From the NCBI GenBank assembly GCA_028717245.1, contig JAQUOD010000001.1, forward strand, positions 149,514 through 213,513: a DNA stretch of 64,000 nt. Reading direction: 5' to 3'. Below the pieces are notes generated by a model. That model did no database searches and had not been told where the DNA came from. It was given only the letters and a program-made list of their open reading frames with translations. A program made the translations under genes and the position numbers. Source of the DNA: Candidatus Omnitrophota bacterium (GTDB lineage Bacteria; Omnitrophota; Gorgyraeia; Gygaellales; Profunditerraquicolaceae). This document shows positions 1-64,000 of this stretch, piece by piece. Every line of letters starts with the position of its first letter. Within the stretch, counting starts at the first letter, position 1.

Positions 1-276
1 TAACCCCAAAAATAAAACCAGGATTATATCTAAAGCCAAGGCGATAAGAATCCAGGCCTTCTTATTGAAAAAATTATCTATAACATAACCTATTACCGGT
101 TTTACCAGCCAGGCAAACATAGTAAAGCTGCTTAAGAACATTATTTTTTCGGGGCTAAACTTTAGGGTTTCTTTCAGATAATAGAATAAACCCTGGGAGG
201 GAAGGCCTTCTATGCCTTGCGTAAAGTAAACAGCGCTGCTTAATACAAAGGCCCAGAATAGCTTTTTATTCAGCAC
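1..276 (-). CDS. Partial CDS for an MFS-type membrane transporter. It carries the N-terminal part and continues beyond the window start. The likely start codon is GTG at 276. It is absent from the ORF track.
   Basis: Reverse-complement translation of 1-276 reads ...LNKKLFWAFVLSSAVYFTQGIEGLPSQGLFYYLKETLKFSPEKIMFLSSFTMFAWLVKPVIGYVIDNFFNKKAWILIALALDIILVLFLGL. It has no stop codon and shows hydrophobic transmembrane segments with an MFS-like GxLxYYLKE pattern. It lies directly downstream of secG on the same strand. Confidence 0.4.
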   Translation of the reverse strand, partial: MLNKKLFWAFVLSSAVYFTQGIEGLPSQGLFYYLKETLKFSPEKIMFLSSFTMFAWLVKPVIGYVIDNFFNKKAWILIALALDIILVLFLGL

Positions 277-281
277 TTGAT

Positions 282-665
282 TTATCGAGCTTTTGGAACT
301 TCGGGGGATGAAGCGGTAGCAGACTTTTCTGTCGGTTTAGGCAGCTCTTGCTGGGCCTGTTCTATAGGATTATTAACGGGGGCTGCCGCAGTTGCCGGTG
401 CTGGTGGGGCGGTTGGTTTTGCGTCCTGCATTAAAGACCGGCTCTGCCTTACGGATAAAACTGCTAGGCTTAAACAGGTGACAAAAAATACAGCGGATAA
501 TACAGTGGTGGTGCGGCTTAAGAAAGCATTGGTTTTTGTGCCAAACATGGATTCTACGCCGGAGAAACTCTCAGCCAGGCCTCCGCCGCGGCCTCTTTGA
601 ATTAAAATGATGGTGATTAATAAAGTACAGGCAACCACATGTATAGTAATGATTAAAAATGTCAT
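282..665 (-). CDS. secG: Preprotein translocase subunit SecG
   Basis: The N-terminus has the SecG signature LLITIILIQRGRGGGLAESFSG...FGTK. The C-terminal tail is Ala/Pro-rich and low-complexity. The tpiA-secG arrangement is common in bacteria. Confidence 0.8.
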   Translation of the reverse strand: MTFLIITIHVVACTLLITIILIQRGRGGGLAESFSGVESMFGTKTNAFLSRTTTVLSAVFFVTCLSLAVLSVRQSRSLMQDAKPTAPPAPATAAAPVNNPIEQAQQELPKPTEKSATASSPEVPKAR

Positions 666-1459
666 TTCACCACCTCGCTTGCTTTCAATACAATCTCAGC
701 AAAACTATCCACGGTCAGGCTCGCTCCGCCTACTAAGGCTCCGTCAATATCCGGTTGACGCATCAATTCTGTAATGTTTTCCGGCTTTACGCTTCCGCCG
801 TATTGTATCCTTAGGGCATCGGCAATTTCTTTATTATACATCTTACGCAACAAACCGCGAATATAAATTTGCGCCTCCTGGGCTTGGGCAGGTGTGGCAG
901 TCCTACCTGTGCCTATGGCCCAAACCGGCTCATAGGCAATCACTATTTTTGCCACCTCGCTATCACTTATATCTTTAAGGCCGTTATGAATATGGTCATC
1001 CAATACCTGAAAAGTCTTACCGTCTTCCCTTTCTTTAAGGGTTTCGCCTACGCAAACAATGGGCGTAAGGCCATGCTTTAAGGCGGCTTTTATCTTTTTA
1101 TTTACGGATTCATTGGTTTCGCCGAAATACTGCCGGCGTTCAGAGTGGCCGATAATCACAAACTTGCATCCTATATCTTTGAGCATTATTGGAGAAACCT
1201 CTCCGGTAAAAGCGCCCTCATCCTGCCAATGCATATTTTGGGCGCCCAAGTGAATATTAGAATCCAGGATTATTTCGGAAACTTCGCTTAAGGCAGCATA
1301 GGGCGGACAAATTACAATATCTACCCCCTGATCATTTAATTTAAAAAGCGCCCTCTTTAAGCCATTGGCTAGTTCTATGGCCTCAACGATGGTTTTATAC
1401 ATCTTCCAGTTTCCGGCAATAATAGTTTTTCTCATATTATTTATCCGTGAGGGCAGCAA
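662..1459 (-). CDS. tpiA: Triosephosphate isomerase
   Basis: Classic TIM motifs are present: IIAGNWKM, IGHSERR and AYEPVWAIGTG. The length is 265 aa. Its start overlaps the secG start by 4 nt. Confidence 0.95.
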   Translation of the reverse strand: MLPSRINNMRKTIIAGNWKMYKTIVEAIELANGLKRALFKLNDQGVDIVICPPYAALSEVSEIILDSNIHLGAQNMHWQDEGAFTGEVSPIMLKDIGCKFVIIGHSERRQYFGETNESVNKKIKAALKHGLTPIVCVGETLKEREDGKTFQVLDDHIHNGLKDISDSEVAKIVIAYEPVWAIGTGRTATPAQAQEAQIYIRGLLRKMYNKEIADALRIQYGGSVKPENITELMRQPDIDGALVGGASLTVDSFAEIVLKASEVVK

Positions 1460-2618
1460 TACCTGGTAGAATTTTTCCCTCTAAGAATTCCAAACTTGCC
1501 CCGCCGCCGGTGGAAATATGCGTCATTTTATCTTCCAGTTTAAACTTAGCCACAGCCGCAGCAGTATCTCCGCCGCCGATAATCGTGGTGGCTTTAAGGG
1601 TACTTAGAAACTTGGCAATCTCTTCTGTTCCATGGCTAAAAGCATCCATCTCGAATATACCCAAGGGCCCGTTCCAAACTATTGTCCCGGCTTCTTTGAG
1701 GCTCTCCTTAAAAAATGCTACTGTCTTTGGCCCGATATCTACCGCAATCTTGCCTTCAGGGATATCCTCGCCTACAATTTCTGATTTAGCCTGCGGGTCA
1801 ATATTATCTACCACTAAGTTATCTATGGGTAATAAAATTTCTTTTTTGAGATTTTTGGCCTGATCTAAAATATTTCTGGCTAAATCCAGCTTATCCTTCT
1901 CCAGTTTAGAATTGCCGATAGATTTTCCCTGCGCCTTCAAAAAGGTATAAGCCATGCCCCCGCCTATGATAATAGCGTCGGCCTTAGGAAGCAGGTTTTC
2001 AATCACGTCTATCTTATCTGAAACCTTTGCCCCTCCCAGGATAACCATAAAAGGCCTTTGCGGTTTTGCTACGGCATTTCCCAGGTACTCGATTTCTTTT
2101 TCTAAAAGAAACCCCGCTGCGGATTTAAGATAGTGCGTAACCCCTTCGGTAGAGGCGTGTGCGCGGTGGGCCGTGCCAAAGGCGTCATTGACAAAGATAT
2201 CGGCTAAATCCGCTAATTCTTTGGCGAAACCTGCGTCATTTGCTTCCTCTTCAGCGTGAAACCTTAAGTTTTCCAAAAGGACGACTTTTTCCGGCACCTG
2301 TGCAATTCTTTCTTTAATATTATCGCCTACACAATCATTCAGGAAAGCCACAGGCACACCTAATAACTCTTGAAGCCTCACAGCCGCCGGATTAAGGCTG
2401 TATTTAGCCACTACCTTACCATCAGGCCTGCCTAAATGGCTCATCAGAATAATCTTCCTGGCGCCTGCCTGCAATATGTATTTTAGCGTAGGTAACGTTG
2501 CCTTGATACGCGTATCATCAGTAATATTTAAAGCGGCATCCTGCGGCACGTTAAAATCCACGCGCACCAGGACAACCTTGTCTTTTAAGTCAAGATCCTT
2601 TAAGGTCATTTTATTCAT
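1437..2618 (-). CDS. pgk: Phosphoglycerate kinase
   Basis: PGK motifs are present: VRVDFNVP and a hinge/C-domain GGGDTAAA-like region. The length is 393 aa. Its 3' end overlaps tpiA. Confidence 0.95.
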   Translation of the reverse strand: MNKMTLKDLDLKDKVVLVRVDFNVPQDAALNITDDTRIKATLPTLKYILQAGARKIILMSHLGRPDGKVVAKYSLNPAAVRLQELLGVPVAFLNDCVGDNIKERIAQVPEKVVLLENLRFHAEEEANDAGFAKELADLADIFVNDAFGTAHRAHASTEGVTHYLKSAAGFLLEKEIEYLGNAVAKPQRPFMVILGGAKVSDKIDVIENLLPKADAIIIGGGMAYTFLKAQGKSIGNSKLEKDKLDLARNILDQAKNLKKEILLPIDNLVVDNIDPQAKSEIVGEDIPEGKIAVDIGPKTVAFFKESLKEAGTIVWNGPLGIFEMDAFSHGTEEIAKFLSTLKATTIIGGGDTAAAVAKFKLEDKMTHISTGGGASLEFLEGKILPGIAALTDK

Positions 2619-2675
2619 ATAACAGCTCCTTAATTTTAGAGTATTTAATATATATTAAATAACCGTATTTGTCAA
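2619..2675 (-). promoter_or_regulatory. Sigma70-type promoter plus Shine-Dalgarno site for the pgk-tpiA-secG operon
   Basis: The minus strand reads TTGACA (2670-2675), a 17-nt spacer, TATATT (2647-2652), then AAGGAG (2626-2631) 7 nt upstream of the pgk ATG (2616-2618). Confidence 0.55.
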
Positions 2676-2721
2676 CCCCGTTAGATAACTTTATTTTAAT
2701 ATAGCGGCTTATCTAACGGGG
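2676..2721 (-). terminator. Perfect 13-bp inverted repeat (CCCCGTTAGATAA / TTATCTAACGGGG) with a 20-nt loop. It spans the stop codon of the upstream CDS and abuts the pgk -35 element. It is a possible weak intrinsic terminator or insulator hairpin.
   Basis: The arms lie at 2676-2688 and 2709-2721 and are exactly complementary. The following tract is only moderately U-rich, so terminator strength is uncertain. Confidence 0.35.
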
Positions 2722-4960
2722 GCAATCTTTTAGAAAAAATTGCTAATAATAGCAAACTGCTCAATTTTAAGAATATGATTATCATACAAGCGCCGAATAA
2801 ACCTAAGACAGGTAAAAGTATGGCTGCGCCGACAATCCCGGCTAACCAGCCTCCCATGAGGTCAGAAAAATAAAGCAATCCCGAAGTAGAACCTACCTGT
2901 GTTTTATCTTTTAGATACATCTTATTAGCCAGCGGAAACTCAAGGCCCACGAGTAAGCCCGAAATAAAAAACATGATGATAAATAGCATTAATGAAAATT
3001 TCGTATAGTTAAAAAATCCGGTAATTATCCAGGCGCTAAGATAAGAGAATAGAACTATTGCGGCTTCTAACTTAATGAATAGGCTCAAGCTATCTTTAAT
3101 CTTCCCGATGTGAGATGTCATAAAAATACTTCCCAGGGTAATCCCGGCCATAAATATACCCGTAAGCAGGCCTATCTTATGGTAAAGGTAACCGTAAACT
3201 ACCTGAAAGGTGAATATAAGGGTTAGATTTATGAGCATACCAAAAAAACCGGTAGTAGCCATACTATAAGCAATATTTAATTTAGGCTTACGGCAAAATA
3301 TAAAAAATAACATCAAAGTTATCGCAAAAATTAACAGCAGGATAACTTTAAAATTTAAATTTCCCAAACTTTGTAGAATATATGCAAAAATCGGAGAAAA
3401 TTGTTTGTTCCAAAGGACTGAAATCTGAAATACCGCAAAAGGCATAAAATCCCGGTTGATTTTTCTGGTAGCGCCCATCAAGGAACGGATAAACCATTCC
3501 AGGTGTTCCTTATCTAATCTGTAATCAAGATACGCGGGTACCAGCATATCGGTTTTAATATTACCCCGCTTTATTCTTTGCGTGATTATTCTAGAATCTA
3601 TAGCCATGATATCAGTGGAATCGGACGCCAGAAACATATTATAATCTCCCGGAATAATGCGTATATAAGGGTATGCTTTTTTTAAGGCGTTTAATATGCA
3701 GGCATTAAGGTCTCGCAATTCGCTGCTTAGATAAGCTAAAGAGCCCGGCAGACAGAATACCAGGATTCCTCCGGCATTTAATCTTTTTTTAATCAGCCCG
3801 AAAAACTCCTGGGTGAAAAAACGGCCGGTTGATAAATCGGCGGGCCCGGATAAACCAATCAACACAATATCATAGCGATTAAAGGTATTCTTAACAAAGA
3901 ACCTGGCGTCTTGATTTATTACCTTTACCCTTTCATCTTGGAGCTCTCTTTTAGTCAAATCAGAGGGATATTTTTTCAGCATATCTATAATCAACGGGTC
4001 AAGCTCTGCATAATCAATTTTTATAACGGGGTGTTTCCGGATTTCGTTTATTAACCCGCCGGCGCCGGCGCTTAAAATAAGGACCTCCCTTGGCTGGGGA
4101 TGGAATAACAAAGGGATATTTCCGAAATCCTGCACAAAGGCGATATCCGGGTAGGGCGTAGTGATTATAGGCAGGCCGTTATAAAAAAAGGTATGCTGCT
4201 GTTCTTTTTTAACGACTACGACATTACCATAAACAGAATTACGGTAATCCAAAACATCCTGCGTATTCCATTGTTTTTTAATAGCGTAATCTTGTATTTT
4301 ATTTAAAGCGCCGCTTGAGGATAGATATATCATTAAGAAAATCAAGAATAAGACAACATATTTGAACATTTTTGGGATATTTTTAAAGAAGAGGAGGCAA
4401 AGAATAAGATTAAACACAGCTATAATAGTTACTGTCTGGAAAGAATTAAAATATGGTATGAAAAAATAAGTAACAGCTACGCCACCGATAATCGTGCCGA
4501 TTGTCTCTAAGGTATACGCTTTGCCTATAGAATGAGCTGATTCTTTTATATACGAAGAATATATCTTACAAGCGCAACTGAATAATGCGCCGTGGCAAAA
4601 ACCTACGGGCAACATTATCAAAAACGAAGAATAAAATATCATAGGTAACCCTATCGCTTCCCCAAAAGGAATTCCCAATATCGGCTTTAAGGTGCGTGAT
4701 AAATACACGGATAACCCCAGCATAGAGGCAAAGGCTATCTGCAGGATGATAAATACATTTATTTTATTTTTAGCCCTGTCAATAAATCCTCCGATAATAT
4801 AAACGCCGGCTGCTTCAGAAATAACCCAATTGGCTAAGATCACCCCTAAGGTCAGCTCATTACCATAGAAACTCACCAATAATTCCCGTAAAAGCGTAAT
4901 CTGCGCTACTATCCCGCTTAGCCCTACCACGATAATAGATAACGTAAGTATATAACTCAT
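2696..4960 (-). CDS. Polytopic membrane protein with an embedded spermidine-synthase-like (SpeE-fold aminopropyltransferase/methyltransferase) domain
   Basis: The central motifs are LILSAGAGGLINEI...IDYAELDP...VINQDARFFVK...YDIVLIGLSGPAD, a SpeE-like Rossmann region. Many predicted transmembrane helices flank it on both sides. The length is 754 aa. Confidence 0.6.
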   Translation of the reverse strand: MSYILTLSIIVVGLSGIVAQITLLRELLVSFYGNELTLGVILANWVISEAAGVYIIGGFIDRAKNKINVFIILQIAFASMLGLSVYLSRTLKPILGIPFGEAIGLPMIFYSSFLIMLPVGFCHGALFSCACKIYSSYIKESAHSIGKAYTLETIGTIIGGVAVTYFFIPYFNSFQTVTIIAVFNLILCLLFFKNIPKMFKYVVLFLIFLMIYLSSSGALNKIQDYAIKKQWNTQDVLDYRNSVYGNVVVVKKEQQHTFFYNGLPIITTPYPDIAFVQDFGNIPLLFHPQPREVLILSAGAGGLINEIRKHPVIKIDYAELDPLIIDMLKKYPSDLTKRELQDERVKVINQDARFFVKNTFNRYDIVLIGLSGPADLSTGRFFTQEFFGLIKKRLNAGGILVFCLPGSLAYLSSELRDLNACILNALKKAYPYIRIIPGDYNMFLASDSTDIMAIDSRIITQRIKRGNIKTDMLVPAYLDYRLDKEHLEWFIRSLMGATRKINRDFMPFAVFQISVLWNKQFSPIFAYILQSLGNLNFKVILLLIFAITLMLFFIFCRKPKLNIAYSMATTGFFGMLINLTLIFTFQVVYGYLYHKIGLLTGIFMAGITLGSIFMTSHIGKIKDSLSLFIKLEAAIVLFSYLSAWIITGFFNYTKFSLMLFIIMFFISGLLVGLEFPLANKMYLKDKTQVGSTSGLLYFSDLMGGWLAGIVGAAILLPVLGLFGACMIIIFLKLSSLLLLAIFSKRLPPLDKPLY

Positions 4961-5025
4961 AGGTTACTAAATAAAAAATGCGGCTTTTCGCCGCACATCA
5001 AACCGCTATCTACCATACAATACGG

Positions 5026-6273
5026 TTATCCTATCTTTGTGTCAGTTTCTAGCTTAATATTATTCATTGCCGCAGCCCCTAAGCCGAGCAGTATCCAGAA
5101 CAATAATCCTAAATCAAGGGAATAAAAAATTGTATCTACGGCCATCTGCACGGAATACCCCAGTAGCGCAGCAAGGCTGGCCAATAAAATATACCAGGAA
5201 AATGTTTTTTGCTGTTCAATCACTGTTTTAATCCCATTATAGAAAAATAATACTAAGATAGCCAAAAACGAAACGAGCCCTATTATCCCTATCTCCGAAA
5301 GTATCTGCAGATAACAATTGTGGGCGTAAGACGGCCCGTATTGATAACTCTCTACTACAAACCTCTTAAAATTAAACATGAATGTCCCTAACCCTAATCC
5401 TATCCAGGGGTTGTACATAAACATCTTCCATCCTGCCTGCCAGAAAATTTTTCTTTCTATACTGCCGACATCGCCTAAAAGGGTAATATCAAAAACGAGA
5501 AGAAAATTATTCAAGCGGTTTTTTATTAAAGTAGGGTAAAACGGCTGTGTTACAATTATAAAAAGGCCCAGGAGCAAAAGAAATATGCCCACAGGATAAA
5601 TCCAGACGCCGATGAATAGTGCCGAGGCCATAAAACCGAACCACGCCCCCCGGGAAACCGTCAATATCAAGCAGATAAAAAGCAGGGCAAATAATCCTGA
5701 TAGAAAAAACCTGGCTGTTTTAGCGCGGGATCTAGCAAAAAAAACAGTGATTAAAAATGGGATTATAGCGTTTAAATAACAACCAAAATCGTTAGGAGTA
5801 GGGAAGGTTGCATAGATTCTGTCTACAAAGATGGTAGGGCGGTGGCGTATAAAATCCTTGCGGGTGAAATTCTGATATATCCCGTCGATCCCCAGGACTG
5901 CTGAAGAAAAAAAGAAAATATAAATAAAATTCTTCAGTCTTTTTTCGTTATTCAGGGTATCCACAAGCACGAAAAAGAATAATATATCCTGAATAGTTTT
6001 ACCGAAGAACGTCCTGGTGCTTATCTTGGGATTGGAGCTGATAAAAATTGAAATAAAACAGATAGCTAAATACGTAAGAATGGCTAAATTAAGGGGAGTT
6101 ACAGAAATACCTTTGCGTTGGGTAATTTTTTTGACTATATAGCATAGAATAGCTAAAGTACTGAATACCTCAATTGCAGCCTTAGAAACAGGAAAAAGAA
6201 GAGCTATGGCATATAATGAGGATAAGGCTACTTTATCGCAAATATCAACTATTCTTGATTTTTCCCAAGTCAT
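5026..6273 (-). CDS. Polytopic membrane protein, O-antigen ligase/polymerase-like (Wzy_C-type)
   Basis: The protein is 415 aa with about 10-12 hydrophobic segments and a larger loop region. It sits beside an initiating phosphotransferase. The family assignment rests on architecture only. Confidence 0.4.
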   Translation of the reverse strand: MTWEKSRIVDICDKVALSSLYAIALLFPVSKAAIEVFSTLAILCYIVKKITQRKGISVTPLNLAILTYLAICFISIFISSNPKISTRTFFGKTIQDILFFFVLVDTLNNEKRLKNFIYIFFFSSAVLGIDGIYQNFTRKDFIRHRPTIFVDRIYATFPTPNDFGCYLNAIIPFLITVFFARSRAKTARFFLSGLFALLFICLILTVSRGAWFGFMASALFIGVWIYPVGIFLLLLGLFIIVTQPFYPTLIKNRLNNFLLVFDITLLGDVGSIERKIFWQAGWKMFMYNPWIGLGLGTFMFNFKRFVVESYQYGPSYAHNCYLQILSEIGIIGLVSFLAILVLFFYNGIKTVIEQQKTFSWYILLASLAALLGYSVQMAVDTIFYSLDLGLLFWILLGLGAAAMNNIKLETDTKIG

Positions 6274-8068
6274 CTATCATTTCCTCTTTATCCAAAAGCC
6301 CCCGTATCTTTCTATAATGGACCCCGCAGCCCTTGCAGATTTTGACTATGTCATAAAAAACGCCTGCGTCTACCGAGGGAATAGCAATAATAACTTCTTT
6401 GATATTTTCCGTTTCTACCAATTCTTTAATCTGCTCCCTCGTTCCTAAAACGGGCACCCCCTGTATTTTATAACCGAGCTTAGCAGGGTCATCGTCAATA
6501 AGCCCGATAGGGTTATAGTTTAAAGCATTATTTCTCTTTATTTCTCTAATGACCAGTTCGCCGGCATCTCCTGCCCCGAAAATTAATACGTTTTTCCCTT
6601 CTTTATGCACCACATGGCTGAATAATTCGCCCAAGACTCTGAACAATACCCTGTATCCGGAGGCTAAGAATAATAACAAGAGCCAATCTATGAAAAATAC
6701 TGCCCGGGAAAACTCCTGGAACCGGAATAAGAAGGTAAAGATAATAACGGAGAAGGCAGACCCTAAGGTAACGGCCTTAAATATCGTAATCAAATCAGAT
6801 ATGCTGATATATTTCCAGACTCCCCGATACAGGCCAAAGATATAAAAGACCGATATCTTTATTAAAATCAGCCACAACAAGGATTTTTCCACTAATCGCA
6901 GATTAGTGCTTAATAATGACCCTTCGAATCTTAAGAAATAGGCAAAATAATAAGCCAGGCAAATAAAGACCAAATCCAGCAATACCTCTAATATCCTGCG
7001 TTTATACAACAATATATTATTCAAAATAGTCTTATTGTTTTTGAGCTCCTGCCATTTCTTATGATCGATAAATTCACCGTTATAGGAAAATGTTTCCGAT
7101 AGAAAAACCCCGAAAAATAACAATATGACGATAGCCAGAAAGGCTATAATCGAAATAGCAAATATATCCAGTTTAGAATACGAAAGCGCGATTAATCCAA
7201 AGGCTATACTTATAATATATAATAAAAAAACTGTTTTCTTCGGGGATAACCCCAAGGCGACCAAACGGTGCGAGGTATGGTCTGTCCCTCCTTCAAAAAT
7301 CTTTTTCCCCTGTAATTTTCTGATAATCATCACGAATATAGTATCGAAGATGGGGACGCTTAAAATAAATACCGGAATAAGTATTGTGGCAAAAAGATGC
7401 GAGATGTTACGCGTTGTCCCGCTTATTGAAATGAACGCTAGGGAATATCCCAGAAACATACTGCCGGAATCGCCCATAAAAATTTTAGCCGGATTCAGAT
7501 TATAAGGCAAAAAACCTAGAGTTGCACCAGCTAAAACCAGGCCAAATACCCCTAATATATTACTCCCGAATATCAGCGAAGAGCAGAATATCATTAATGA
7601 AGATATGGCGGCTATCCCCGCAGCTAATCCATCAATATTATCTAAAAGATTGAACGAATTCGTAACCCCCACTATCCATATCAAGGTCAGGGGTATAATC
7701 AAAATTTCATTTATCGGTAATCCTATAGCGGCTCCAAAAAAAACAGCAATACAGGCAGCGATAATTTGTAGGAATAACTTAGTATAAGGCCTGATATGAT
7801 ATTTATCGTCAAGTAGCCCCACAACAAACAGGAAGGTCGCCCCGATAAATAATCCTAATGTATCTTTATTTATAATTCCCAGCGCAAAGGCAGAAATCAT
7901 AGAAGCAAGATATATGCTTATACCCCCGAGGATTGCGGTAGGATATTTGTGCCAGCGGTCTGAACGCGGTTGGACCACCAGGCCATTTTTAATAGCGATG
8001 TGGCGCACCGTTGGCGTAAGAACCAGGCTAAGAATAAAGGGTATGAGGAAAAGTGTAAGATATTGCAT
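6245..8068 (-). CDS. Polyprenyl-phosphate HexNAc-1-phosphate transferase (WecA/MraY family) fused to a C-terminal CoA-binding (CapD/PglF N-terminal-like) domain
   Basis: The N-terminal membrane domain carries the motif NSFNLLDNIDGLAAGIAAIS and DSGSMFLGY, typical of MraY/WecA. The C-terminus has VLIFGAGDAGELVIREIK...NPIGLIDDDPAKLG...VIIAIPS, a Rossmann-like CoA-binding domain of the kind found in PglF/WbaP-type proteins. Confidence 0.75.
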   Translation of the reverse strand: MQYLTLFLIPFILSLVLTPTVRHIAIKNGLVVQPRSDRWHKYPTAILGGISIYLASMISAFALGIINKDTLGLFIGATFLFVVGLLDDKYHIRPYTKLFLQIIAACIAVFFGAAIGLPINEILIIPLTLIWIVGVTNSFNLLDNIDGLAAGIAAISSLMIFCSSLIFGSNILGVFGLVLAGATLGFLPYNLNPAKIFMGDSGSMFLGYSLAFISISGTTRNISHLFATILIPVFILSVPIFDTIFVMIIRKLQGKKIFEGGTDHTSHRLVALGLSPKKTVFLLYIISIAFGLIALSYSKLDIFAISIIAFLAIVILLFFGVFLSETFSYNGEFIDHKKWQELKNNKTILNNILLYKRRILEVLLDLVFICLAYYFAYFLRFEGSLLSTNLRLVEKSLLWLILIKISVFYIFGLYRGVWKYISISDLITIFKAVTLGSAFSVIIFTFLFRFQEFSRAVFFIDWLLLLFLASGYRVLFRVLGELFSHVVHKEGKNVLIFGAGDAGELVIREIKRNNALNYNPIGLIDDDPAKLGYKIQGVPVLGTREQIKELVETENIKEVIIAIPSVDAGVFYDIVKICKGCGVHYRKIRGLLDKEEMIDDLGKIKNS

Positions 8069-8127
8069 ACTTTAAGCTTTAAAATCAGTGCGTTATACTT
8101 TTTGTCTATTATTATAACATAAAAGCC

Positions 8128-9615
8128 CTATTTTGCTTTCAATATTTTTTTAGCGATGGTGACTGCGATTTTAACAAAATGGATAAGATACTCTTCGGGT
8201 TGCGGTCCAATGATATTAAACTTAACGATTATTTTTGTCCTAAATTTAAACCAAAATCCCGTCCATTGTAAACCCGGTACCCGTTTGGCCATATTGGTGC
8301 TTTTTACTACATTAACGCTTTTCATCAACCATTTTGCATATTTGGCATCTATGAATGGTAAGCATGTTTTTTCGTCCCAGTCAAATCTTGCCCAGCTTTC
8401 AAGTGTCTGGGGGGCTTTAAATCCCATTTCAATACACTTATAATATAAAGGCGTACCTGGATATGGTGTATATACAGACGGCCCCAAAAAATTAGCCCTG
8501 GGGTATTGTTCGTATAATTTTAACATAACCTTATAGGTCTGGAGCAAATCTTCTTTAGTCTCTTCAGGAAAACCGGCCATAAAGTGATAGCTAACACCCA
8601 AGCCGTATTTTCTTAATTTTTCATTTACCCTGAAGACTTCATCCAATTTAATATCTTTGTGTATTAAGTCTAAAATTCTGGGTGATCCGCTTTCAATGCC
8701 AAAAGTTAAAACATTACAACCGCTTTTTTTTAATAAAGCTATGAAGGAATCTTCATATTTGGCAAAATAATCTATTCTGCAATCGGCATGCCAGGCAATC
8801 CTGATGCCTCTTCTGATGATCTCAGTACAAATGTCAACAACCCTTTTTCTATCTACGAATAAATTGTCCCCGACAAAATTAATGCCGTCTAAGGAGAATT
8901 TTTTGGCGAGATATTCAATCTGCTCAACTATGCTGAAAGCTGCAAGGCCTCTCCATTTGCATTGATTGACGTTAATATTATAGCAAAATCCACACCTGTG
9001 GGGACAACCTCTATCTGTATGCAAGTCAAAGATGCGTTTACAATTCGGGTGAGAACTGCGTTTAGCTCTAATATATGTCTCGCAATCCAATAAATGATAC
9101 GGTAGCGAAGAAACACTATTTAGGTCGATGAACCGATCCTTCGGATTAGAATAGATTTTGCCGTTTTCTTTCCACCAGACATTCGGGATATCTGAAAGAG
9201 TGCTACCGCGCCTTAAAGCGGTGACTATCTTTAAAAAAGATTCCTCTCCCTCGCCTCTGACTACAATATCAACCAGGTCATCCCTGACTGTTTCTTCCGG
9301 AAGTATGCTTGCATGCAGGCCTCCCCAGACTATCGGTATGCCAGATCTACCCTTGATAATTTTGGCAAATCTTAGCCCTCCTAAAATTTGATTACCCGTC
9401 ATTGATGAGATACCTACGCAAACAGTAGAATCATTAAGTTCCCTGTCTAGATCATCAAGCCAGTGAAGATTGGTTTCTTCGTCTATAATCTTAACCTTGT
9501 AATTATTTTTCAGCAAAATCTGGCAGATAAATAATAATCCCAAGGGGAGCCTCGGGCTTAATGACCTGGCTTCTCCTTTAGAAATCTTGGGCCGGAATAA
9601 AATTATATCTGCCAT
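8128..9615 (-). CDS. B12-binding domain radical SAM protein (class B radical SAM family), paralog 1 of 6
   Basis: An N-terminal cobalamin-binding-like Rossmann domain is followed by a radical SAM CxxxCxxC motif (GCPHRCGFC). The length is 495 aa. Confidence 0.8.
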   Translation of the reverse strand: MADIILFRPKISKGEARSLSPRLPLGLLFICQILLKNNYKVKIIDEETNLHWLDDLDRELNDSTVCVGISSMTGNQILGGLRFAKIIKGRSGIPIVWGGLHASILPEETVRDDLVDIVVRGEGEESFLKIVTALRRGSTLSDIPNVWWKENGKIYSNPKDRFIDLNSVSSLPYHLLDCETYIRAKRSSHPNCKRIFDLHTDRGCPHRCGFCYNINVNQCKWRGLAAFSIVEQIEYLAKKFSLDGINFVGDNLFVDRKRVVDICTEIIRRGIRIAWHADCRIDYFAKYEDSFIALLKKSGCNVLTFGIESGSPRILDLIHKDIKLDEVFRVNEKLRKYGLGVSYHFMAGFPEETKEDLLQTYKVMLKLYEQYPRANFLGPSVYTPYPGTPLYYKCIEMGFKAPQTLESWARFDWDEKTCLPFIDAKYAKWLMKSVNVVKSTNMAKRVPGLQWTGFWFKFRTKIIVKFNIIGPQPEEYLIHFVKIAVTIAKKILKAK

Positions 9616-9672
9616 TTTAATGATACTTTATAGCTAACCTATAATTATATAGGATGAGAGGTTTATCTTAGT

Positions 9673-10869
9673 TTAAGCGAATAGGCTATCGTATAAATTT
9701 TGCGTATCCCTTATTAATCTCTCTCTGGCAAATTTAGTTTTTACGAAATCCCTGGCGCGTATACCTATATCTCGCCTTAAGGCATGATCCTGCGATATAA
9801 ACGTTAGGGCGGCAGCAAAAGTAATGGGATCTGGCAGCTTAACCAGTATGCCCCTTTCCAAAACCCCAAAATTATCCTTAGAATTATCTGCAAGGTGGGC
9901 ATTATCTCCCAGTAAGTCTTTGACTCCGCCAGCATCTGTTGCCACAACCGTCTTCCCCGAAGCCATAGCCTCAATTAAAGATACGGGTGTTCCTTCATTT
10001 AAAGAAGTCAAAACAACAATATCAAGGCCGTTATAAACATTTACTAAATCTCTCTGCCAGCCCAAAAAGGCTACCCGGCTATTAACATTAAGCCTGCACG
10101 CGTAAGCTTCTAAATCTTTTTTTAATTCTCCGTCTCCGATAATCTTGAATTTTAGCTGCGTCATAGGATTACTGGCGATAACCAGGGCTATTGTCTCTAA
10201 AAATAACCGGTGATTCTTAATCGGCACAAGCCTGCCTACAATACCAATATTCGAAACAATATTATCCCTGATGGGTATCTCTAAAAATTTGTCTAATTCA
10301 AGACCTAAGGGAATAACTTCAATTTTATCTTTTCTGCAGATGTGCAGGGCAAGCAGTTCGTTTTTAACGGAATCGCTTACAGTTATAATCCTAGAGCTGA
10401 ATACGGCCAAGAACCGTTCGATAAAAATAAATACCCTGGTTTGAACTTTATTGAAATACCCTTCAAAGATATGCCCGTGAAAGGTATGGATAAATTTAAT
10501 TTGTTTCTTTTTTAAAAGATGAAGTAAATTATAGGATATCCCGGCTAATCTGCCGAGGGTACCGGCTTTAGCCGTATGCGTATGAATTATATCGGGCTGT
10601 TCGATTTTTATAATATTGTATATTTTCTTAAATGCCTGCAGATCGCAGAAAAAACTCAATTCCCTTTTTAATTCGGGGATAAAAATAAGCTTTATATGTT
10701 TCTGGGACGCGTAATAAGACATATCACCCTCATTTTTACTTACGCTGCCGTAAACGAGTAAAGAATCAAATTTCGTTTTATCCAAACCCTCTGTCAGAAT
10801 AACCGTATTGATAGCGGGGCCGCCGATATTAAGCCTGGCAATAATTCTCAATATTTTTATTCTTTTCAT
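9673..10869 (-). CDS. Glycosyltransferase, GT-B fold, family 4-like
   Basis: The C-terminal motif EGTPVSLIEAMASGKTVVATDAGG is typical of GT4/GT1 enzymes. The length is 398 aa. Confidence 0.8.
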   Translation of the reverse strand: MKRIKILRIIARLNIGGPAINTVILTEGLDKTKFDSLLVYGSVSKNEGDMSYYASQKHIKLIFIPELKRELSFFCDLQAFKKIYNIIKIEQPDIIHTHTAKAGTLGRLAGISYNLLHLLKKKQIKFIHTFHGHIFEGYFNKVQTRVFIFIERFLAVFSSRIITVSDSVKNELLALHICRKDKIEVIPLGLELDKFLEIPIRDNIVSNIGIVGRLVPIKNHRLFLETIALVIASNPMTQLKFKIIGDGELKKDLEAYACRLNVNSRVAFLGWQRDLVNVYNGLDIVVLTSLNEGTPVSLIEAMASGKTVVATDAGGVKDLLGDNAHLADNSKDNFGVLERGILVKLPDPITFAAALTFISQDHALRRDIGIRARDFVKTKFARERLIRDTQNLYDSLFA

Positions 10870-10902
10870 TTTATTCTATTAAGATAACCCGGGGAAGGAT
10901 TT

Positions 10903-11874
10903 TTATGCTGGGCTTTTATTTTTCAAGTAACTGACGATATCTTTAATTATCCCGGACAAGGCATACGTGGGTTTGAATCCTATCAATTTATTAATTTTGG
11001 TTATATCGGGAACTCTGCGTTGCATATCCTCAAAACCTTCCTCATAGGCTTTTTCATAAGGGATATATTCTATTTTTGAATTACTTTGAGTGATTTTGAT
11101 TATTTCCCTTGCTAACTGCTCAATGGTAACTTCTTCCTGGCTGCCGATATTGAATACTTCACCTATTGCTTTCGGTTCATTTATCAGTTTAGTCAGTGCC
11201 CTAACTGTGTCTTTAACGTGCAAGAAACACCTGGATTGGTTACCCATGCCATACACGGTAATGGGCTCGTTTTTTAATGCCTGCGAGATAAAACGCGGCA
11301 TAACCATACCATAAGCACCGGTCTGGCGGGGCCCGACAGTATTAAAAAGGCGCACTATGAACGCGGGCAACTTCTTTTCCCGCCAATAAATATACGCTAA
11401 CATTTCATCAACTGCCTTAGCTGTAGAATAGCTCCAGCGGGCCTTTAAAGGAGAACCTAAAATTCTATCGTCATTTTCCTTTAGCGGCCCGTTAACATTC
11501 TTGCCGTATATTTCAGAGGTAGAGGCAATCAGAATTTTTTTGCGATACCTAAGCGCTGCATCCAGCACAACCTCGCTCCCCTTAATATTAGTAGTCAATG
11601 ACTCCAGCGGCTTTTTTACTATTAAATCAACTCCGACTGCCGCAGCCAAATGAAAAACACAGTCTATTTTCTCGACTAATTTATCTACCAGATTCGCATC
11701 TAAAATATCCCCTTCGACAAATTCAAAAGTTCTATTCTTCAACAGGTGCTCGATGTTTTCGTATCTTCCAGTAGAAAGATTGTCTAAAGCAATAACCTCA
11801 TTGTTGCCGATAAGTAATGCTTCAGTTAAATGCGAACCGATAAATCCCGCGCCACCCGTGATCAATGCCTTCAT
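10903..11874 (-). CDS. NAD-dependent nucleotide-sugar epimerase/dehydratase (extended SDR)
   Basis: The sequence has TGGAGFIGSHL for NAD binding and a YSTAK catalytic YxxxK motif. The length is 323 aa. Confidence 0.8.
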   Translation of the reverse strand: MKALITGGAGFIGSHLTEALLIGNNEVIALDNLSTGRYENIEHLLKNRTFEFVEGDILDANLVDKLVEKIDCVFHLAAAVGVDLIVKKPLESLTTNIKGSEVVLDAALRYRKKILIASTSEIYGKNVNGPLKENDDRILGSPLKARWSYSTAKAVDEMLAYIYWREKKLPAFIVRLFNTVGPRQTGAYGMVMPRFISQALKNEPITVYGMGNQSRCFLHVKDTVRALTKLINEPKAIGEVFNIGSQEEVTIEQLAREIIKITQSNSKIEYIPYEKAYEEGFEDMQRRVPDITKINKLIGFKPTYALSGIIKDIVSYLKNKSPA

Positions 11875-12449
11875 TTTTCCTCCACATCCAATCGTTTATA
11901 ATGATTTATCAATTTCAAGAATAAACTTGTACTTGCCAGGGTTTTTGGCCCTACCTCACAAAATAATCCAGCCAATCCCGTAGACAATAACATACCTCTA
12001 ATAATCCAGCCCGTCAATACCATATCTTTATTAACTAATACAGAAAAAATGGTGTTTGTTAAAATAACGACAACCATAATGATGCTTGCTGTTTTTACGG
12101 GTGAAAGATACGCATTTCTTCTGACGGCGACCAACAGACCTATAGTTGCACTTGTGCTTTTATAATCCATGGTTCTTAATTGCCATGCCTTAAATAAATT
12201 CCGCAAGCATTTAGCAAATTCGCTATTATCCAAAATTACCATATTGCATTCTCTATCTAACTCAGTAATCTTTTCCCAAAGAATATATTTAAAACTTGCT
12301 ATTATTTTGGTCCAGAATGTATTGAACGATCTGTATATTCGGTTATTCTTATACGCCTTATACAGCCGTCGTTCAATAGAACAAAAGGCTTCTGATGTCT
12401 TCTTTAATACCGATATAAAAAGGCTATTCCTTATTATGATTGCTAACAT
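11871..12449 (-). CDS. Hypothetical protein with C-terminal hydrophobic segments
   Basis: The ORF is 192 aa and its start overlaps the upstream stop by 4 nt (ATGA). I recognise no family. Confidence 0.3.
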   Translation of the reverse strand: MLAIIIRNSLFISVLKKTSEAFCSIERRLYKAYKNNRIYRSFNTFWTKIIASFKYILWEKITELDRECNMVILDNSEFAKCLRNLFKAWQLRTMDYKSTSATIGLLVAVRRNAYLSPVKTASIIMVVVILTNTIFSVLVNKDMVLTGWIIRGMLLSTGLAGLFCEVGPKTLASTSLFLKLINHYKRLDVEEK

Positions 12450-12518
12450 TATTTTTTTATTAAAGCATGGGTTATTTTACACAGCCCAACATTAACAGAG
12501 CCAAAATTATTCCTGTGG

Positions 12519-13130
12519 CTATATTGGTATAGTTTTATATTTATAAAGATTAGTTTTAAAAAGAAACGCTGAGCCAAGTTTAATATCTTGATTATTATAA
12601 TATAAATCGGCGCCCCTAACCTCTACCTTAAGCTTAAGTCTTACAGCAATTTGTTTTAATTCCGGGTCTTTTATCCATATTTTTTTCAATTCTCCATATT
12701 CATCATTCCCTAAATTATAACTATATTTAAATGGTTCAGGCTTCCCAACTACAGCGATTATTTCTCCCAGCACTTCGCCTTTTGTGCCGATTTCTTTCTC
12801 TCCTGCCTTTACATATGGTAAAAGATATGCCGGGACTTCAATAAAATTGCAAAGAATTTCAACCTCTAAAGATTTCTTTGGTACATGTTGCGCCTGTAGT
12901 GATTCTTTATTCTGTATTTGCTGCGCTTGCGATGCTTGTTGTGCCTGTAGCGCTTGTTGTGCCTGTAGCGCTTGTTGTGCCTGTAGCGCTTGTTGTTCAA
13001 GCTGCTTTGAAGTAGATAACTTATAACCAAAATAAAAGATAGGGGTTAAGCTTAATAAGAAGCTAATCACCAAAAAATCAATTACATTAATTTTACCGAA
13101 CAATCTGCCTTTTTCATCTATCACCTTCAT
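12519..13130 (-). CDS. Membrane-anchored protein with an internal (QQALQA)n repeat, possibly DUF4330-like
   Basis: The N-terminus is MKVIDEKGRLFGKINVIDFLVISFLL (a transmembrane anchor). It is followed by a Gln/Ala/Leu repeat and a C-terminal globular region. The length is 203 aa. Confidence 0.4.
   Translation of the reverse strand: MKVIDEKGRLFGKINVIDFLVISFLLSLTPIFYFGYKLSTSKQLEQQALQAQQALQAQQALQAQQASQAQQIQNKESLQAQHVPKKSLEVEILCNFIEVPAYLLPYVKAGEKEIGTKGEVLGEIIAVVGKPEPFKYSYNLGNDEYGELKKIWIKDPELKQIAVRLKLKVEVRGADLYYNNQDIKLGSAFLFKTNLYKYKTIPI
12905..12996. repeat. Tandem repeat with an 18-bp unit (GCCTGTAGCGCTTGTTGT), about 3 perfect copies plus degenerate copies, encoding the (QQALQA)n tract
   Basis: Perfect copies lie at 12943-12960, 12961-12978 and 12979-12996. 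Degenerate copies lie upstream. Confidence 0.85.
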
Positions 13131-13702
13131 ACTACTCCTCCCTCTGGCTTTAACTGTTTATGTTGTGTTTTTTTAACCTCGCAAGGACTACCGCACGCAA
13201 CTACAGAATCCGGAATATCGCTCACTACCACACTGCCGGCTCCAATAACAGAATTGTCGCCGATATTTGCTCCGGGGCATATCACCGCATGCGCGCCAAT
13301 CCAAACATTAGAACCGATTTTTACCATCTTTGGTATATGCCCGACGAATATCCGCGGTAAACCATTTGTTGTTTCAACCGCATGATTTGAAGATCCTATA
13401 AACACATGCGGGCCGATTAACACATTATCGCCTATCTCAATGCCGCCTCGGCCATCAATAAAAGCGCCGCTATTAATGGCTAAGCAATTTCCTGCGGAAA
13501 TATTATAGGTATGAGTAAGGTATGCATTGGAAAAAATTATCGATTTTTTACCTATTTTCTTGAACAACATTTTGTAAAGCGCGCGCCTTAAAATCATACC
13601 TTCGTATCCAGGCCAGAAACGAAATAATAATCCAATATATTCTTCCATGACAAGGCGGACTATTTGCCTAAGAGTATGTCGTCTCAAAAAAGAAAGAAGC
13701 AT
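13127..13702 (-). CDS. Hexapeptide-repeat (LbH) acyl/acetyltransferase, sugar O-/N-acetyltransferase-like
   Basis: Repeated [LIV]GxxxxI hexapeptides are present: IGDNVLIGPHVFIG...IGSNVWIGAHAVICPGANIGDNSVIGAGSVV. The length is 191 aa. Confidence 0.8.
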   Translation of the reverse strand: MLLSFLRRHTLRQIVRLVMEEYIGLLFRFWPGYEGMILRRALYKMLFKKIGKKSIIFSNAYLTHTYNISAGNCLAINSGAFIDGRGGIEIGDNVLIGPHVFIGSSNHAVETTNGLPRIFVGHIPKMVKIGSNVWIGAHAVICPGANIGDNSVIGAGSVVVSDIPDSVVACGSPCEVKKTQHKQLKPEGGVV

Positions 13703-13707
13703 AAGTT

Positions 13708-15084
13708 TTAATCCAAGTCGTTAAAACCCCGCCAACTCGCCTTAAGAAAATAAAGCGTATCTTTAAAAAGCTTCATTTTCGACTTGCCGGCAATCCTGGC
13801 TTTATAATGAATAGGCATTTCGATGATTTTCATTTTCAACTTAGAAGCTCCGAATAGTAGATCAAAATCGCCCCACTTGCACCGGCCCATTTTAATATAC
13901 GGTATATAGCTTCTAAGAAGCGACTTTGTCCCGCAGAGTACGTCGGTATTTCTCTGCCCAATCATAATACTTAAAATAATACCGAATATTTTGTTTCCAA
14001 TAAATCTCAAAAAACTCATCGCGCCTTCTTCAATTGGATACACCATGCGGGTACCGTTTATAAACTCGGCCCTGCCTCTTGTGATTGGTTCAATAAATCT
14101 GTGTAGCTCGACCGGAGATACGGACATATCCGCATCTAATATAATTATCACATCCCCGCCACATTCTTTAAATCCTCTTTCTAAGGCAATCCCTTTTCCT
14201 TGATTAGGCTTATAGGATAATAGTTTTATCGTGTGGCCCGACGACCTTTTTAGCTGCTCCACTACTTTGGCTGTGCCATCGGTTGAACCATCATCGACAA
14301 CAATAATTTCGGTATTCGGCACTAACCGAGGAATCGACTCTATACACTCTTTAATATTTTCGACTTCATTAAAACAAGGCACCACAATAGAACAGGAAAG
14401 ATCTTTATACGCAATTTTCGGCTTTGCAACAATAAATTGTAAACTACACAAATTATTAATCCCGGGGACGCGGCTGAATATTTTATTCGCAAGATAAGAA
14501 AAAAAAGGGATATAAAAAGGCAATAACAACCTATAACCCGCTTCAATTATATCATAATCCAAAAGATTAAGCATATTTATGACATCGCGGTTAGTAACGA
14601 AATTCCTGATTTTATCGCTTTCTTTTAACCGCAGAATCTCTAAGAGCTTTATTATCGGTTGCCAAAGCGGATTTACCGTCGTAATGATTATTTTTGAATC
14701 TGGCTTAAGATAAAGCTTAAGGGTAGAAAATAAGTCAATTATATCATCGGAATAATCTAATAAGTTAGACAGAACTATATAGTCAAATTTATCGCAGCCC
14801 CTTAGTCCGGAAATGTCTGCCACTTGAAACATTAACTCGGCATGCTTTTCTTTAGCTAAACAGATCATCTCTTCGCTTATATCAATGCCAAACCCCCTGG
14901 TTGGCATAAGGGCACTCAACAAATCTCCGGTTGCGCAGCCTATTTCTAATATACCTTTGCCTTGCGGGATGATGGATGAATAAAATCTCTGAATCGTCCT
15001 ATGATAATAGGCATACCGTTTTCTGTGCTTATCATAGGAAGGCGCTATTTTATTAAAATATTCTTTAACAATTAATTTATTCAT
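13708..15084 (-). CDS. Bifunctional N-terminal class I SAM methyltransferase and C-terminal GT2 polyprenyl-phosphate glycosyltransferase (DPM1/ArnC-like)
   Basis: The N-terminal half has ILEIGCATGDL (SAM motif I). The C-terminal half has IVVPCFNEVENI...VVDDGSTDGT...ILDADMS, the GT-A DXD pattern typical of Dpm1/ArnC. Confidence 0.75.
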   Translation of the reverse strand: MNKLIVKEYFNKIAPSYDKHRKRYAYYHRTIQRFYSSIIPQGKGILEIGCATGDLLSALMPTRGFGIDISEEMICLAKEKHAELMFQVADISGLRGCDKFDYIVLSNLLDYSDDIIDLFSTLKLYLKPDSKIIITTVNPLWQPIIKLLEILRLKESDKIRNFVTNRDVINMLNLLDYDIIEAGYRLLLPFYIPFFSYLANKIFSRVPGINNLCSLQFIVAKPKIAYKDLSCSIVVPCFNEVENIKECIESIPRLVPNTEIIVVDDGSTDGTAKVVEQLKRSSGHTIKLLSYKPNQGKGIALERGFKECGGDVIIILDADMSVSPVELHRFIEPITRGRAEFINGTRMVYPIEEGAMSFLRFIGNKIFGIILSIMIGQRNTDVLCGTKSLLRSYIPYIKMGRCKWGDFDLLFGASKLKMKIIEMPIHYKARIAGKSKMKLFKDTLYFLKASWRGFNDLD

Positions 15085-15725
15085 GCCTCATTCCTAAATT
15101 TACCTACAAAGTATAATGCGTTATCTAACCCGAAGATTTTAGGGTACAAAATCGAACGTTCTAACGCTAATTTCTTTTTCGCATTCGTCAATATCTCCTT
15201 GTGCCCCGAAGGGTGTATCTCTTTATCATCATAACCCAATATCGCAAATAATGCTTTGCTTAGTTTATTTCGAATCGGAAAACCAATGATAGCACTACTG
15301 CCTTTTTTGAGAACGCGGCTAATTTCATTAACTGCCAGCTCTAAATCCTTTATATGTTCCAAAACGCTCTGGCAGACTACAAGATTAAAGGCCTTATCTT
15401 TAAATGGCATATTACGTATATCCCCAAAAAATAATTGAATATTTTTTACCCCGCACTCTTTCATTACCAGCCCAACTTTATCCACGTCATTATGTATATC
15501 AATACCGTACAGCATAGAACATCTGCCTGCCAAAGTAGGCAAAAGAGCCCCCGGGCCAAATCCAATTTCCAGGATATTATCGTATTTATTGTCTAAAAGG
15601 CCTCTTACCATTTCAAACCTATGCCTGTAAAATAGGCCGATTAAAGGATGATACAGATACTCAGTAAAATCGTTTAATTCCTTAGTCCTAAACTGTATCC
15701 TTTTTATTGCCGCGGGTAAATTCAT
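15081..15725 (-). CDS. Class I SAM-dependent methyltransferase
   Basis: The motif ILEIGFGPGAL is a SAM-binding glycine-rich motif I. The length is 214 aa. Confidence 0.7.
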   Translation of the reverse strand: MNLPAAIKRIQFRTKELNDFTEYLYHPLIGLFYRHRFEMVRGLLDNKYDNILEIGFGPGALLPTLAGRCSMLYGIDIHNDVDKVGLVMKECGVKNIQLFFGDIRNMPFKDKAFNLVVCQSVLEHIKDLELAVNEISRVLKKGSSAIIGFPIRNKLSKALFAILGYDDKEIHPSGHKEILTNAKKKLALERSILYPKIFGLDNALYFVGKFRNEA

Positions 15726-15773
15726 TTTATGGCATTACAGAGCATCTTTTTTTTAGTTTTAGTTATAGATATT

Positions 15774-16463
15774 TTATATCTTCTCTAACACCACGGTAGC
15801 CTTAAAGGCGCTTATATATTTCAAGAAAGCAAATTTATCTTCAATGCTTAAAAACAAATTAAGCAGTATACGGGGAATCATGCTGGGATAATTAAAACCG
15901 CCTGATAACGGATACACTAAAAAATCATGGATTTCTTGTCTTAAGATAGAAAACTCATTCGCGAATAAATCATTTTGTTTACGATTTTTAAAAAATATTC
16001 CTGTTACCATTCCATTTTGTTGTATATTTTCAAAATGAAATAGCCTTAAAACCAAATAGGAAATAATAGAAATATACATATCGATAATAATTACTCTGCC
16101 CCCCTGTTTTAGAATCCTCGATGCCTCTTTAAAAAAAACAGTCAAATCCTTTAAGTGGTGAAAAACGTCAATACACACAAGGTTAACAAAGGAATGGTCT
16201 CTGAATGGAAAAATAAGATTCGCATCAAACACTAAATCAACCCCCCTTACACCTATGATATCACTCGTAACGCAAGATGGAAAAAAGCGCTTAAAATCTC
16301 CGAATCCGCTTCCGATTTCCAGCGTTTTTCCTCCGGCATTAAGATTTTTCGCGATTTGCTTATACCACCTGTAATACACAAGCTGCAATACCTTTTTTTT
16401 CTCAAAAATTAACCTGCGTTGCCCGATATCTTTTTCGTCTATCTTAATAATCATTGAAAGCAA
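15774..16463 (-). CDS. Class I SAM-dependent methyltransferase
   Basis: The motif TLEIGSGFGDF is motif I. The length is 229 aa. Confidence 0.65.
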   Translation of the reverse strand: MLSMIIKIDEKDIGQRRLIFEKKKVLQLVYYRWYKQIAKNLNAGGKTLEIGSGFGDFKRFFPSCVTSDIIGVRGVDLVFDANLIFPFRDHSFVNLVCIDVFHHLKDLTVFFKEASRILKQGGRVIIIDMYISIISYLVLRLFHFENIQQNGMVTGIFFKNRKQNDLFANEFSILRQEIHDFLVYPLSGGFNYPSMIPRILLNLFLSIEDKFAFLKYISAFKATVVLEKI

Positions 16464-17713
16464 GCCCGTTTTTTAAAGTAAGTTCGAAGTTTTAGAAAAA
16501 CTGAGGCGATCCCAAAAGAAGCCAAAATGAGAATTAACGCTTCTACGCTCCAGCGATGCCTGCCTTCGGCGTAATAAAAACTTTGCAATATAGAAAGCGC
16601 AAATAAAAAAAATACTAATAATAGGACGAATTTTCTAAGAGGATATTTTATAAAAGCGAGCCAAAACCCGATTGAGGCAAAAATTATCATGATTGTATAA
16701 TACGCTTTATATAACCCTAGCCACCTGGATGGATACAGGATCCCGCTTTGTGGGGAAAACCACCAGAAATAGAATATCTTTTTTGAAGTTAGAATTAAAA
16801 ATTTTAAAGGATTTTCTTTGATAAAACCGATTGCGGTATCTTTAAATAAATCCATTTGCCCCATCTCATCAAGCGTATATAGCTTTTGTTTAAATTCCGC
16901 CGGGCTGGTTTCAAAAACTGCAGTTCCGTTAGGTAAATATAACGTTCCGGTGGCATGGGGATTGTTGCCAATCCAAAGGCCTTCCCACTGGTTAGTCTGA
17001 ATCAAAAAAAATTGCTTATACCTTAATAAATTTCTGATGGACCAAGGCAACAAGAATATTGCAACGATGCACACCGAATACAGCATTATCTTAAGGGTTT
17101 CCTTTCTGTTTTGTTGATAGTAATAAAACCATAGGAATATTACGGGAAGAAAGGCAAGAAGCGTAGGGCGTTCTAAAGCTCCTAACCCCAAACATACGCC
17201 CAATATAATTTTATTTTTTAAGGACGCCCTATTGTAATTCTTTATTACCATCCACACTATGGCGCTTATTAATAAGGCATACAGGCTAAGCGAATGTACC
17301 TTAAGGGTAGAATAGACTATCAACCCGGGATGCAATGCTACTAATAGCATTGAGAGCAACCCAACCTTTTTATCAAAAATAGTCTTGCCGATACAAAAAA
17401 TAATGTAGCACATTAAGACATTAAAGATTATCTGGAGCCAAATGATATATGCAATTTCGTGACCAAACAATAGGTATACTAACGCACAAAGGTAGGGAAA
17501 AAGCGGGGCAATGGCTGAATAGTGCGGCGCATTATACCGGGGCAAAAGAAAACCTTTACCCTGAATCAGGTTGGTTGCGATTTCTTCATATTCGTAGACT
17601 TCAATAGAATGATGATGCGCCCCCCAGATAAAGACTACGGCCCTGACTAATGTCGCAATGAATAGAATGCTGACTATTAGCACAAAAACCCGGTTTATTT
17701 TGATGCGGGCCAT
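16451..17713 (-). CDS. GT-C fold membrane glycosyltransferase (ArnT/PMT-like, GT39/GT83-type)
   Basis: The protein has more than 10 hydrophobic segments, short loops and an extended first loop, which fits ArnT/PMT_2 topology. I place the start at the internal ATG (17713) to avoid a 32-nt overlap with the upstream gene. It pairs with the ArnC-like GT2 at 13708-15084. Confidence 0.5.
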   Translation of the reverse strand: MARIKINRVFVLIVSILFIATLVRAVVFIWGAHHHSIEVYEYEEIATNLIQGKGFLLPRYNAPHYSAIAPLFPYLCALVYLLFGHEIAYIIWLQIIFNVLMCYIIFCIGKTIFDKKVGLLSMLLVALHPGLIVYSTLKVHSLSLYALLISAIVWMVIKNYNRASLKNKIILGVCLGLGALERPTLLAFLPVIFLWFYYYQQNRKETLKIMLYSVCIVAIFLLPWSIRNLLRYKQFFLIQTNQWEGLWIGNNPHATGTLYLPNGTAVFETSPAEFKQKLYTLDEMGQMDLFKDTAIGFIKENPLKFLILTSKKIFYFWWFSPQSGILYPSRWLGLYKAYYTIMIIFASIGFWLAFIKYPLRKFVLLLVFFLFALSILQSFYYAEGRHRWSVEALILILASFGIASVFLKLRTYFKKRACFQ

Positions 17714-17717
17714 CGTA

Positions 17718-19586
17718 TTAGAGACCTCCTTTCCACCAATAATACGCAATCGCTAAATACTCGTGGATTATGCCTTTTATTTGTTTTAAGTCTATCCTCT
17801 TCGATATTTTCTTTGCCGGGCTAATGTCATGGCTATAGAAGCGGCTCTTAATCGGAGTATAAATAACGGTTATGCCGGGGGCATTTTTTCTAATTACTAA
17901 AGCGGCTCTACGCATATGGTAAGGAGAACTAATCAATAATACTTTTTTCCAGTTTCTTTTTAACAGGATCTCTTCTACAAACTTAATATTTTCATAGGTG
18001 TTCGCTGAGTTTTCCTCTAAAACGATGGCCTCATTAGGCACGCCTAAACTTATAGCCAAAGATTTCATTAGCTGGGCCTCCTTAAACACATACCCGTATC
18101 CTGTAGAGAATATTAAATGGCCGGCGTAGCCTTCATTGTACAATTTTACTGCATAGTCAACCCTTTCTTCATAACCCTGCCCTGCCTTGCCGGATTCGCC
18201 CACCCCTCCCCCCAAAACAACAATCGCATCTGCCTTTTGAGGCTTATTTACTATTTTAAGCGGTTCGGCCAAATACCAAATAACAGGTGTATAAAATATT
18301 AACAACCATAGGGCAAGAAAAATAAATGCGGACCCAAGAAACCTTCTTCTTGCTGTCCTGTAAATACGTTTGAATATTTCCTGCCAATCGGAATAACCGG
18401 TTATTTCTTTTTTTCTGATAGCGCCTTCTATTAAATTGCTCATCTCTTCGATACGTTTATCCCAGCTATGCCCTTTCGCTAACCTTATCCTCTCGCTAAT
18501 CAAATTACTATCCCTCTCTTCCAAGGCATTATTGATTTTCTTTATGAATTCTTCCTTTGTCCTGGCAATTAACACGAGATTCCCGTTTTCTCGGTTGAAA
18601 GCCATGATTTCCGGTATGTCGGTAGAAACTACCGGTTTGCCAAAAGCGTGGTATTCATTTAACTTTGTGGGATAAACGGTATTAGTATATTCGCTTTTTA
18701 AATAGGGTATAATACAGACGTCGAACTCTTTAATATAACCGGGTAACAGATGGAAATCTTTCTGCCCCAAGAAAATGATATTCGGTATTCCCCTTAAAGA
18801 TGATACGTCTGTCTGTATGGGCCCTACTAAAACGAAAGACCAATCAGGGTTAGCCTTTGCTACATACATCAACAAATTAAAATTTATATGGCGATGTATG
18901 CCTCCGATATAACCGATTATCGGTTTTTTTATATTCTTTATATCTACATAATTATATCCCGCCGGTAATTCTTTTTCGCTGTTAAATATATTTATATTTA
19001 CGCCGAATGGAAAAACATAAACATTATTATTAAGGCTCCTGCATTTTTCTGCCAAAACAGGCCCCTGGACAAATACCAAATCACACATTTTGATCAACTC
19101 ATCTTCGGTTTTCTTTAAATTTTTAGGATTGTTTACTAATTTATAAAAGTCTGCTATGCAGTAATATACTAATAACTTCTTCTCTATACTATTTATAATA
19201 TCTAAGGCTATCCCCGTAGGCAGGAATGTCCATATAATAGGGGCGTGAAAATCTACTATATCCTTCCATTTTTTTAGCGGCTTAAGCAGCAGATGTTTAT
19301 TAATCCATCGCGCAAACAAAGAATATTGGAAAGGCAAGATAACCGGTGAAAATATATACAGATTTTCCATCTCATTCCTGAAACCCCTGGTACCCTTAAA
19401 CCAATTAATAATTCTTTTCCGTAAACGGGGGATATCCCTGAATTTGGGGCTTCTTACTCCTGTGTTTTCTATAAAGAGCACCTTATTACCGTTTTTAGTA
19501 AAAATAGACATTATTTCTTGATGACCTTGCCAGACAAAATCCCAATCTATGCTTGATATACAAATAATATTATGGTTTTTTAACAT
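17718..19586 (-). CDS. Fusion protein with an N-terminal GT4-like glycosyltransferase and a C-terminal DUF218 (YdcF/ElyC/SanA-like) domain
   Basis: The GT-B C-terminal motif is FGKPVVSTDIPEI. A transmembrane segment follows. The DUF218 core is ADAIVVLGGG...HLIFSTGYG...NTYEN...SSPYHMRRA. The length is 622 aa. Confidence 0.65.
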   Translation of the reverse strand: MLKNHNIICISSIDWDFVWQGHQEIMSIFTKNGNKVLFIENTGVRSPKFRDIPRLRKRIINWFKGTRGFRNEMENLYIFSPVILPFQYSLFARWINKHLLLKPLKKWKDIVDFHAPIIWTFLPTGIALDIINSIEKKLLVYYCIADFYKLVNNPKNLKKTEDELIKMCDLVFVQGPVLAEKCRSLNNNVYVFPFGVNINIFNSEKELPAGYNYVDIKNIKKPIIGYIGGIHRHINFNLLMYVAKANPDWSFVLVGPIQTDVSSLRGIPNIIFLGQKDFHLLPGYIKEFDVCIIPYLKSEYTNTVYPTKLNEYHAFGKPVVSTDIPEIMAFNRENGNLVLIARTKEEFIKKINNALEERDSNLISERIRLAKGHSWDKRIEEMSNLIEGAIRKKEITGYSDWQEIFKRIYRTARRRFLGSAFIFLALWLLIFYTPVIWYLAEPLKIVNKPQKADAIVVLGGGVGESGKAGQGYEERVDYAVKLYNEGYAGHLIFSTGYGYVFKEAQLMKSLAISLGVPNEAIVLEENSANTYENIKFVEEILLKRNWKKVLLISSPYHMRRAALVIRKNAPGITVIYTPIKSRFYSHDISPAKKISKRIDLKQIKGIIHEYLAIAYYWWKGGL

Positions 19587-21896
19587 TTATTCACCTTGCT
19601 TATAACCCCAGGCTACCCAACCCGCCGTAGCTTTAATCTTCGTTATTTGGATATTATAAAAATTAAATTCATCAAATATCCTATATAGCTCATCGCGGCT
19701 GAATCTGTGCTCTACCGGAGCGGAAAATCTATCGTAAATATCTCCCCTCAAAGAGAATAAGGAACGGCCGAAATTGAAGGGTATTTTTTCATAGAGCGTA
19801 TAAGTAATCCTGTATCTTTTAAAAAATCTAGCCGGATAGGAGAATATTATCACAAATACGGGGGATATCAAGCAGGAAAAAAGATAAAGTATACGCGGCG
19901 GAATCTTAAGGGTAAACTTGCGAATAATATTGATTAACTTAATGCCAAGGTATTTTATTAGATTTTGCGCATGGTCCTCATATAGATAGAGAAAACACGG
20001 GCTGCCTTTTTTCAATACCCTGCCTATTTCTAAAAAGGCCTTTTTATAATCAGGTATATGGTGCAGGACGCCAAAAGAATAAACAAAGTCGCAAACCCCG
20101 TTTCTTAAAGGAATGTCTACTGCGGACCCTTTTATAATATTAACGTTATTCAGCTTACGGCTAAGCTTCGCGGCAACGTAAACGCCATCACTGATATCCA
20201 TGCCAATAACATGCAACATAGGATTATTTTTGGCCATAGCGAATGCATCCCATCCGCATCCGCAACCAATTTCTAACCCGCATGAGCCTCTGGTTATTTT
20301 TTCCGGTATCGTTTCTTGCATGAAATCCAGATGGTATTTTTTTGGGGGCGGCATATTATCACAGGTTGACCATAAGAAACCATACCTGAAACCGGTGTCC
20401 TTGGTAATAACGCGGCTATCCTTTTTTGATTTTAGTTTATTTTGTAACTGTAATTTATACTTTATGAAATATTTGGGGTCATATATCAATTTCAGTAATA
20501 TTTTGTAAAACACCTTAAACGGATGTCTAATTAAATATCGCATCTGGATCATTAATCTCTGGCGCATGACAAGAGAATATAGTCCATCTGTAGAAAAATT
20601 TTCAGTTGAAAAACTTGGATAGTCTGCCTTAAGGTCTTTATAGTTAAATTCACTGGGAATTAATTTTTTCTCTTTGCATAATTCCAGTAACCGCGTCCCT
20701 GGCAAGGGGGTAGCAAAAAAGAAGTTAACATTATCTGCCTGGAGTTTTTTCGCAAGTTTAAAAGTATTATTAAGGTGTTCGCGCGTTTCTCCCGGTAACC
20801 CCACTACAAAAAAAACCGCTGTTTCTATCTTTAATTTCTCTGCCTTATTTATTATGGGCTTTACCTGAGAAAGCATCAGGGGTTTTTTGATTATATTTTT
20901 TAAAACATGCTCATCTCCGGATTCGATTCCGATGCTTATCCTATAACAACCGCTCTGCTTCATCAGTTCCAGCATTCCATCGTCTAACGTCTGAAGAGCC
21001 ACCCCGTTGGGTACGCTCCATAAGAGATTAAATCCCTGCCTTATCATTTCTTTAAATATGGATTCTGCCCGATTTTTATCGAGAGTGAGGTTGTCATCTT
21101 CAAAGAGAAGCTCTTTAACGCCGAATTTATGGAAAAGATAGCTTATTTCCGACACTACCTGTCCTGCCGACCTTTTTCTATAATTCCTTCCCCATAGGTT
21201 ATGGATAGAACAGAATATACATTCAAAGGGGCACCCACGAGAGGTAATCATGGGTAGAAAAGGTGTTTTTTTTGCCGGGCTGCCATGGGGATTGTTAATC
21301 CTGAAATATTCCTCTAAGGGGAATATTTCCCAGTAAGGAAACGGTAGGCTGTCTAGATTTTCCAGATAATTTATTCTTGGGTTAATCTTTACGGAATCGT
21401 TATACCTAAAGCCAATCCCTTCTATATCCCGGATAGACCTTTTATTCTGAAGATGCTCCAAGAGTACTTTCAGGGTTATCTCGCCTTCTCCGATAACTAT
21501 AAAATCTACATTTTCATCCCTTAGGACATCTGCGGGAACCGCAGAGCAGTGCGCCCCGCCTAAAATGGTCACAATCCTTTTATCTATTTCCTTAACTATT
21601 TTACATATCGCATGGACATTCTCTGATTGAGATGAAAATAAACAGGATATGCCCACGGCATCCGGAGAAAAGTCTTTTACTCTTTTACCGATATCTTCAA
21701 AGGATAATCCGTATCTTAAGCATTCCATATCCACGCTGGCTTCTTTCTCGTAACCTTCGGCTAATGCATCTAAAACCGCAACTTGATAAGCATCTTTTAA
21801 TACAGCAGCTAGATATGCAAGGCCAAGAGGCGGATGACATTTCTTGGCCTCAGTTTTAAAAATAGTAAAAGGCGGCTGAATTAATAATATTTTCAT
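19587..21896 (-). CDS. Fusion of a B12-binding radical SAM domain and a class I SAM methyltransferase with a C-terminal membrane segment (B12-rSAM paralog 2 of 6)
   Basis: The sequence has an N-terminal B12-like domain and the radical SAM motif GCPFECIFC. The class I motif GLEIGCGCGWDAF lies around aa 540. A hydrophobic helix sits near the C-terminus. The length is 769 aa. Confidence 0.8.
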   Translation of the reverse strand: MKILLIQPPFTIFKTEAKKCHPPLGLAYLAAVLKDAYQVAVLDALAEGYEKEASVDMECLRYGLSFEDIGKRVKDFSPDAVGISCLFSSQSENVHAICKIVKEIDKRIVTILGGAHCSAVPADVLRDENVDFIVIGEGEITLKVLLEHLQNKRSIRDIEGIGFRYNDSVKINPRINYLENLDSLPFPYWEIFPLEEYFRINNPHGSPAKKTPFLPMITSRGCPFECIFCSIHNLWGRNYRKRSAGQVVSEISYLFHKFGVKELLFEDDNLTLDKNRAESIFKEMIRQGFNLLWSVPNGVALQTLDDGMLELMKQSGCYRISIGIESGDEHVLKNIIKKPLMLSQVKPIINKAEKLKIETAVFFVVGLPGETREHLNNTFKLAKKLQADNVNFFFATPLPGTRLLELCKEKKLIPSEFNYKDLKADYPSFSTENFSTDGLYSLVMRQRLMIQMRYLIRHPFKVFYKILLKLIYDPKYFIKYKLQLQNKLKSKKDSRVITKDTGFRYGFLWSTCDNMPPPKKYHLDFMQETIPEKITRGSCGLEIGCGCGWDAFAMAKNNPMLHVIGMDISDGVYVAAKLSRKLNNVNIIKGSAVDIPLRNGVCDFVYSFGVLHHIPDYKKAFLEIGRVLKKGSPCFLYLYEDHAQNLIKYLGIKLINIIRKFTLKIPPRILYLFSCLISPVFVIIFSYPARFFKRYRITYTLYEKIPFNFGRSLFSLRGDIYDRFSAPVEHRFSRDELYRIFDEFNFYNIQITKIKATAGWVAWGYKQGE

Positions 21897-22816
21897 TATC
21901 TATACATAATACGTAATTTAAGTAATGCGGCTAAATACCCGATTACTGCTTTATAATTAAAAGGATATTCGCATATCGACTTCTTATACCATTCTTTACT
22001 TTCTTCAAAATTATTTTTATGATGGAATGCCCTTCCGGCAGCACACATAACCGAAGACCTGCGTTTTCTTATCCTCTCCAGAAGGTCTTTATCTTGATGG
22101 CCGAATTTGGAAAAATGCGAATCTAAAAGAGAAAGCATATTTAAGGCATTTACTTCTGTACTCCGTAAAAAAGCACCTGTTTCCGTCACCCTATAGTACC
22201 CCAATACATCGAGTATAAAATAGAACCGGAATCTCATAGCTAATCTCAACCAGTACTCGTAGTCTTCGATCGTAAAAAGATTCTTTTCTTCGCAAAACCT
22301 GAGGGCATCATCAAAAAAAATACTTCTGCGAATAACTACTGCGGAGGTATGCAAACAGTTACCGTCCAGTAAAAGCTTTTTGTACATCTGGTCTACATGC
22401 GGGCCGTAAGATGTGTATCTTAGGATTTTATTACCGTGTATTATAGCCTCATTATGACAAACTAAACCTACCTGCGGCATATCGTTTAATATCTGCCTGC
22501 ATTTATCCAGTTTATCCTTATGCCAAAAATCATCCCCGTCCAAAAGGGCTATATATCTGCCCTTAGATAGTGAAATTCCTTTATTCCTTGCGCATGCGGG
22601 CAGGCCGCTATTTTCCTGATAAAAATATTTAACCCTGCTATCGGGAAAGGATAATACGATTTCGTGAATATTATCGGTAGAACCGTCATCAAGCACTATT
22701 ATTTCAAAATCTTGATATGTCTGCTGTAAAACAGACTCTATGGCCATAGCGATGTATTTAGCATGATTGTATGCTACGATCACAACGCTAAATTCCGGAG
22801 TTTCTTTAGTTGCCAT
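21896..22816 (-). CDS. Glycosyltransferase family 2 (GT-A)
   Basis: The motifs FSVVIVAYNHAKYI...IIVLDDGSTD and LDGDDFW are present. The length is 306 aa. Confidence 0.8.
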   Translation of the reverse strand: MATKETPEFSVVIVAYNHAKYIAMAIESVLQQTYQDFEIIVLDDGSTDNIHEIVLSFPDSRVKYFYQENSGLPACARNKGISLSKGRYIALLDGDDFWHKDKLDKCRQILNDMPQVGLVCHNEAIIHGNKILRYTSYGPHVDQMYKKLLLDGNCLHTSAVVIRRSIFFDDALRFCEEKNLFTIEDYEYWLRLAMRFRFYFILDVLGYYRVTETGAFLRSTEVNALNMLSLLDSHFSKFGHQDKDLLERIRKRRSSVMCAAGRAFHHKNNFEESKEWYKKSICEYPFNYKAVIGYLAALLKLRIMYR

Positions 22817-23708
22817 CTCTTCTTAAACCCTTCATCCTGATAAGTCCATCCCTTAATCCTAAAGGAATAAATCCTAATTCTTTTTCTAATTTCAAAGTCA
22901 GATATGATGTGTTTTTGGGCCTGGGCGCTATATGGGGAAAAAAACTGCTATCTACCGGCCTGATTAAGTCTTTATCCAGGCCAAAAATATCTGCAATAAT
23001 TATCGCGTATTCGTAACGGTTGACTATATCTTTGCCTGCGATATGATAAATGCCATGCTTATCTTTATCTATAAGGGACAGGATAACGTCAGCGCAATGG
23101 TATGCCGAGAGAGGGTTCTCATACACATCATTTACCATATTCACCCTTTCTTTTTTATTCAGTTTGTCCAGAAGGAAAGTAACTAAATTTTTTCTCTCAT
23201 TAGGATTATTCCAGCCATACATCAATATCGGACGGACTATTATGTATTTATTAAAAGTTTCTCTTATTCTCTTCTCGCACTCTAATTTTATTCTCCCATA
23301 ATTATTTATAGGGTTAGGCTCATCTTCTTCTCTATAAGGGGCGTTTTCTCCGTCAAAGACTGCGTTGGTTGATACATATAATAACCGTGCACCAGTCTCT
23401 TTACATAATTCTATGATATTTTGAGTCCCGATAACATTAGAGCGATATGCCTCTTCGTAATGCTGCTGGCAAAAATCGACATCAGCTATGCCGGTAGTAT
23501 GAATAACAACTTCTATATTATTATTTTCATTAAATATTTTCTGCATAGCGTTTTTATCTTGAATATCAGAACAATAATACTTTAGATTTTTAGTGTTTGC
23601 CATCTTATATTTCCCCAGGTATATACCTGTTATATTATGAGAAAATACATTCATTTCTACGAGTGATTTACCTAATAAACCAGTTACGCCAGTTATTAAA
23701 ATATTCAT
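22806..23708 (-). CDS. SDR-family NAD(P)-dependent sugar reductase/epimerase (RmlD-like)
   Basis: The N-terminal motif ILITGVTGLLG is a Rossmann motif. The length is 300 aa, which is RmlD-sized. Confidence 0.6.
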   Translation of the reverse strand: MNILITGVTGLLGKSLVEMNVFSHNITGIYLGKYKMANTKNLKYYCSDIQDKNAMQKIFNENNNIEVVIHTTGIADVDFCQQHYEEAYRSNVIGTQNIIELCKETGARLLYVSTNAVFDGENAPYREEDEPNPINNYGRIKLECEKRIRETFNKYIIVRPILMYGWNNPNERKNLVTFLLDKLNKKERVNMVNDVYENPLSAYHCADVILSLIDKDKHGIYHIAGKDIVNRYEYAIIIADIFGLDKDLIRPVDSSFFPHIAPRPKNTSYLTLKLEKELGFIPLGLRDGLIRMKGLRRDGN

Positions 23709-25516
23709 TTTAAAAGAGATAACCAGGCCTCTTCCCTGGTTGGTTCAGTAATAATATCGCCTGCCGGAAACGAAATATCCCCGTTGAAATTTATCAAATC
23801 TAAGTCAATCTCTTGTTTCTCCGTTATTTTATACGGCTTAAGACCCAGATCTTCAAGAATATCCAAATCTATCAATTCAGTATCTATTTTATAAACAGGT
23901 ATCCCTTTATTTAAAGCTTCTAAGGCTGCGGTTGTTGAGGAGTAAACGACCACATCAATCTCTTTTAAAATTTCATCTAACGGGCTCAAATTAACTATTG
24001 CTGCCTTAGCCGCCTTTCTTATCGCCTTTCTTAATTTATTATTGAATAATTCTGGGCGGGGTTTAACATATAACTTAAAGCTATGATTTTTTGAAACCAC
24101 ATTTCCCAAGTAATAAATAAGTTCCAGGCTGCGGGAAAGAGGTACCTGTAAGATAAATAATACGTTCTTTTCTGATTGATTTCCTCTCTTGACAAAACCG
24201 TCTTTTTCCGTTTTCTTTGCATATCTAATTGAGCCGCCGTTTATTATTTTTGTTTCCTCAAAACCCGCCGAATTCAAAACCTTTTCATAATGGGAACTAT
24301 TTGTGATTATGTAGTCTGGACAGGGAGTAAATTTATATTCTTGCGGGCTTAAGAAATGGTTTATTTCCATTGAAGATAATGTTGAATGCTGGTAACCCGC
24401 GCTTACAATACTATGATTAGCATTCTGAATAGCCAGAAGAATCATTTTCTCCCAAGGCTGGTTCTCAAAGGGATAGGTAACAAGTTTAAGCTGCTTATTC
24501 TCGTTAAAATAATTTTTGTAAGCGTAATATAAACACAGCCTGACCCAAAAAGAAGTCGAAGCTGATTCCTGGAGATATTCTCTAAAGAATAATGTGCTGT
24601 AGTCAGTACTTTGTAAAATTTGCGCCCTTTTATCAGATGGCATAATGGGATGTGTGAAAATTGTTCTCAGCCAATCCCCTATCTTTAAATAAAAATTAGG
24701 CAAAAAATAATTTCCTTTCACCTTCAAGATTATATTTTCAAGAAGACCGGAAAAGTCAATCTGTGAGCCCATTATTACTTTATGACCTTTTTTTTCATAA
24801 ATATCCCCGATAAGCGCAAGTTTATAAATATCCCTGAAGGCGCCTTCTTTAAAAGAGCGCTTATCAAAAAAAGTAAATACCATTACTTCAGCAGCAGAAT
24901 CATTTATTGATTTAAGCCTTTTAAAGAATTTTATTTTCAGATATCCTTCAAACAAAAAAAGAATAATTTTACGCCACAAGAATAAAGCAGTAGCTAACCT
25001 GGCTTTTATCCGATAATAGATAATTGAAACTAACATCCTAAGACAGACCCCTTTTATAAGAACAGAATTTATCCCTGTTTTATGGACTCCTGTTTCCAAA
25101 AGCCGATGCAAATAGGGATCTTCAATTATCACCAATAATGGAATTGTACGTAAAGATTTATCAAGCGCCCAACCTTGTATCAGGTTAAAATAGCAGAACA
25201 AAAGAAAGAAATCGGTTTGAAACGGAGATTTAGAAGCGAGCCTCGCTGCCCACCAGCGCAAATCATCCTTATATTGCAGATTAATCTTAGCAATCCAATC
25301 TAAAAAAGGTTCCTTTAAATCACGCGATAATTTATATAATTCTTTGGCGTAGCAGTACCTTTTGGTTCTAGAAAATAGAGTTTCAATCTTCTGTTTGCGT
25401 TCAATGTCAATCCCAAAATAACACCATCTCCATTCAGCTCCAATGGGAAAATCTCTTGCGTAATTTATAATCTGCCCTGCAGAACCTATTACTATTTTTT
25501 TTGATGTATCATACAT
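23705..25516 (-). CDS. Orphan 603-aa protein with a TagB/TagF-like GT-B C-terminal donor-binding motif. It is a putative transferase for a CMP/CDP-activated donor.
   Basis: The C-terminal segment IDVVVYSSTTAALEALNKGIPVYKI resembles the D-x-[LI]-[IV]-T-D-Y-S-S...KP-[IV] signature of CDP-glycerol glycerophosphotransferases. It is paralogous in pattern to 53979-55856 and 55860-57695. Confidence 0.4.
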   Translation of the reverse strand: MYDTSKKIVIGSAGQIINYARDFPIGAEWRWCYFGIDIERKQKIETLFSRTKRYCYAKELYKLSRDLKEPFLDWIAKINLQYKDDLRWWAARLASKSPFQTDFFLLFCYFNLIQGWALDKSLRTIPLLVIIEDPYLHRLLETGVHKTGINSVLIKGVCLRMLVSIIYYRIKARLATALFLWRKIILFLFEGYLKIKFFKRLKSINDSAAEVMVFTFFDKRSFKEGAFRDIYKLALIGDIYEKKGHKVIMGSQIDFSGLLENIILKVKGNYFLPNFYLKIGDWLRTIFTHPIMPSDKRAQILQSTDYSTLFFREYLQESASTSFWVRLCLYYAYKNYFNENKQLKLVTYPFENQPWEKMILLAIQNANHSIVSAGYQHSTLSSMEINHFLSPQEYKFTPCPDYIITNSSHYEKVLNSAGFEETKIINGGSIRYAKKTEKDGFVKRGNQSEKNVLFILQVPLSRSLELIYYLGNVVSKNHSFKLYVKPRPELFNNKLRKAIRKAAKAAIVNLSPLDEILKEIDVVVYSSTTAALEALNKGIPVYKIDTELIDLDILEDLGLKPYKITEKQEIDLDLINFNGDISFPAGDIITEPTREEAWLSLLK

Positions 25517-25531
25517 ACTACAGTTTTTGGC

Positions 25532-26248
25532 TTATTTTTTTAAGTATTTTTTAATCCACTCTTCTGTTTTTTTAAAATCCTCTTCCTTATGGACATCACA
25601 ACATTCATCTATAATAAACGGTTTTATATTGTTACCCATAAAAGCCCAGGGCTGCTGGCCGTTTTTTGAAAATATTGTTTTTTTTACATTTAGTACCCAG
25701 AAATTATGACAGAGAAAATATGACGGTTCCAACTCTTGCCTGTTTGTAGATATCGTTTTATTCTTAAAATCAAAAAAAGGCTCCAAAAATCCCTTCTTAT
25801 TAATCCTTTTCGCCCTAAAAGGATGGCGATCTAAATCTAAACAAACAGGAACAACTGCAGAAACCGATTTATTTGTTAAGATTTCTTTAATACAAATATC
25901 TATCCATTCTGTCTTTATCACTGCGGAATTTGCCAAGAGCACAATTAAGATGTCCGGTTTAAGTTTATCTAGCCTTTCTATTTCTCTCAAGGCATGCCTT
26001 ATGGCTTCAACGTGTTTTGAATTGGGCCTCGCCAGATATTCCGGCCTTAATATTTTTTTATATCCTATCCTACCCACAATTTCCAAAATCTTCTCGCTGT
26101 CACTACTGGCATAAAAATAGGAAATATATTTTGAGCGCCTGGCTGCTCTAGCGGGATAGCTAACCAAAGGTTTATTAAAAAGGGGTAGAATATTTTTATC
26201 TGCCAAGGTACTGCTGGCTTTTCCTGTTAATAATGCTGTTATTTTCAT
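25532..26248 (-). CDS. Divergent cytidylyltransferase (CMP-ulosonate synthetase family, NeuA/KdsB-like)
   Basis: The N-terminus is ITALLTGKASSTLADKNILPLFNKPLVSY, which aligns with the IxARxxSxRxPxKNxxxxxGxPLI pattern of acylneuraminate cytidylyltransferases but is divergent. The length is 238 aa. Confidence 0.5.
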   Translation of the reverse strand: MKITALLTGKASSTLADKNILPLFNKPLVSYPARAARRSKYISYFYASSDSEKILEIVGRIGYKKILRPEYLARPNSKHVEAIRHALREIERLDKLKPDILIVLLANSAVIKTEWIDICIKEILTNKSVSAVVPVCLDLDRHPFRAKRINKKGFLEPFFDFKNKTISTNRQELEPSYFLCHNFWVLNVKKTIFSKNGQQPWAFMGNNIKPFIIDECCDVHKEEDFKKTEEWIKKYLKK

Positions 26249-26268
26249 CGCGGTCTCCTGATAAAACG

Positions 26269-26937
26269 CTAAATTTGGAGCTCCTTTTTAAAGAATAGAG
26301 AAATTAAGTCGCTGGCTATAGTCAGGTCTGTGATGTCTTTAATCTCCATAGAAGCCAGCATATCGATTTCGTATAAATACGGCCTTATGCCGAAGTAGTT
26401 TTTATATTTTATATATATATCCTTTCTGGCTATGAAACAACCGTTAGTAATTTTATAAACCGGTTTAAGAGAATTTCTGTTTACAACCTTAGTCATCTCG
26501 AAATTAAGGGCCTGGTTTTTAAAAATAATGTATTCCTGTAACCTGGAAACCGAAATGAGGCTGTCGTATCCTGAACCCAATTTTAAGAATTTCTTCAGCA
26601 TATTATTAAAATCAATTACGCTGACAAAAGGCGAAGTCACATGCGTCCAGATAATAATTTCTTTATCTATTTCCTTTACGCATTCGATAATAGCTTTTGA
26701 CATATCGATTTTATGCCTTTTGATTATATTAACACCATAGGCTTTAGCTATTTTCGCAATCTTAGACGAAGGGGTAGAGATAAAAATATTTTCTCCCCTG
26801 ATAAGGTTTTTCACCTGAGCAATCTTCCATTCCAATAAAGTTAAATCACCGAACCTGACTAAATCGCCGTCTTCGCTATACCTGTTTTTTTCTAAAGCCG
26901 GGATAACTACTGCTGCATTTTTATACATTTTAATCAC
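26269..26937 (-). CDS. Divergent cytidylyltransferase (CMP-ulosonate synthetase family-like)
   Basis: The sequence has AAVVIPALEKNRY...GDLTLLEWKI and an IIWTHVTSPF (QxTSP-like) motif. The length is 222 aa. Confidence 0.5.
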   Translation of the reverse strand: MIKMYKNAAVVIPALEKNRYSEDGDLVRFGDLTLLEWKIAQVKNLIRGENIFISTPSSKIAKIAKAYGVNIIKRHKIDMSKAIIECVKEIDKEIIIWTHVTSPFVSVIDFNNMLKKFLKLGSGYDSLISVSRLQEYIIFKNQALNFEMTKVVNRNSLKPVYKITNGCFIARKDIYIKYKNYFGIRPYLYEIDMLASMEIKDITDLTIASDLISLFFKKELQI

Positions 26938-27701
26938 AATCTCCTTTCCAACTGCGTAAGCCTGGCTATTTCTGCTTCTATAAACAGATCATTTATCTCT
27001 TTTTTCGAGAGTATATATAACTCTTCAAATTTTAAGGCCGCCCTTAAGGCATTGGGATTATTCAGTATTATCTGCGCGGGTAAAATTACTTTTCTCGTTT
27101 CGATCTTATCGAATAATCTAAGGATCTTCTTATGCTTCCTAAATATCTCCAGGCTCCTTGCGCTGATACCACCTCCGATGCATGCCTGTAAATTATAATG
27201 TTTGATCTTACGTCCGACATTTTCTAAAATATTAAGAATAAAATTAGTATCGGGATGAATATTTTCATCAAAATAAGACTCGCTTAAATCAGTCCGGCCT
27301 ATCGTAATACCGTCAATCTTATCCTTTGCGTATCCCAATATCTCATCAATTTGGTTTACGGCGCTTTTTGTTTCTATATTTAAAATTAGCTGCAGCTTTG
27401 TCTTTTTATAAATATTTTTAGATGCCTGGACAAATTTCCTGACCCCGAATTTGCTTTCTACCATAGGCGCGATCAAACCATCTACCCCGATATCCACTGA
27501 ATTTTTTATATCGGTTACCGCCTCCACTCCGCCGATTTTCAAGAATAATTTAACCCCTATCCTCGATGTCAATCTCCTTAACTTCACCGCATCCCTGAAT
27601 GAAGATCCTTCTGCTTCAAATTCCGCTTTAATTCCCTTAAGGCCGTATTGTTGTTTTAATTTTTCCAGCTGCTCAAATAATTTATTCTCCAGTCCGTACA
27701 T
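26934..27701 (-). CDS. HpcH/HpaI-family (class II, pyruvate-dependent) aldolase/lyase
   Basis: The motifs GVDGLIAPMVES, NIETKSAVNQIDEIL and DGITIGRTDLS match the conserved HpcH/HpaI/CitE blocks. The length is 255 aa. Confidence 0.65.
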   Translation of the reverse strand: MYGLENKLFEQLEKLKQQYGLKGIKAEFEAEGSSFRDAVKLRRLTSRIGVKLFLKIGGVEAVTDIKNSVDIGVDGLIAPMVESKFGVRKFVQASKNIYKKTKLQLILNIETKSAVNQIDEILGYAKDKIDGITIGRTDLSESYFDENIHPDTNFILNILENVGRKIKHYNLQACIGGGISARSLEIFRKHKKILRLFDKIETRKVILPAQIILNNPNALRAALKFEELYILSKKEINDLFIEAEIARLTQLERRL

Positions 27702-27702
27702 T

Positions 27703-28461
27703 TTAAGCTCCTAAGATTTTTTTTATTTTATAAATGGCTTCTTTTTCGCATTCCGAATTATTATCTGTTAACACGTATCCCCATCCAGCATGGATCCTTA
27801 CCAGACCCGTAATTCCGCCGCAAGAACATAAATGGTCTCTAGAGTCATCTATGATAAGGGACTTGCGCACCCGGTATTTATCTATTATAAATTTAACGAC
27901 CCCGCCCTTTGAATTGAACCTTTTGTAATATTTCCCGTCATATATATTATCGCTGGAAAAATTAACCTTATGGACTTTTAGCAGCTGTAAAACTGTATCC
28001 TTATCTTTTGTGGTGATAATAAAAAAAGGGGGCTTTGCCTCCTTAATTATTTCCGAAATCTTATATAAAAAATTATATGGGGTATTTAAAGAAAGCCAAA
28101 ATTTAGGGTATTTTACCCTGATATATCTTCTGGCTTTTAAAAAACGTTTTTCAAAAATCTGCTTTTCTAGAGAATCTATATTACAATGTAACCTAAAGTC
28201 CCGCGCAATATCAATGCTCCTATCTTCTGACTTTTTATCTATCGCTTTAAGTAAATCATAATAATCTGTGGCGCAATTGATAAGGAACCTGTATTTCTTG
28301 AAGATTTTAAAATGTTCGGATTCAAAGTTAATGCTACCGATAGAGCGTTTATTCGTAGTGGCAAGCGTACTTACGCAATAAGCCTCTTTTAGGGTATCGA
28401 AGAGTACTCCATCTAAGTCCAAAAAGATTGCCTTATCAATTACTTTGCTCTTATTTGCCAA
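27703..28461 (-). CDS. HAD-superfamily hydrolase (phosphatase-like)
   Basis: The N-terminal motif IFLDLDGVLFDT is HAD motif I (DxDGxL). The length is 252 aa. Confidence 0.6.
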   Translation of the reverse strand: MANKSKVIDKAIFLDLDGVLFDTLKEAYCVSTLATTNKRSIGSINFESEHFKIFKKYRFLINCATDYYDLLKAIDKKSEDRSIDIARDFRLHCNIDSLEKQIFEKRFLKARRYIRVKYPKFWLSLNTPYNFLYKISEIIKEAKPPFFIITTKDKDTVLQLLKVHKVNFSSDNIYDGKYYKRFNSKGGVVKFIIDKYRVRKSLIIDDSRDHLCSCGGITGLVRIHAGWGYVLTDNNSECEKEAIYKIKKILGA

Positions 28462-29520
28462 TTATCTTCTCCAGATTTTAATAAATGTTTGCCAAAATCG
28501 TTGCATATATGCTTTATTGCCGATGGTGACCCGAATATAGTCATTTAAAAAACCCTGTCTAAATCTGCCGTTTACCAGGATACCGTCCTTTGCCAGACTA
28601 TTTATAATCTCATCTACCCGCTTCCCGCACTTAATCAATATAAAGTTCGCATGCCCCCGGAGGTATTCTATTGCCTCTATGTCGAGTTTTTGTGCTAGAT
28701 ATTGTTTACCCTCATGCGCATCTTTAATTAAATCGTTAATAACGGCGGGGTTATCCAGCAGCTTTTGGCCAACTAATACCGCTAATCCATTTACGTCAAA
28801 AGTGGGCTTTACTTTTCTTAAATACTCTATTATTTTGTTTGATGCCGCGGCATAACCTAATCTTAGCGCAGCCATACCCAGTAGCTTAGAGAATGTCCTC
28901 AGCACAATAAGATTGGGATAAATTTTTACCTTTTCTATTACGGAATGAGGATAAAAATAAAAATATGCCTCATCCACCACTATAAGCACATCATTATTTG
29001 CTGCTTTTTTGATAATTTCAATTAAATCCCCTTTTTCTAAAACGCTTCCCGTAGGATTATTAGGGTTTACCACTACCGCAAGGCGTATGTCCCTGGAAAG
29101 CACATTCATGAATTCTTTAACGGGGAAAGACATATCGTTCTTATAATCTAATATTACGGGTTTAGCTTCAAACATCTGACAATATACCGGATACATGGCA
29201 AAGGTAGGATTGGTTAGTAAAACCCTGTCCCCCTTCGATACGTATGCATCAAAGATATATTTTATGGCTGCGTCTGAGCCATTTGTCAAACAGATATTTC
29301 CCGGTTTAAGGTTACTATGTTCGGCTACCTTCTTTTGCAGCAGCTTGTATTCAGGATAAGTAGATAGAGACCCAGGATCAACGCCGGAAAAAATCTTTTT
29401 TAAAAAAGTATCCGGCAGACCCGGAATTCCCTCGTTCATATCTAAATGCAAAAGTCCCTTGCGTCCTTCTTCTAATTTAGCCCTATATAGCCGCGCCAGA
29501 TGAAGCTTAGTTTTTATCAT
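28462..29520 (-). CDS. PLP-dependent aminotransferase class I/II (HisC/CobD-like)
   Basis: The motifs VVNPNNPTGSV and RTFSKLLGMAALRLGYAAA (PLP-lysine motif) are present. I move the start to the internal ATG at 29520 (MIKTKLHL...) because the track start at 29643 would overlap the upstream radical SAM gene by 137 nt. Confidence 0.8.
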   Translation of the reverse strand: MIKTKLHLARLYRAKLEEGRKGLLHLDMNEGIPGLPDTFLKKIFSGVDPGSLSTYPEYKLLQKKVAEHSNLKPGNICLTNGSDAAIKYIFDAYVSKGDRVLLTNPTFAMYPVYCQMFEAKPVILDYKNDMSFPVKEFMNVLSRDIRLAVVVNPNNPTGSVLEKGDLIEIIKKAANNDVLIVVDEAYFYFYPHSVIEKVKIYPNLIVLRTFSKLLGMAALRLGYAAASNKIIEYLRKVKPTFDVNGLAVLVGQKLLDNPAVINDLIKDAHEGKQYLAQKLDIEAIEYLRGHANFILIKCGKRVDEIINSLAKDGILVNGRFRQGFLNDYIRVTIGNKAYMQRFWQTFIKIWRR

Positions 29521-30484
29521 GGATTGGTTTTTTAATCTGCGCTGTCCGCCACGGACAACCATTGCAGGCTTTGACTTCATGAGAACGACCTTTATGATGT
29601 AATGCGCGTGCCTGATTGACCCTATCATCATGCCAAGAGTCATAAATGCTTCTAGTTTTTACATTTCCAATATCAAGCAGGTGCAGGTCATCATTATTAC
29701 AAGGCATAATCGTTCCATCCCATTCAATGGTCATACGTTGCCATAACTGAGGGCAGGCCCAGTTGTTGATTAAATCTTCTTTTCGATTTATGCTATCCTT
29801 GTAATCAACCGCAGCTACCTCATCACAGCGGTTTTTCCAAAAAGATTTGTAAGTTTCGAGGTCTAAATCAGAAAAATAAACAGTCTGAATTCTTATTCGA
29901 GGAAAATTCACCCCTCTTTTACGACGCAGGTCTAATAATGCGTCTATATTTTTTATAATGGTATTGAATTTTGCCCCGATCCTCTGCTTCTCAAAAATTT
30001 CAGGGTCTACCCCATCAATAGAAATTGAAATGCGGTCTAATCCGGCACCTATCATTTCTTCGCTCTTTTCTTTAGTCAGCAGCACGCCATTAGTATTAAA
30101 ATAAACATCTAAAATACCTTTTTTCTTTGCATAAGAAACCATCTTTGCTATTTCCTCGTGCAATAATGGTTCACCGCGATAACTTAATTTTATTGCCCAA
30201 AGCCTATTTTCCGAACCCTCGTCTATAATCCTTTTATATAAATCTATATCCATATCGCTTAGTTTGGTATTTTTAAGTAGATGCAACTTGTCGCAGAATG
30301 TGCATTTAATATTACAGCGATTGGTTATCTCAATATCCAAATGCATGGGGAAATCCCTAACGATAAAATTAGTGGGATATTCTACCCAACATCTACGGTA
30401 TTCTTTATACTCCCCTGACTGTTCTTCAGAAAAAGATGTGCCAGCGAGAGAATAAAAATTCGAGTTTGGTTTTATATAGGCCAT
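29507..30484 (-). CDS. Radical SAM protein with a C-terminal SPASM/twitch-type Cys-rich domain (BtrN/anSME-like)
   Basis: The N-terminal CxxxCxxC motif is NRCNIKCTFC. C-terminal cysteines lie at ...WACPQLW...MPCNND...CNGCPW. The length is 325 aa. Confidence 0.8.
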   Translation of the reverse strand: MAYIKPNSNFYSLAGTSFSEEQSGEYKEYRRCWVEYPTNFIVRDFPMHLDIEITNRCNIKCTFCDKLHLLKNTKLSDMDIDLYKRIIDEGSENRLWAIKLSYRGEPLLHEEIAKMVSYAKKKGILDVYFNTNGVLLTKEKSEEMIGAGLDRISISIDGVDPEIFEKQRIGAKFNTIIKNIDALLDLRRKRGVNFPRIRIQTVYFSDLDLETYKSFWKNRCDEVAAVDYKDSINRKEDLINNWACPQLWQRMTIEWDGTIMPCNNDDLHLLDIGNVKTRSIYDSWHDDRVNQARALHHKGRSHEVKACNGCPWRTAQIKKPIHDKN

Positions 30485-30516
30485 TTTATTTATATCTATT
30501 CATCATATAAAAAATT

Positions 30517-31965
30517 TTAACTACGTTTAGGCAGCATTATATTACCGCCCAATTTAGCTATCTTTCTAAATCTCCTGAAGAACGGCCCTAAAAATATATT
30601 ACGCTCCAACCTCTCATAGTTACTTATCCAAAGAACCCGCCTTGCTCTTAATAGGTCGATGTCTTTATAGACCAGATATTGAAATCTTTTGTATAATTTC
30701 ATAAGTTTGGCATTCTTAATAGTGGGTAAAGTAAGCCTTGACTGTCGCCTATCAAAAAATTTACATGGGTTATTCTTCCTTAATAAACCTTTCTCTCGGC
30801 AGTAATCCCCCAGCTCCGTACCTTCGTAAGGGCTAAATATATTTACTCCAGTTACCGTAGGATTCATTTTTCTATTAAAATTTATTGTCTCTAAAATAGT
30901 TTCCTCTGTTTCGTTAGGAACCCCGATAATATTTACTGACTGCGTCTCAAGACCCGCCTCTTTTGCCCACGTAAATACATTCTCCAATTGTGCCTTTGTA
31001 ATATCCCTTTTAAAAACAACATTCCTGATATAATCGTTAGCGGATTCTACGGCTAAGAAAATCCTATAGCATCCGGCATCTTTAAGCCTAAAAAGAATAT
31101 CTTTAGTGCAGACATCCGGCCTGATGTGACACATAAAGGAAAGTTTAAATCTTTTCTTGTAATTAGGTAAGAAATCATCTAGCCAATTTCTATTTAAGAT
31201 AAAAAGGTCATCGATAAAATATAGTTTGTCGAATGTATATTTGGTTTTTAGCACATCTATCTCTTCAAGGCTCTTTTCTACGCTATTATATCTTATAATA
31301 TTATTTTCTTCTCCGTAAACGCGCGCAATCGCATAATTAGAACAATAGGTACAATGAAAAGGGCATCCGCGGCTGGTCATTATTGTCGCCATGCTGTTAT
31401 TTTCGTTTATAATGGACTGGTAATCATAAATATCCCTGTCCGGAAAAGGCAAATCCTCGAGATTTTTAACCCTGGGCCTTAATTTGTTCTTTACTAATCT
31501 ATTTGTATCTACATAGCAAAAATTATCCGTATCCTGATAGCGGGCACCTGCCCGGACATTCGAAACGAAATCTACGAATGAAGACTCGCTCTCTCCTATA
31601 AAAAACCCGTCAAATAAGAAAGAAGAAAAAAGAGATTCAGGGAATATGGTCGGATGTACACCGCCGCATACAATAATACCTTTATGAATCCGCTTTATCA
31701 TTTTTGCCAATTCGCAAATAAATACAAACTGCGAAGAAACTGCCGAAAAACCGATAACTTTAGGCCTCTCCTCTAAAACAGCTTTTAATACCTTTTTATA
31801 ATCCTTTTTAGACCGAACAATAATCAGTTTTGGCTGAAAACCGCTATTCTTAAGAACGCTGGATAAATATCCTATTCCAAAACTATAAACATCAGAGTGA
31901 AACCCATTTATATTGGTGTAAACAAATAAAACATCCGCCCCCTTAGACACTTTCCTCTCTCCCAT
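30517..31965 (-). CDS. B12-binding domain radical SAM protein, paralog 3 of 6
   Basis: The sequence has an N-terminal B12-like domain and GCPFHCTYCSN. The length is 482 aa. Confidence 0.8.
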   Translation of the reverse strand: MGERKVSKGADVLFVYTNINGFHSDVYSFGIGYLSSVLKNSGFQPKLIIVRSKKDYKKVLKAVLEERPKVIGFSAVSSQFVFICELAKMIKRIHKGIIVCGGVHPTIFPESLFSSFLFDGFFIGESESSFVDFVSNVRAGARYQDTDNFCYVDTNRLVKNKLRPRVKNLEDLPFPDRDIYDYQSIINENNSMATIMTSRGCPFHCTYCSNYAIARVYGEENNIIRYNSVEKSLEEIDVLKTKYTFDKLYFIDDLFILNRNWLDDFLPNYKKRFKLSFMCHIRPDVCTKDILFRLKDAGCYRIFLAVESANDYIRNVVFKRDITKAQLENVFTWAKEAGLETQSVNIIGVPNETEETILETINFNRKMNPTVTGVNIFSPYEGTELGDYCREKGLLRKNNPCKFFDRRQSRLTLPTIKNAKLMKLYKRFQYLVYKDIDLLRARRVLWISNYERLERNIFLGPFFRRFRKIAKLGGNIMLPKRS

Positions 31966-31972
31966 AACGTCT

Positions 31973-33781
31973 TTAACTTATGTTACCTACTTCCTCTTGA
32001 TGTATAAATTTTCTAAAAATATCGGAATTTTGTAATAGCGCCTTAAAACTGCCCTGGTCAATAATCCTGCCGGCATGCATGACATAAATATGGTCGGCCT
32101 GCTCAAGGGTACTGGCGCGGTGCGCCACAAATATAACGGTTAAATCTTTCTTAAAATCCTTAAGCGCCGCATATAGCCTTGCCTCGGTATGGCCGTCTAA
32201 GGCAGAGGTAGCTTCATCAAGAATGAGGATCTGCGGGTCCCTGTATAAAGCCCTGGCTATGCCGATTCTCTGCCTCTGCCCTCCGGATAGTCTGATACCT
32301 TTTTCGCCTACCACGGTTTTAGTTGCCTGCGGTAAATCCTTAATTACAGACTCCAACTGCGCTATCTCAGTTGCCTGTTTAAGTTTCGCAAAATCAATCT
32401 TATCTGCGGCAATACCAAAGGCGATATTCGCCTCTATAGTATCGTCTATAAGAAAAATATGCTGCGGGACATAGCTTATATTTTTACGGTATTCCAGGAT
32501 ATTCCCCGGGTTGACTGCTGCACGGCCATAATACAAAGTGCCTTTTGCTGGAGTTAACAAGCCCATTACGACATCTATTAACGTACTCTTTCCTGCCCCT
32601 GTTTCGCCTGCAAAGGCAATAAATTTATGCTTTGGAATGATAAGGCTGAATTCCTTAAGAATAGGTAAAGCGGCTGTTTTATACTGGAAGGTGATATTTT
32701 CTAAACGGATATCCTCGGGCCCTTGTGGGAACTCCATATTAATAGAAACATCTTCGTTAATTCTCTCTTCGGCAGTATCTTCTTTTAAGATTTCATAAAC
32801 AATATCCAGGTTATAAGAATAATATTTAATGCTATTGTAATTATTGTAGATGTTCTGTACGCAGGGTAAGACCTTCAGTGCCGCCAATCCAAAAACCATC
32901 ATCATCGGGATTAAGTCTGCCGGATTTCTATGAAAATACGCACTTACCAACAGCATCATCAGTGTAAAGGCCAGTAAAACCATATCTAAAACATTGCGCG
33001 GCAAAGTGGAAATAACGTTAAATTTTACCTCGCTGTCAGATGCCGTCATAGATGCCCGGGCATATCTCTCTACAAAAAAGGGCTGTTTATTATATACCTT
33101 GATCTCTTTGACTGCCTGCAGGGACTCAAGCCCAAATTTAAACAGCTGTTCTGAGGCCTTCATTAACTGGAAAGAATAAACTACAATCCTTTTTCTAAGA
33201 AAAAGGTTTGTAGTTAGTAAGGTAAGTGTAAACATAAGCCCCAGGAATAACGTTAAGAATGGATACATAGCAAGGAGTAAGCAAGAAATTGCCAGGAGAA
33301 TAAAGGTGTCGGTAACCATTGATAAGAGGGCCAAGAGAAAATAACTGGAAAATTGGCTTACCGCGGTAGTTGCATTCTTAAATAATATTGCGCTGTTATT
33401 TTGCAAATGAAATGGGTATGGCCTGCTCAAATAAGAGGCCAGGACTTTGGTTGTCAAACGGATGAAAATATTTCCTGCCATCTTTTTTTGTATATACCGC
33501 ACAAAAATATTATATAGTGACTTAAAAACAAACAAACCAAAAGCAACGGCTATTAAAAAGGTAAGAAAAGTATTGTTATCTTTAGCCCCGGATAATTGAT
33601 AAAGCCGCAGGAGATTTTTCGAAGTCTGAATCTTATCCTGGTTCACGAATAGATGCATTATAGGCATGATAATACCGATACCGAATGATTCTAAAGCCGC
33701 AAGGAGTAATGTCCCGAAAAAAACAAATATTATTTTCTTCTTTTCTGATTTTGTAAGGATAAATCTGAGTTTATCTAACAT
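31973..33781 (-). CDS. ABC exporter with fused transmembrane and ATP-binding domains (MsbA-like flippase)
   Basis: Six N-terminal transmembrane helices are followed by Walker A GETGAGKST, the ABC signature LSGGQRQR and Walker B ILILDEATSALD. The length is 602 aa. Confidence 0.9.
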   Translation of the reverse strand: MLDKLRFILTKSEKKKIIFVFFGTLLLAALESFGIGIIMPIMHLFVNQDKIQTSKNLLRLYQLSGAKDNNTFLTFLIAVAFGLFVFKSLYNIFVRYIQKKMAGNIFIRLTTKVLASYLSRPYPFHLQNNSAILFKNATTAVSQFSSYFLLALLSMVTDTFILLAISCLLLAMYPFLTLFLGLMFTLTLLTTNLFLRKRIVVYSFQLMKASEQLFKFGLESLQAVKEIKVYNKQPFFVERYARASMTASDSEVKFNVISTLPRNVLDMVLLAFTLMMLLVSAYFHRNPADLIPMMMVFGLAALKVLPCVQNIYNNYNSIKYYSYNLDIVYEILKEDTAEERINEDVSINMEFPQGPEDIRLENITFQYKTAALPILKEFSLIIPKHKFIAFAGETGAGKSTLIDVVMGLLTPAKGTLYYGRAAVNPGNILEYRKNISYVPQHIFLIDDTIEANIAFGIAADKIDFAKLKQATEIAQLESVIKDLPQATKTVVGEKGIRLSGGQRQRIGIARALYRDPQILILDEATSALDGHTEARLYAALKDFKKDLTVIFVAHRASTLEQADHIYVMHAGRIIDQGSFKALLQNSDIFRKFIHQEEVGNIS

Positions 33782-34922
33782 GGCCTTTCTTATCGGCTAT
33801 TGGAAAAAGCAGTAGATGATTATATATATGTTGGATTTCTTCATAATGTTCAGAAGGGGGCGTGCCTGTAGAACTCACCAAATCATCCATTCTTATTTGG
33901 CATGCAGGAAATAATTTTCTATATAATAACCTTATTCCCCCATACATCCAACTAGTTATCCTAAAATGATTTAAAATATCTTTTATTTCGCATATTAAGA
34001 GCTTCTTTTTTGCAGATTTTATTCCTTTCATATAATTAGCTAAATAAATGGACATGGCATCATCAATCGCTGTCTTTAATTCTTCTATATCTAATGCATC
34101 CGATTGATATTTTTTACTTAGATGTATTAATAAGCCTTCCTTAAATTTAGAATATTTTTCCTTAAAACAACCTTTCTTAATAAAATCATTTAGCCAAAAG
34201 ACTTGCCTATTAGATTTTATATTGCCCCCCTTATCTCTGGCTGTATAAAACACATCTAAACATTTCATTTTTCCATAAATTAAAGTAAGCATAGATAGAA
34301 ATAACTCACCGAATACGGGATCGCTTGTGAATTCTTTTAATTCTTTAAAGATCGTTCTTAAAAAATCACTTCTGTGTACCCCATAGAAAGTAGGCACATA
34401 ATTCAACAAATGATAAATTAACCTTTCTTTTGGTTCAGAAAAGGTAACTGAGGAATGCTGAATTATACGCCCGCGATAAAAATGCTGTTTGTTTTCTTGG
34501 GCGTGTTTTAGCCAAAAGGCAAAACCTAAACCATATACAACTGTGAAATCATCGTTCTTCTTAAGAAAACTTATAGACTGTTCTATGCCTTGCGGGGTTA
34601 TAAAATCATCATCTGCGCATATTACGCAATATTCACTTTTTATATGGCATAATACACTGCATATTTTACTAAGCATGTTAATATCGGCCGGGTATTCATT
34701 AAGATATAATATGCCTAAGCCGGGAAATTGTTCTATAATTTTTTTATTTTGTTTTTTATTTTCACAGGAGCTAGAATCTGCGATTATTATTTTATATTTA
34801 TTACGATCTAAATATTCATTATAATAACTCAGTAGTCTTTTTAAGTAATAAGACCTGTTATAAGTAGGTATCACTATGGTACATCCACCGTTATCGTCTC
34901 TCTTTTTAATTTTCATTCTCAC
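33771..34922 (-). CDS. Glycosyltransferase family 2-like
   Basis: The N-terminal motif CTIVIPTYNRSYYLKRLL is a GT-A motif. An acidic DDD pattern lies around aa 105. The length is 383 aa. Confidence 0.65.
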   Translation of the reverse strand: MRMKIKKRDDNGGCTIVIPTYNRSYYLKRLLSYYNEYLDRNKYKIIIADSSSCENKKQNKKIIEQFPGLGILYLNEYPADINMLSKICSVLCHIKSEYCVICADDDFITPQGIEQSISFLKKNDDFTVVYGLGFAFWLKHAQENKQHFYRGRIIQHSSVTFSEPKERLIYHLLNYVPTFYGVHRSDFLRTIFKELKEFTSDPVFGELFLSMLTLIYGKMKCLDVFYTARDKGGNIKSNRQVFWLNDFIKKGCFKEKYSKFKEGLLIHLSKKYQSDALDIEELKTAIDDAMSIYLANYMKGIKSAKKKLLICEIKDILNHFRITSWMYGGIRLLYRKLFPACQIRMDDLVSSTGTPPSEHYEEIQHIYNHLLLFPIADKKGHVR

Positions 34923-36097
34923 TCGTTAATCTTATCGGAAGCCCTTATTTTATCCCTTAGTATTTCCTCGACTAAATACTCTGCAATACGTTTACTAAAA
35001 TCAGCGGTATAATGGCATGAATCTAAGTATTCATAGCCTTTAATTTGCAGTTTATGTAAATCTAGATATTTGAAAGAATTCAATATATCTGCTTGTAACA
35101 ATAATCGATAACCTTTACTAGCAGCCATATAATACGCCCTTTCTTCTTTTAGGGCCGCCTTGTCTAAAAATAAGTTTTTCTCTAGCGGATAATCGTATAC
35201 AGGAATCGGTTGAAGTACAAATATGCATTTAATATCGTACTGATTACATATTCCTTTAATGGCTCTCCAGTTAAATATCAATTCCTTACTAGCCTGTTCT
35301 ATTGATTTCTCATCGTATTGTAATAAATGATTACCGATTTTATGATTAACTCCTAATAATTTTGATAATTCACCTTTCCAGAAAATATACGGCTCAAATA
35401 CATATTTTTTAAATATTTTTTCATAAGTTAATAATCTTTTATTGCTTTCCTCGGGCCACCTTAGCGCAACTCGACAAAAATCATTCAACCCATCAATAAA
35501 AATTACGTAATCTGGAGTTCTGCCATGCATAATGAGTCTCTCAAGATACCTCTTTTCATATTTAGAATAACCAGAACAGATAGCGTAATTAAAAACATTA
35601 TATAAAAATCCTTTATCTTTTTTATTAAGCCCGTCTTGGACATATGAGGCGATAGTTTCATTATCGGGAAGCCTATATCCCCAAGTTGTAGAACCCCCAA
35701 AAATAAATATATTTTTCTGCTTCTTATCTTGTGAATATCCTCTTTGATTTGCGATTATCCTGTATCCTTCTTTTGAAACATTAACATACCTTGAACGATA
35801 AGATGCCTGGTATTCTCTTGTCGGTTCTATGGGGTATCCCTCTGAATCTTTCAGGATATCCTTAATTTCACCGATGCCTTTTCCTGGATAAACTCTTAAT
35901 AATTGTTGCTTGATACTATTATCCTGCTCTAAATTATTATCCTGAAATATTTTTATTATTTTTGCTTTTCCAGATTGAAAATAATTATAAGGTTTAATAA
36001 ATAAATTCATAAGTAAAATAAAAATCAGGAAGATAAAAATTACTGATCCTACAATATAAGAAGCCCATAAATAAAAACTTAATATTTTCTTTATCAT
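34919..36097 (-). CDS. Membrane-anchored SGNH/GDSL-like hydrolase (putative glycan O-acetylesterase/acyltransferase)
   Basis: There is an N-terminal transmembrane helix. SGNH-like blocks occur in the correct order: FIFGGSTTWG (block I), IDGLNDF (GxND) and LDSCHY (DxxH). The length is 392 aa. Confidence 0.5.
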   Translation of the reverse strand: MIKKILSFYLWASYIVGSVIFIFLIFILLMNLFIKPYNYFQSGKAKIIKIFQDNNLEQDNSIKQQLLRVYPGKGIGEIKDILKDSEGYPIEPTREYQASYRSRYVNVSKEGYRIIANQRGYSQDKKQKNIFIFGGSTTWGYRLPDNETIASYVQDGLNKKDKGFLYNVFNYAICSGYSKYEKRYLERLIMHGRTPDYVIFIDGLNDFCRVALRWPEESNKRLLTYEKIFKKYVFEPYIFWKGELSKLLGVNHKIGNHLLQYDEKSIEQASKELIFNWRAIKGICNQYDIKCIFVLQPIPVYDYPLEKNLFLDKAALKEERAYYMAASKGYRLLLQADILNSFKYLDLHKLQIKGYEYLDSCHYTADFSKRIAEYLVEEILRDKIRASDKINE

Positions 36098-36101
36098 AAA
36101 G

Positions 36102-36827
36102 CTATTTTATTCTTTTAAGATAACCGTTAGGGCTTGTTGATATATAAAGTTTATTAAAGTCTTTATCTATGATAAAGTCTCTATTTTTCTTTAAAAAATC
36201 AGATATGGCTTCCATCGGACCGTTTTTTCTGTAATTTTCGCCACAAACTCCACTCTTAACTAATGTGGATGTTATAGTATCAAAAACTACGATATACGAA
36301 CCTACATTAACAAACTGTTTGTATAATAATAATTCTTTTAATACGTGTTTTCTATGATGGTTTGAATCCAAACACACTATCGCCCTGGATTCTTTTTTAA
36401 CAAATACCCGTATTGCCTCCATCACCTCATCTGAAGTCGAATCTCCTTGAATAATTTTAATTCTCTTAAATAAAGGATGCGCCTCAATAACTTTTCTATT
36501 ATGTTTTCTAAAATCTATGTCAATACCTATAACTCTTCCTTTCCCCAAAAGCTCAAGCAAAGATGCATAAAAGATTAATCCGCCGCCATGGGCAATTCCT
36601 GTTTCGATAACGAAATCTGGTTTCGCTTTAAATATCAATTCCTGCATGAGCACCATATCAGCGGGAGTCTGGATAACAGGTATGCCAAACCATTCGACCT
36701 CATAATCAATTTTATTTTTAGTTGAGGCCTTAAGCCATTCTAACGCTGCTTTCCGCAGATATTTTTCGTCTTTATTCTCACATCTAGCAACATGTTTTCT
36801 TAAAGACAACATATCCCAATTAATCAT
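36102..36827 (-). CDS. CmcI/cephalosporin-hydroxylase-family class I methyltransferase (sugar O-methyltransferase-like)
   Basis: The motif PDFVIETGIAHGGGLIFYASLL...VIGIDID is typical of the CmcI/rhamnosyl-O-methyltransferase family. The length is 241 aa. Confidence 0.6.
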   Translation of the reverse strand: MINWDMLSLRKHVARCENKDEKYLRKAALEWLKASTKNKIDYEVEWFGIPVIQTPADMVLMQELIFKAKPDFVIETGIAHGGGLIFYASLLELLGKGRVIGIDIDFRKHNRKVIEAHPLFKRIKIIQGDSTSDEVMEAIRVFVKKESRAIVCLDSNHHRKHVLKELLLYKQFVNVGSYIVVFDTITSTLVKSGVCGENYRKNGPMEAISDFLKKNRDFIIDKDFNKLYISTSPNGYLKRIK

Positions 36828-38524
36828 TTGTGTAATAAGGTTTCCCCGCTTGTAGGGGATAAACTAATATGGTATTTTTCCAATAACACCCGCGAATCTT
36901 CCGACTCATCCGCTAATTTACATAACTTTTTAATGGCCCCCTTAGCTTCTCTTGCTTTCCTTTGCCCCTTCAGCGCCTGCCATAAACCCCATTGAGCAAA
37001 CAGATGATTAGGAAAATTTCTGAGTAGACCTCGAAAAGTCAGCTCTGCTTCTTCATATTTTTTCTCTTTTAAAAATTTATTATTAATAAAATTTATACGG
37101 ATATTAGCATCATACTGAATATCTTTTACCTGTTCAGGATTAAAATCGGGGGTCATAACTGAAGAACGGCCATATACATGGTCGCTCATATCTCCTGCTA
37201 AGTAGCCTTTTTCATTGGCTAAGTCGTACATCTCGCTACCTACCAAGGGTGTAAAAATCTTTACTTCTGACCAATCGATGTTTAAATCAACAGCAAATTG
37301 TACAGTATCACGCATCATCTCTATCGTCTCACCAATAAACCCCACAATATAAAATGCTCTAACGCTAATACCATGCTTCTTTAATAACCCGATTTTTTCT
37401 TTTACTAAATTCAGATCTAAATTCTTCTTTAAGATATGTTTTTGGATGTATTTATTTCCACTCTCAATAGCTATAGTACATGATTTCATGCCCGCCATTT
37501 TTAGATTTACGATTGACTCTTCATCTAATTTCCAGATAGCCAGGCCGTTTGGAAATTCTAAATTAAAACGGTCGCGATATTTTTCAAAAAGTGTCTTACA
37601 AAACTGAATTGTCCTGTTGGTTGAAAAATTAAACATATCGTCTTGAATGAGAAGATTATTTATATCATACTTATCAACAAGCCAATCTATATGATTGATT
37701 ATATATCCTATTGAATGGGCACGGATTCTTTTCCCATGTGTACCGTGGGCAGCACAAAAAGTGCAACTCATAGGGCAACCGCGAGTTGTAAAAATTGAGG
37801 CCGATCTCGCAGACTTTTTATTCGTTAAAGAACCTACTCTCTCGGCATCAATAGAATTACCAGTATAATCATCTACCTGGGGCAATAAATCCCATGCCGG
37901 CATGGGTAAACTATCCAAATCCTCAATAATAGCAGCTTTTTTATTTGGTTTATCGAGGCATATTAAATCAACAATATGAGGGTTATTGGCAACTTTCTGG
38001 TCTACGGTATGAGCTTTAATTACATTAAGCAACCAAACAAGCTCTTTCTCGGCTTCGCCTAATATAATATAATCGCAGATACCTGCTTTTAAAATATCGC
38101 GATACATAATTGTAGGATAACTCCCACCTAAAATAATTTTAGTATAAGGATAAATCTGTTTACACCTAATACACATTTTCTCTACGGTGCTCGAGGATAC
38201 ATTAAACAAGCCACTGATTCCTAAAATATCAATCTCGTTACTTTTTAAAACAGTGTCAAAATAGTCTTTAAAGAAATTTGATAAATCATTTTTTTTAAAA
38301 TAATTTTCCCCTCTGCATTTGTAAAATTCCCTATGAAGATCATATATCTGAACTTTATGACCCGCTTCTCTTAATGCACCTGCAAGATATAATATACCCA
38401 GAGGTGCGGCGGGCCTCCAATCTACGCTTTTAGTAAAATCGCAATAACCTTTCTTGATTTTATCAATCTCCTCTTCGAGTATTTTTATTGAAAAATTTGG
38501 TGATACAACCAATAAGATTTTCAT
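36824..38524 (-). CDS. B12-binding domain radical SAM protein with a C-terminal helical/TPR-like extension, paralog 4 of 6
   Basis: The radical SAM motif is GCPMSCTFCAAH. The length is 566 aa. Confidence 0.8.
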   Translation of the reverse strand: MKILLVVSPNFSIKILEEEIDKIKKGYCDFTKSVDWRPAAPLGILYLAGALREAGHKVQIYDLHREFYKCRGENYFKKNDLSNFFKDYFDTVLKSNEIDILGISGLFNVSSSTVEKMCIRCKQIYPYTKIILGGSYPTIMYRDILKAGICDYIILGEAEKELVWLLNVIKAHTVDQKVANNPHIVDLICLDKPNKKAAIIEDLDSLPMPAWDLLPQVDDYTGNSIDAERVGSLTNKKSARSASIFTTRGCPMSCTFCAAHGTHGKRIRAHSIGYIINHIDWLVDKYDINNLLIQDDMFNFSTNRTIQFCKTLFEKYRDRFNLEFPNGLAIWKLDEESIVNLKMAGMKSCTIAIESGNKYIQKHILKKNLDLNLVKEKIGLLKKHGISVRAFYIVGFIGETIEMMRDTVQFAVDLNIDWSEVKIFTPLVGSEMYDLANEKGYLAGDMSDHVYGRSSVMTPDFNPEQVKDIQYDANIRINFINNKFLKEKKYEEAELTFRGLLRNFPNHLFAQWGLWQALKGQRKAREAKGAIKKLCKLADESEDSRVLLEKYHISLSPTSGETLLHK

Positions 38525-38531
38525 CTGTGCT

Positions 38532-39392
38532 TTACCTATTGAAACAGCTATATAATTTAAGTTCCTTAGATAAAAGTTTTCCTTCTAAATACCTATCGAG
38601 CATACCTTTATTAATCAATTGATATATAATTTTTAAATGCGCGGGGGTAAATTCACCACGTAGAAATAATTTTCCTGTTATTGGTGAAATATACGGCTTT
38701 AATGGAATATTTCTTATTAGTGAATCAATCAATTTCAATGCAGGCTGGGCAGCTTGGATAACTGTTTTACAAAATATATCATGTATGGAATCCCCTTTCG
38801 CAAAGACTGTTTTTTGTTGATGATAAATAGCGCCATGATCTACTTGCTGGTCTATCTGGTGTAAAGTTATCCCTATATGGTTGGGATTTTGTAAATAGAG
38901 GGGCCAAAGGAGGGTATCTGAACTTCTGTAGTAAGGGGATAGACCTAGATGTAAATTAATAGCTATACAATCTGTTAAAGCATCCAATACCTTTTTTCCT
39001 ATCATCCCAATCCCAAAAGAAAAGGTTACGGAAGGCCAAACTTTATTTATAAATCTTACTGTTTTGTCAGAGCTTAATGTTTCTGAATTAACATATAAAA
39101 CGTCATTACAGTTATCTAAATGGAACACGTCTTCTTTATAATATTCTGACTCCACTTCATCTCTTGTTTTCAAATGCTTATTTATTAGTTCGATTGCCTC
39201 TTTATCCAATTTATTATTATCATCGTCATACTTTCCAATATAATCCCCCTTGGTAATTTCTTGTATAATTAAACTAGAATTTGGATATTTATCCAAAAGC
39301 TTATTCACAATATACTTATATCTCCTGTTGAGACCTGAAAATATTAGTAATTTTTTAGCTGTTTTTTTCATTTTAGAATCTTTATCATACAC
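38532..39392 (-). CDS. Formyltransferase-family protein (Fmt/ArnA-N-like, sugar N-formyltransferase candidate)
   Basis: The motifs INLHLGLSPYYRSS (NxHxSLLPxxRG-like) and GITLHQIDQQVDHGAI (GxTxHxxxxxxDxGxI-like) are present. The length is 286 aa. Confidence 0.55.
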   Translation of the reverse strand: MYDKDSKMKKTAKKLLIFSGLNRRYKYIVNKLLDKYPNSSLIIQEITKGDYIGKYDDDNNKLDKEAIELINKHLKTRDEVESEYYKEDVFHLDNCNDVLYVNSETLSSDKTVRFINKVWPSVTFSFGIGMIGKKVLDALTDCIAINLHLGLSPYYRSSDTLLWPLYLQNPNHIGITLHQIDQQVDHGAIYHQQKTVFAKGDSIHDIFCKTVIQAAQPALKLIDSLIRNIPLKPYISPITGKLFLRGEFTPAHLKIIYQLINKGMLDRYLEGKLLSKELKLYSCFNR

Positions 39393-39468
39393 TTTTGCTG
39401 CTGGGATAATAATTTCATCCTGGCGAAACCACTATGAATGTATCTTCATTATATTACCTATCCATATA

Positions 39469-40608
39469 TCATCTTTTATTTTTATCAAATTCAAGAATTG
39501 CGTCTATCACATACTGTATCTGGCGATCGGTTAACTCAACAAAGAAAGGTAACACCACATACTCCTGCCATATCCGCATAGCAATAGGGATTTGCACTTT
39601 GTAATTCTTATAAAGCGGATGCAGGGGTACTGGCATTGTATGAACACCCGTTGCTATGCCTTTGCGCTGCATAAAAATAATAAATTCGTCTCTTTTATTA
39701 ACCCGGACCATAAAGTCATAATAGGGGGTTGCTAAATCATACGGAAAGGCTGGTTTAACGCTGCTACAATCTTTGATGCCTTCTAAATACTGCTTAATAA
39801 TCTCTATCCTCCTATAATTCATATAATCCAGCTTCTTTAGCTGCGCCAAACCAATTGCAGCCGCGACATCATTCATATTGTATTTATATCCAAGGTCTTT
39901 AATTTCATAATACCAGTGATAGGCATCGGTTTTATCCTTATCCTGGACTTCTTTAAACCGCTGCCAAGTACCTGAACTCATACCGACCTGACGATTACCT
40001 CTGATTTTTTCTATCAATTCCTCGTTGTCCGAAGAAACCATTCCACCATCTCCGGTAGTCAGGCATTTTTTTTCTTCGAAACTAAAACAGTTTACATCTG
40101 CCCAGGTACCGAGCTTCTTACCCTTGTATTGACCTCCAGCGCAGTGTGCGCAGTCAGAAATAACTTTAAGATTGCGACTTCTGGCCCAAGGCATTAATTC
40201 ATCCATAGGAACGGGATGGCCTCCAAAATGTACAGGAATAATCGCTACACAATCATCGCTATATTTCCTTTTCATATCTTCAAGGTCCATCTGGAGGGTC
40301 TCTTCTTCAACATCTACAAATAGAGGTATAAGATTATTATAAAGAGCGGCATTTGCAGTCGAAATAAAGGTCATAGCGGGAACAAACACTTTTTTACCTT
40401 TGGGAAATTTATAAGCCCAGAGCGCTAAGTGTAACGCGGCCGTACCTGAATTTACGGCAACAGAAGCCCTGCAGCCAAGGTATTTACTCCAAGCTATTTC
40501 AAATTCTGCTACTTTAGGGCCATTACCCAACCACGCCCTCTTAAAAATATCTTTGATGTTCTGTAATTCTTGTCTGCCAACGTATGGTTTTACCAGTCTG
40601 ATTTTCAT
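39469..40608 (-). CDS. DegT/DnrJ/EryC1/StrS-family PLP sugar aminotransferase
   Basis: The motifs VISDCAHCAGGQYKGK and FSFEEKKCLTTGDGGM (PLP-lysine region) are present. The length is 379 aa. Confidence 0.9.
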   Translation of the reverse strand: MKIRLVKPYVGRQELQNIKDIFKRAWLGNGPKVAEFEIAWSKYLGCRASVAVNSGTAALHLALWAYKFPKGKKVFVPAMTFISTANAALYNNLIPLFVDVEEETLQMDLEDMKRKYSDDCVAIIPVHFGGHPVPMDELMPWARSRNLKVISDCAHCAGGQYKGKKLGTWADVNCFSFEEKKCLTTGDGGMVSSDNEELIEKIRGNRQVGMSSGTWQRFKEVQDKDKTDAYHWYYEIKDLGYKYNMNDVAAAIGLAQLKKLDYMNYRRIEIIKQYLEGIKDCSSVKPAFPYDLATPYYDFMVRVNKRDEFIIFMQRKGIATGVHTMPVPLHPLYKNYKVQIPIAMRIWQEYVVLPFFVELTDRQIQYVIDAILEFDKNKR

Positions 40609-40647
40609 AGTAACCTTATCTGTTTACTATATTAACTTATTGCATCT

Positions 40648-41211
40648 TTAGAGACTTATTGATCCATAGGTTTTAATAAATTCTTTAAAACTCTTTGCAG
40701 CTGTGTCTCTTTCGGATATAATATGGTTTCTATTTAAAGGCCAATCGATATCTAAATCCAGATCATTCCATTTAATAATACCTTGGCTTTCAGGATTATG
40801 GTAATTATCCATTTTATATAAAACAACGCAACGGTTAGTTAATGAACACATCCCGAGAGCAAAGCCCCGCGGAACATACAACATTTTCTTATTATCTGCT
40901 GAAAGAATTATGCCTTCCCATTCGCCAAAAGTAGAAGATTTTTTTCTTAAATCCACAAATACCTTAAACACTTTTCCCTGCACAACTCGAATAAGCTTGG
41001 TCTCTGAATACGGAGGAAATTGAAAATGCAGTCCTCTTATCGTACCTTTTTTCTTAGAATAAGAATGATTTTCCTGAACCCACTTTCGTTGTAACCCATA
41101 TTTCTTAAACACCTTTTCATCATATGTCCTCATAAAGAACCCCCGCCGGTCTTTTTGAGGTTCTAGTTCAATTTCAAACACTCCCTTGATTTCTTTTTCT
41201 TTTATCAACAT
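40648..41211 (-). CDS. RmlC-like cupin (nucleotide-sugar 3,5-epimerase or keto-isomerase)
   Basis: The motif GVFEIELEPQKDRRGFFMRTY...RGLHFQ is typical of dTDP-4-dehydrorhamnose 3,5-epimerase-like proteins. The length is 187 aa. Confidence 0.75.
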   Translation of the reverse strand: MLIKEKEIKGVFEIELEPQKDRRGFFMRTYDEKVFKKYGLQRKWVQENHSYSKKKGTIRGLHFQFPPYSETKLIRVVQGKVFKVFVDLRKKSSTFGEWEGIILSADNKKMLYVPRGFALGMCSLTNRCVVLYKMDNYHNPESQGIIKWNDLDLDIDWPLNRNHIISERDTAAKSFKEFIKTYGSISL

Positions 41212-41234
41212 ATTATTAGCTATTATCTTACAGA

Positions 41235-42215
41235 TTAATCATTAACATAAATTATCTTACTCCCTTGCGGTTCAAATGCAAAAGAGACTTCTTTTAAATT
41301 TGATAAAGCCTTTCGGACGTTATCCTGCTTATCTTCTTCGCAATAAAATAATAAGAAGCCGCCCCCACCAGAACCCAGAATTTTTCCACCCTCGGCTCCA
41401 GCATCTATCGCTTCTTCATAATAAGAATTTATTAAAGGATTTGTAATATTGCTTGCTAACTTTTTTTTAAGCCCCCATCCCTTATTTAAAATATTTCCGA
41501 ATTCCGAAAGGCGATTACTCTCCAATGCCGCTCGTAGTTCCTTAGACAACCCCACCATTTCCCTTAGGATATGGGAATTATTCTTAATATTTCTTTTCTG
41601 CTCTGTTAATACGCTATCCGACCGGCTATTAATAGCTGTATAGAATAAAAGTAAGTTTTTATTGAGCTCCACTTTTGTCTCATTTTTGAAAATAATCGGA
41701 TCTATAAATACGCTTTGATCAGTATTAAATTGTATATGATTAAAACCGCCATAGGCAGCAGCATACTGGTCCTGTTTTCCAATGGGATGGCCGAGAACAT
41801 CTATTTCAATCTCGCACGCCTCCCTAGCTAACGTCTCAGCAGATACATGCTCTCCCTTGTAAGCGTGAAGTGCATTCAAGGTCCCAACAGTCAGGCTACT
41901 CGATGCCCCTAAACCTGACCCCTCGTGAGCAGGTAACATATCGGACATATAAACAATATCTATACCCTTGGTAATTCCGACCAATCGTAAGGCCTCCCTC
42001 ACAAGGTTATGCTCAATTTTGTCTATATTATCGACGTACTCAATTTTTGAATAACCGACTCGAATACCATCATCAAATTTTTTATTTACTGTTATGTATA
42101 TATACTTATTTATGGCCGTACTCACTACGGCACCGGAATTCTGCTGATAATATTCCTTGAAGTCGGAGCCGCCTCCCACAAAACTCATTCTTAATGGCGT
42201 TCTAGAAATAATCAT
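41235..42215 (-). CDS. GHMP-family sugar kinase (HddA-like heptose-7-phosphate/sugar-1-kinase candidate)
   Basis: The GHMP ATP-binding motif PAHEGSGLGASSSLTVG is present. The length is 326 aa. Confidence 0.8.
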   Translation of the reverse strand: MIISRTPLRMSFVGGGSDFKEYYQQNSGAVVSTAINKYIYITVNKKFDDGIRVGYSKIEYVDNIDKIEHNLVREALRLVGITKGIDIVYMSDMLPAHEGSGLGASSSLTVGTLNALHAYKGEHVSAETLAREACEIEIDVLGHPIGKQDQYAAAYGGFNHIQFNTDQSVFIDPIIFKNETKVELNKNLLLFYTAINSRSDSVLTEQKRNIKNNSHILREMVGLSKELRAALESNRLSEFGNILNKGWGLKKKLASNITNPLINSYYEEAIDAGAEGGKILGSGGGGFLLFYCEEDKQDNVRKALSNLKEVSFAFEPQGSKIIYVND

Positions 42216-42227
42216 TTTAAGAATTAT

Positions 42228-43469
42228 TTAATTAACTTTTAATAAATATGGCTTTTTGGGAAAAGGGATCAAATAATCCCTCTTATATCCATTTAGCTGG
42301 CAATCTGCAATTATTTCATCTTTAAAATTCCAGGCTAATATAAATAGCAGATCGGGTTTGATTCTAAGCCCCTCCTCTATTGACAGTATCGGGATTGAAG
42401 AACCGGGGGAATAAAGCCCTTGTTTTAATCTATTGTTATCAATTATTGCTCGAATATCAGAATTTGTAAAACCGCAAAAGTTTAAATAAGTAGCGCTTCT
42501 CGCCGAAGCCCCGAAACCTACTATTGCTTTACCGCGAAATGCTTTTATTATCTTCCTCGATTCTTTTCTGTGCTTTTTGCATTTGTCTGCAAAGTTTTGC
42601 CAAGATTTTAATTTATTTACCGATAGTCTCTTTTCTTTATCCACCAACTGATTATATCTTAAACTCTTTTTCCGCTTATTCTTTGAGAAATACATCACAT
42701 AGGAACCGCCGCTGATAGGACTGAGGTCAATACGAAACGGAAATAAATTGAATTTATTAAGTAAATACTCCATAGTCTTAATTGAAAAATAACACAGGTG
42801 TTCATGGTATATTGAATCGTAATGTAAATCCTGCAGGATTTTTCCAGCGTAATGAAACTCAATAATGCCTATCCCGTCTTTTGCCAGACATCTGTGGATA
42901 CTGCGAATCACATCAGTAAGGTCGCTGACATGCGGAATAACATTCCTGGCAATAACTACTTTTGCTTCGCCGTAATTAGATTTTATTTGACCCGCCATCT
43001 TATGATCCCAATATCTATTTAGTGTTTCTATCCCGGACTTTTTAGATAACCCGGCAATATTTTTTGCGGGCTCAATCCCTAATACCCTATATCCTCCTTT
43101 TACAAAAGGCTTAAGAAAAGTGCCATCGTTAGAGGCAATCTCTACAATTAGCTCCTCTGGTTTAGCTTTTGTTAACCCAATTGTTCTTTTATAAAAAGTT
43201 TCTGCGTACTTTTGGGTTGTTTCAGATATTCCGGTAACCCAAACATAATTATTAAACAAAATTTCCTTCTTCAGTGTTTCTTTTAATTGAACCAATGAAC
43301 AGTTTGGACAAAAAACTAATGTTAAAGGATATCTCCTTTCTAAATCGCTAATCCTTTTTTTAAATGAATTAGCCAAGGGTTGATTACCCAAAAAAAGCAA
43401 AGGAACAATATCTTTAGACCCGCAAATCCTACAATTCTTAATCCGCTTGTATTCTTTATCTAGAGCCAT
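42228..43469 (-). CDS. NDP-sugar C-methyltransferase-like class I SAM methyltransferase with an N-terminal zinc-ribbon and a C-terminal C-methyltransferase domain
   Basis: The N-terminus is CRICGSKDIV...CPNCSLVQ (4-Cys). A central class I domain follows. The 413-aa length and architecture match TylC3/EvaC-type sugar C-methyltransferases. Confidence 0.65.
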   Translation of the reverse strand: MALDKEYKRIKNCRICGSKDIVPLLFLGNQPLANSFKKRISDLERRYPLTLVFCPNCSLVQLKETLKKEILFNNYVWVTGISETTQKYAETFYKRTIGLTKAKPEELIVEIASNDGTFLKPFVKGGYRVLGIEPAKNIAGLSKKSGIETLNRYWDHKMAGQIKSNYGEAKVVIARNVIPHVSDLTDVIRSIHRCLAKDGIGIIEFHYAGKILQDLHYDSIYHEHLCYFSIKTMEYLLNKFNLFPFRIDLSPISGGSYVMYFSKNKRKKSLRYNQLVDKEKRLSVNKLKSWQNFADKCKKHRKESRKIIKAFRGKAIVGFGASARSATYLNFCGFTNSDIRAIIDNNRLKQGLYSPGSSIPILSIEEGLRIKPDLLFILAWNFKDEIIADCQLNGYKRDYLIPFPKKPYLLKVN

Positions 43470-44499
43470 TTAACCAGTTTAAATTCTTATCTATCTTTTT
43501 TTCTCTAAGAAGATATTCCATCTGCTTAAGCCTATTACAGGCTTTTCCTCTGAATTGCTGCTCGCTAAAATTATTTTTCTTAAAAAACTCAATGAGCTCC
43601 TTGCCTCCTTTATCTAAATCGCATTCTGGATAAAAATATTCGCCTAAGACATTAAATATTTTCTTAAAACTTATTTTATAAGTTCGCGCATCCGTTCCGT
43701 GCTCACCGGTGAATACCAGGGTACTACCGGGAACAACCTGTTGCGCTGCCTCAGCGAGCTGACGGATAGTAAAGTTGCCGTTCTTAATCCCGATATTAAA
43801 GGACTCGCCTGAGATTAAATGCTGGGGTGCCCTTAACCCAGCGATGAATGCCTGTGACGCATCCCTTACGTGAATGACAGGCCGCCAAGGGGTCCCGTCA
43901 CTTTTAATTTCAATTTTACCCGTAGTATATGCGCAGGCAACCAGGTTATTGAATACGATATCGCAACGAAACCTGGGGCTAGGGCCAAATACAGTAGAAG
44001 GGCGCATGCAAACTACCGTAAAATCACTGGAATTCAAATTTTTTAATTCACATTCGGCATCCCATTTGGTTCTGGCATAAGCAGTTAAAGGGTTCTTCGT
44101 ACTTTTATCCTCATCTAACTCTTCATCCGTATTAGAGATACCATACATACTCTGAGATGAAGCATAGACAAACCTTTTAATGCCTGCTTTTTTTGCGTAA
44201 TTAGCTAATTTCATTGTCCCTTTAAAATTTATCTCTTCTGTCAGGTACGGATCCAACTGGCCCAGGGGGTCATTAGAAAGTGCTGCTAAATGGATTATCG
44301 CATCTATCCCATCTAAATCTTCAGTGCTTACATCCCGGATATCCTTTTTTTTCTGTTTTATCGGCTGATGCAATGCGCAGATTTCAGAGCCGGCATAATA
44401 ATCCGTATCATATCCGGTAACGTTATATCCAAGCCCCAATAGCATTTCTGTTAATACTGCTCCGATATAGCCCCTATTACCGGTTACCAAGATATTCAT
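43456..44499 (-). CDS. NAD-dependent nucleotide-sugar epimerase/dehydratase (extended SDR)
   Basis: The sequence has ILVTGNRGYIGAVL and the YARTK YxxxK motif. The length is 347 aa. Confidence 0.8.
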   Translation of the reverse strand: MNILVTGNRGYIGAVLTEMLLGLGYNVTGYDTDYYAGSEICALHQPIKQKKKDIRDVSTEDLDGIDAIIHLAALSNDPLGQLDPYLTEEINFKGTMKLANYAKKAGIKRFVYASSQSMYGISNTDEELDEDKSTKNPLTAYARTKWDAECELKNLNSSDFTVVCMRPSTVFGPSPRFRCDIVFNNLVACAYTTGKIEIKSDGTPWRPVIHVRDASQAFIAGLRAPQHLISGESFNIGIKNGNFTIRQLAEAAQQVVPGSTLVFTGEHGTDARTYKISFKKIFNVLGEYFYPECDLDKGGKELIEFFKKNNFSEQQFRGKACNRLKQMEYLLREKKIDKNLNWLNGSR

Positions 44500-44508
44500 C
44501 TACAAGCT

Positions 44509-44516
44509 CCCCCCCC
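44509..44516. repeat. Homopolymeric C8/G8 tract. It lies on the minus strand in the Shine-Dalgarno position of the CDS at 43456-44499.
   Basis: The minus-strand read is ...AATGGGGGGGGAGCTTGTAG-ATG. G8 is unusual in sequence of about 35% GC. Confidence 0.85.
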
Positions 44517-44531
44517 ATTAGAAACATTATT

Positions 44532-45077
44532 TTATTTATAGTCTTTTGCTATAGCTATTTTTTCAACTACAGCAGTCAACCAGATATTATGAACCGACTC
44601 TACGATATTATAAACCTTACTATCAACCCAGAAATTAATATCCCCCATCTTTCTCAAGGGATTATCGGCATTAAACCCGGATAAGGTAATCAGGTTAGCT
44701 CCCAGTTTTTTAGCTTTCTGCGCCGCATTAATAATATTCTGGGATTCTCCGCTGCTACTTATCAAAATTACGGCGTCGTCCTTATCCGCGTAACATTCAA
44801 TAGCCCGCTCCAGCCATTTCTCGTACCCATAATCATTGGCAAAACAAGTAATCAAATCCGCCTCATTAAAGTTTACTGAACGCACCTTGGCATTTTTAGT
44901 CAAATCAACGGATATGTGGCTGGCTATCGCTGCGCTCGCCCCGTTACCGGATATTATTACTTTCTTTCCTCTTTTATTTACGCTTAATATTAAATCAACG
45001 GTCTTATTTAAAAGCCCGGTATCTACACTATTTAATCCCTGGTTAATTTGATTAAAATAATCCTTAAAAAAGTCCAT
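44532..45077 (-). CDS. SIS-domain sugar-phosphate isomerase (GmhA-like sedoheptulose-7-phosphate isomerase)
   Basis: The motifs VIISGNGASAAIASHISVDL and ILISSSGESQNIINAA are typical of GmhA. I place the start at the internal ATG (45077) to avoid an 83-nt overlap. Confidence 0.75.
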   Translation of the reverse strand: MDFFKDYFNQINQGLNSVDTGLLNKTVDLILSVNKRGKKVIISGNGASAAIASHISVDLTKNAKVRSVNFNEADLITCFANDYGYEKWLERAIECYADKDDAVILISSSGESQNIINAAQKAKKLGANLITLSGFNADNPLRKMGDINFWVDSKVYNIVESVHNIWLTAVVEKIAIAKDYK

Positions 45078-45081
45078 CTGC

Positions 45082-45837
45082 TCACCGTCCTTTAAAATAA
45101 TTATTGGGAATAGACTCAAAGCCTCTTTCGGCAACTGCCGATTCAAAATTTTTAAGGCTATCAAGATTAGTAATATAGTAGTATTGTTTATCGGTAAGAT
45201 AGGCCGTAAGCTGCTTTTTTAAAATCAGCCGGGGAAGGATATGCTCTTCAAAGGATATATTTTCATTTATGCCAAGGTTTAAAATATTTTTATTCACAAT
45301 AAAATAACCGATATCAACACCATTGAGGCCGCTGGATTTTCTGCTCTTATTATAAGCCCTGACAAGTTTATCTTTTCCTACGCTGATATTATTTTCATAA
45401 CCGTATTCTCCGGTTCCTCTTTTATTGGTAAATACGGTTGTCAGGACTTTGGTCTTTTTTTCATCGTATAAATTCAACATCTGCTTCAATTCCATCGGCC
45501 AATAATTATCACCGTAAAGAAGTAAAAAATAATTATCCAATAAGCGGCGGGCGTTCAATAGCCTCCTGCCGGTCTGGTCTTCGGCTCTTCCGGGAAAACA
45601 TTCGATTTCTATTCCTTCATGGGCCAATTTCTCGTATCTTTTAATAATAGCCTCTCCCTTATAACCCGTTAATATCAAAATATGCTTAATCCCGGCCTGG
45701 ATTACGGAATTAATCAGGTAATCCAAAAACGGGGCTCCATTAACAGCAACTAAAGGCTTGGGGATTTCATCCGTTAACGGCCTTAATCTTTCTCCTCTGC
45801 CGCCGGCTAATACAACAGCTTGATTTAACTTAATCAT
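45082..45837 (-). CDS. Sugar-1-phosphate nucleotidyltransferase (HddC/GmhD-like)
   Basis: The motif AVVLAGGRGERLRPLTDEIPKPLV is the G-loop of NTP-transferases. I place the start at the internal ATG (45837). Confidence 0.75.
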   Translation of the reverse strand: MIKLNQAVVLAGGRGERLRPLTDEIPKPLVAVNGAPFLDYLINSVIQAGIKHILILTGYKGEAIIKRYEKLAHEGIEIECFPGRAEDQTGRRLLNARRLLDNYFLLLYGDNYWPMELKQMLNLYDEKKTKVLTTVFTNKRGTGEYGYENNISVGKDKLVRAYNKSRKSSGLNGVDIGYFIVNKNILNLGINENISFEEHILPRLILKKQLTAYLTDKQYYYITNLDSLKNFESAVAERGFESIPNNYFKGR

Positions 45838-46531
45838 ATCCCTTAAAAAATTCTGCCAGCTTAAGATGAAAATTATCATCAATGTCTATGGACCTTTCTT
45901 TAGGCATTACATAAGCAAAGGTCTTGTTTCCCATAAACCCTTTTTGGCGTATTATATAATCACAAAAACCCACATAAACTGCTCCATTAAGCCGATAAAA
46001 TAACGGTAATTCCTGCCTATTCTTATTTCTAGCCTTGGGATTAATAAAGCCTTTCATGCATCCATTCTTTGGTAATGTATTTGTCCAGTTTAGAGGGTAA
46101 TCTATTCCGCATACCGAAACTATGGCTTTTGCGTTCTTTGAAAAAAGAAACCTTATCGCTCCATCGATATCTTTGGTTGACCTTAAGGGAGATGTCGGCT
46201 GCAACAGAATAAGCAAGTCATAAACTTTCTGGCCATTCTTTTTTAACCATTTCAATGTATGTAGAATATAATCAATGGCTTTGCTGTTATCTACTGCGAA
46301 CTTTCCGGGCCTGAAGAACGGCACCTCGGCTCCGTATTTTTTAGAGATATCAGCTATTTCTTTATCTTCAGTTGAAACAATAATTCTATCTATGTATTTG
46401 CTTTTTCTTGCTTCTTCTATCGTCCACGCAATCAAGGGCTTTCCGGATAGAGGTTTTATATTTTTTCGCAAAACCCCCTTACTTGCGCCTCTAGCAGGAA
46501 TTAAAGCCAATATTTTCTTTCCTTTATACAT
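45830..46531 (-). CDS. Acylneuraminate cytidylyltransferase-family CMP-sugar synthetase (NeuA/LegF-like)
   Basis: The motifs ILALIPARGASKGVLRKNIKPLSGKPLI and LQPTSPLR are present. The length is 233 aa. Confidence 0.8.
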   Translation of the reverse strand: MYKGKKILALIPARGASKGVLRKNIKPLSGKPLIAWTIEEARKSKYIDRIIVSTEDKEIADISKKYGAEVPFFRPGKFAVDNSKAIDYILHTLKWLKKNGQKVYDLLILLQPTSPLRSTKDIDGAIRFLFSKNAKAIVSVCGIDYPLNWTNTLPKNGCMKGFINPKARNKNRQELPLFYRLNGAVYVGFCDYIIRQKGFMGNKTFAYVMPKERSIDIDDNFHLKLAEFFKGYD

Positions 46532-46545
46532 TTGCCTAAAATTTC

Positions 46546-47625
46546 CTATTCTATAATTTTTAACTTCTCAATTGCCTTTTTATATTCTTCCCAATGCCCG
46601 ATATCGATATATTCGCTTTCGTTGACCGGATAAGTTATAACCTTCTTATTATTTTCAATTAAAGTTTTTATTAAATCAGTCATATCAAAATATGAATTTT
46701 TAGGAATAAACCGCAGGGATTCTTTATTTAATATATAAACTCCCGTATTAATCGTGAAGGTATACTCCGGTTTCTCAATGGTTTCCGTAACCTCTCCCCC
46801 CTCTTTAAATCTTATCACGCCATATGGGACCTTATAATGTTGTATGGAGGATAAGATTGTCAGTAGCGCTTTTTGTTCTTTATGCAAATTCAATACTTCT
46901 TCGAAGTTCGCTTCAACGATTACATCACAATTTGAAAGAATAAAATTATCGCAGATCTTTCCTTCCATAAGTTTCAGGCTGGCTGCGGTCCCCGAATATT
47001 CGCTGTCCCAGACATAATGCACGGCATAATCTTTTTCTATGCTGTCAAAATACGATTCTATCATTTTGCCTTTATAATTTAAGGTCAGGTAATATTCATT
47101 AATCCCACTCCTGCGGAATTTATCTATGATAATCTCAATAATCGGTTTCTCGCCGATAGGAATCAGGGCCTTAGGGAAAATATTGCTAAACGGCTCCAGC
47201 CGCGTACCCTTGCCTCCGGCCATAATCACTGCGGGGACGCTGACTTTACCGATATTGAAAAGCCCCTGGCTGCCGTCAGAGAACGCCTTATCCCAGGTTA
47301 TAAAATCTATTACCCGCTCTGCCTTATCTGTTATCGGGATAAGATCTATTTTATTTTTGATGAACATTTCCCTCGCTTCTTCTATGGAGAAGGCATCTTG
47401 ATTTATAAATATCGGCTTCTTATTATAGATATCCCTGATATTTCCTTCCAGGCTTTTGCCCTTTAATATATACCGCCTGATATCACCATCGGTGATTGTG
47501 CCCAGCAGCTTGTCTTTCTTGTCTACTACCGACAGGACTTTCGTTGCAGTCTTATCTAATTTCTTTAAGGCATCTTTTATAGACTCATCCTCTTGGATTA
47601 AGATATTTTTCGTTAACATACGCAT
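46546..47625 (-). CDS. CBS-pair domain fused to a sugar-1-phosphate nucleotidyltransferase (PtmE-like)
   Basis: An N-terminal tandem CBS region (...GTITDGDIRR...) is followed by the NTP-transferase G-loop VIMAGGKGTRLEPFSNIFPKALIPI. The length is 359 aa. Confidence 0.7.
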   Translation of the reverse strand: MRMLTKNILIQEDESIKDALKKLDKTATKVLSVVDKKDKLLGTITDGDIRRYILKGKSLEGNIRDIYNKKPIFINQDAFSIEEAREMFIKNKIDLIPITDKAERVIDFITWDKAFSDGSQGLFNIGKVSVPAVIMAGGKGTRLEPFSNIFPKALIPIGEKPIIEIIIDKFRRSGINEYYLTLNYKGKMIESYFDSIEKDYAVHYVWDSEYSGTAASLKLMEGKICDNFILSNCDVIVEANFEEVLNLHKEQKALLTILSSIQHYKVPYGVIRFKEGGEVTETIEKPEYTFTINTGVYILNKESLRFIPKNSYFDMTDLIKTLIENNKKVITYPVNESEYIDIGHWEEYKKAIEKLKIIE

Positions 47626-47633
47626 CTCCTCTA

Positions 47634-49022
47634 TTAAAGGTGCCGAAAGCCCCTAAAATTAACGTCTCTGTCTATATGCAGTTTCCTATTTTGCTCCATT
47701 GCCTCGCTAAGTTTCTTTTGGAAATAAAACTCTAATAACCTGTTATTCGCCTCATATAAACAGCGGTAAAATTCATCGTCGCTCATATCCGTAAAATTTA
47801 CCGCTAATAAGTCCGTATTGAGATGCTTATTTTCGTAAAAATCTTCGCAGTCCTTAATCAGGCCTTTTTCAATGGCATAATAATAGAGGGGGCTGCCCGG
47901 ATAAGGCGTTACCGGACGGATAGTCCGCATTTGAGCCCCGTCGCTATATTTCAATAAAAATTCAACTCCCTTTTTTAAGGTTTCCTGATTATCGCCGATA
48001 TTACCAAAAATTATATTTAAGCCTGGGCTTATCCCGGATTTTAGCGTAGCCTCAACCCCCCTGATTATCTGGTCAGTCGTCAATCCCTTATGCATATTCT
48101 TTAAAACATCATTATCCATCGCTTCGATACCATAGTTTATGAATACGCACCCGGCTCTTTTCATTAAATTCAGCACTTCGGGTGTGGCATAATTTAACCT
48201 GCCGTTACAAGACCACTTTACTCCCACATTATCCCTTATGAAATCTTCGCATAAGCGCATTGTCCTTTCTTTAGAGGACATGAGCAGTTCGTCGGAAAAC
48301 GCAATATAAGTTATGCCGTACATTCTTTTTAAAAACATGATTTCATCAATAATGCCTTTGCTGCTGCGCGACCTGAATCCCGTATCCATGCGGTAACAAA
48401 ATGTGCATTTAAAAGTGCATCCCCTGCCGGATAGTACAGATATAACAAAATCCGTTCTGGAGGCATTGGGCATTCTCGCCAAACGGTAATAATCCATGGG
48501 AAAAAGCTCATAGGCCGGAAAGGGTATTTTATCTATATCTTCTATCAGGGGCCTCCTCTCATTAATCACCGCCTTATCCCCGTCTAAATACGCTATCCCC
48601 TTAATCTTGGATAAAGACTGTTGATGCCTAACTGCATCAAGCAACTCCACAACGGTTATTTCTCCCTCGCCGATAACAACGGCATCCGCCTTGGTTTTCT
48701 TAAGGTAAAATTCCGGCTCAGGCGAGGGGCCGTGGCCGCCGATAATGTAAAATGGCCGGTTTACCGAGTTGTTTATTGCCTGCGAAAGGCCTAAAAGTTT
48801 CCTATACTGGTAATATCCGCCTACAATACCCAAGCCGATGATATCAAATTTATTCTGGTCCAAGTATTCGGTAAGGTGGCTGTCCGGATAATGGAATTTA
48901 TCCTGGTTGTATATTTTAACTTCGTGCCCTTCTTTTATGAGTACCGCGGCAATATAAGCTAAGCCTTGCGGCAGCCTATGCATATATGAATCGTCATCGT
49001 AAGCTACTAATAATACTTTCAT
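47634..49022 (-). CDS. B12-binding domain radical SAM protein, paralog 5 of 6. It is a close paralog of 57716-59098.
   Basis: The radical SAM motif is GCTFKCTFCYR. The N- and C-termini are alignable by eye with 57716-59098 (MKVLLVAYDDDS.../...NFRGFRHL versus MKILFVLYDNES.../...SFRGTRH). Confidence 0.8.
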   Translation of the reverse strand: MKVLLVAYDDDSYMHRLPQGLAYIAAVLIKEGHEVKIYNQDKFHYPDSHLTEYLDQNKFDIIGLGIVGGYYQYRKLLGLSQAINNSVNRPFYIIGGHGPSPEPEFYLKKTKADAVVIGEGEITVVELLDAVRHQQSLSKIKGIAYLDGDKAVINERRPLIEDIDKIPFPAYELFPMDYYRLARMPNASRTDFVISVLSGRGCTFKCTFCYRMDTGFRSRSSKGIIDEIMFLKRMYGITYIAFSDELLMSSKERTMRLCEDFIRDNVGVKWSCNGRLNYATPEVLNLMKRAGCVFINYGIEAMDNDVLKNMHKGLTTDQIIRGVEATLKSGISPGLNIIFGNIGDNQETLKKGVEFLLKYSDGAQMRTIRPVTPYPGSPLYYYAIEKGLIKDCEDFYENKHLNTDLLAVNFTDMSDDEFYRCLYEANNRLLEFYFQKKLSEAMEQNRKLHIDRDVNFRGFRHL

Positions 49023-50206
49023 AACCCTTGCCTCTCTTTATTTTTAACAGGGATATCGTAAAACTCTTTCTTGATGATATTTTTCAGGCCGTAATTCTTA
49101 AGGATCTTCTTAATCCTAGGTGCTGTTTTTCCGTCGCCATAGGGATTAGCAACTCCCCTAAGCATACTTTGGAATTTTCTGCTGTATAACTTCCTTATGG
49201 CATTAGTTATCTCTTTTTTTATGGGCCGACAATCTATGATACTTTTGGCCTTAATTCTGCCTTTCTGCCTATCCCCTATATTTATGGTCCCGATTTTAAA
49301 ACTGGGGGCCTCTATGATACCGCTTGAGGAATTACCCACTATGGCATCGACAAATTGCATTGTGGATAGATACAGGCGTTGCCCCATTGAGGTAAATGCA
49401 ACAGCCTTAGAGGAATTCTTTGCTACATATTCATCAATCAGCTTATTAATTATTCTTCCATCCATATCAGCATTTGCCTTAGTAAAGATAAGGGCTGTCT
49501 CCCTCAATTCATCCAAAGATTGAAGCAAACTACGAAATTGTGCTCCTGAAGTATTATTTTCCAGAGTAACCGGATGATAAGTAATTAATAAATTATGTTT
49601 ATTAAATTTAAAATGCAGTTCTTGTTCTATCGCCTTTTTTGACAAAAGCCTCAGTTTTTTTAGATTATCTAATCCCAGTGCCCCTACCTTAAAGACCCTC
49701 ACAGGGTATTCGCCCAATTGGATAACCCTTCTTCTATATTCTTCGGCAGAAGTAAAATGTAAATGGCTCATTTTGGTTATCGCATGCCTGAATGCCTCAT
49801 CAATGACGCCGAATGTCGCTTCTCCGCCATGAATATGGGCAATAGGGATTCTCAATACCAGAGCTGCAACCGCAGCAGAAAAGGCCTCAAACCTATCCCC
49901 AACAATAACGATTATATCCGGCCCTAAGGCCTTAAATGCCTTAGAAAAACTGATCAGCCCTGCCCCCACGGCCCTGCTCAATCCGAATGGGGTATCAGAA
50001 TTAAGCGAAATACCTACTTTTTTATCTATCTTAAAACCGTCCTTTTCGATTTCTTTATAGGTTGATCCGAACTCTGGCAATAAATGCATGCCGGAAACAA
50101 CAAGCTGCAGCTTTAAGGCAGGATCGTTCTTTATAACAATTAGTAAAGGCCTTAAAATACCGTATTCTGCCCTTGTTCCGGTAAAAACGCAGATTTTTCT
50201 TTTCAT
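49019..50206 (-). CDS. UDP/GDP-N-acetylhexosamine 2-epimerase (hydrolysing), NeuC/LegG-like
   Basis: The N-terminal motif ICVFTGTRAEYGILRPL and the overall 395-aa length match NeuC-family enzymes. Confidence 0.85.
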   Translation of the reverse strand: MKRKICVFTGTRAEYGILRPLLIVIKNDPALKLQLVVSGMHLLPEFGSTYKEIEKDGFKIDKKVGISLNSDTPFGLSRAVGAGLISFSKAFKALGPDIIVIVGDRFEAFSAAVAALVLRIPIAHIHGGEATFGVIDEAFRHAITKMSHLHFTSAEEYRRRVIQLGEYPVRVFKVGALGLDNLKKLRLLSKKAIEQELHFKFNKHNLLITYHPVTLENNTSGAQFRSLLQSLDELRETALIFTKANADMDGRIINKLIDEYVAKNSSKAVAFTSMGQRLYLSTMQFVDAIVGNSSSGIIEAPSFKIGTINIGDRQKGRIKAKSIIDCRPIKKEITNAIRKLYSRKFQSMLRGVANPYGDGKTAPRIKKILKNYGLKNIIKKEFYDIPVKNKERQGL

Positions 50207-51207
50207 AATTCTATTAATGAATCCTTTTTAAAAAAAAATTTTGCCATCCTGCCGATTACATCATCCCATTTCATCGGATTTAAACCAGAGGCAGGCCTTT
50301 TAGTTGTAATATTAGCTGCAGTAAAATATTCTCCCTTACTGATATTTCTTGCTGCGACTATGCTTTTACGGGCTATTATTTTATTCTTGCGTTCTGAGCA
50401 AGATGCTTTTTTGATTCCGTTACCAAGGGCCTTTTCTATATTTCTTATCCCATTTATCATTGCCTTAAGTTCTTTCGGTTCCAAAGATGCCTTATGGTCA
50501 GGACCTTTCATATTTCTATCCAGGGTAAAATGTTTCTCTATCACAAATGCGCCCAGGGCTACTGCGGCTATAGGAACCTCAATACCGATAGTATGGTCGG
50601 AATAGCCTACCCTAACCTTAAAAGCCTCTTTTATCGTGAGCATAGCGCGTAGATTGGCATCTTCAAAGGGAGTCGGATATTCGGTATTACAATGGAGTAA
50701 TGTTATTTTTTCTTTTGCCGTCCCCGCCTCAGTAAGCACATCCAGCGCGTTTTTTATCTCGCGTAGGTCCGACATACCGGTTGAAAGTATAATTTTTTTC
50801 TTCAATCTCCCGATCTTTCTCAAATATGGAAGATTGGTAATTTCCCCCGAGGGGATCTTAAACATATTAATACCGAGCTTATCCAATAGTTCAATGCTTT
50901 CTAAATCAAAAGGTGATGATAAAAATATAATCTTTTTTCTTTTACAGTAATGCATAAGCTCTTTATGGGCATCGAACGTTAATTCTAATTTCTTTATCAT
51001 TTCAAATTGAGATTCTTCCTTATCAGTGGTTTTCTTTTGGTATTCAGCCTTAGGGGCAAGCTTGGTCAGTAATCTATCGGCTTTAAATGTCTGGAATTTT
51101 ACCGCATCGGCCCCTGCTTCTACAGCTATATCAATCATTCTTTTAGCTGTTTTAATGCTCCCGTTATGGTTTACGCCTGCCTCTGCAATAATAAAAGTTT
51201 TACCCAT
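50203..51207 (-). CDS. NeuB-family nonulosonic acid synthase (LegI/NeuB-like) with a C-terminal SAF domain
   Basis: The N-terminus is FIIAEAGVNHNGSIKTAKRMIDIAVEAGADAVKFQTF. The length is 334 aa. Confidence 0.9.
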   Translation of the reverse strand: MGKTFIIAEAGVNHNGSIKTAKRMIDIAVEAGADAVKFQTFKADRLLTKLAPKAEYQKKTTDKEESQFEMIKKLELTFDAHKELMHYCKRKKIIFLSSPFDLESIELLDKLGINMFKIPSGEITNLPYLRKIGRLKKKIILSTGMSDLREIKNALDVLTEAGTAKEKITLLHCNTEYPTPFEDANLRAMLTIKEAFKVRVGYSDHTIGIEVPIAAVALGAFVIEKHFTLDRNMKGPDHKASLEPKELKAMINGIRNIEKALGNGIKKASCSERKNKIIARKSIVAARNISKGEYFTAANITTKRPASGLNPMKWDDVIGRMAKFFFKKDSLIEL

Positions 51208-51215
51208 AATAAGTC

Positions 51216-51875
51216 TTATCTATTAGCATTATATTCAAACTTATGGCCATACAATTCTATGTACGCCCCGGGCATACCAGGATAGGCAGTCGCCTTTACG
51301 CGTTTTTTTATCTCTTCCTGCGGCATAGCCGCTTCTATTCGGCATAATTCCTCTAATTCTGAGCGAGTATAGGGCTTCCTCTTCCATGTTTCGTTAGAAA
51401 AAGGAATGATATTTTTAGTGAGAATAGAGTCCATAATTTCATAAAATAAAGTGTACATACATTCGTAACTTTTTATACTTAGGGTATATACGGAATCATT
51501 TCTTAACATTGAGAATCTTTTAACCGCGATTATTTTACCGCTATCGACATTCTTTTCCATTAAATGGGCGGTAATGCCGTAATACTTTTCTTGATTGTAT
51601 ATGGCAAAATTAAAACAGCCTATACCCGGATACTCTGGCGGGCCAGGATGAAAGTTTATACTCCATAATGCTGTTTTATTTAAAATTTGCTCCGGAATTA
51701 GCCACGGAGACAAATAAGAGATTAATATATCCTGAGAGCCGTTGAGCGCCTCTAGAGGAATAGATTCTCCTCTTTCCCCTTCATAGATAGCTACAGTATC
51801 AAAGTTTTTCTTTAAGTATTCTTTCACTTCATTAACTGTGGGTTTATCCGGTTTAGTAAACAGAGCGATTTTCAT
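51216..51875 (-). CDS. Formyltransferase-family protein (putative sugar N-formyltransferase)
   Basis: The motifs SINFHPGPPEYPG and GITAHLMEKNVDSGKI match the formyl_trans_N core blocks. The length is 219 aa. Confidence 0.55.
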   Translation of the reverse strand: MKIALFTKPDKPTVNEVKEYLKKNFDTVAIYEGERGESIPLEALNGSQDILISYLSPWLIPEQILNKTALWSINFHPGPPEYPGIGCFNFAIYNQEKYYGITAHLMEKNVDSGKIIAVKRFSMLRNDSVYTLSIKSYECMYTLFYEIMDSILTKNIIPFSNETWKRKPYTRSELEELCRIEAAMPQEEIKKRVKATAYPGMPGAYIELYGHKFEYNANR

Positions 51876-51882
51876 ATTAATA

Positions 51883-52974
51883 TTAAAGCGATTCTTTTAT
51901 AATCTTACATATATAGCGTATATCGTTTTCAGAATTTAGCGTCGAACTCGGCAAGCATAAGCCTTTTTCGTAAATATAGCGAGAATTATCGTAACGTCCT
52001 TGTCTATATTTTTTATATGGAGGGAACTCTGTCACGGGCATAAAGATCCTACGCGTGGGAATTCCCTTTACACTTAATTTTCTCCTTAATATTACTATGT
52101 CAACTTTATCACCGAAAGTAATGCAGGTGAGCCAAGAAGAGCTATCTGCCCCCTCGTACTCGTCTTGAAAACGGATATTTCTGATTCCCTTCATTTCATT
52201 TCGGTAAATAGCCTTAAATCTCTTTTTCTTGGCAAGGAACCCATTCAATCTCTTTAATTGCGCCAGGCCTAAAACCGCTTCTATATTAGTCATTCTGTAA
52301 TTGAAGCCGACTTCAGGATAGAAATACCCCCTTGACTCATCCCGAGCTTGGTTTACTAAAAACTTTATGTGTCCTAATCTCTTTTTGCTATTCCCCACTA
52401 CCATACCGCCGCCACCCGTAGTTATTATTTTATTTCCGTTAAAGCTAAAACAACCCAAATCTCCATATGTCCCTGTATATTTTCCTTTATATTTTGCCCC
52501 GAGGCTCTCGGTAGCATCTTCTATCACATAAATATTGTATTTGCGTGCGATTTTCATTATTTCATCCATATTACAGGGATTACCGTAAAAATGGACAGGT
52601 ATTATTGCTCTGGTCTTTTTGGTTATTTTTTTTTCAATCTTTTCAGGAGATATGTTCCAGGTTCTTATATCCACATCTACAAAAACCGGCTTTGCCCCTA
52701 CATATATAACAGGGTTTACTGTAGCGATGAAGGTCAGATTCGGAACAATTACTTCGTCTCCTTTACCTATCCTAAGCTCATATAAGGCGATATGCAGGGC
52801 AGCTGTACCGCTCTGCGTTGAAACGGCTTTTTTTGTCTCCAAATATTTAGCAAATTTTTCTTCAAATTCTGAAACATAAGGCCCGTATGTGGAAATGAAT
52901 CCTTTATCAATAGTTGTATTAATATAATTTTTCTCCAAGCGGCCAATATTAGGGGCGTCTAGTTCAATAAACAC
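51883..52974 (-). CDS. DegT/DnrJ/EryC1/StrS-family PLP sugar aminotransferase (LegC/PseC-like)
   Basis: The sequence has the FSFNGNKIITTGGGGM lysine region. The length is 363 aa. Confidence 0.9.
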   Translation of the reverse strand: MFIELDAPNIGRLEKNYINTTIDKGFISTYGPYVSEFEEKFAKYLETKKAVSTQSGTAALHIALYELRIGKGDEVIVPNLTFIATVNPVIYVGAKPVFVDVDIRTWNISPEKIEKKITKKTRAIIPVHFYGNPCNMDEIMKIARKYNIYVIEDATESLGAKYKGKYTGTYGDLGCFSFNGNKIITTGGGGMVVGNSKKRLGHIKFLVNQARDESRGYFYPEVGFNYRMTNIEAVLGLAQLKRLNGFLAKKKRFKAIYRNEMKGIRNIRFQDEYEGADSSSWLTCITFGDKVDIVILRRKLSVKGIPTRRIFMPVTEFPPYKKYRQGRYDNSRYIYEKGLCLPSSTLNSENDIRYICKIIKESL

Positions 52975-53966
52975 TCTTTCTCTCCTAAGTCTGGCGAAGT
53001 ATTGTAGTACTTTTTATCCTCGGGGTTATTAATTAGGCCTGACTTCAATAAATTAAGAACTTCCTTTACTCCGTCTACAACTGTGAATTCCTTTCTAATG
53101 TTTAATAACCTTCGAAGCTTTGAAAAATCTACCTTATAATCCCTTAAATCATACCCACTTTTAACTAATTCTATTTTAGTTTCCGGCATAAATGTTTTAA
53201 CAATTTGGGCGATCTGTATCTTCTGATAATTCTCTTCATTGAAACCCAGGTTAAAAACATTATTCTTGACCCTTTCAAAATCTTTAACCATTTGGATAAT
53301 TATCTTGGCGGCATCAACCACATGAATATAGGGCCTTTGACTGTAAGGAAGAAAAATATCCAAATATTTCTTGGTGTGGGCATTCATCGTGAAATCATTT
53401 ACGGTCAAATCAAACCTCATTCTTGGCGAATAACCATATACGGTAGAAAGCCGGCAGATAACCCAATCTAAATTTTTAACCTTATCCAATAAATGCCTCT
53501 CCACTCCTACCTTTGTTTCTGCATATAAAGAAAGGGGCTTTAAGGGCGATTCCTCGTTTGCCATGCCTTGCGAGACTCCGTAGTTAGAACAGGTTGATAA
53601 AAATATGATGCCGGTAGCTTCTGATTTCTGAATTTTTTCTATTAACCGTATAGACATATCATAATTAATAAGGCGAGTTAATACGGGAAATTTTTTGCTC
53701 GCAGGGTCCCCCACTACTGCAGCTGCGTGGATAATAATATCTATGTCCTTTAAGAATCCATCCAGCAATTCCTCCCTGCATAAATCCTCTCTTATAAATT
53801 CATAATTAGGATTATGGGAATACTCTAAAGGAACTTCCTTATCAAACCAAAGATGGTCAACTACCCTTACTTTAAAATTATTACGCAGGGATAAATCTGC
53901 AATTACTGAGCCGATATATCCGGCTCCGCCAGTTATTAAGATCCTTTTTTTTAGATTTGTCCCCAT
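52959..53966 (-). CDS. NAD-dependent nucleotide-sugar 4,6-dehydratase/epimerase (LegB-like candidate)
   Basis: The sequence has ILITGGAGYIGSVI and the YAETK YxxxK motif. The length is 335 aa. Confidence 0.75.
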   Translation of the reverse strand: MGTNLKKRILITGGAGYIGSVIADLSLRNNFKVRVVDHLWFDKEVPLEYSHNPNYEFIREDLCREELLDGFLKDIDIIIHAAAVVGDPASKKFPVLTRLINYDMSIRLIEKIQKSEATGIIFLSTCSNYGVSQGMANEESPLKPLSLYAETKVGVERHLLDKVKNLDWVICRLSTVYGYSPRMRFDLTVNDFTMNAHTKKYLDIFLPYSQRPYIHVVDAAKIIIQMVKDFERVKNNVFNLGFNEENYQKIQIAQIVKTFMPETKIELVKSGYDLRDYKVDFSKLRRLLNIRKEFTVVDGVKEVLNLLKSGLINNPEDKKYYNTSPDLGEKECLLN

Positions 53967-53978
53967 TATTCGTATTTT

Positions 53979-55856
53979 TTAATTAACCTGATGCGCCGTT
54001 TGACTTGATAATGTTAATTCGTACAGATTATTTCTCAATCTTTCCAGGGCCTTATCATCATCAAAGGCATCGTATTCTCTTATTTCTTTCTCACTGATGA
54101 CATCTCGGCAAGTAAATCTTCCGTTTAAAATATCATTCAATTGCTTAAACAGAAGGTCTTTATCCTCAAATACAAATATGTTTTCATATTTCTTGGCGAA
54201 GGGATGGCATTTATTGCCTGTATTATCAAAATAAAGGGCGTTTTTACCGCATATCAATGCTACTGTTGACGGGCTGTTTAATCCCATACTTACACATACA
54301 TCCGAAACAGCCAAAGCTTCCTCAAAACCAAATTCTAAAGGGTTCAAATAGAAAAAGTTAGTGCAACTTGTCAAGCCATCATATATTTTTCTATATTCAG
54401 CAGCTCTCTCCCCCAGATATCTTAAGACTATTTGTTTATCAACTTTTGGTTTTAACAAAACATTGATACCCTTATTATTTCTACAGAACTCTTTTATTAT
54501 TTCCAGATATCTAAGAAAAAAACTGCTGGTAAGATGCAAGCTATCGTCAAAAGAATTATCAAAAAATGTCACTATTTTCCCCCCATTCTTGATATTAAGT
54601 TTTTGAGAAATAATTTTTTCTTTATTACCAATCGCCTGATTAAATTCCTGCTTAAATATGCATCCAATATTAATCTTGGTATCTATAAAAGTATACGCCG
54701 AGTGAAAATCATAATGTATGTCGCTCCAGGTAAAATAAATATTATGCGCGCAGAAGGCATAGCTGTATCCTTTAAAAGCGGTTAAATCGCTCCAGTTGAA
54801 AATAGTATTTTTTGCGCCATATTTGTTTAGAATAATTGTTGTTACATTATCATCGTAGTTTATTGATGAAATATTGTATTTTATCCTGTATGAATTCATT
54901 AATACTTCAATGGGAAAACACCTTTTATGGAATAAAAATATATAATAGAATAGGTATGATTTTTTGTTTAAGAGCAATCGTAAGTAAGTTGCTAAAGGTA
55001 GTAAAAAATAGAAGGACAAAATATCAAAAATATTTTTGTTGATATTAATCCTTAATTCCGGCACAGAAACAGTATCAAAACCTCTTTTATTTGCTTCTTT
55101 AAAAAAATTATCAACTCGGTCTTGGTATCGGTTATTAAATTCCAATATTAACAAATCGCTTTTCTTAAATTTAATATTATCTACCACGATATCATCCCTT
55201 AGTGTCTTTTGGTAGAACCCTGATGCAGCTTCTTTGGATATTTTATAGTCCTTTATACTTTTGTTAAAAACCACCCCCCTTCTAATGAATTCTATAAATA
55301 ACCATCCGTAATATAAGCATAGAAAAAACGGTTCCCACAAAAGAAATACATGCTTTATCTTATATTTAACTCCGTATTTTGCTTCCATGTATCCAAGCAT
55401 AAAATCATTAATAGGGTTTTTACTGATCAGTATAGCTCTCTCTTTTAAACCAGATAACCTCACTGAATGCAAACTCTTTAATAAGATAAACACATGGTTT
55501 GAAATTTCCCTCTTTATATATGCTTCAAATTTGTCTGTATTAAGAATTCTATTGTAATAGCTAATGACTTTATTATCATTTCCAATTATTTTATTGTAAA
55601 AATTATTAGTTAAATCCACTGTTTCCGCGTGAATTTCATATATTAAACCCTCATAATCTTCTAAACATGTTTTATATTCTTTAACTGATTTTTTAACATA
55701 TCCCCTGACAAAAGGAATAAGGTTTATGCACGGGGGTATTTGAGAACCGATTATTGTCAAGCAATGATTCCTGATCCAGCACCATAAAATAATATTCAAA
55801 TTTTCAAACTCGTTTCTTCCGAATAAAGCGATATAATTTTTTCTAATGCTTAGCAT
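53979..55856 (-). CDS. Orphan 625-aa protein with a TagB/TagF-like GT-B C-terminal motif. It is a paralog-like relative of 23705-25516 and 55860-57695.
   Basis: The C-terminal segment is SDVCVSMGLNSPSTVALICGKNALYF (D-x-h-h-[ST]-x-x-x-S-[ST]...GK-x-h). Confidence 0.4.
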   Translation of the reverse strand: MLSIRKNYIALFGRNEFENLNIILWCWIRNHCLTIIGSQIPPCINLIPFVRGYVKKSVKEYKTCLEDYEGLIYEIHAETVDLTNNFYNKIIGNDNKVISYYNRILNTDKFEAYIKREISNHVFILLKSLHSVRLSGLKERAILISKNPINDFMLGYMEAKYGVKYKIKHVFLLWEPFFLCLYYGWLFIEFIRRGVVFNKSIKDYKISKEAASGFYQKTLRDDIVVDNIKFKKSDLLILEFNNRYQDRVDNFFKEANKRGFDTVSVPELRININKNIFDILSFYFLLPLATYLRLLLNKKSYLFYYIFLFHKRCFPIEVLMNSYRIKYNISSINYDDNVTTIILNKYGAKNTIFNWSDLTAFKGYSYAFCAHNIYFTWSDIHYDFHSAYTFIDTKINIGCIFKQEFNQAIGNKEKIISQKLNIKNGGKIVTFFDNSFDDSLHLTSSFFLRYLEIIKEFCRNNKGINVLLKPKVDKQIVLRYLGERAAEYRKIYDGLTSCTNFFYLNPLEFGFEEALAVSDVCVSMGLNSPSTVALICGKNALYFDNTGNKCHPFAKKYENIFVFEDKDLLFKQLNDILNGRFTCRDVISEKEIREYDAFDDDKALERLRNNLYELTLSSQTAHQVN

Positions 55857-55859
55857 AAA

Positions 55860-57695
55860 TTACTTCCCATTATGCTGAAAAACGCAGCATTCTAACTTAG
55901 AATACAAAGAACTATCTGACAATTTAATATCTACTTGATATTGTTTACCATCGGACTCCAGAAAATCTTTAATAAGCGGCTTAATATCATTAAATTCTTG
56001 GAATGTAGTGAGGCTTTTACCAAAGAATTCTCTGGCGCCTTTCCTAATGGAAAGGCCTTCCCTAACAAAAGCTAATACCGGAATCTTATTTACTGCTGCC
56101 TGGTAAAAGGAAGAGCTTGGATTGTCGGTTAAAAACATATCGCAATTTTTCAAATTTGTTAATAAGGAATCCATCCTAGCAGAAACATTTGTAAACTTTC
56201 TGGTTGTAATATATTTATAAATTGGGCTTATATTCCCGCTATTTAATGTCGGCAGGCCTTTCCAGATAAAATCATAATCGGTTAACGTAGACAGAAAATC
56301 TATCAATTGTAATTGAAATCTGTAATACCATGTGGATGTATATTCAGCCCCGTCCAGCCTGTTTATTGTTTCCTGAAAAAAGCCCGGCGCATAAAGTATT
56401 CTTTTCTTCCTTTTATTAATAGATTTACGCCTTATCCGCGATAACTTTAACCAATCAACATTAATCATAATTTTGGTCTGATACCCCCTACGCTTAGTTA
56501 CCATTTCAAAATATTCTTTCCCTTCATCGTCATTGGCGAAAAAAATATCTGCAAAACGAAGCTCTGTTATATCCCACATTAAATTTGCGAAAACATTACC
56601 TCCATGGCAGCCGGAGACATTTGTAATACTAGCACTGTTTTTCCCCAGATGCACCAGGGCCTCGTTTACCGTTAAGTTATTCAGGTAAGGATAAATAATA
56701 TACTTAAGATTAACTTTTTCTGTAAAAGACAAAAGGGTATCATAAAATGCGGTTAACTTAGGAATATAACTCTCAAAAAGATAATCTATGCGCGGTTTAA
56801 TCAGGTTTTTAAAATCGATACCGCAGAGTTCTTTCCAGGTGTCAAAAATAAAGTCTGAAATCATACTTTTCTCACGTGGCGGATTAAAAGTCTTATTTAT
56901 CAAAAAATCTATTTCTATCTTTGCGCTTGGTGAATACCTATAAATCTTTTCATCTTCCTTTTTTATAAAAACATTCCAACCGTTTTTATAGAAATCCTTA
57001 ATCCACAGCCTTACCCCATAATCAGTCCCTATAAAAAGAACTGATTTGTTGGCATGGATTTTTGACCTGCCATTTAGCTTGCATTTAATTCCGGTCAATA
57101 AACTATCTATTGCAAAGCGTAACTGCCGCACAATAACCTTAGTTTTTCCAGAACAAGGCACTCTTTTCCTCAATCCGGGAGAAGGCAATAGATGATTAAT
57201 AATTTTTATATCCTTATTTTTACAAATAACCGGCAATACATGATAAAATACTGAATTATCTACCATATAAATCCTATCATCAATATATTCTTTAAAATTA
57301 TAGCCATAATATACTATTGACTTACAAGAAAATTTATCGAGTATTTTCTCTATAAGTTTTGTATAAATATAAATGGGGTCAAGCAGCAACCTTAAATTAT
57401 AGAAAAGAAGATCGCCTATTTCTAAATTTCTAGCTTTAACCTCGGCTATTTCTTTAAAAACCCTATTTAATTCTTGAGAAATTAACAACTCTGTATTAAA
57501 TAATTTCTCCGACATCCGATAGAAAACGGTTAATTCTGATTCAGACAGGCAATCTTCAAGAATTAGGTAGGATATATTTCTCCTACCTAATTCAAAACAT
57601 ACATCAGGATTTAAAGCTACTATTTTTAAGCCGCCCGCCATGAGGTCCCTATCAAACCTCTCAGCAAAAATAAGCGTAGTAGTATTATTTACCAT
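55860..57695 (-). CDS. Orphan 611-aa protein with a TagB/TagF-like GT-B C-terminal motif
   Basis: The C-terminal segment CDMFLTDNPSSSFYQAAVNKIPVLAF closely matches the DxLITDYSS...KP[IV] signature of CDP-glycerol glycerophosphotransferases. Confidence 0.45.
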   Translation of the reverse strand: MVNNTTTLIFAERFDRDLMAGGLKIVALNPDVCFELGRRNISYLILEDCLSESELTVFYRMSEKLFNTELLISQELNRVFKEIAEVKARNLEIGDLLFYNLRLLLDPIYIYTKLIEKILDKFSCKSIVYYGYNFKEYIDDRIYMVDNSVFYHVLPVICKNKDIKIINHLLPSPGLRKRVPCSGKTKVIVRQLRFAIDSLLTGIKCKLNGRSKIHANKSVLFIGTDYGVRLWIKDFYKNGWNVFIKKEDEKIYRYSPSAKIEIDFLINKTFNPPREKSMISDFIFDTWKELCGIDFKNLIKPRIDYLFESYIPKLTAFYDTLLSFTEKVNLKYIIYPYLNNLTVNEALVHLGKNSASITNVSGCHGGNVFANLMWDITELRFADIFFANDDEGKEYFEMVTKRRGYQTKIMINVDWLKLSRIRRKSINKRKKRILYAPGFFQETINRLDGAEYTSTWYYRFQLQLIDFLSTLTDYDFIWKGLPTLNSGNISPIYKYITTRKFTNVSARMDSLLTNLKNCDMFLTDNPSSSFYQAAVNKIPVLAFVREGLSIRKGAREFFGKSLTTFQEFNDIKPLIKDFLESDGKQYQVDIKLSDSSLYSKLECCVFQHNGK

Positions 57696-57715
57696 CGTCT
57701 TTAAAAGTTTAAATT

Positions 57716-59098
57716 TTAATGGCGTGTTCCTCTAAAGGAATAATCATTTTCATAATAGACTCTTCGGAAATCTTCTATACATTTATCTTCCATGTAGTCG
57801 TAATAGGACGTTATTATTTTTTTATTAGCCTCAAACATTAAATCGGTAAATTCATCGTCCGGGATTTCGGTGAAATTCACTGTTAATAGCTCTAAATTTT
57901 TATGTTTGCGATAAAAATCTTCCGGCCCCTTCAGCAGCCCTTTTTTAATGGCTAAATCGTAAAGAGGAGACCCCGGATACGGCGTTACCGGCCTGATTGT
58001 CCTGAGCTGTCCATAATCATTATATTTATGAAGAAAATCCAATGACCTCTTTAGCGTTTTTTGATTATCGCCAATATTCCCGAATATTATATTGAATAAA
58101 GGCCGGATTCCTCTCTCAAGAGTAAGCCTTATTCCATTCTCTATATCAATGGTAGTTAGTTCTTTATTCATCTTTCTTAAGGCATCGTCGTCGAATTGCT
58201 CAATACCATAATCAATAGCAACGCACCCGCTACGCTTCATTATGTCTAATACTTTAGCATTGGCTTTATTTAGCCTGCCTGTACAGAAATAATTAATATT
58301 AAGATTATTTTTTAAAAATTTTCCACAGATATCAAAGATTCTTTTTTCATTTAGCATAAAGAGTTCATCAAAGAACCATACGTAATTTATATTATAATCC
58401 CGTTTATATTTTTTAACCTCTTCAACTATATTATCCGAGGAACGAAGCCTTATGTCTTTTTCCAACCGATAGCAAAAATTACAATGATAGACACATCCTC
58501 TCTGCGCACTAACGCTTATACCCCGATCCAACGGCGAAGTAAAATACGTCGATTTAATGTAGAATTCCATAGGCAGCGAATCCAAATAAGGCGAAGGAAT
58601 TGAATCTAGATCCATAATAGGCTTTTCCCTGGGATTAACGATAACCCTATCGCCGTCACGAAAGGCAATCCCATTAACGTTTGATAAATTTTCGTTATTA
58701 TCAAGCGCCTTAATAATATTTAAAAACGGTATTTCTCCTTCTCCCATAACAACAGCATCTGCTCCGCAATATCTTATAAAATATTCCGGGACAGGAGAAG
58801 GCCCGTGTCCCCCTAAAACTATAAATGGTTTCTTTTTTAAACTCGTTATTGCATCGCAGATCTTCTTTATCTTTATGTGTTGAAAATACCCCGCAACGAA
58901 ACCCATAGCAACAACATCAAAGTGATTTCTCTTCAAGTATTCATGAAGATGGTCCTCATTATAATGGTAGACATCCTGGCAATAATAGGTTGTCTCTCTG
59001 TATCCGTGTTCCCTTAAATAAGCTGCAACATAGGTAATCCCGATGGGTAAGATATTATCCCTGCTTTCGTTATCATATAAAACGAATAAAATTTTCAT
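57716..59098 (-). CDS. B12-binding domain radical SAM protein, paralog 6 of 6
   Basis: The radical SAM motif is GCVYHCNFCYR. The length is 460 aa. Confidence 0.8.
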   Translation of the reverse strand: MKILFVLYDNESRDNILPIGITYVAAYLREHGYRETTYYCQDVYHYNEDHLHEYLKRNHFDVVAMGFVAGYFQHIKIKKICDAITSLKKKPFIVLGGHGPSPVPEYFIRYCGADAVVMGEGEIPFLNIIKALDNNENLSNVNGIAFRDGDRVIVNPREKPIMDLDSIPSPYLDSLPMEFYIKSTYFTSPLDRGISVSAQRGCVYHCNFCYRLEKDIRLRSSDNIVEEVKKYKRDYNINYVWFFDELFMLNEKRIFDICGKFLKNNLNINYFCTGRLNKANAKVLDIMKRSGCVAIDYGIEQFDDDALRKMNKELTTIDIENGIRLTLERGIRPLFNIIFGNIGDNQKTLKRSLDFLHKYNDYGQLRTIRPVTPYPGSPLYDLAIKKGLLKGPEDFYRKHKNLELLTVNFTEIPDDEFTDLMFEANKKIITSYYDYMEDKCIEDFRRVYYENDYSFRGTRH

Positions 59099-60384
59099 CT
59101 GTATTTCCTTTCTAATAAAGTTATGATTTTTTCTATGCCTATTGCAATATCCCGCATATCGGATTTACGATGAGGCATTCTGACATATTCGTTTATCATC
59201 ATCTGTTCAAAGTGCAGTTTTTCCGCATTAGGGCAAGTGCCTTTAAAATAATTTGTCTTTATATTCTTATTTTCTAAGGCGCTCCAGGGGTAACCATTTT
59301 TGAATGCCTTCTTTTGCCGATATAAAGGCTGCAAATAGAGCGGCTTTGTATATCCCGCAGAGAACTTAACCCCTTCAGCATTCATCAAATCAATTATTTT
59401 CTCCCTTTTTACATTGTATTTTTCCGATAGATAACGCAAAGGATAAACATAATATGTACTATAACAATTCTTTCTTTCTTTCGGAGTAATAAAACAATCA
59501 AATTTATTAAGGTTGCAATTTAAATATTCAACTAACCCTAGTCTTATTTTATTGAAATTATTTAACTTTTTTAATTGCTCAATACCAATGGCCGCCTGTA
59601 ATTCTGTTAGCCTAAAATTAAAACCGACTATATTAACTATATTCTTGTAACCGGCGTTATCAACTACGGCTTCTCCATGATTTCTTATTAATGCTAACCG
59701 GTAAGCGAGTTCCCGATTGTTCGTTACACAAACTCCACCCTCCCCTGTCTGTATTGTTTTATTTACATTTAAACTAAAAATACCAATATCTCCAAAAGTT
59801 CCTACATATTGCTCTCTATATTTTGCTCCATGCGCCTGAGCGCAGTCTTCAATGATTTTTAAATTATGTTTTTTTGCTATTTTAAGAATCCCAGACATAT
59901 CTGCGGGAATGCCGAATTGATGCACAACTAATATCGCTTTTGTCCTAGGTGTTATTTTTTCTTCGATGGATTCCGGCTTTAAGCAACCTGTGTCTAACTC
60001 AACATCCGCAAAAATCGGGATTGCTCCATAAATCAATGCACAGGCTGCGCAGGCAGACATTGTATAAGGCGAAACGATAACCTCATCCCCGTATCCTAAC
60101 TCAAGTGCCCCAATTGCCGCATAAAGCCCGGAAGTTGCGCTATTCATGGAAATAGCATACTTTATGCCATAGTATTCTGCCCATATTTTCTCTAGCCTAC
60201 GAACCCATGGTCCCCCCCAAAAACTAAAAGGCGGGTCGGGTTTATAGGACCCTTCAAATAAAGAAAACTGTCCCCTTTTAAGCACTTTTAATACAGCGCG
60301 CCTCTCCTCTTTGCCTGTAGTAATATTACCAAGCCAGGGCTTTGTGCGAACCGGCCTACCACTATTGATAGCTAATTTTGCCAT
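59095..60384 (-). CDS. DegT/DnrJ/EryC1/StrS-family PLP sugar aminotransferase
   Basis: The sequence has the FSLNVNKTIQTGEGGV lysine region. The length is 429 aa. Confidence 0.9.
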   Translation of the reverse strand: MAKLAINSGRPVRTKPWLGNITTGKEERRAVLKVLKRGQFSLFEGSYKPDPPFSFWGGPWVRRLEKIWAEYYGIKYAISMNSATSGLYAAIGALELGYGDEVIVSPYTMSACAACALIYGAIPIFADVELDTGCLKPESIEEKITPRTKAILVVHQFGIPADMSGILKIAKKHNLKIIEDCAQAHGAKYREQYVGTFGDIGIFSLNVNKTIQTGEGGVCVTNNRELAYRLALIRNHGEAVVDNAGYKNIVNIVGFNFRLTELQAAIGIEQLKKLNNFNKIRLGLVEYLNCNLNKFDCFITPKERKNCYSTYYVYPLRYLSEKYNVKREKIIDLMNAEGVKFSAGYTKPLYLQPLYRQKKAFKNGYPWSALENKNIKTNYFKGTCPNAEKLHFEQMMINEYVRMPHRKSDMRDIAIGIEKIITLLERKYR

Positions 60385-61367
60385 TTCAATGCCCTATCTC
60401 TTATTTCCCATAAAGACACCATTGTTTTACTTACTTCTTCGATTCCAATTTCGGACAATATAGCTGCGTCATTATCCGCAAGATAATCTATAATCTTATT
60501 AAATAAATTCCTAAGGGGAGATTCGCTCTTTAACATGGTGATTTTATTAATATTTCTTAATTCTTTTTCGCCTGAGTTGTTTATTAAAACTTTATCTATA
60601 AAAATATTTTCCCCGAAATCCATAATTCTTATTCGGCCGGATTCAAGCCTCATTTCTATCTCATATAGCTGATAATATTCTTCTGGAAAACTTTCCATAA
60701 AAATTTTTGCATCTGGATAATCCAGGGATATCAACTTGGCATCCACACAGAAATCATTTCCTCTACCCTTAGCGCCGATTTCAGCTGAAATCACCCTGAA
60801 TTCTGAACCTGTAATCATGCGTAAGGTATCCAAAATATGTACCCCGTTATTTAATAAACCGCCGTAATATATGGCGCGGATTGACAGCATCTTCCCAAAA
60901 TCGCCTCTTTTTATTATTTCTCTTACTCTTTGCAACCCGCGATGGAACCGGTAGGTGTGGTTAACAATAAGTTTAGTGCAAGTGTCTGCCAACATTTTTT
61001 TAATCTTAATTAATTCTGCTTTATTTAAGCATATTGGCTTTTCCACAAGAAGGATTCGCGGACGATTAGTATGCTGCAAAATTTTTTTTGCTAAAGTAAA
61101 ATGAGTGCGGTTTGGGGTACACAGTAAAATTATGTCTAACTTCTTGTTATCTAAAAGCTCATCCACATTTACATATTTATCTTTTATGCCCCACGTCCTG
61201 CAGAATTTATTCAGTTTTTTAATATCTTTATCGCATGCTGCTTCTAAATCTATATTCTTATTCTTTCTGCATACCTTAGCATGAGTGAAAGCGCCATCTT
61301 TATTATGGGGGGCATCAAACAAACCTGCTATTTTTCCTGTTCCTATAATAGCGGCTTTATATTTCAT
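60372..61367 (-). CDS. Gfo/Idh/MocA-family NAD(P)-dependent oxidoreductase
   Basis: The sequence has the KAAIIGTGKIAGLF N-terminal Rossmann motif and the NHTYRFH region. I favour the internal ATG start at 61367. Confidence 0.7.
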   Translation of the reverse strand: MKYKAAIIGTGKIAGLFDAPHNKDGAFTHAKVCRKNKNIDLEAACDKDIKKLNKFCRTWGIKDKYVNVDELLDNKKLDIILLCTPNRTHFTLAKKILQHTNRPRILLVEKPICLNKAELIKIKKMLADTCTKLIVNHTYRFHRGLQRVREIIKRGDFGKMLSIRAIYYGGLLNNGVHILDTLRMITGSEFRVISAEIGAKGRGNDFCVDAKLISLDYPDAKIFMESFPEEYYQLYEIEMRLESGRIRIMDFGENIFIDKVLINNSGEKELRNINKITMLKSESPLRNLFNKIIDYLADNDAAILSEIGIEEVSKTMVSLWEIRDRALKWQN

Positions 61368-62130
61368 CTTTACGATATTGCTTCCAGCGTCGGTAAATAT
61401 TCTTATTTGTTGCAATCAACTCGGGATGTTTCTGTAAAAATTTAATTACATCGTGAATTGTAAAATTTGGACTAACCGGGTATAAGTTCTCAATGACGGC
61501 CTTGATAATTATAAAATCTTCCTTTGTATCCAACTCAATCGCTATATCTGGACAGTATAATTGGGGCGGGGCCTCAATATTATGAAGACGGTAACGCTTA
61601 GGGTGCTGCCTGATATATAATGTCCCGTGTTCTCTCACATCGGGGGAAACTGCTCTTTCTGAAGCATCCTCTAAAGTACTTGTTGAATAAACCTCGACCT
61701 CTGCGCCGGAAGGAAAAGTGGTCTTTAAATCATTACTTACAAAATCATATTTATCCATATTTTCAATATAAAACTTAATCATATTATCGATAATTTCCGG
61801 GTCAACAAGCGGCCCGTCACCGAATATTTCTACGCCTATATCTGCATCATAAGTTTTTAATGCATTGAGTATCCTATCCAGAACATCCTCCTCGCTTCCC
61901 CTGAAACAGGCTACTCCTATTTTTTGACAATAGGCTTCAATGACATTGTTCTCGGGATTCAAGGAGGTGGCAACGACTATCTCATCAATTAATTCGGACA
62001 TCATTACTCTTTCTACTAAATACCCCAATATAGGTTTTCCTATAATATCTATCATAACTTTACCGGGGAGTCTCTCTGAATTCATTCTTACACAAATAAC
62101 AGCAACTATCTTAAGACCCTTATCTTTCAT
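61357..62130 (-). CDS. Cytidylyltransferase, SpsF/PseF-like (CMP-nonulosonate synthetase candidate)
   Basis: The motif LKIVAVICVRMNSERLPGKVMIDIIGKPIL is a CTP-transferase G-loop. The length is 257 aa. Confidence 0.7.
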   Translation of the reverse strand: MKDKGLKIVAVICVRMNSERLPGKVMIDIIGKPILGYLVERVMMSELIDEIVVATSLNPENNVIEAYCQKIGVACFRGSEEDVLDRILNALKTYDADIGVEIFGDGPLVDPEIIDNMIKFYIENMDKYDFVSNDLKTTFPSGAEVEVYSTSTLEDASERAVSPDVREHGTLYIRQHPKRYRLHNIEAPPQLYCPDIAIELDTKEDFIIIKAVIENLYPVSPNFTIHDVIKFLQKHPELIATNKNIYRRWKQYRKDEI

Positions 62131-63218
62131 TTTGCGATAATTAAATCTACAATGTTTTGCAGAATATCATCTCTAACAAAAGGAAATCGTTTAATAACTT
62201 TGCGCTCGTTTTTCAACTCCCCGGAAATATTTTCCTTTAACCAATCATAAAGGTTATTTTTATCATAAATACTTTTTATAATATTAAGGCGGACTGCAGT
62301 ACATAACTGTGGCCCTATGAGATGAGGTTGATAAGACACAACTAAGCATCCTAAAATAGCTGCTTCTAATAACGCCATTGAACGCATGCCGACTACCAAG
62401 TCGCTATGCCAAAGCAACGATAATAAATCCGCTTTTAAAATGGTAAGCCACCCTACAACTCCGTCGCCTAATGGCGCTAATTCGCCCCTTTGGTAGCTAG
62501 GGTGCAATTTTTCTATAACTGTGCAACTTTTTCCGATTTTCCTTAAAGCATCAAAAATATCTTGCCTAACAGTATGTTCGGTGTATCCGATGAATTGTCC
62601 CAGCAGACCCGATTCGCCTGGACTTGAGCTATAATCGACACTATGGGTTTCATGTAAAAAAGCAATTATCGGTTTAGGTTTATCTTGAATAAAATCCGGC
62701 GGGGCTGGCGGAGTGGTTAAAAATTTCTCGGCATCAAATGTAAAAATAGACAGGGACGGGTTTCCAGTTATAAATAAACGGTCTAACGGAATCCCTTCAG
62801 CGGCAGCTTCATTTCGGGCTTTTTCATCTTGGCAACAAATAATATCCGGTAAATAAGAAAGCTCACCATCCTCTTTTTGGAATCTAAAATAATAATTAAA
62901 CCATTCATCTAAAATAACAATGCTTCTAATCCCAAGTTTCCTGGCCGCTATGATTAAAAGACGTTCCGGGCTATGATAACGCGTAGTACCACACACTATA
63001 GCTATTGGGGAGATTTCTTTTAGAAGATTAACTGCTGCCGCTTCAGAATTGATATCCTTGGATTCTATAACTTTAATGCCTCGGGTATCAAATAACGTTA
63101 GCATCTCTTCTGATGTAGCTAGCAAAGGGATAAAACCTTTATTTTGTATATATAATAACAGAGGAGATAAGTTCCTTGCTCCTCCAACATCCGTAGCACA
63201 AAATAATAGCTTTTTCAT
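62127..63218 (-). CDS. PseG/SpsG-like GT-B (MurG-like) protein, a candidate nucleotide-sugar hydrolase
   Basis: The N-terminal Gly-rich motif is LLFCATDVGGARNL. The two-Rossmann architecture, 363-aa length and position between a cytidylyltransferase and a NeuB-like synthase match the spsE-F-G/pseI-F-G arrangement. Confidence 0.5.
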   Translation of the reverse strand: MKKLLFCATDVGGARNLSPLLLYIQNKGFIPLLATSEEMLTLFDTRGIKVIESKDINSEAAAVNLLKEISPIAIVCGTTRYHSPERLLIIAARKLGIRSIVILDEWFNYYFRFQKEDGELSYLPDIICCQDEKARNEAAAEGIPLDRLFITGNPSLSIFTFDAEKFLTTPPAPPDFIQDKPKPIIAFLHETHSVDYSSSPGESGLLGQFIGYTEHTVRQDIFDALRKIGKSCTVIEKLHPSYQRGELAPLGDGVVGWLTILKADLLSLLWHSDLVVGMRSMALLEAAILGCLVVSYQPHLIGPQLCTAVRLNIIKSIYDKNNLYDWLKENISGELKNERKVIKRFPFVRDDILQNIVDLIIAK

Positions 63219-63241
63219 TTCAGCCTTACCATATTCAATTC

Positions 63242-64000
63242 TTATATAAATCTGTTTCTCACAAATTCTTTTATCTCTTCTTCGCTTCTCCTGGGAACTT
63301 TATTTTCGTCACCTAATAACTGTTGTGTTATCGTAATGTTACTAATTAAACTTTTTAACTCACTTGGGGTAACTGAAAGTATATGGTCAGTGCCATCTTT
63401 ACATGCCTTATCGAAAGTAAAATGTTTCTCAATTACTCTTGCGCCTAATGCCACGGCAATAAGACATGCGAGTTCACCGATTGTATGGTCAGAATAACCT
63501 ATTTCATATTCTGGAAATTCCTTTTGCAGCGTCCTTACCGCGGATACATTTGCCTCCATATCTTTGCAGGGATATTGAGTTACGCAATGCAAAATATAGC
63601 ATTTCCTTACTTTATTTAAATGAGAAAGAGATTTCTTTATTTCCGTAATATTCGCCATACCCGTGGATAAAAATACGGTATCGGCATGCTCATTTACGTA
63701 ATCAAGCAAAGAAAGATTAAGCATCATTCCTGAAGCAATCTTTATCTCCTTAAGCCCTAACCCCTCGCAAAGAAACCTGGCTCTTTCCAGGCTAAAGGGG
63801 GAACTTAAGAATTTAACTCTGCACATCTGGGCGTATTCCTTCAGCGAAAAATGCGCTTCATCTGAAATATGCACCCTTTTAAACCAGCCGTATTCCGGGT
63901 CGTCTTTACTGAAGTTTTCCGGCTTATAGGACTGGAATTTTACATAATCCGCTCCGGCGGAAGCCGCTTCTTTAATCATCCTTTTGGCCAATCCTATATC
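63242..64000 (-). CDS. NeuB-family nonulosonic acid synthase (PseI/SpsE-like). It is partial, with the N-terminus beyond the window end.
   Basis: The ORF stays open to position 64000 (...DIGLAKRMIKEAASAGADYVKFQ...). It has the conserved NeuB core and the YSDHTIG metal/substrate motif. Confidence 0.85.
   Translation of the reverse strand, partial: DIGLAKRMIKEAASAGADYVKFQSYKPENFSKDDPEYGWFKRVHISDEAHFSLKEYAQMCRVKFLSSPFSLERARFLCEGLGLKEIKIASGMMLNLSLLDYVNEHADTVFLSTGMANITEIKKSLSHLNKVRKCYILHCVTQYPCKDMEANVSAVRTLQKEFPEYEIGYSDHTIGELACLIAVALGARVIEKHFTFDKACKDGTDHILSVTPSELKSLISNITITQQLLGDENKVPRRSEEEIKEFVRNRFI

Follow-up and report, generated by a model that had tools for sequence, protein, structure and literature searches.

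A probable lineage-specific surface-glycan biosynthesis island beside the pgk-tpiA-secG genes of a Candidatus Omnitrophota genome

Giant loci for surface-glycan biosynthesis are already known, and the rfb loci of Leptospira, at 60-121 kb (PMC4758666), provide a precedent for the size of the island analyzed in this work. The original prediction that this locus lies far beyond a typical O-antigen locus hence holds with respect to enterobacteria, but not with respect to Leptospira. The window under study is a stretch of 64,000 nucleotides from the MAG of an uncultivated Candidatus Omnitrophota bacterium, in line with the initial guess of Omnitrophota. Domains were called with Pfam (local library), families were assigned with NCBIfam using its curated cut-offs, and further matches were obtained from the PDB. 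We consider it likely, with some room for doubt, that a single surface-glycan biosynthesis island, specific to this lineage, extends from position 5026 to beyond 64000 and is inserted between gap and the block formed by a 754-aa gene and pgk-tpiA-secG. Its most likely function is that of a single undecaprenyl-phosphate-linked assembly line. The sugars would be supplied by a legionaminic-acid-type module, by a second ulosonic-acid module and possibly a third, and by a heptose/deoxysugar module together with rhamnose genes.

Extent, composition and genomic setting

ORF calling with a minimum length of 90 aa yields 57 ORFs on the minus strand, which tile positions 282-63991, the first three being secG, tpiA and pgk; 54 lie between 2696 and 63991, in agreement with the approximately 55 consecutive minus-strand coding sequences initially proposed. 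All features located below are on this strand. Many ORFs overlap by 4 nt and spacings are generally small, as anticipated, but the suggested limit of 60 nt is exceeded by three gaps of 65 nt (4961-5025), 69 nt (12450-12518) and 76 nt (39393-39468). Apparent large overlaps of 137, 83, 59 and 53 nt stem from longest-ORF calling, and shrink under the gene calls of the public contig.

Pfam domains are present in 46 of the 53 ORFs from 5026 on, and the gene counts put forward earlier prove exact: two NeuB synthases (50203-51207 and 63242 to the window end), four CTP_transf_3 proteins (ORFs starting at 25532, 26269, 45830 and 61357), four PLP aminotransferases (DegT at 39469, 51883 and 59095; class I/II at 28462), six proteins combining B12-binding and Radical_SAM domains (8128, 19587, 30517, 36824, 47634 and 57716), each with a CxxxCxxC motif, and methyltransferase domains in at least six ORFs (13708, 15081, 15774, 19587, 36102 and 42228). 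An additional radical SAM gene, of SPASM type, starts at 29507. Pfam and NCBIfam results jointly bear out a very large co-directional glycan locus that is rich in tailoring genes and combines multiple ulosonic-acid modules with a heptose/deoxysugar module. The broader statement that all genes carry sugar-related motifs was overstated: Pfam domains occur in most, but the local library returns no match for six ORFs (11871, 23705, 27703, 53979, 55860 and 62127), DUF4330 is the sole Pfam domain of ORF 12519, and the gene at 2696-4960 is a core gene. Matches to NeuB, NeuC and RmlC exceed NCBIfam cut-offs and that to LegC comes near, while PglK, HddA, WecA and KdsB are the best matches of other ORFs, below cut-off. 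Because most enzyme assignments fall below curated equivalog cut-offs, substrates and products are predicted only.

The borders first assigned, 2696-64000, require revision, since the glycan locus starts at 5026 and its other end lies at least 9 kb beyond the window end. The verified island size is therefore at least 68 kb, of which about 62 kb are co-directional. Past the window end, the locus continues with GT2, SDR, DegT and regulator genes, a divergent radical SAM gene, a PseA-like amidotransferase, a methyltransferase and a GT1 glycosyltransferase. One divergent gene and two regulator genes lie within the region, and the region as a whole is thus not a single operon. A terminator-like hairpin with a T-run (4978-4996) sits in the 65-nt gap that follows the final gene of the glycan locus, and is the only minus-strand terminator-like site in an intergenic gap within the scanned positions 1-60000. 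A promoter-like site lies ahead of the regulator gene, and between it and this hairpin the scan of 1-60000 detects no intergenic terminators; overall, the promoter and terminator scans yield results at chance level.

In L016 and L005, the two nearest relatives that have sufficient flanking sequence, the gene order is priA-fmt-galT-galT-gap-[754-aa gene]-pgk-tpiA-secG, and glycan genes are absent. The 754-aa gene (2696-4960) encodes a polytopic membrane protein (about 15 hydrophobic segments) that contains a spermidine-synthase-like domain (Pfam Spermine_synth), and its orthologues in these relatives, directly upstream of pgk, are 53-55% identical; judged by this sequence comparison, it is part of the conserved core, forms the border on the downstream side and lies outside the glycan locus. 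In the genome analyzed here, the genes that follow gap are instead an HTH regulator gene and an RmlA-like one, on a 3.4-kb contig that we infer to adjoin the island. GC content is 0.37 in the locus versus 0.44-0.45 in the glycolytic genes. The gap-754-aa gene-pgk order of the relatives, the HTH and RmlA-like genes after gap and the low GC content argue for a lineage-specific insertion, and run counter to the earlier view that the array does not sit in an obvious island.

An assembly chimera, which the original prediction had named as a way in which it could fail, is dismissed by contigs assembled independently from two sequencing runs (SRR22315506 and SRR22315508), which show no mismatches to the window over the compared stretches, 7463-25084 and 40203-64000. 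The two assemblies share a single break, which coincides with an 18-nt tandem repeat at 12934-12996.

Ulosonic-acid and heptose/deoxysugar modules

Domain, family and neighbourhood evidence identifies 45830-53966 as a legionaminic-acid-type module with N-formylation that includes a conserved B12 radical SAM gene. It comprises a CMP-nonulosonate synthetase (PseF/LegF-like; 45830-46531; Pfam CTP_transf_3 79 bits, PseF model 156 bits, below cut-off), a CBS-CBS-nucleotidyltransferase of PtmE architecture (46546-47625; Pfam, NCBIfam) whose gene recurs in related NulO loci, a hydrolysing NDP-HexNAc 2-epimerase (NeuC/LegG; 49019-50206; NCBIfam NeuC_NnaA 486 bits against a cut-off of 236), a nonulosonate synthase with a SAF domain (NeuB/LegI; 50203-51207; NeuB_NnaB 517 bits, cut-off 400), a LegC-family aminotransferase (51883-52974; 413 bits, cut-off 420) and an SDR protein, candidate NDP-HexNAc 4,6-dehydratase (52959-53966; Pfam Epimerase, LegB model just 48 bits). 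The place of the LegH acetyltransferase is taken by a sugar N-formyltransferase-like enzyme (51216-51875; Pfam Formyl_trans_N) that retains the N74/H76/D111 triad and has the ArnA formyltransferase domain, GDP-perosamine formyltransferase and PseJ as PDB relatives. Outside this genome, the Leg core and radical SAM gene occur together in a second Omnitrophota MAG and in further phyla.

By the same kinds of evidence, 57716-64057 (window-equivalent coordinates) forms a second ulosonic module, which extends further upstream. It contains B12-domain radical SAM no. 6 (57716-59098), a paralogue of 47634-49022 with 46.5% identity, a DegT-family aminotransferase (59095-60384) and a GFO/IDH/MocA sugar oxidoreductase (60372-61415), both supported by Pfam and NCBIfam, a KdsB-like cytidylyltransferase (61357-62130; Pfam CTP_transf_3 116 bits, with KdsB subfamilies as top NCBIfam matches, below cut-off), a 363-aa protein without family (62127-63218; no Pfam or NCBIfam match, and only a non-significant PDB match to UDP-GlcNAc 2-epimerase, E 0.3) and a NeuB-family synthase that lacks the SAF domain and is truncated by the window end (63242-64000; the full gene, of 271 aa, reaches 64057).

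A third CMP-activation route may be encoded at 23705-30484, where an aldolase, a phosphatase and a cytidylyltransferase would act together. The candidates are two cytidylyltransferases (CTP_transf_3; 25532-26248 with Pfam and NCBIfam support, 26269-26937 with Pfam), an HpcH/HpaI-like class II pyruvate aldolase-family protein (26934-27701; Pfam 49 bits, PDB HpcH/YfaU aldolases at E 5e-5) and a probable HAD-type hydrolase or phosphatase (27703-28461) with the motif DLDGVLFDT, a weak PDB match (E 0.11) and no Pfam or NCBIfam match. They are accompanied by a HisC/CobD-like class I/II PLP enzyme, either aminotransferase or phospho-amino-acid decarboxylase (28462-29643), the SPASM-domain radical SAM enzyme (29507-30484), both from Pfam and NCBIfam, and a 603-aa soluble candidate glycosyltransferase with at most one weak TM segment (23705-25516; TIGR04326 76 bits, below cut-off), weakly akin to the Leptospira LIC13510 surface-carbohydrate family.

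The region 36102-45882 is identified, on domain, family or neighbourhood grounds, as an NDP-heptose/deoxyhexose tailoring module. Its genes encode a CmcI/rhamnosyl O-methyltransferase family protein (36102-36827; Pfam 237 bits), B12-domain radical SAM no. 4 (36824-38524; Pfam, NCBIfam, CxxxCxxC), a formyltransferase-like protein that possibly performs N-acyl transfer to an amino sugar (38532-39392; Pfam, NCBIfam), a DegT-family sugar aminotransferase (39469-40608; Pfam, NCBIfam), an RmlC-type NDP-sugar 3,5-epimerase (40648-41211; NCBIfam rmlC 198 bits, cut-off 156), a GHMP kinase with heptose-7-phosphate kinase HddA as top match (41235-42215; 157 bits, E 6e-46, below cut-off), an NDP-sugar C-methyltransferase family protein (42228-43469; Methyltransf_13 and Methyltransf_14), an SDR epimerase/dehydratase/reductase (43456-44499; Pfam, NCBIfam), a GmhA- or PtmF-like SIS-domain sugar-phosphate isomerase (44532-45164; 181 aa in the public gene call) and an HddC- or ManC-like sugar-1-phosphate nucleotidyltransferase (45082-45882; Pfam, NCBIfam). 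GmhB was not identified, which weakens the heptose reading.

Glycan assembly, export and tailoring

A phosphoglycosyl transferase, an ABC exporter and a Wzy_C protein each occur just once within 59 kb. The first (6245-8068) is an initiating polyprenyl-phosphate sugar-1-phosphate transferase that fuses a MraY/WecA-type domain (Pfam Glycos_transf_4 125 bits; WecA model 105 bits, below cut-off) to a CoA_binding_3/PglD_N-like region (CoA_binding_3 68 bits). The second (31973-33781; Pfam ABC_membrane and ABC_tran) is a half-size exporter of MsbA/PglK type and candidate lipid-linked glycan flippase, with PglK as top NCBIfam match (321 bits, below cut-off). The third (5026-6273; Pfam Wzy_C 76 bits, 11 hydrophobic segments) is a membrane protein that may be an O-antigen ligase, a polymerase or PglL-like, and matches an NCBIfam O-glycosylation-ligase family at 60 bits, below cut-off. 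These proteins point to a lipid-linked glycan whose ligation, to either LPS or proteins, takes place in the periplasm. At the cytoplasmic face, undecaprenyl phosphate would serve as the carrier for assembly of the activated sugars, the ABC exporter would flip the lipid-linked product, and the Wzy_C protein would ligate or polymerise it onto lipid A-core or periplasmic/surface proteins. As for the S-layer, flagellin or pilin initially suggested as possible targets, flagellin, pilin, Maf and PglB genes are absent from the window and the 9 kb beyond it, and no Wzx, Wzz or OPX/PCP export genes, WaaL-specific marker or S-layer gene are present.

The assembly set includes at least seven glycosyltransferases, among them a GT4-family (GT-B) enzyme (9673-10869; Pfam Glyco_trans_1_4 and Glyco_transf_4), a TuaH-like GT4 fused to DUF218 (17718-19586; Pfam, NCBIfam), a GT2 enzyme (21896-22816; Pfam, NCBIfam), a GT2-type enzyme with a TIGR04440 domain (33771-34922; 168 bits, cut-off 70) and a SAM methyltransferase-GT2 fusion (13708-15084; Pfam). 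It also includes a GT-C fold membrane glycosyltransferase (PMT_2/ArnT-like; 16451-17749; Pfam PMT_2, 12 hydrophobic segments).

Tailoring enzymes would methylate, acylate and possibly C-methylate or deoxygenate the product. The locus also encodes two class I SAM methyltransferases (15081-15725 and 15774-16463; Pfam), a hexapeptide-repeat O-acetyltransferase (13127-13702; Pfam, NCBIfam), a GDSL/SGNH hydrolase-like protein with an N-terminal anchor and a possible role in O-acyl handling (34919-36097; Pfam, hydrophobic-segment analysis), and B12-domain radical SAM nos. 1 (8128-9615; Pfam, CxxxCxxC at residue 204, below all NCBIfam cut-offs), 2 (19587-21896; Pfam) and 3 (30517-31965; Pfam, NCBIfam, CxxxCxxC). 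No. 2 is fused to a class I methyltransferase domain, with the Sden_1168 P-methyltransferase family as top NCBIfam match (304 bits, cut-off 575). Two further sugar-nucleotide genes encode an SDR NDP-sugar 4,6-dehydratase-like protein, LegB- or RmlB-like (10903-11874; Pfam GDP_Man_Dehyd; NCBIfam LegB 185 bits and dTDP-glucose dehydratase 176 bits, both below cut-off), and an RmlD-like dTDP-4-dehydrorhamnose reductase (22806-23708; Pfam RmlD_sub_bind 201 bits; NCBIfam rmlD 186 bits, cut-off 224). A small ORF without family (11871-12449; 123 aa in the public-contig call) lies next to the gene for a DUF4330 protein (12519-13130), which has QQALQA repeats and a hydrophobic segment at its N terminus.

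A radical SAM family associated with NulO operons

The most interesting by-product of the island is B12-domain radical SAM no. 5 (47634-49022), which represents a 462-aa family with approximately 70% identity across at least six phyla. Of 49 metagenomic loci, 37 place the radical SAM gene beside NeuB, NeuC or CMP-synthetase genes, compared with none of 68 control loci. The enzyme family, apparently undescribed so far, resides within operons for sialic-acid-like sugars in anaerobes that belong to many phyla. A 625-aa soluble protein, candidate glycosyltransferase or polymerase (53979-55856; precomputed Pfam match to PF27878, PFTS_polysacc), is weakly similar to a protein that recurs beside the radical SAM gene in at least nine loci. 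The adjacent gene (55860-57695) encodes a 611-aa soluble member of an uncharacterised family, whose predicted model is GT-B-like.

Extent and borders of the locus

The supercluster is an unusually radical-SAM-rich form of a known locus type in an uncultivated phylum, and does not constitute a new kind of system; the part of it most worth pursuing is the conserved radical SAM of nonulosonate operons. Fifty-seven minus-strand open-reading frames (ORFs) of at least 90 aa tile positions 282-63991, the first three being secG, tpiA and pgk. The 54 ORFs from 2696 on are spaced by small gaps or short overlaps; nearly all gaps fall within the 60 nt originally described, the exceptions being three larger ones of 65, 69 and 76 nt, and the few long apparent overlaps vanish with the gene calls of the public contig. 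A Pfam scan of all 57 ORFs reproduced exactly the gene counts of the original prediction, returning two NeuB proteins, four CTP_transf_3 proteins, four PLP aminotransferases (three DegT and one class I/II aminotransferase), six proteins with B12-binding and Radical_SAM domains and, for the expected minimum of six methyltransferases, methyltransferase domains in six ORFs. There is one SPASM radical SAM besides, and the CxxxCxxC motif occurs in 7/7 radical SAMs (six B12-domain and one SPASM). The claim that all ORFs of the array bear sugar-related motifs was too strong, as six have no Pfam match in the local library and one matches DUF4330 only.

The array had been taken to start at 2696, but its first ORF (2696-4960) is not a glycan gene. 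It encodes a 754-aa protein whose orthologues, at 53-55% identity, lie immediately before pgk in L005 and L016, the pgk loci of the closest relatives with enough flanking sequence, farther upstream in which nothing matches the window. A terminator-like hairpin (4996-4978) lies between this gene and the Wzy_C gene, and an 11/12 promoter-like site precedes pgk; promoter and terminator scans were at shuffle level overall, and only the placement of such sites in the two border gaps was used. Since the 754-aa gene belongs to the core and the hairpin separates the Wzy_C gene from it, we place the end of the glycan locus at 5026. Related Omnitrophota retain the 754-aa gene between gap and pgk; its product is a membrane protein with a spermidine-synthase-like domain at its centre and ~14-15 hydrophobic segments.

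At the opposite end, the public contig L082, which reaches 9 kb past the window, shows the second NeuB to be a 271-aa SAF-less form with its end at window-equivalent 64057. Upstream of it lie genes for a GT2 glycosyltransferase, an SDR and a DegT protein and a 186-aa gene, preceded by an 11/12 + TG promoter-like site, whose product looks like a MarR-type HTH regulator from its N-terminal sequence. Beyond the 186-aa gene follow a divergent B12-domain radical SAM (the seventh), a transglutaminase-like gene, a PseA-like Asn-synthase amidotransferase, a methyltransferase and a GT1 glycosyltransferase. The first three of these occupy L082 1604-5569 (window-equivalent ~67,650-71,600), and the amidotransferase group hints at an acetamidino-type modification of a nonulosonate. 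In total, at least 68 kb of the locus have been verified, ~62 kb of which are co-directional.

L016 and L005 share the order MGDG-synthase-like, priA, fmt, galT, galT, gap, 754-aa gene, pgk, tpiA, secG. In the source metagenome-assembled genome (MAG), gap (P0227) is on the same 374,736-bp contig as the radical SAM at 47634-49022, and next to it come an HTH regulator and a second gene that appears RmlA-like, judged solely by its N-terminal sequence. Because gap in this order was recovered only on a 3.4-kb Logan contig, we infer the far border of the island. Two long Logan contigs reach ~112-115 kb window-equivalent without gap, so the full interval may exceed 100 kb. The original prediction had found no obvious island here, a view at odds with the direct adjacency of gap to the 754-aa gene and pgk in L016 and L005 and with a GC content of 0.368 in the locus versus 0.44-0.45 in the glycolytic genes. 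Together with the absence of NeuB, NeuC or CMP-synthetase genes from all 68 pgk-anchored loci, the gene order of relatives and the GC deviation point to a lineage-specific insertion in a conserved glycolytic neighbourhood. As for marks of mobility, the window contains no tRNA and its ORFs no integrase domain (Pfam); nor does it hold an Rfam family, such as a cobalamin riboswitch.

Sugar-activation modules

The module at 45830-53966 comprises an SDR, a LegC-family aminotransferase, a formyltransferase-like protein, NeuB, NeuC, a radical SAM, a CBS-nucleotidyltransferase and a PseF-like CMP-synthetase and is, as read from these assignments, a putative legionaminic-acid-type pathway with N-formylation in place of LegH acetylation. 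NeuC_NnaA (486 bits versus a cut-off of 236) and NeuB_NnaB (517 versus 400) are clear matches to models that cannot tell Neu from Leg. The ORF at 51883-52974 reaches 413 bits for LegC, by far its best family, versus a cut-off of 420, and 45830-46531 scores 79 bits for CTP_transf_3 (Pfam cut-off 23) and 156 for the PseF equivalog (206). The protein at 46546-47625 combines two CBS domains with NTP_transferase, the PtmE architecture, which recurs in related loci. Against the LegB cut-off of 475 bits, the SDR of the module (52959-53966) obtains 48 bits, and another SDR 40 kb away (10903-11874) obtains 185. No hexapeptide (LegH/PglD-like) acetyltransferase is present in the module. Its position is held by a Formyl_trans_N protein (51216-51875) that retains the N/H/D triad and has ArnA, GDP-perosamine formyltransferase and PseJ among its PDB relatives; related loci carry a PglD-like gene.

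A second module (57716-64057) contains the SAF-less NeuB, a 363-aa ORF, a KdsB-like cytidylyltransferase, a GFO/IDH/MocA oxidoreductase, a DegT protein and a radical SAM (57716-59098) that is 46.5% identical to that at 47634-49022. The 363-aa ORF matches no family, and its best PDB sequence matches are non-significant. SAF-less NeuBs are already known in environmental bacteria (PMC8208679), and we therefore dropped this form as a novelty.

The module at 36102-45882 encodes a nucleotidyltransferase, a SIS isomerase, an SDR, an NDP-sugar C-methyltransferase, an HddA-like GHMP kinase, RmlC (above cut-off), a DegT protein, a formyltransferase-like protein, a B12-domain radical SAM and a CmcI O-methyltransferase. 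This set suggests a route to a branched, amino, methylated heptose or deoxyhexose, with heptose plausible. As in the GDP-D-glycero-alpha-D-manno-heptose pathway of the Aneurinibacillus S-layer and the C. jejuni capsule, SIS isomerase, GHMP kinase and nucleotidyltransferase are clustered, with RmlC-like and SDR tailoring enzymes nearby. Unlike in that pathway, the scores lie far below the equivalog cut-offs (GmhA 81 versus 209 bits, HddA 157 versus 600, HddC 75 versus 300) and no GmhB was found in the locus, the sole HAD-like ORF (27703) being 13 kb off and not assigned to it. The missing GmhB and the sub-cut-off scores weaken the heptose reading, and the gene set could equally act on a hexose.

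The block at 23705-30484 holds a SPASM radical SAM, a HisC/CobD-like PLP enzyme, an HAD motif I protein, an HpcH/HpaI-like aldolase, two cytidylyltransferases and a 603-aa LIC13510-like protein, and possibly represents a third CMP-activation route following an aldolase, phosphatase and cytidylyltransferase logic. Within it, at 26934-28461, the aldolase adjoins the HAD motif I protein with the two cytidylyltransferases beside them, an arrangement that may yield a CMP-activated acid sugar through an aldolase instead of NeuB/KdsA.

A radical SAM family of nonulosonate operons

Homologues of the radical SAM at 47634-49022 number in the hundreds, are ~462 aa long and share 64-79% identity with it, occurring in at least six phyla at about 70% identity. 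The carriers, all MAGs, are labelled Nitrospirae, Thermodesulfovibrionales, Thermodesulfobacteriota, Syntrophaceae, Eremiobacterota, Bacillota and Omnitrophica, and the window protein itself is deposited under 'Candidatus Omnitrophica bacterium'. Of 49 metagenomic loci in which a homologue is accompanied by 6 kb or more of flanking sequence, 37 carry NeuB, NeuC or CMP-synthetase genes on the flank available, versus none of 68 pgk-anchored controls; almost all of these genes share the strand of the radical SAM, and many directly adjoin it. In a Bacillota MAG the radical SAM separates the LegG-like from the LegI-like gene of a complete legionaminic acid (Leg) operon, which three flagellin genes adjoin, and it is also found inside the Leg core in a Thermodesulfobacteriota MAG and in another Omnitrophota MAG. 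Replacement of the Leg 4,6-dehydratase by the radical SAM was considered and ruled out, given that a PseB/LegB-type SDR is retained beside it in related loci.

All six B12-domain radical SAMs of the window pass the Pfam B12-binding and Radical_SAM models and contain CxxxCxxC, and all six fall below every NCBIfam cut-off, with no characterised methylase equivalog matched. The predicted structure of the 462-aa protein (pLDDT 92) is best matched by the non-methylating AprD4, a sugar 1,2-diol dehydratase (TM 0.71), followed by the cobalamin-dependent methylases MgmA, TsrM, CysS and TokK, and by OxsB. With AprD4 first and methylases next among the fold matches, the model is compatible with both C-methylation and AprD4-like deoxygenation. 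AprD4 and the class B enzymes (MgmA, TsrM, OxsB, CysS and TokK) share with the family a Rossmann (B12-like) N-terminal domain, a radical SAM barrel and CxxxCxxC; they differ from it in that identity is only 17-21% and the family lies below every curated cut-off. The literature searched reports a nonulosonate-operon context for none of AprD4, MgmA, TsrM, OxsB, CysS and TokK, and full-text searches of that literature found no paper linking a radical SAM to nonulosonic, legionaminic or pseudaminic acids.

We tentatively propose, as a real possibility somewhat short of an even chance, that the 462-aa family performs an undescribed tailoring step of Leg-type sugars that is widespread in anaerobes, in which a (CMP-)nonulosonate undergoes radical C-methylation or a deoxygenation like that of AprD4. 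If so, chemistry would so far have missed a class of nonulosonic acids displayed by Omnitrophota, Nitrospirota, Thermodesulfobacteriota, Bacillota and others, and the two radical SAMs, the SAF-less NeuB route and the possible aldolase route would amount to at least three different ulosonic acids in one glycan. Nonulosonic acids shape surface recognition by phages, predators, hosts and immune systems, and nearly all that is known of their chemistry was learned from a handful of cultivated pathogens. The 462-aa protein is a clonable target with a clear prediction, a mass shift of the CMP-sugar.

Another large glycan locus, in an Omnitrophica MAG (L170, GCA_015233335.1), carries DegT, NeuB, NeuC, PtmE, CMP-synthetase and radical SAM genes in this order, together with MBOAT acyltransferases, methyltransferases and GFO oxidoreductases, so loci of this kind are not unique to the source MAG. 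Elsewhere in the window, the ORF at 19587-21896 joins a B12-domain radical SAM to a class I SAM methyltransferase domain and has the Sden_1168 P-methyltransferase as best family (304 bits versus a cut-off of 575), with no PEP mutase nearby.

Assembly machinery, known systems and alternatives

The locus contains one each of a WecA/MraY-type transferase with a CoA_binding_3 region (6245), a PglK/MsbA-type ABC exporter (31973), a GT-C protein (16451) and a Wzy_C protein (5026), along with GT2 and GT4 glycosyltransferases, an acetyltransferase, an SGNH hydrolase and methyltransferases. The initiating phosphoglycosyl transferase (6245-8068) and the Wzy_C membrane protein (5026-6273) were both identified by Pfam, the latter with models that, like sequence itself, cannot separate PglL, WaaL and Wzy. 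The transferase is unusual in fusing MraY/WecA-type Glycos_transf_4 to a C-terminal membrane and CoA_binding_3/PglD_N-like region, which is normally the N-terminal part of WbaP-type transferases. The exporter (31973-33781) best matches PglK, at 321 bits versus a cut-off of 1000, and MsbA and HepA score similarly. Pfam finds no Wzx (MOP-family) flippase or Wzz/PCP regulator among the 54 ORFs and 9 kb upstream, and STT3/PglB is absent from the window and the same 9 kb.

Starting from the observed domain content, modular layout and single assembly gene set, we infer that CMP- and NDP-activated sugars would be built in the cytoplasm and put together on undecaprenyl phosphate. The ABC exporter would then flip the lipid-linked product, which the Wzy_C protein would ligate or polymerise onto lipid A-core or proteins, with subsequent periplasmic glycosylation by the GT-C protein and O-acyl or methyl decoration. 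Genes for flagellin, pilin, S-layer proteins, Maf, PglB, Wzx and Wzz are all missing from the 68 kb read.

The nearest counterparts of the locus are the giant Leptospira rfb loci, the Ptm/Leg pathway of C. jejuni and the lipid-linked oligosaccharide systems of the Pgl type. Leptospira rfb loci are largely co-directional and carry nonulosonate genes. They span 60-121 kb, are bordered by conserved core genes, begin with a MarR-type regulator and include dTDP-rhamnose genes (PMC4758666). The present locus resembles them in its very large size, core-gene borders, apparent MarR-type regulator in first position and rml genes, and 23705-25516 matches, far below cut-off, the LIC13510 family (TIGR04326) defined from those loci. 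It differs in belonging to another phylum, in having, in the part read, a PglK-type ABC exporter rather than Wzx, and in carrying at least six B12-domain radical SAMs and N-formyltransferase-like enzymes. With the flagellar glycosylation island of C. jejuni and its legionaminic acid (Ptm/Leg) pathway it shares a CBS-nucleotidyltransferase of PtmE architecture, NeuC-type and NeuB-type genes and probable LegC-family and CMP-synthetase genes in one operon, as well as the combination of multiple nonulosonate pathways with abundant tailoring genes. In contrast to that island, it has no maf or flagellin gene, no clear LegB and a formyltransferase-like enzyme instead of LegH; a radical SAM is embedded in the operon, and the locus is coupled to lipid-carrier assembly genes. 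The Pgl systems (PglC/PglK/PglB of C. jejuni; PglB/PglF/PglL of Neisseria) offer a similar arrangement of initiating transferase, cytoplasmic glycosyltransferases, flippase and en bloc transfer, PglK being the best NCBIfam match of the exporter and the locus having a Wzy_C-family protein, as PglL and WaaL are; they depart from it in that STT3/PglB is missing here and the initiator is of the polytopic WecA/MraY type, not PglC.

The most credible alternative, which we nonetheless consider improbable, is that several independent glycan loci, such as O-antigen, capsule-like and protein-glycosylation loci, adjoin by chance in a hypervariable region. The four or more sugar-activation modules of differing chemistry, the two HTH/MarR-type regulators and divergent gene upstream, and the prospect of the region running tens of kb farther are compatible with such an assemblage. 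It is opposed by the occurrence of a single initiating transferase, a single exporter and a single Wzy_C protein in the 59 kb read, by gaps that do not exceed 76 nt and by the lack of intergenic terminator-like sites between ~5 kb and 60 kb. A single surface glycan would mean that an uncultivated, possibly host-dependent nanobacterial lineage spends ~60 genes on it.

Less probable again is an island like those of Campylobacter/Clostridium that glycosylate flagellin or pilin, in which CMP-nonulosonates would pass straight to a filament protein in the cytoplasm and the three soluble ~600-aa proteins would act in a Maf/FlmG-like manner. Its appeal lies in the flagellin genes that the 462-aa family adjoins in three related loci (L083, L102 and L158), in the two nonulosonic acid (NulO) modules, like those of the C. 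jejuni island, and in the ~600-aa soluble ORFs, which are GT-B-like or unassigned. Yet there is no flagellin, pilin or Maf (PF01973) match in the window or 9 kb upstream, and the lipid-carrier initiating transferase, ABC flippase, GT-C and Wzy_C proteins present are all dispensable for cytoplasmic flagellin glycosylation.

The 603-, 611- and 625-aa ORFs are all soluble. PDB sequence searches left the 611- and 625-aa ORFs without a match, and the matches of the 603- and 363-aa ORFs were non-significant, none better than E 0.07. The 603-aa ORF (23705-25516) scores 76 bits for LIC13510 (TIGR04326) versus a cut-off of 250, and the 625-aa ORF (53979-55856) carries PF27878, for whose PFTS name a literature search gave unrelated papers only. 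The three were dropped as candidate paralogues, having no mutual BLASTP similarity and the 611-aa family HMM missing the other two. For the 611-aa ORF (55860-57695), a word-index search retrieved three relatives and an exhaustive profile search 988 representatives, mostly of 600-650 aa and 249 of them at E <1e-30, outlining a sizeable, uncharacterised family that is predicted to be GT-B-like. In L085 (9448-11490) and at least nine other metagenomic loci (L091, L094, L097, L101, L108, L122, L134, L141 and L163), the next gene downstream of the NulO-linked radical SAM encodes an unannotated ~600-680-aa protein weakly similar to the 625-aa ORF.

That the cluster makes a secondary metabolite, namely a glycosylated or aminoglycoside-like product, is highly improbable: B12-domain radical SAMs, an NDP-sugar C-methyltransferase, DegT proteins and an AprD4-like fold do typify antibiotic sugar tailoring, but Pfam finds no aglycone machinery (PKS, NRPS or cyclitol synthase) in the window, and NeuB, NeuC, CMP-synthetases, a WecA-type transferase, Wzy_C and a PglK-like exporter are hallmarks of surface glycans.

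Public contigs break at ~12,965 and ~16,950; the latter break is bridged in the second run, and the former, the sole break common to both assemblies, falls on a perfect tandem repeat of 18 nt x 3.5. Contigs from independent Logan assemblies of the two runs (SRR22315506 and SRR22315508) show zero mismatches to the window over all stretches compared (7463-12963, 12967-25084 and 40203-64000), and GC skew is uniform throughout. An assembly chimera of several organisms' glycan genes, which the metagenomic origin of the genome, the range of GC along the locus (0.30-0.42) and the two contig breaks might suggest, is the least likely of the alternatives and already close to refuted, given the zero mismatches and the explanation of the ~12,965 break by a repeat within an intact ORF. 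The repeat (12934-12996) lies in the DUF4330 ORF and encodes QQALQA repeats; as both assemblies stop exactly there, its copy number may be variable or collapsed. The PGK of the window shares 77-83% identity with PGKs from Candidatus Omnitrophota MAGs.

Follow-up and report, generated by a model that had tools for sequence, protein, structure and literature searches.

The window analysed here, a 64,000-nucleotide stretch of a Candidatus Omnitrophica MAG, covers most of a surface-glycan locus of the Wzy/ABC type that exceeds 60 kb. Two NeuB-based nonulosonic-acid modules and a heptose module are accompanied by many glycosyltransferases, a Wzy_C protein and an initiating transferase, in agreement with the first-pass annotation of this DNA, which had described a sugar locus. 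The cluster is transcribed from high to low coordinates, and all of its genes for which positions are given below lie on the minus strand. It terminates at 5026–8068 with the initiating transferase (Glycos_transf_4 plus CoA_binding_3, 6245–8068) and the Wzy_C polymerase/ligase-family protein (5026–6273), after which the housekeeping genes for PGK and TIM follow (662–2618).

Six B12-type radical SAM proteins

Six open reading frames were recovered with exactly the ends that had been annotated: rSAM1 (8128–9615, 495 amino acids), rSAM2 (19587–21896, 769), rSAM3 (30517–31965, 482), rSAM4 (36824–38524, 566), rSAM5 (47634–49022, 462) and rSAM6 (57716–59098, 460). As had been noted from the sequence, each product has an N-terminal B12-binding domain (Pfam PF02310, 48.9–82.9 bits; gathering score 32.1), here found to be followed by a Radical_SAM domain (PF04055, 56.2–81.2 bits; gathering score 29.5), and a single CxxxCxxC motif (at residues 204, 222, 201, 250, 202 and 202, respectively). 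The two domains score 48.9 and 81.2 bits in rSAM1, 58.7 and 72.3 bits in rSAM3 and 55.7 and 65.9 bits in rSAM6. rSAM2 has a class I SAM methyltransferase fused to its C-terminus (Methyltransf_11, residues 541–634), and rSAM4 has a C-terminal helical or TPR-like extension.

The pairwise identities are 21–31%, with the exception of rSAM5 and rSAM6 (46.5%), so that the term ‘paralogous’ is appropriate at the superfamily level and not in the sense of recent duplication. Judged by these comparisons, the six are not copies of a single enzyme but separate, anciently diverged lineages, and orthologues of each exist in other genomes. Membership of a non-methylating clade, which had been named as possible counter-evidence to methylation, was not found: none of the six reaches the cut-off of a named NCBIfam family (BchE, HpnJ, PhpK, AprD4 or others), with all scores far below.

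The density of six B12-type genes among about 54 cluster genes is not due to chance; 50 comparator loci, each itself centred on such a gene, carry at most four per ∼21 kb. The description of six copies as unusual nevertheless needs qualification, as glycan loci with several B12-type radical SAM genes are also known from Omnitrophota, Nitrospirota, Thermoplasmatales and other groups, including other anaerobes. An eighth radical SAM gene, encoding a 461-amino-acid B12-type protein, lies on the opposite strand ∼4–5 kb past the high end of the window (L006:4184–5569).

Radical SAM genes within the sugar modules

In our reading each of the six genes is tied to a particular step block of the locus. 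Several had been placed at the head of sub-modules; given the direction of transcription this applies to rSAM3 only, and most of the six occupy central or terminal positions in their sub-modules.

rSAM6 forms the tail of nonulosonic-acid module A (59095–63991), which consists of a second NeuB that runs off the window (63242–63991; 38% identical to the NeuB of module B), a 363-amino-acid protein with weak Epimerase_2 similarity (62127–63218), a CTP_transf_3 cytidylyltransferase (61357–62130), a GFO/IDH oxidoreductase (60372–61415) and a DegT aminotransferase with PseC/LegC-type NCBIfam matches (59095–60384). The rSAM6 gene overlaps this upstream DegT gene by 4 nt. Similar NeuB–CTP_transf_3–DegT blocks with a 460-amino-acid radical SAM protein occur in two further loci (L095 and L097).

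Module B (45830–53966) is of the legionaminic acid type, and many phyla carry the same genes in colinear arrangement. It encodes a 4,6-dehydratase-like protein (52959–53966), a LegC-family aminotransferase (51883–52974; 413 bits, cut-off 420), a formyltransferase (51216–51875), a NeuB/LegI-type synthase (50203–51207; NeuB_NnaB, 516.6 bits, cut-off 399.65), a hydrolysing 2-epimerase of the NeuC/LegG type (49019–50206; NeuC_NnaA, 486.3 bits, cut-off 235.9), a PtmE-like CBS plus nucleotidyltransferase protein (46546–47625) and a CMP-sugar synthetase (45830–46531). The rSAM5 gene overlaps the NeuC gene by 4 nt. Its family, ∼65–73% identical (∼70% across phyla) and represented in no fewer than 403 GTDB species, archaea among them, is a conserved accessory of such cassettes; Geomonas silvestris and Wukongibacter baidiensis are carriers that have been cultured. 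In 50 loci carrying rSAM5 orthologues, NeuB is found nearby in 82%, a CMP-synthetase in 78%, and a NeuC-type epimerase and a PtmE-like gene in 72% each; all four occur together in 60%, and 14–18% have no nonulosonic-acid genes within 10 kb. The typical order on one strand is dehydratase–DegT–PglD–NeuB–epimerase–PtmE–CMP-synthetase–rSAM5, and several cassettes are situated in flagellin glycosylation islands together with Maf and flagellin genes. The full Campylobacter jejuni legionaminic pathway (LegB, LegC, LegH, LegG, LegI, LegF and PtmE) is represented in module B and in the rSAM5 cassettes, with a formyltransferase in the window in place of the PglD-type acetyltransferase. No radical SAM enzyme belongs to the pathway of C. 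jejuni, whereas the rSAM5 cassettes add a conserved one; since the canonical enzymes are all already present, rSAM5 is likely to perform an extra tailoring step. Gene content and synteny thus support the assignment of rSAM5 and rSAM6 to two nonulosonic-acid modules of the legionaminic/pseudaminic type.

Module C (38532–45882), for a heptose or deoxy-amino sugar, contains a nucleotidyltransferase (45082–45882), a SIS isomerase (44532–45164), a dehydratase (43456–44499), a Methyltransf_13/14 sugar C-methyltransferase (42228–43469), a GHMP kinase (41235–42215), a cupin sugar isomerase/epimerase (40648–41211), a DegT aminotransferase (39469–40608) and a formyltransferase-like protein (38532–39392). 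rSAM4 is located at its tail and overlaps by 4 nt with the gene of its conserved partner, a CmcI/RMNT-type methyltransferase (36102–36827; PF04989, 237 bits). Orthologues of rSAM4 are 50–78% identical, some with TPR Pfam matches, and one (P0259, 796 amino acids) is fused to a CmcI-type methyltransferase. CmcI is present or fused in nine of the 12 loci with an rSAM4 orthologue, as many as contain a GHMP kinase. A colinear heptose module with rSAM4 is found in an archaeal Thermoplasmatales MAG (60–73% identity) and also in metagenomic loci; in locus L091 the GHMP kinase, dehydratase, isomerase and C-methyltransferase are 73, 67, 63 and 47% identical to those of module C. These data support the assignment of rSAM4 and CmcI to a GDP-heptose-derived deoxy-amino-sugar module. 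A 383-amino-acid GT2 glycosyltransferase (33771–34922; Glycos_transf_2), with 29–38% identical counterparts in six of the 12 loci, is a candidate transferase for the modified heptose.

rSAM3, the first gene after an ABC exporter, heads module D (25532–29643); its nearest relative on the contig is the 461-amino-acid protein outside the window (29.5% identity). The module encodes a HisC/CobD-like PLP enzyme (28462–29643), a HAD-like protein (27703–28461), an HpcH/HpaI-type pyruvate aldolase (26934–27701) and two CTP_transf_3 cytidylyltransferases (26269–26937 and 25532–26248), and possibly represents a third pathway to a CMP-activated 2-keto-3-deoxy acid. The barrel protein was also considered as a PEP mutase; this was rejected as its nearest solved homologues are the HpcH/HpaI and YfaU 2-keto-3-deoxy-sugar aldolases. 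A seventh radical SAM gene of the window, absent from the first-pass annotation, lies at 29507–30484. Its 325-amino-acid product is a non-B12 Radical_SAM plus SPASM protein with BtrN, an aminocyclitol dehydrogenase, and MoaA as best solved homologues (∼7e-11), and rSAM-SPASM genes occur in 20% of the loci with an rSAM5 orthologue.

rSAM1 and rSAM2 are surrounded by glycosyltransferases and not by nucleotide-sugar enzymes. rSAM1 has a GT4 glycosyltransferase on one side and the initiating transferase on the other. rSAM2 lies in a syntenic assembly block (17718–23708) with an epimerase (22806–23708), a GT2 (21896–22816) and a GT1 plus DUF218 protein (17718–19586). In locus L089 the orthologues of these three are 40, 40 and 65% identical, that of rSAM2 is 55% identical, and the locus ends with orthologues of the initiating transferase (60%) and Wzy_C (55%); in L090 the GT1 plus DUF218 protein and rSAM2 are 60 and 64% identical. 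Orthologues of rSAM2 exist as fusions (51–60% identity) and as standalone forms (45–68%).

Cobalamin-type domains and predicted chemistry

Absence of cobalamin-binding residues had been named as further possible counter-evidence. In profile comparisons the N-terminal domains match OxsB (1e-9), TsrM (2e-7), TokK (5e-6), MgmA (1.5e-5) and B12 mutases (∼1e-4), and on this evidence they are homologous to genuine, solved cobalamin-binding domains. The AlphaFold2 model of rSAM5 (pLDDT 92.3) resembles AprD4 most closely over its full length (PDB entry 6FD2; Foldseek E 5e-25, TM 0.73), with TsrM, MgmA and OxsB only slightly behind. MgmA/QCMT (9CCB), TsrM, TokK, CysS and OxsB share the two-domain fold (TM 0.63–0.69) and have similar cobalamin domains, and TokK and CysS methylate unactivated carbons iteratively; they differ, however, in acting on peptide, protein, carbapenem, carrier-linked small-molecule or nucleoside substrates and are only 16–21% identical. 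The combined evidence supports the description of the six proteins as class B-type radical SAM enzymes whose genes lie among those for nucleotide sugars and are translationally coupled to them.

We consider it probable, if not by a wide measure, that the six enzymes tailor sugars module by module, likely through B12-dependent radical C-methylation of activated sugars; C-methylation is the likeliest chemistry on the analogy of Fom3, GenK/GenD1, TokK, CysS and MgmA. The [4Fe–4S] cluster would split SAM into a 5'-deoxyadenosyl radical that would abstract hydrogen from an unactivated sugar carbon, methylcobalamin would donate its methyl group to the substrate radical and a second SAM would regenerate methylcobalamin. 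The substrates are probably nucleotide-activated. Fom3 of fosfomycin biosynthesis acts on a CMP-activated substrate, cytidylyl-2-hydroxyethylphosphonate, and for rSAM5 an activated substrate is likewise probable as its gene usually follows that of the CMP-synthetase; the Fom3 substrate, however, is a phosphonate and not a sugar, and Pfam and NCBIfam detect no PEP mutase or other phosphonate genes in the window. The expected products would be nonulosonic acids and heptoses with a C-methyl branch or an extended chain. Conventional methyltransferases encoded nearby would then O- or N-methylate them, while rSAM3 and the rSAM-SPASM protein would serve the third module for a CMP-activated acid. GenK and GenD1 of gentamicin biosynthesis, compared here by description only, also combine a cobalamin domain with a radical SAM domain and target carbons of amino sugars that carry OH or H, but belong to actinomycete aminoglycoside clusters and use pseudo-oligosaccharides instead of surface-glycan or nucleotide-sugar intermediates. 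A 2026 review lists both as Csp3-methyltransferases and notes that C-methyltransferases occur in each class B group from which any member has been characterised.

The iterative C-methylation suggested earlier drew only on what class B enzymes generally do and stays a conjecture. The nearest structure to rSAM5 is the cobalamin-independent AprD4. Some or all of the six, rSAM5 especially, could be AprD4-like enzymes with a vestigial Rossmann domain that carry out non-methylating sugar chemistry (dehydration/deoxygenation, epimerisation or anaerobic oxidation), which we regard as unlikely. AprD4, a 1,2-diol dehydratase of apramycin biosynthesis, modifies an amino sugar and is also the top PDB sequence match of rSAM5 (E 1.2e-20); according to the 2026 review, AprD4 and ArsL share the similarity network of the B12 enzymes yet do not bind B12, and non-methylating members cannot be distinguished by sequence. 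The BtrN-like rSAM-SPASM protein in the same locus fits such chemistry as well. The AprD4 family model, however, gives 64–99 bits (cut-off 500) and in five of the six aligns to the radical SAM core only (from residue ∼150–215; from residue 140 in rSAM4). The N-terminal domain of AprD4 is absent from the profile matches at E ≤ 1, and that of the rSAM5 family is very strongly conserved. AprD4 moreover needs a vicinal diol, which legionaminic acid, as judged from its pathway, would lack, and a partner reductase; no AprD3-like reductase is conserved around the rSAM5 orthologues compared, and the cassettes already have a conventional 4,6-dehydratase.

Modification of non-sugar substituents or carriers, such as N-acyl side chains, a phosphonate/phosphinate head group (P-methylation) or a lipid or protein acceptor, seems rather improbable. 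In its favour, N-acyl groups of nonulosonic acids are known sites of diversification, one locus (L092) pairs an rSAM4 orthologue with acyl-activating LuxC/LuxE/AMP-binding genes, and rSAM1 and rSAM2 have glycosyltransferase surroundings. The best NCBIfam match of rSAM2 is the P-methyltransferase family Sden_1168 (E 2e-90), but at 303.7 bits it stays below the cut-off of 575, the sole PEP/pyruvate-barrel protein resembles pyruvate aldolases, and rSAM4 and rSAM5 lie among nucleotide-sugar enzymes and are inherited together with them. That unrelated or decaying genes have merely gathered in a large variable island can hardly be correct even though Omnitrophota surface-glycan loci are hypervariable and mosaic, as it is already contradicted by the module-level synteny that three of the six keep across phyla or domains, and none of the six is truncated or has lost its motifs, four show translational coupling to sugar genes or directly adjoin them, and rSAM2 itself and rSAM4, through one orthologue, are linked to methyltransferases by fusion.

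Sugar tailoring by C-methylation remains our preferred reading. The comparative genomics, which covered rSAM2, rSAM4, rSAM5 and rSAM6, indicates that at least three of the six travel with specific sugar-making gene sets in distant microbes, and the proposed tie of class B enzymes to nonulosonic acids (rSAM5 and rSAM6) and heptoses (rSAM4) is borne out. In the searchable literature no paper describes such a modification of nonulosonic acids or heptoses and the 2026 review of class B enzymes never mentions sugars or glycans, in line with the earlier remark that the chemistry is largely undescribed. The pattern points to a radical modification of nine-carbon acid sugars and heptoses that occurs widely and is probably a carbon methylation. 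Ulosonic acids with one additional carbon in the backbone, present as CMP-sugars, have been reported without explanation by independent mass spectrometry, and radical modification by these enzymes may account for such ten-carbon ulosonic acids.

Architecture and family placement of the six proteins

The six B12-type radical SAM genes listed in the first-pass annotation (#1, 8128–9615; #2, 19587–21896; #3, 30517–31965; #4, 36824–38524; #5, 47634–49022; #6, 57716–59098) are present at exactly these positions on the minus strand and encode proteins of 495, 769, 482, 566, 462 and 460 amino acids, respectively. Each contains a single CxxxCxxC motif, located at residue 201–250, and each has the proposed N-terminal B12-binding domain (PF02310), with Pfam scores of 48.9–82.9 bits against a gathering score of 32.1. 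This domain is followed in all six by a Radical_SAM core (PF04055; 56.2–81.2 bits against a gathering score of 29.5). The motif lies inside this core, which places all six in the radical SAM superfamily, and the position of PF02310 ahead of the core is that of class B enzymes. In #2 Pfam identifies an additional C-terminal class I SAM methyltransferase domain.

The six had been described as paralogous copies. They are not copies of one gene, as their pairwise identities are 21–31%, but #5 and #6 form a closer pair (46.5%). These values rule out a recent amplification of the genes within the locus, which is also contradicted by the presence in other organisms of separate orthologues of #2, #4 and #5 with 50–79% identity.

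None of the six reaches an NCBIfam equivalog cut-off. The best score of #2, 303.7 bits, was obtained with the Sden_1168 family (NF038361; cut-off 575), and the PhpK cut-off (TIGR04479; 600) is not reached either. The window contains no PEP mutase gene and its barrel protein resembles HpcH/HpaI aldolases, which argues against phosphonate chemistry or P-methylation of the Fom3/PhpK kind for both #2 and #3. Scores for BchE (TIGR02026) are 105–176 bits against a cut-off of 481.35, without a tetrapyrrole context, and the hopanoid enzymes HpnJ (TIGR03471; 99–171 bits, cut-off 577.6) and HpnR (TIGR04367; 57–97 bits, cut-off 650) and the AprD4 family of diol-dehydratases (NF033070; 64–99 bits, cut-off 500) likewise score too low. 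The match to NF033070 starts around residues 150–215 in five of the proteins, thus covering the radical SAM core only, and at residue 140 in #4. The families of the ladderane enzyme, Mmp10/MgmA, TsrM, KedN5, BzaD and ArsL all score far under their curated cut-offs. Since no curated cut-off is reached, HMM placement puts none of the six in a known non-methylating clade, and the proposal of the first-pass annotation stands on this point. Judged by the same profiles, none of them can be assigned to a characterized methylase family. An exact-match look-up of the #3 protein found no record.

An AlphaFold2 model of #5 (pLDDT 92.3, pTM 0.90) has AprD4, a cobalamin-independent radical SAM diol-dehydratase acting on an amino-sugar, as its best match in the PDB (Foldseek E = 5e-25, TM 0.73 over the full length), followed by TsrM, MgmA, OxsB, CysS and TokK with TM 0.63–0.69. 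According to a 2026 review, AprD4 and ArsL fall inside the B12 radical SAM similarity network without binding B12, and sequence cannot identify the non-methylating members; C-methyltransferases are present in every group with a characterized member. More informative than the overall fold, where AprD4 stands only slightly ahead of the B12 enzymes, is a profile of the first 150 residues, made from the #5 family and all six window proteins and searched against the PDB. It matches the cobalamin domains of OxsB (1.1e-9), TsrM (1.9e-7), TokK (5.2e-6) and MgmA (1.5e-5), as well as two B12 mutases (∼1e-4), with E values ranging from 1e-9 to 6e-4 for these domains, and 4Q37. AprD4 is not among the matches at E ≤ 1. 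All six proteins retain the common GG and GE(G/S/A)E motifs. This favours genuine cobalamin domains at the N-termini, for which cobalamin binding itself is predicted.

Organization of the sugar locus

The window contains 56 ORFs of at least 150 amino acids, all on the minus strand and tightly packed, and its sequence is matched exactly in the Logan assemblies of SRR22315506 and SRR22315508. The locus was mapped using precomputed and fresh Pfam/NCBIfam annotation and is described here in transcriptional order, from 64 kb to 1 kb. Module A, a nonulosonic acid gene set, consists of NeuB, a weak NeuC-like protein, a cytidylyltransferase, a GFO oxidoreductase, a DegT aminotransferase and #6, and is followed by two ∼600-amino-acid proteins without a clear family. 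Module B encodes a dehydratase, a LegC-family aminotransferase, a formyltransferase, NeuB, a hydrolysing NeuC, #5, a PtmE-like CBS-nucleotidyltransferase and a CMP-synthetase. Its NeuB and NeuC score well above their NCBIfam cut-offs (516.6 bits against 399.65 and 486.3 bits against 235.9, respectively), and its LegC-family member is marginally under (413.4 bits against 420); Pfam finds CBS + NTP_transferase and CTP_transf_3. With the LegC-type, NeuB/LegI, NeuC/LegG, PtmE-like and CMP-synthetase functions all together, module B is predicted to be a legionaminic-type cassette, the product of which may have the stereochemistry of Leg, 8-epi-Leg or another isomer.

Next comes the heptose module C, with a nucleotidyltransferase, an SIS isomerase, a dehydratase, a Methyltransf_13/14 sugar C-methyltransferase, a GHMP kinase, a cupin isomerase, a DegT protein, a formyltransferase-like protein, #4 and a CmcI-type methyltransferase. 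It is separated by a GDSL protein, a GT2 and an ABC exporter from module D, which contains #3, a radical SAM-SPASM protein, a HisC/CobD-like PLP enzyme, a HAD-like protein, an HpcH/HpaI aldolase and two cytidylyltransferases. The assembly block that follows encodes a 603-amino-acid protein, an epimerase, a GT2, #2, a GT1+DUF218 protein, a PMT_2 protein, several methyltransferases, an acetyltransferase, a GT4, #1, an initiating transferase and Wzy_C. The cluster ends at the housekeeping genes for PGK and TIM.

Flagellin and Maf (MptE-like) genes are absent from the Pfam/NCBIfam annotation of the window, and Wzy_C, the initiating transferase and the ABC exporter are found instead. The window is therefore a Wzy/ABC-type surface-glycan locus and not a flagellin glycosylation island.

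The radical SAM-SPASM gene of module D (29507–30484) is a seventh radical SAM gene, missing from the original list. An eighth, encoding a B12-type protein of 461 amino acids with 29.5% identity to #3, is found ∼4–5 kb past the high end of the window (L006:4184–5569), on the strand opposite to that of the rest of the cluster, with an asparagine-synthase-like gene, a methyltransferase and a GT1 upstream. The locus and its radical SAM complement thus extend past the window.

Four of the six genes are translationally coupled to sugar genes or directly abut them. Overlaps of 4 nt are seen between #5 and NeuC, #6 and DegT, and #4 and CmcI, while #2 overlaps the GT2 gene by 1 nt and directly abuts GT1+DUF218. 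Several of the genes had been thought to head sub-modules; given transcription from the minus strand, this holds for #3 and for none of the others. The clustering of radical SAM genes in this sugar locus is real and not due to chance.

Conservation within surface-sugar pathways

Homologues of #5 with 69–79% identity are found in Omnitrophota, Nitrospirota, Thermodesulfobacteriota, Bacillota and Eremiobacterota, and a scan of one genome per species detects relatives in at least 403 GTDB species. The best 80 of these 403 are 63–73% identical and include Planctomycetota (anammox lineages among them), CPR bacteria, Methanolobus, a Promethearchaeota MAG and the cultured Geomonas silvestris Red330 and Wukongibacter baidiensis DY30321. 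Brocadiaceae and Scalindua MAGs carry the family. When the ORFs around #5 orthologues were searched with the proteins of the window, the 50 loci with adequate flanks contained NeuB in 82%, a CMP-synthetase in 78%, and a NeuC-type epimerase and a PtmE-like transferase in 72% each; all four are present in 60%. The usual order, on one strand, is dehydratase–DegT–PglD–NeuB–epimerase–PtmE–CMP-synthetase–radical SAM. Several of these cassettes do lie in flagellin glycosylation islands: eight of the 50 loci also contain Maf or flagellin genes, and in a Bacillota MAG the #5-family gene sits between the epimerase and NeuB genes, beside three flagellins and Maf. By this gene context, #5 is a conserved accessory of legionaminic acid cassettes. 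As every canonical Leg enzyme is already encoded in these cassettes, the radical SAM enzyme would provide an added step and not a replacement. The conservation of the family inside such cassettes, in many phyla and also in archaea and CPR bacteria, implies a common uncharacterized sugar modification.

Orthologues of #4 (50–78% identity) form a sharply bounded family. A metagenome scan returned mostly distant class B relatives and added only about 12 true orthologues. One orthologue (P0259) carries a CmcI-type methyltransferase as a fused domain; in the window, this domain is the product of the separate gene overlapping #4. Of the 12 orthologue loci whose context could be used, nine have CmcI, either as a gene of its own or fused, nine a GHMP kinase, seven a sugar C-methyltransferase and six a GT2. 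By this context, #4 is part of a heptose-tailoring unit, and the #4–CmcI combination implies a second uncharacterized modification.

A Thermoplasmatales MAG (GCA_030640375.1) contains a module collinear with positions 36824–45882 of the window, in which the GHMP kinase is 73% identical, the dehydratase 67%, the isomerase 63%, #4 60%, the C-methyltransferase 47% and the nucleotidyltransferase 41%; a related GT2 comes next. The identity of 60–73% for the kinase, dehydratase, isomerase and #4, in the same order, implies a probable recent transfer of a whole sugar-tailoring module between Bacteria and Archaea (Omnitrophota and Thermoplasmatales). The archaeal locus also contains DegT, Fe-ADH, a cytidylyltransferase and another B12-type radical SAM gene beside NeuB and NeuC. 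In one locus with the #4–CmcI fusion (L092:371–5662), genes for a LuxC/LuxE-type acyl-reductase and acyl-protein synthetase, an AMP-binding enzyme and a carrier protein adjoin another B12-type radical SAM gene, a hint that some such modules may attach or modify acyl substituents.

Relatives of #2 are common, mostly in Omnitrophota, as fusion forms (51–60% identity) and standalone forms (45–68%). A groundwater contig is syntenic over epimerase–GT2–#2–GT1/DUF218–PMT_2–initiating transferase–Wzy, and #2 thus travels with glycosyltransferases.

In module D (25532–30484, minus strand) the HpcH/HpaI-like barrel has pyruvate aldolases as its nearest solved matches, including the 2-keto-3-deoxy-sugar aldolase YfaU; the HAD-like protein had no informative match. 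The best solved homologues of the radical SAM-SPASM protein are BtrN and MoaA, and the two CTP_transf_3 cytidylyltransferases are in tandem. By its gene content this module appears to make a third CMP-activated 2-keto-3-deoxy acid by way of an aldolase, a different route from that through NeuB.

Six copies in one locus had been called unusual. They are at the top of the range among the loci compared, but loci with multiple radical SAM genes recur and the arrangement is not unique. At least one further B12-type gene lies within 10 kb in 23 of the 50 #5 loci, and radical SAM-SPASM genes occur in 20% of the nonulosonic acid loci carrying the #5 family. A Thermodesulfovibrionales locus has four B12-type genes and a radical SAM-SPASM gene, and on another contig five B12-type genes and a radical SAM-SPASM gene lie within 21 kb. 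Several heptose-module loci also contain nonulosonic acid genes together with a #5/#6-like enzyme.

Possible chemistry and products

The surfaces and flagella of bacteria and archaea are capped by nonulosonic acids and heptoses, sugars that control recognition by phages and by the immune system and whose chemical variety has been explained only in part. In the present case, class B radical SAM enzymes have been recruited to primary surface-sugar pathways, of which they are conserved members. The proposed radical tailoring of nonulosonic acids and heptoses has strong comparative-genomic support, from the orthologue loci of #2, #4 and #5, as to which pathway each enzyme serves, while for the chemistry we infer radical C-methylation by analogy with Fom3, GenK/GenD1, TokK, CysS and MgmA. 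The enzymes would generate a 5′-deoxyadenosyl radical that removes a hydrogen atom from an unactivated carbon of the sugar, and a methyl group would then be transferred from methylcobalamin to the sugar. CMP-activated or late intermediates would be the favoured substrates of #5, as its gene usually comes after that of the CMP-synthetase and the substrate of Fom3 is a CMP-conjugate. Paired C- and O/N-methylation of one and the same sugar is suggested by the conventional methyltransferases that accompany #2 and #4.

C-methylation, possibly iterative, has about an even chance of being the correct assignment. Dehydration of sugars in the manner of AprD4, the enzyme with the closest fold to #5, is chemically less attractive because a 4,6-dehydratase is already encoded in the cassettes, legionaminic acid should not contain a vicinal diol according to its pathway, and no partner reductase is conserved. 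If these enzymes are C-methyltransferases, class B enzymology would extend from antibiotics and cofactors to primary cell-surface glycan synthesis, and their genes would be candidates for the unassigned 10-carbon ulosonic acids.

In the searchable literature, nothing relevant was found to link B12 or radical SAM enzymes to nonulosonic acids, Leg, Pse, O-antigen or Omnitrophota, and the variable LPS/capsule loci are noted in a 2026 paper on Omnitrophota genomes without mention of these enzymes. A 2026 preprint reports by mass spectrometry that Magnetospirillum gryphiswaldense contains 'higher-carbon' ulosonic acids with a C10 marker in the form of CMP-sugars and that Methanococcus has them in smaller amounts. 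The backbone marker is 14.01 Da above that of C9 Leg/Pse and does not fit O-methylation, and no biosynthesis has been assigned to these acids. In Ca. Kuenenia, the preprint also describes a formylated sugar of the Leg type that has +14 Da variants and comes from a cluster with an architecture like that of module B. A C-methylating enzyme of the #5/#6 type would account for both the C10-marker and the +14 Da sugars. We put forward, as a tentative and rather doubtful proposal, that the #5/#6 clade consists of cobalamin-dependent C-methyltransferases acting on CMP-activated (or free) Leg/Pse-type acids to give C10-marker ulosonic acids, and that anaerobes and many uncultured lineages possess a toolkit of distinct class B enzymes for alkylating surface sugars at unactivated carbons, with #5/#6 acting on nonulosonic acids and #4–CmcI on heptoses. 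If true, this would concern sugar classes without a described biosynthesis.

The load of conventional SAM methyltransferases is unusually high, with at least six domains (13708–16463, 19587–21896, 36102–36827 and 42228–43469) comprising an MT+GT2 fusion, two small methyltransferases, the #2 fusion, CmcI and the Methyltransf_13/14 C-methyltransferase. With the two formyltransferase-type genes added, the gene content points to a relatively hydrophobic glycan that is rich in methyl and formyl groups.

Three ∼600-amino-acid proteins (55860–57695, 53979–55856 and 23705–25516, minus strand) adjoin CMP-sugar modules and belong to no solid Pfam family; BLAST detects no similarity among them. One has only a precomputed match to PF27878 (PFTS_polysacc) and one a partial match to TIGR04326 (Leptospira LIC13510-type surface-carbohydrate protein; 76 bits against a cut-off of 250). 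All three are candidates for the transferases of modified ulosonic acids. Comparable unannotated proteins of 599–680 amino acids flank cytidylyltransferase or radical SAM genes in three other loci (L008, L089 and L092). Between Wzy_C and PGK/TIM, a 754-amino-acid protein (2696–4960, minus strand) contains a central spermine/spermidine-synthase-like domain.

Follow-up and report, generated by a model that had tools for sequence, protein, structure and literature searches.

The glycan locus examined in this study raises the question of why an uncultured member of the Omnitrophota should encode a cobalamin-type radical SAM (rSAM) enzyme and a class I SAM methyltransferase as one polypeptide, whether that polypeptide is a natural entity, and what it might do. 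The gene occupies positions 19587..21896 of the window (the whole stretch of 64,000 nucleotides that was analysed) on the minus strand, as do all features described below, and encodes 769 aa plus a stop codon, with an ATG start and no internal stops. An earlier interpretation made from the DNA letters alone (the sequence-only reading) had correctly reported an ORF of this length and position but had left its strand unstated.

Domain architecture of the fusion protein

The N-terminal half carries a B12-binding Rossmann domain at aa 15–145 (21462..21854; PF02310, E 2e-23, 82.9 bits against a gathering score of 32.1), followed by a Radical SAM core at aa 216–381 (20754..21251; PF04055, E 4e-21, 76.5 bits) and a C-terminal part at aa 382–486 (20439..20753), which marks the end of the region common to unfused orthologues of approximately 490 aa and is accompanied by predicted helices at aa 436–489. 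Motif scanning located the [4Fe-4S] cluster motif CxxxCxxC as CPFECIFC at aa 222–229 (21210..21233), its cysteines C222, C226 and C229 being invariant in 18/18 fusions. No DxHxxG motif was found in the B12-binding domain, in which G113, G114, H116, S84, S88 and Q90 are invariant across the same 18 proteins.

The C-terminal half, aa 505–769 (19590..20384), is a class I SAM methyltransferase with a helical insert. It matches Methyltransf_11 at aa 541–634 (E 3e-18, 66.9 bits against a gathering score of 21.2), all three Pfam matches lying well above their gathering scores, and displays the seven-stranded Rossmann-like fold. SAM-binding motif I (GLEIGCGCGWDAF, aa 540–552; 20241..20279), already singled out in the sequence-only reading, includes LEIGCGCG at aa 541–548, which fits (E/D)xGxGxG, and G544, G546, G548 and D550 are invariant. 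These domains and motifs substantiate the claim that a cobalamin-type radical SAM enzyme and a conventional class I methyltransferase share one polypeptide. The accompanying description of the protein as tri-partite had to be abandoned: B12-binding and radical SAM domains together constitute the standard class B unit, and the protein is therefore a bipartite fusion of two enzymes, not three.

Assignment of the N-terminal half to class B is indicated by PF02310, by PF04055 together with CxxxCxxC, and by fold similarity. The structure model has a mean pLDDT of 75.6, a moderate quality, and drops under 50 at aa 217–237, the segment containing CxxxCxxC. Foldseek searches with it retrieved AprD4, TsrM, MgmA, CysS, TokK and OxsB with E-values between 1e-18 and 1e-13, and with only 16–20% identity to any solved structure. 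AprD4 illustrates that a B12-binding domain can occur without cobalamin use. The best NCBIfam match is NF038361 (Sden_1168 family ... P-methyltransferase) with 303.7 bits over model positions 64–474 of 560. Judged by this score the rSAM half is a relative of the family and not a member, the cutoff being 575 bits, and it falls below every curated family cutoff in NCBIfam. JGI names several of the homologues BchE. As an identity for the rSAM half, BchE (anaerobic Mg-protoporphyrin IX monomethyl ester cyclase) was rejected on the TIGR02026 score (176.4 against 481 bits) and on the glycan context, no pigment genes being present among the genes scanned in the window.

The membrane helix that the sequence-only reading had placed at the C-terminus proved not to be a transmembrane tail. 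The hydrophobic helix at aa 667–693 (19818..19898; Kyte-Doolittle 19-mer maximum of 2.22 at aa 669–687) is an insert inside the methyltransferase fold, located between the β-strand at aa 633–640 and the last two strands at aa 746–754 and 759–766, and it ends 76 residues from the C-terminus. The insert is a family property, being found also in standalone methyltransferase homologues, and no curated family covering it was found in Pfam or NCBIfam. Across 81 sequences, Ser678-Pro679 at the centre of the helix (19860-19865) is 100% conserved, charged residues amount to about 0% at aa 669–689 (at most 1% at any position), and K/R reaches about 80% at positions 664, 668, 690, 693, 694 and 696. AF2 predicts a continuous helix at aa 667–693. 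In PglC, a conserved central Ser-Pro (or BCAA-Pro) and basic residues that keep the flanks on the cytoplasmic side are two published determinants of a re-entrant helix (PMC6133551), and both counterparts, a charge-free segment with Ser-Pro and basic flanks, occur here. Since both helix flanks belong to one cytoplasmic domain, a single membrane pass is excluded, and a re-entrant or interfacial anchor would explain the sequence better than a helix that crosses the membrane.

Genetic context

The fusion gene is enclosed by the two neighbours that the sequence-only reading had named, a GT2 glycosyltransferase gene (306 aa; 21896..22816) immediately upstream and a gene for a GT4 - TM segment - DUF218 protein (622 aa; 17718..19586) as its conserved downstream partner. 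The GT2 stop overlaps the start of the fusion gene by 1 nt (TAATG), while the start codon of the GT4-DUF218 gene directly follows the stop of the fusion gene with a 0-nt gap (TAAATG). This partner has a TM-like segment at aa 417–440, matches TuaH (aa 156–384) and ElyC (aa 407–568, including the TM segment), and belongs to a tight, Omnitrophota-centred family of GT4-TM-DUF218 proteins. An orthologue lies directly 3′ of the rSAM gene in the related loci L001, L003–L008, L010 and L055, L002 being the exception among orthologous loci with readable downstream DNA, and 16 contigs, matched by length, are apparently common to the best-120 match lists of the fusion and of GT4-DUF218. Upstream, L004 has RmlD-like and GT2 genes in the same arrangement as the window.

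The glycan locus of the window extends over more than 58 kb, and the gene context here and in the related loci supports a setting in glycan biosynthesis at the membrane. Omnitrophota glycan loci contain up to six B12-rSAM genes, six having been found in one locus; a literature search on B12-rSAM enzymes in polysaccharide loci or in Omnitrophota returned nothing specific. Asn-synthase-like genes recur, together with a carbamoyltransferase, in L001–L007; as a lead, this set may be placed beside the product of the MoeK5 pathway, a C-methylated, carboxamidated and carbamoylated lipid-linked uronic acid.

Distribution of fused and split forms

A further 17 full-length fusions (754–786 aa, 51–60% identity) are encoded on separate contigs, and in an alignment of the 18 fusions (A1) both halves and the insert are conserved, with a mean column identity of 71%. 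The fusion is thus genuine and recurs in uncultured Omnitrophota. The epithet "unusual" given to it previously is justified insofar as it is rare, yet it recurs, and a like fusion has arisen independently at least once (P0241, in locus L090), there with a methyltransferase of a different type. The fusion is absent among the best 80 loci listed from GTDB species representatives.

The junction was placed near aa 480–505. Split rSAM orthologues align to query residues 1 to 480–486 and standalone methyltransferases from aa 497–505 onward, to aa 767; the linker between the two enzymes, at about aa 487–504 (20385..20438), varies in length and sequence in A1, and pLDDT is below 50 over aa 479–515 of the model. 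In Omnitrophota relatives each half has its own gene and the two genes are neighbours, in either order: L005 and L006 have the order rSAM, 277-aa methyltransferase, GT4-DUF218, in L007 the methyltransferase gene precedes the rSAM gene, and the fused state is seen in the window, L003 and L004. On the rSAM tree, 6–9 changes between fused and unfused state were counted (NJ, 100 bootstrap trees, these being distance trees whose state counts depend on correct gene calls), which rules out a single fusion event. Loci L008, L010 and L055 have retained the genes for rSAM and GT4-DUF218 but lack this methyltransferase, indicating that the two activities are separable steps. As a natural split, P0019 was discarded (its methyltransferase part is frameshifted, with in-frame stops), and the upstream methyltransferases in L008 and L009 were likewise discarded as orthologues of the fused domain (no tblastn match at 1e-5).

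Discussion

On balance, the protein is probably a bifunctional, membrane-tethered sugar-tailoring enzyme of an Omnitrophota surface-polysaccharide locus which originated through the fusion of two normally adjacent genes. The N-terminal 486 residues would act as a class B rSAM enzyme that employs a 5'-deoxyadenosyl radical and methylcobalamin to place a methyl group on an unactivated sugar carbon, while the C-terminal ~265 residues, as a class I methyltransferase, would add a second methyl by SN2 transfer to a heteroatom (presumably O or N) of the same sugar residue or of an adjacent one, so that one substrate would be methylated twice. The Ser-Pro helix may dip into the cytoplasmic leaflet and tether both activities at the membrane beside the GT4-TM-DUF218 glycosyltransferase, whose downstream gene is translationally coupled to that of the fusion and which presumably puts the target sugar on a lipid-linked intermediate; this intermediate, as opposed to a nucleotide sugar, would be the stage at which methylation occurs. 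More tentatively, and with distinctly less conviction, the fusion and GT4-TM-DUF218 might form a dedicated membrane-bound module which builds a doubly methylated sugar (C-methyl plus O- or N-methyl) on a polyprenyl-linked intermediate, its re-entrant anchor recruiting the substrate.

A sugar substrate is suggested by the extent of the glycan locus and by relatives of the rSAM half that are fused to sugar enzymes (a DegT sugar aminotransferase, an NTP_transferase, and GT2 plus methyltransferases), and membrane tethering by the properties of the helix together with the TM segment in the GT4-DUF218 partner. We favour methylase chemistry for the rSAM half because NF038361 outscores the NCBIfam models of BchE (176.4 bits), HpnJ (171 bits) and AprD4 (78 bits), and because a published network (PMC9204698) places SD1168 among the single-methylation enzymes Fom3, MoeK5 (the C-methylase of moenomycin biosynthesis), GenK and Fms7.

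The alternative with the strongest claim, which we nevertheless consider doubtful, is that the rSAM half transforms the sugar by a radical route other than methylation, leaving the class I domain as the sole methyl source. Candidates are the dehydration or deoxygenation known from AprD4, an epimerisation, a ring contraction of the OxsB or HpnJ kind, and the formation of a C-C bond. AprD4, a sugar 1,2-diol dehydratase, heads the Foldseek matches (E 1e-18) and ranks second among the PDB sequence matches, and the BchE and HpnJ models reach 176 and 171 bits. The SD_1168 family, however, is the closest by a wide margin (304 against 78 bits for the AprD4 model), the residues of the B12 domain are strongly conserved, and no conserved AprD3-like reductase partner accompanies the module in the related loci compared.

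It is improbable that the enzyme acts, instead of on a sugar, on a membrane lipid or on the polyprenyl carrier itself, to which the hydrophobic helix would give access. This idea draws on analogy with the B12-rSAM lipid methylases HpnP/HpnR and the GDGT methylases, but the gene is translationally coupled between two glycosyltransferase genes inside a glycan locus, its conserved partner is a GT4, the fusion partners of its relatives are sugar enzymes, and no lipid-synthesis genes occur nearby among the genes scanned.

Very unlikely, in our view, is an obligate two-component catalyst, for instance in cyclopropanation, or a class I domain that feeds the methyl cycle of the cobalamin. The repeated, independent fusion of B12-rSAM enzymes to class I methyltransferases would speak for such tight functional coupling, and the C10P/C10Q pair, in which C10P is HemN-like (class C), cyclopropanates by means of an rSAM enzyme and a methyltransferase-like partner. 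The present rSAM half is of the B12 type and not HemN-like, and L008, L010 and L055 do without the pairing, so that a C10P/C10Q-type cyclopropanase was rejected; since those loci lack this methyltransferase and the copy in L001 has decayed, the rSAM enzyme evidently works without it, and the methyltransferase itself shows the full set of conserved SAM motifs that is typical of an autonomous enzyme.

We give marginally less credence still to the idea that the rSAM half methylates phosphorus in a phosphonate or phosphinate group carried by the glycan. The label of its best NCBIfam match and the scoring of the PhpK family prompt this suggestion, against which stand a score far under the cutoff (304 against 575 bits) and the absence of PEP mutase: Pfam and NCBIfam gave no match to it among the scanned genes, and a six-frame search of the window for its motif EDKxxxxxNS was negative. 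SD1168 itself has only been proposed to perform C- or P-methylation (PMC9204698), and nothing on SD_1168 was found in the searchable literature.

Finally, that a sequencing, assembly or frameshift error has merged two genes is scarcely credible: the junction does sit where the separate genes of relatives end and begin, and the L001 contig carries the opposite lesion (frameshift and stops in the methyltransferase part), so errors or decay do occur, but the 17 independent uninterrupted homologues come from different samples and assemblers (NCBI, JGI, ENA and Logan), the linker is in frame in all aligned fusions, and a protein identical to the fusion (P0001, from a Candidatus Omnitrophica MAG) is encoded on 2 contigs. 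The missing stop near aa 480 that the sequence-only reading had raised as a sign of such an error is accordingly answered by these intact homologues, the split form being a natural alternative in relatives.

Nearly all that is known of class B rSAM enzymes comes from antibiotic, cofactor, pigment and lipid pathways, surface polysaccharides being essentially unexplored in this respect. The fusion is a useful functional clue rather than a new kind of system: it ties three uncharacterised groups, a B12-rSAM lineage, a methyltransferase family with a hydrophobic insert and the GT4-TM-DUF218 family, into one functional module, and with GT2 and GT4-DUF218 it defines a three-gene unit for expression. 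If our favoured proposal is correct, methyltransferases would join phosphoglycosyl transferases, by way of the Ser-Pro insert, as enzymes that use a re-entrant helix. Uncultured Omnitrophota, which are very small and possibly host-dependent, would then add radical-installed methyl groups to their surface glycans, at a notable cofactor cost where six B12-rSAM genes reside in one locus, with a bearing on glycan chemistry, on phage and host recognition, and on cobalamin dependence in groundwater communities. Should the more tentative reading of a dedicated module hold, no cobalamin-dependent radical SAM enzyme would have been shown before to serve the assembly of a bacterial surface polysaccharide, and no class I methyltransferase to be monotopic; that reading would also account for the presence of up to six B12-rSAM genes per glycan locus and would imply extensively C-alkylated and chemically unprecedented surface glycans.

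Relation to known systems

The rSAM half has the layout of the class B methylases GenK/Fms7 (aminoglycosides), MoeK5 (moenomycin), Fom3 (cytidylyl-hydroxyethylphosphonate) and the orphan SD_1168 of Shewanella denitrificans, namely a B12-binding Rossmann domain and a TIM-barrel core with CxxxCxxC; its modelled fold appears to be that of solved class B enzymes, and a context of carbohydrate biosynthesis is common to both. Unlike those enzymes, it resides in a surface-polysaccharide locus and not in a natural-product cluster, it is fused to a class I methyltransferase and coupled to GT4-TM-DUF218, and its activity is a predicted one. The methyltransferase half differs from other small-molecule class I enzymes of the Methyltransf_11/25 type, among them the sugar O-methyltransferases RebM and AtmM (PDB 3bus and 6uv6), in an ~80-residue helical insert between β5 and β6, whose charge-free 21-residue Ser-Pro helix has no solved counterpart. 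The nearest parallel to this helix is offered by the monotopic phosphoglycosyl transferase PglC (PMC6133551), where a hydrophobic segment likewise bears a Ser-Pro at its centre and basic residues on its flanks, in an enzyme of lipid-linked glycan assembly as is proposed here; the likeness is one of sequence, the folds being unrelated, the segment internal here and N-terminal in PglC, and the AF2 helix continuous here. The partner gene resembles, through its matches to ElyC and TuaH, both the DUF218 envelope proteins ElyC/SanA/YdcF and TuaH-like GT4 enzymes, which are here fused in one 622-aa protein.

Architecture of the fusion gene

The minus-strand gene at 19587–21896 begins with ATG and encodes 769 residues with no internal stop. 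Its product carries B12-binding (aa 15–145, E 2e-23), Radical_SAM (aa 216–381, E 4e-21) and Methyltransf_11 (aa 541–634, E 3e-18) domains, all far over the Pfam gathering scores, with the cluster motif CPFECIFC at aa 222–229 and the methyltransferase motif GLEIGCGCGWDAF, already quoted in the sequence-only reading, at aa 540–552. That reading had proposed a tri-partite fusion; the uninterrupted ORF and the three domains are indeed present, but since B12-binding and radical SAM domains together constitute an ordinary class B radical SAM (rSAM) unit, two enzymes are joined rather than three. The neighbours are as it had named them, namely a GT4-DUF218 gene (17718–19586) and a GT2 gene (21896–22816). 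The GT2 stop overlaps the fusion start (TAATG), while the fusion stop adjoins the GT4-DUF218 start without a gap (TAAATG), which suggests that the fusion may be translationally coupled with both.

By sequence, both halves are assigned to well-known superfamilies, and neither reaches the cutoff of a curated equivalog family. Public annotation of the combination is either generic (“cobalamin-dependent protein”) or wrong (BchE-type cyclase, JGI), the latter label being ruled out by a score of 176 versus 481.

Conservation and recurrence of the fusion

The concern that two genes had been joined artefactually is ruled out by 17 further full-length fusions (754–786 aa, 51–60% identity), found on separate contigs of NCBI, JGI, ENA and Logan assemblies and conserved in both halves; a protein identical to the fusion is also recorded from a Candidatus Omnitrophica MAG. 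Mean column identity across the alignment of fusions is 71%, with both halves strongly conserved; this conservation extends to all three cysteines of the cluster motif, GG/H and S..S.Q in the B12 domain, motif I of the methyltransferase and the long C-terminal extension, and only a short stretch near columns 500–530 is variable. Given these homologues and a distant fusion, P0241, the architecture is not unique.

Unfused relatives of the rSAM half (approximately 490 aa) number in the hundreds, and more than 100 standalone relatives of the C-terminal ~270 residues (approximately 275 aa, 50–78% identity) derive mostly from Omnitrophota. Among homologous loci, L003 and L004 share the fused form with the window, L005 and L006 display the order rSAM, 277-aa methyltransferase, GT4-DUF218, and in L007 the methyltransferase gene precedes the rSAM gene. 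Split rSAM proteins align with fusion residues 1 to 480–486 and split methyltransferases with residues 497–505 through the end, placing the linker at approximately aa 487–504, in agreement with the low confidence of the AlphaFold model of the fusion at 479–515. The closest relative is locus L001 (70% identity in the rSAM half), whose rSAM protein, P0019, is the closest “unfused” match; the methyltransferase part downstream of it (7441–8302) is broken by one frameshift and two in-frame stops, the rSAM and GT4-DUF218 genes being intact. P0019 thus appears to be a decayed fusion, the breaks reflecting either domain decay or assembly errors.

Eight switches between the fused and unfused states were counted on a neighbour-joining tree of the rSAM half (range 6–9 over 100 bootstrap replicates), and locus L008 was verified to lack this methyltransferase though it falls inside the main fused clade. 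When 1.84 billion representatives were scanned exhaustively, the top 150 included this fusion as one 50%-identity cluster (P0004) and P0241 as one distant fusion (38% identity). The methyltransferase of P0241 is of a different, compact type without the hydrophobic insert, and its gene is one of six B12-rSAM genes in another glycan-type locus. Among the best 80 loci of GTDB species representatives, none was fused. These counts, the state switches and P0241 indicate that this fusion is rare but recurrent, and that fusion of a B12-rSAM enzyme with a class I methyltransferase arose more than once.

The GT4-DUF218 partner

A GT4-DUF218 orthologue (54–65% identity) lies directly 3′ of the rSAM or fusion gene in L001, L003–L008, L010, L055 and the window, L002 being an apparent exception; 16 of the best 120 partner matches lie on a contig equal in length to that of a best-120 rSAM match, the L002 contig included. 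No such gene was present beside distant rSAM relatives (at most 44% identity) in the examined loci of Planctomycetota, archaea and Thermodesulfobacteriota. The partner family (approximately 622 aa) is tight and Omnitrophota-centred, almost all members belonging to that phylum, with 56–70% identity and at least 120 clusters. The minus-strand window member combines a TuaH-like GT4 domain (aa 156–384) with an ElyC-like DUF218 domain (aa 453–612), and is predicted to be an integral membrane protein because of a strongly hydrophobic, TM-like segment between them (aa 417–440); this single segment would set the DUF218 domain across the membrane from the GT4 domain. As the methyltransferase is present in seven of the 11 orthologous loci examined (missing from L008, L010 and L055, decayed in L001), it appears to be a frequent but dispensable add-on to an rSAM and GT4-DUF218 core pair.

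On two Nitrospirae MAG contigs, a DUF218-only homologue (L087, 2402–2875; L088, 5707–6153; 32–35% identity to partner aa ~416–583) follows a distant rSAM relative (34% identity), which hints that the rSAM-DUF218 association may predate the GT4 fusion.

The glycan locus

Except for its low-coordinate end, where SecG, TIM, PGK and a spermine-synthase-like gene are located, the window is one minus-strand glycan locus extending from approximately 5.0 kb to beyond 64 kb. The boundary with the housekeeping genes PGK, TIM and SecG is marked by the spermine-synthase-like gene (2696–4960, minus), whose 754-aa product bears a spermine/spermidine-synthase domain only at aa 279–438, the other ~590 residues being without annotation. 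The locus encodes a Wzy_C protein, an initiating Glycos_transf_4 enzyme, many GT2, GT4 and GT-C proteins, an ABC exporter, two NeuB pathways, four CTP_transf_3 cytidylyltransferase-like proteins, RmlC- and RmlD-like proteins, a TylC3-like C-methyltransferase and six B12-rSAM proteins (8128–9615, 19587–21896, 30517–31965, 36824–38524, 47634–49022 and 57716–59098, all minus), the latter sharing 25–31% identity, each with its nearest. Such a density of cobalamin-type rSAM genes, also seen as four in 13 kb in L002 and six in 14 kb in L090, is striking for a polysaccharide locus.

The two NeuB-type nonulosonic-acid pathways (45830–53966 and 59095–63991, minus) have their NeuB genes at 50203–51207 and 63242–63991, the second clipped by the window end. 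Each includes DegT aminotransferases, epimerases/dehydratases, formyltransferase-like genes and CTP_transf_3 cytidylyltransferases, with an embedded B12-rSAM gene (47634–49022 and 57716–59098, respectively). The minus-strand block at 25532–31965 comprises two cytidylyltransferase-like genes, one weakly PseF-like and the other weakly KdsB-like, together with an HpcH/HpaI-type aldolase-like gene, a weak HAD-like ORF and genes for a HisC/CobD-like aminotransferase, an rSAM-SPASM protein (29507–30484) and a B12-rSAM protein. It contains no phosphonate genes, and its product may be an acidic sugar or side chain of an unusual kind, activated with CMP.

A second methyltransferase fusion (13708–15084, minus, 458 aa) links Methyltransf_23 (aa 21–181) to GT2 (aa 232–390), and is followed by standalone Methyltransf_11 genes (15081–15725 and 15774–16463, minus) and a PMT_2 GT-C gene (16451–17749, minus). 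The TylC3-like NDP-sugar C-methyltransferase, with Methyltransf_13/14 domains (42228–43469, minus), implies that the locus can also supply a C-methyl branched sugar by conventional chemistry, without radicals. Three minus-strand ORFs gave no Pfam match at E up to 0.01: 11871–12449 (192 aa) and the large adjoining pair 53979–55856 (625 aa) and 55860–57695 (611 aa). The sole match of ORF 23705–25516 (603 aa) was the Leptospira-type TIGR04326 ‘surface carbohydrate biosynthesis’ model, under its cutoff.

Asn-synthase-like amidotransferase genes recur beside the module in L001–L007 (for example L003 5391–7283, L005 5115–7001, and L006 5121–6830 and 13557–15443), and in L006 a carbamoyltransferase gene lies directly 5′ of the rSAM gene; the scanned window ORFs of at least 100 aa include no Asn-synthase-like gene. 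These genes have a parallel in moenomycin biosynthesis, in which MoeF5, MoeM5 and MoeK5 tailor a C-methylated uronamide unit.

A hydrophobic helix within the methyltransferase

The sole strongly hydrophobic stretch of the fusion is aa 669–687 (Kyte-Doolittle 2.22). Modelling of the methyltransferase domain from an alignment of 81 sequences (pLDDT 94.3, pTM 0.89) placed a helix at 667–693, in a helical insert between beta5 (633–640) and the last strands (746–754 and 759–766). As both flanks lie in one cytoplasmic Rossmann fold, the model topologically excludes a single transmembrane pass, and the C-terminal membrane helix originally proposed is instead predicted to be an insert within one methyltransferase fold. 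The segment is common to all 18 fusions and the standalone methyltransferases; across the 81 sequences charge is essentially never found at 669–689, Ser678-Pro679 is invariant, and Lys/Arg occupies positions 664, 668, 690, 693, 694 and 696 in approximately 80%.

Proposed chemistry

We infer the chemistry of the fusion from both halves. Phosphonate chemistry is unsupported, neither a PEP mutase domain nor the EDKxxxxxNS motif being found in the window. The best curated relative of the rSAM half is the SD_1168 family (304 bits, cutoff 575 not reached), other models giving 176 (BchE), 171 (HpnJ), 129 (PhpK) and 78 bits (AprD4); four other scanned window paralogues scored 91–134 bits on the SD_1168 model. 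SD1168 is grouped with the single-methylation enzymes Fom3, MoeK5, GenK and Fms7, and its physiological substrate is unknown (PMC9204698). Structurally, the half resembles AprD4, TsrM, MgmA, CysS, TokK and OxsB about equally. On the SD_1168 kinship, methyl transfer is its most likely chemistry. The methyltransferase domain has a complete SAM-binding motif set, and its conserved polar residues (e.g. Y637, Y639, E640, H642, D719, D722, R723, E729 and R731) would suit general-base catalysis directed at a hydroxyl or an amine.

Fusion partners seen in relatives of the rSAM half, namely a DegT sugar aminotransferase (P0254), a sugar-phosphate nucleotidyltransferase (P0325) and GT2 plus methyltransferase domains (P0275, 1879 aa), point to probable carbohydrate substrates; because of the fusions to nucleotide-sugar enzymes, the radical step may possibly act on a nucleotide sugar before transfer. 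Giant relatives (P0275; P0361, 2331 aa; P0362, 2279 aa; P0335, 1312 aa) look like entire glycan-tailoring assembly lines in single proteins: P0275 runs B12-rSAM, MT11, GT2, MT23, GT2, B12-rSAM, and P0361 and P0362 each have four stretches matching the fusion query.

The overall mechanism, to which we give slightly better than even credence, is that the rSAM half would use a 5′-deoxyadenosyl radical to abstract hydrogen and methylcobalamin as methyl donor to the resulting carbon radical, after which the class I domain would methylate a heteroatom on the same or a neighbouring residue, and the Ser-Pro helix would hold both catalytic units at the membrane. Fusing the two enzymes would improve co-localisation and stoichiometry, which may explain its repeated origin. 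That the halves form an obligate two-component catalyst of a single reaction is argued against by the loci without the methyltransferase, which show the radical and polar steps to be separable.

To our knowledge, all three co-occurring families (rSAM, methyltransferase and GT4-DUF218) lack a characterised member, and the fusion represents a Rosetta-stone link among them, as well as a pointer to heavy B12-rSAM use in Omnitrophota surface glycans. Also of value is the candidate re-entrant helix within a methyltransferase. The re-entrant helix of PglC, a monotopic glycan enzyme, has two experimental determinants, a central Ser-Pro and basic flanking residues (PMC6133551); by analogy the methyltransferase helix, which shares both features, is a candidate for the same membrane association.
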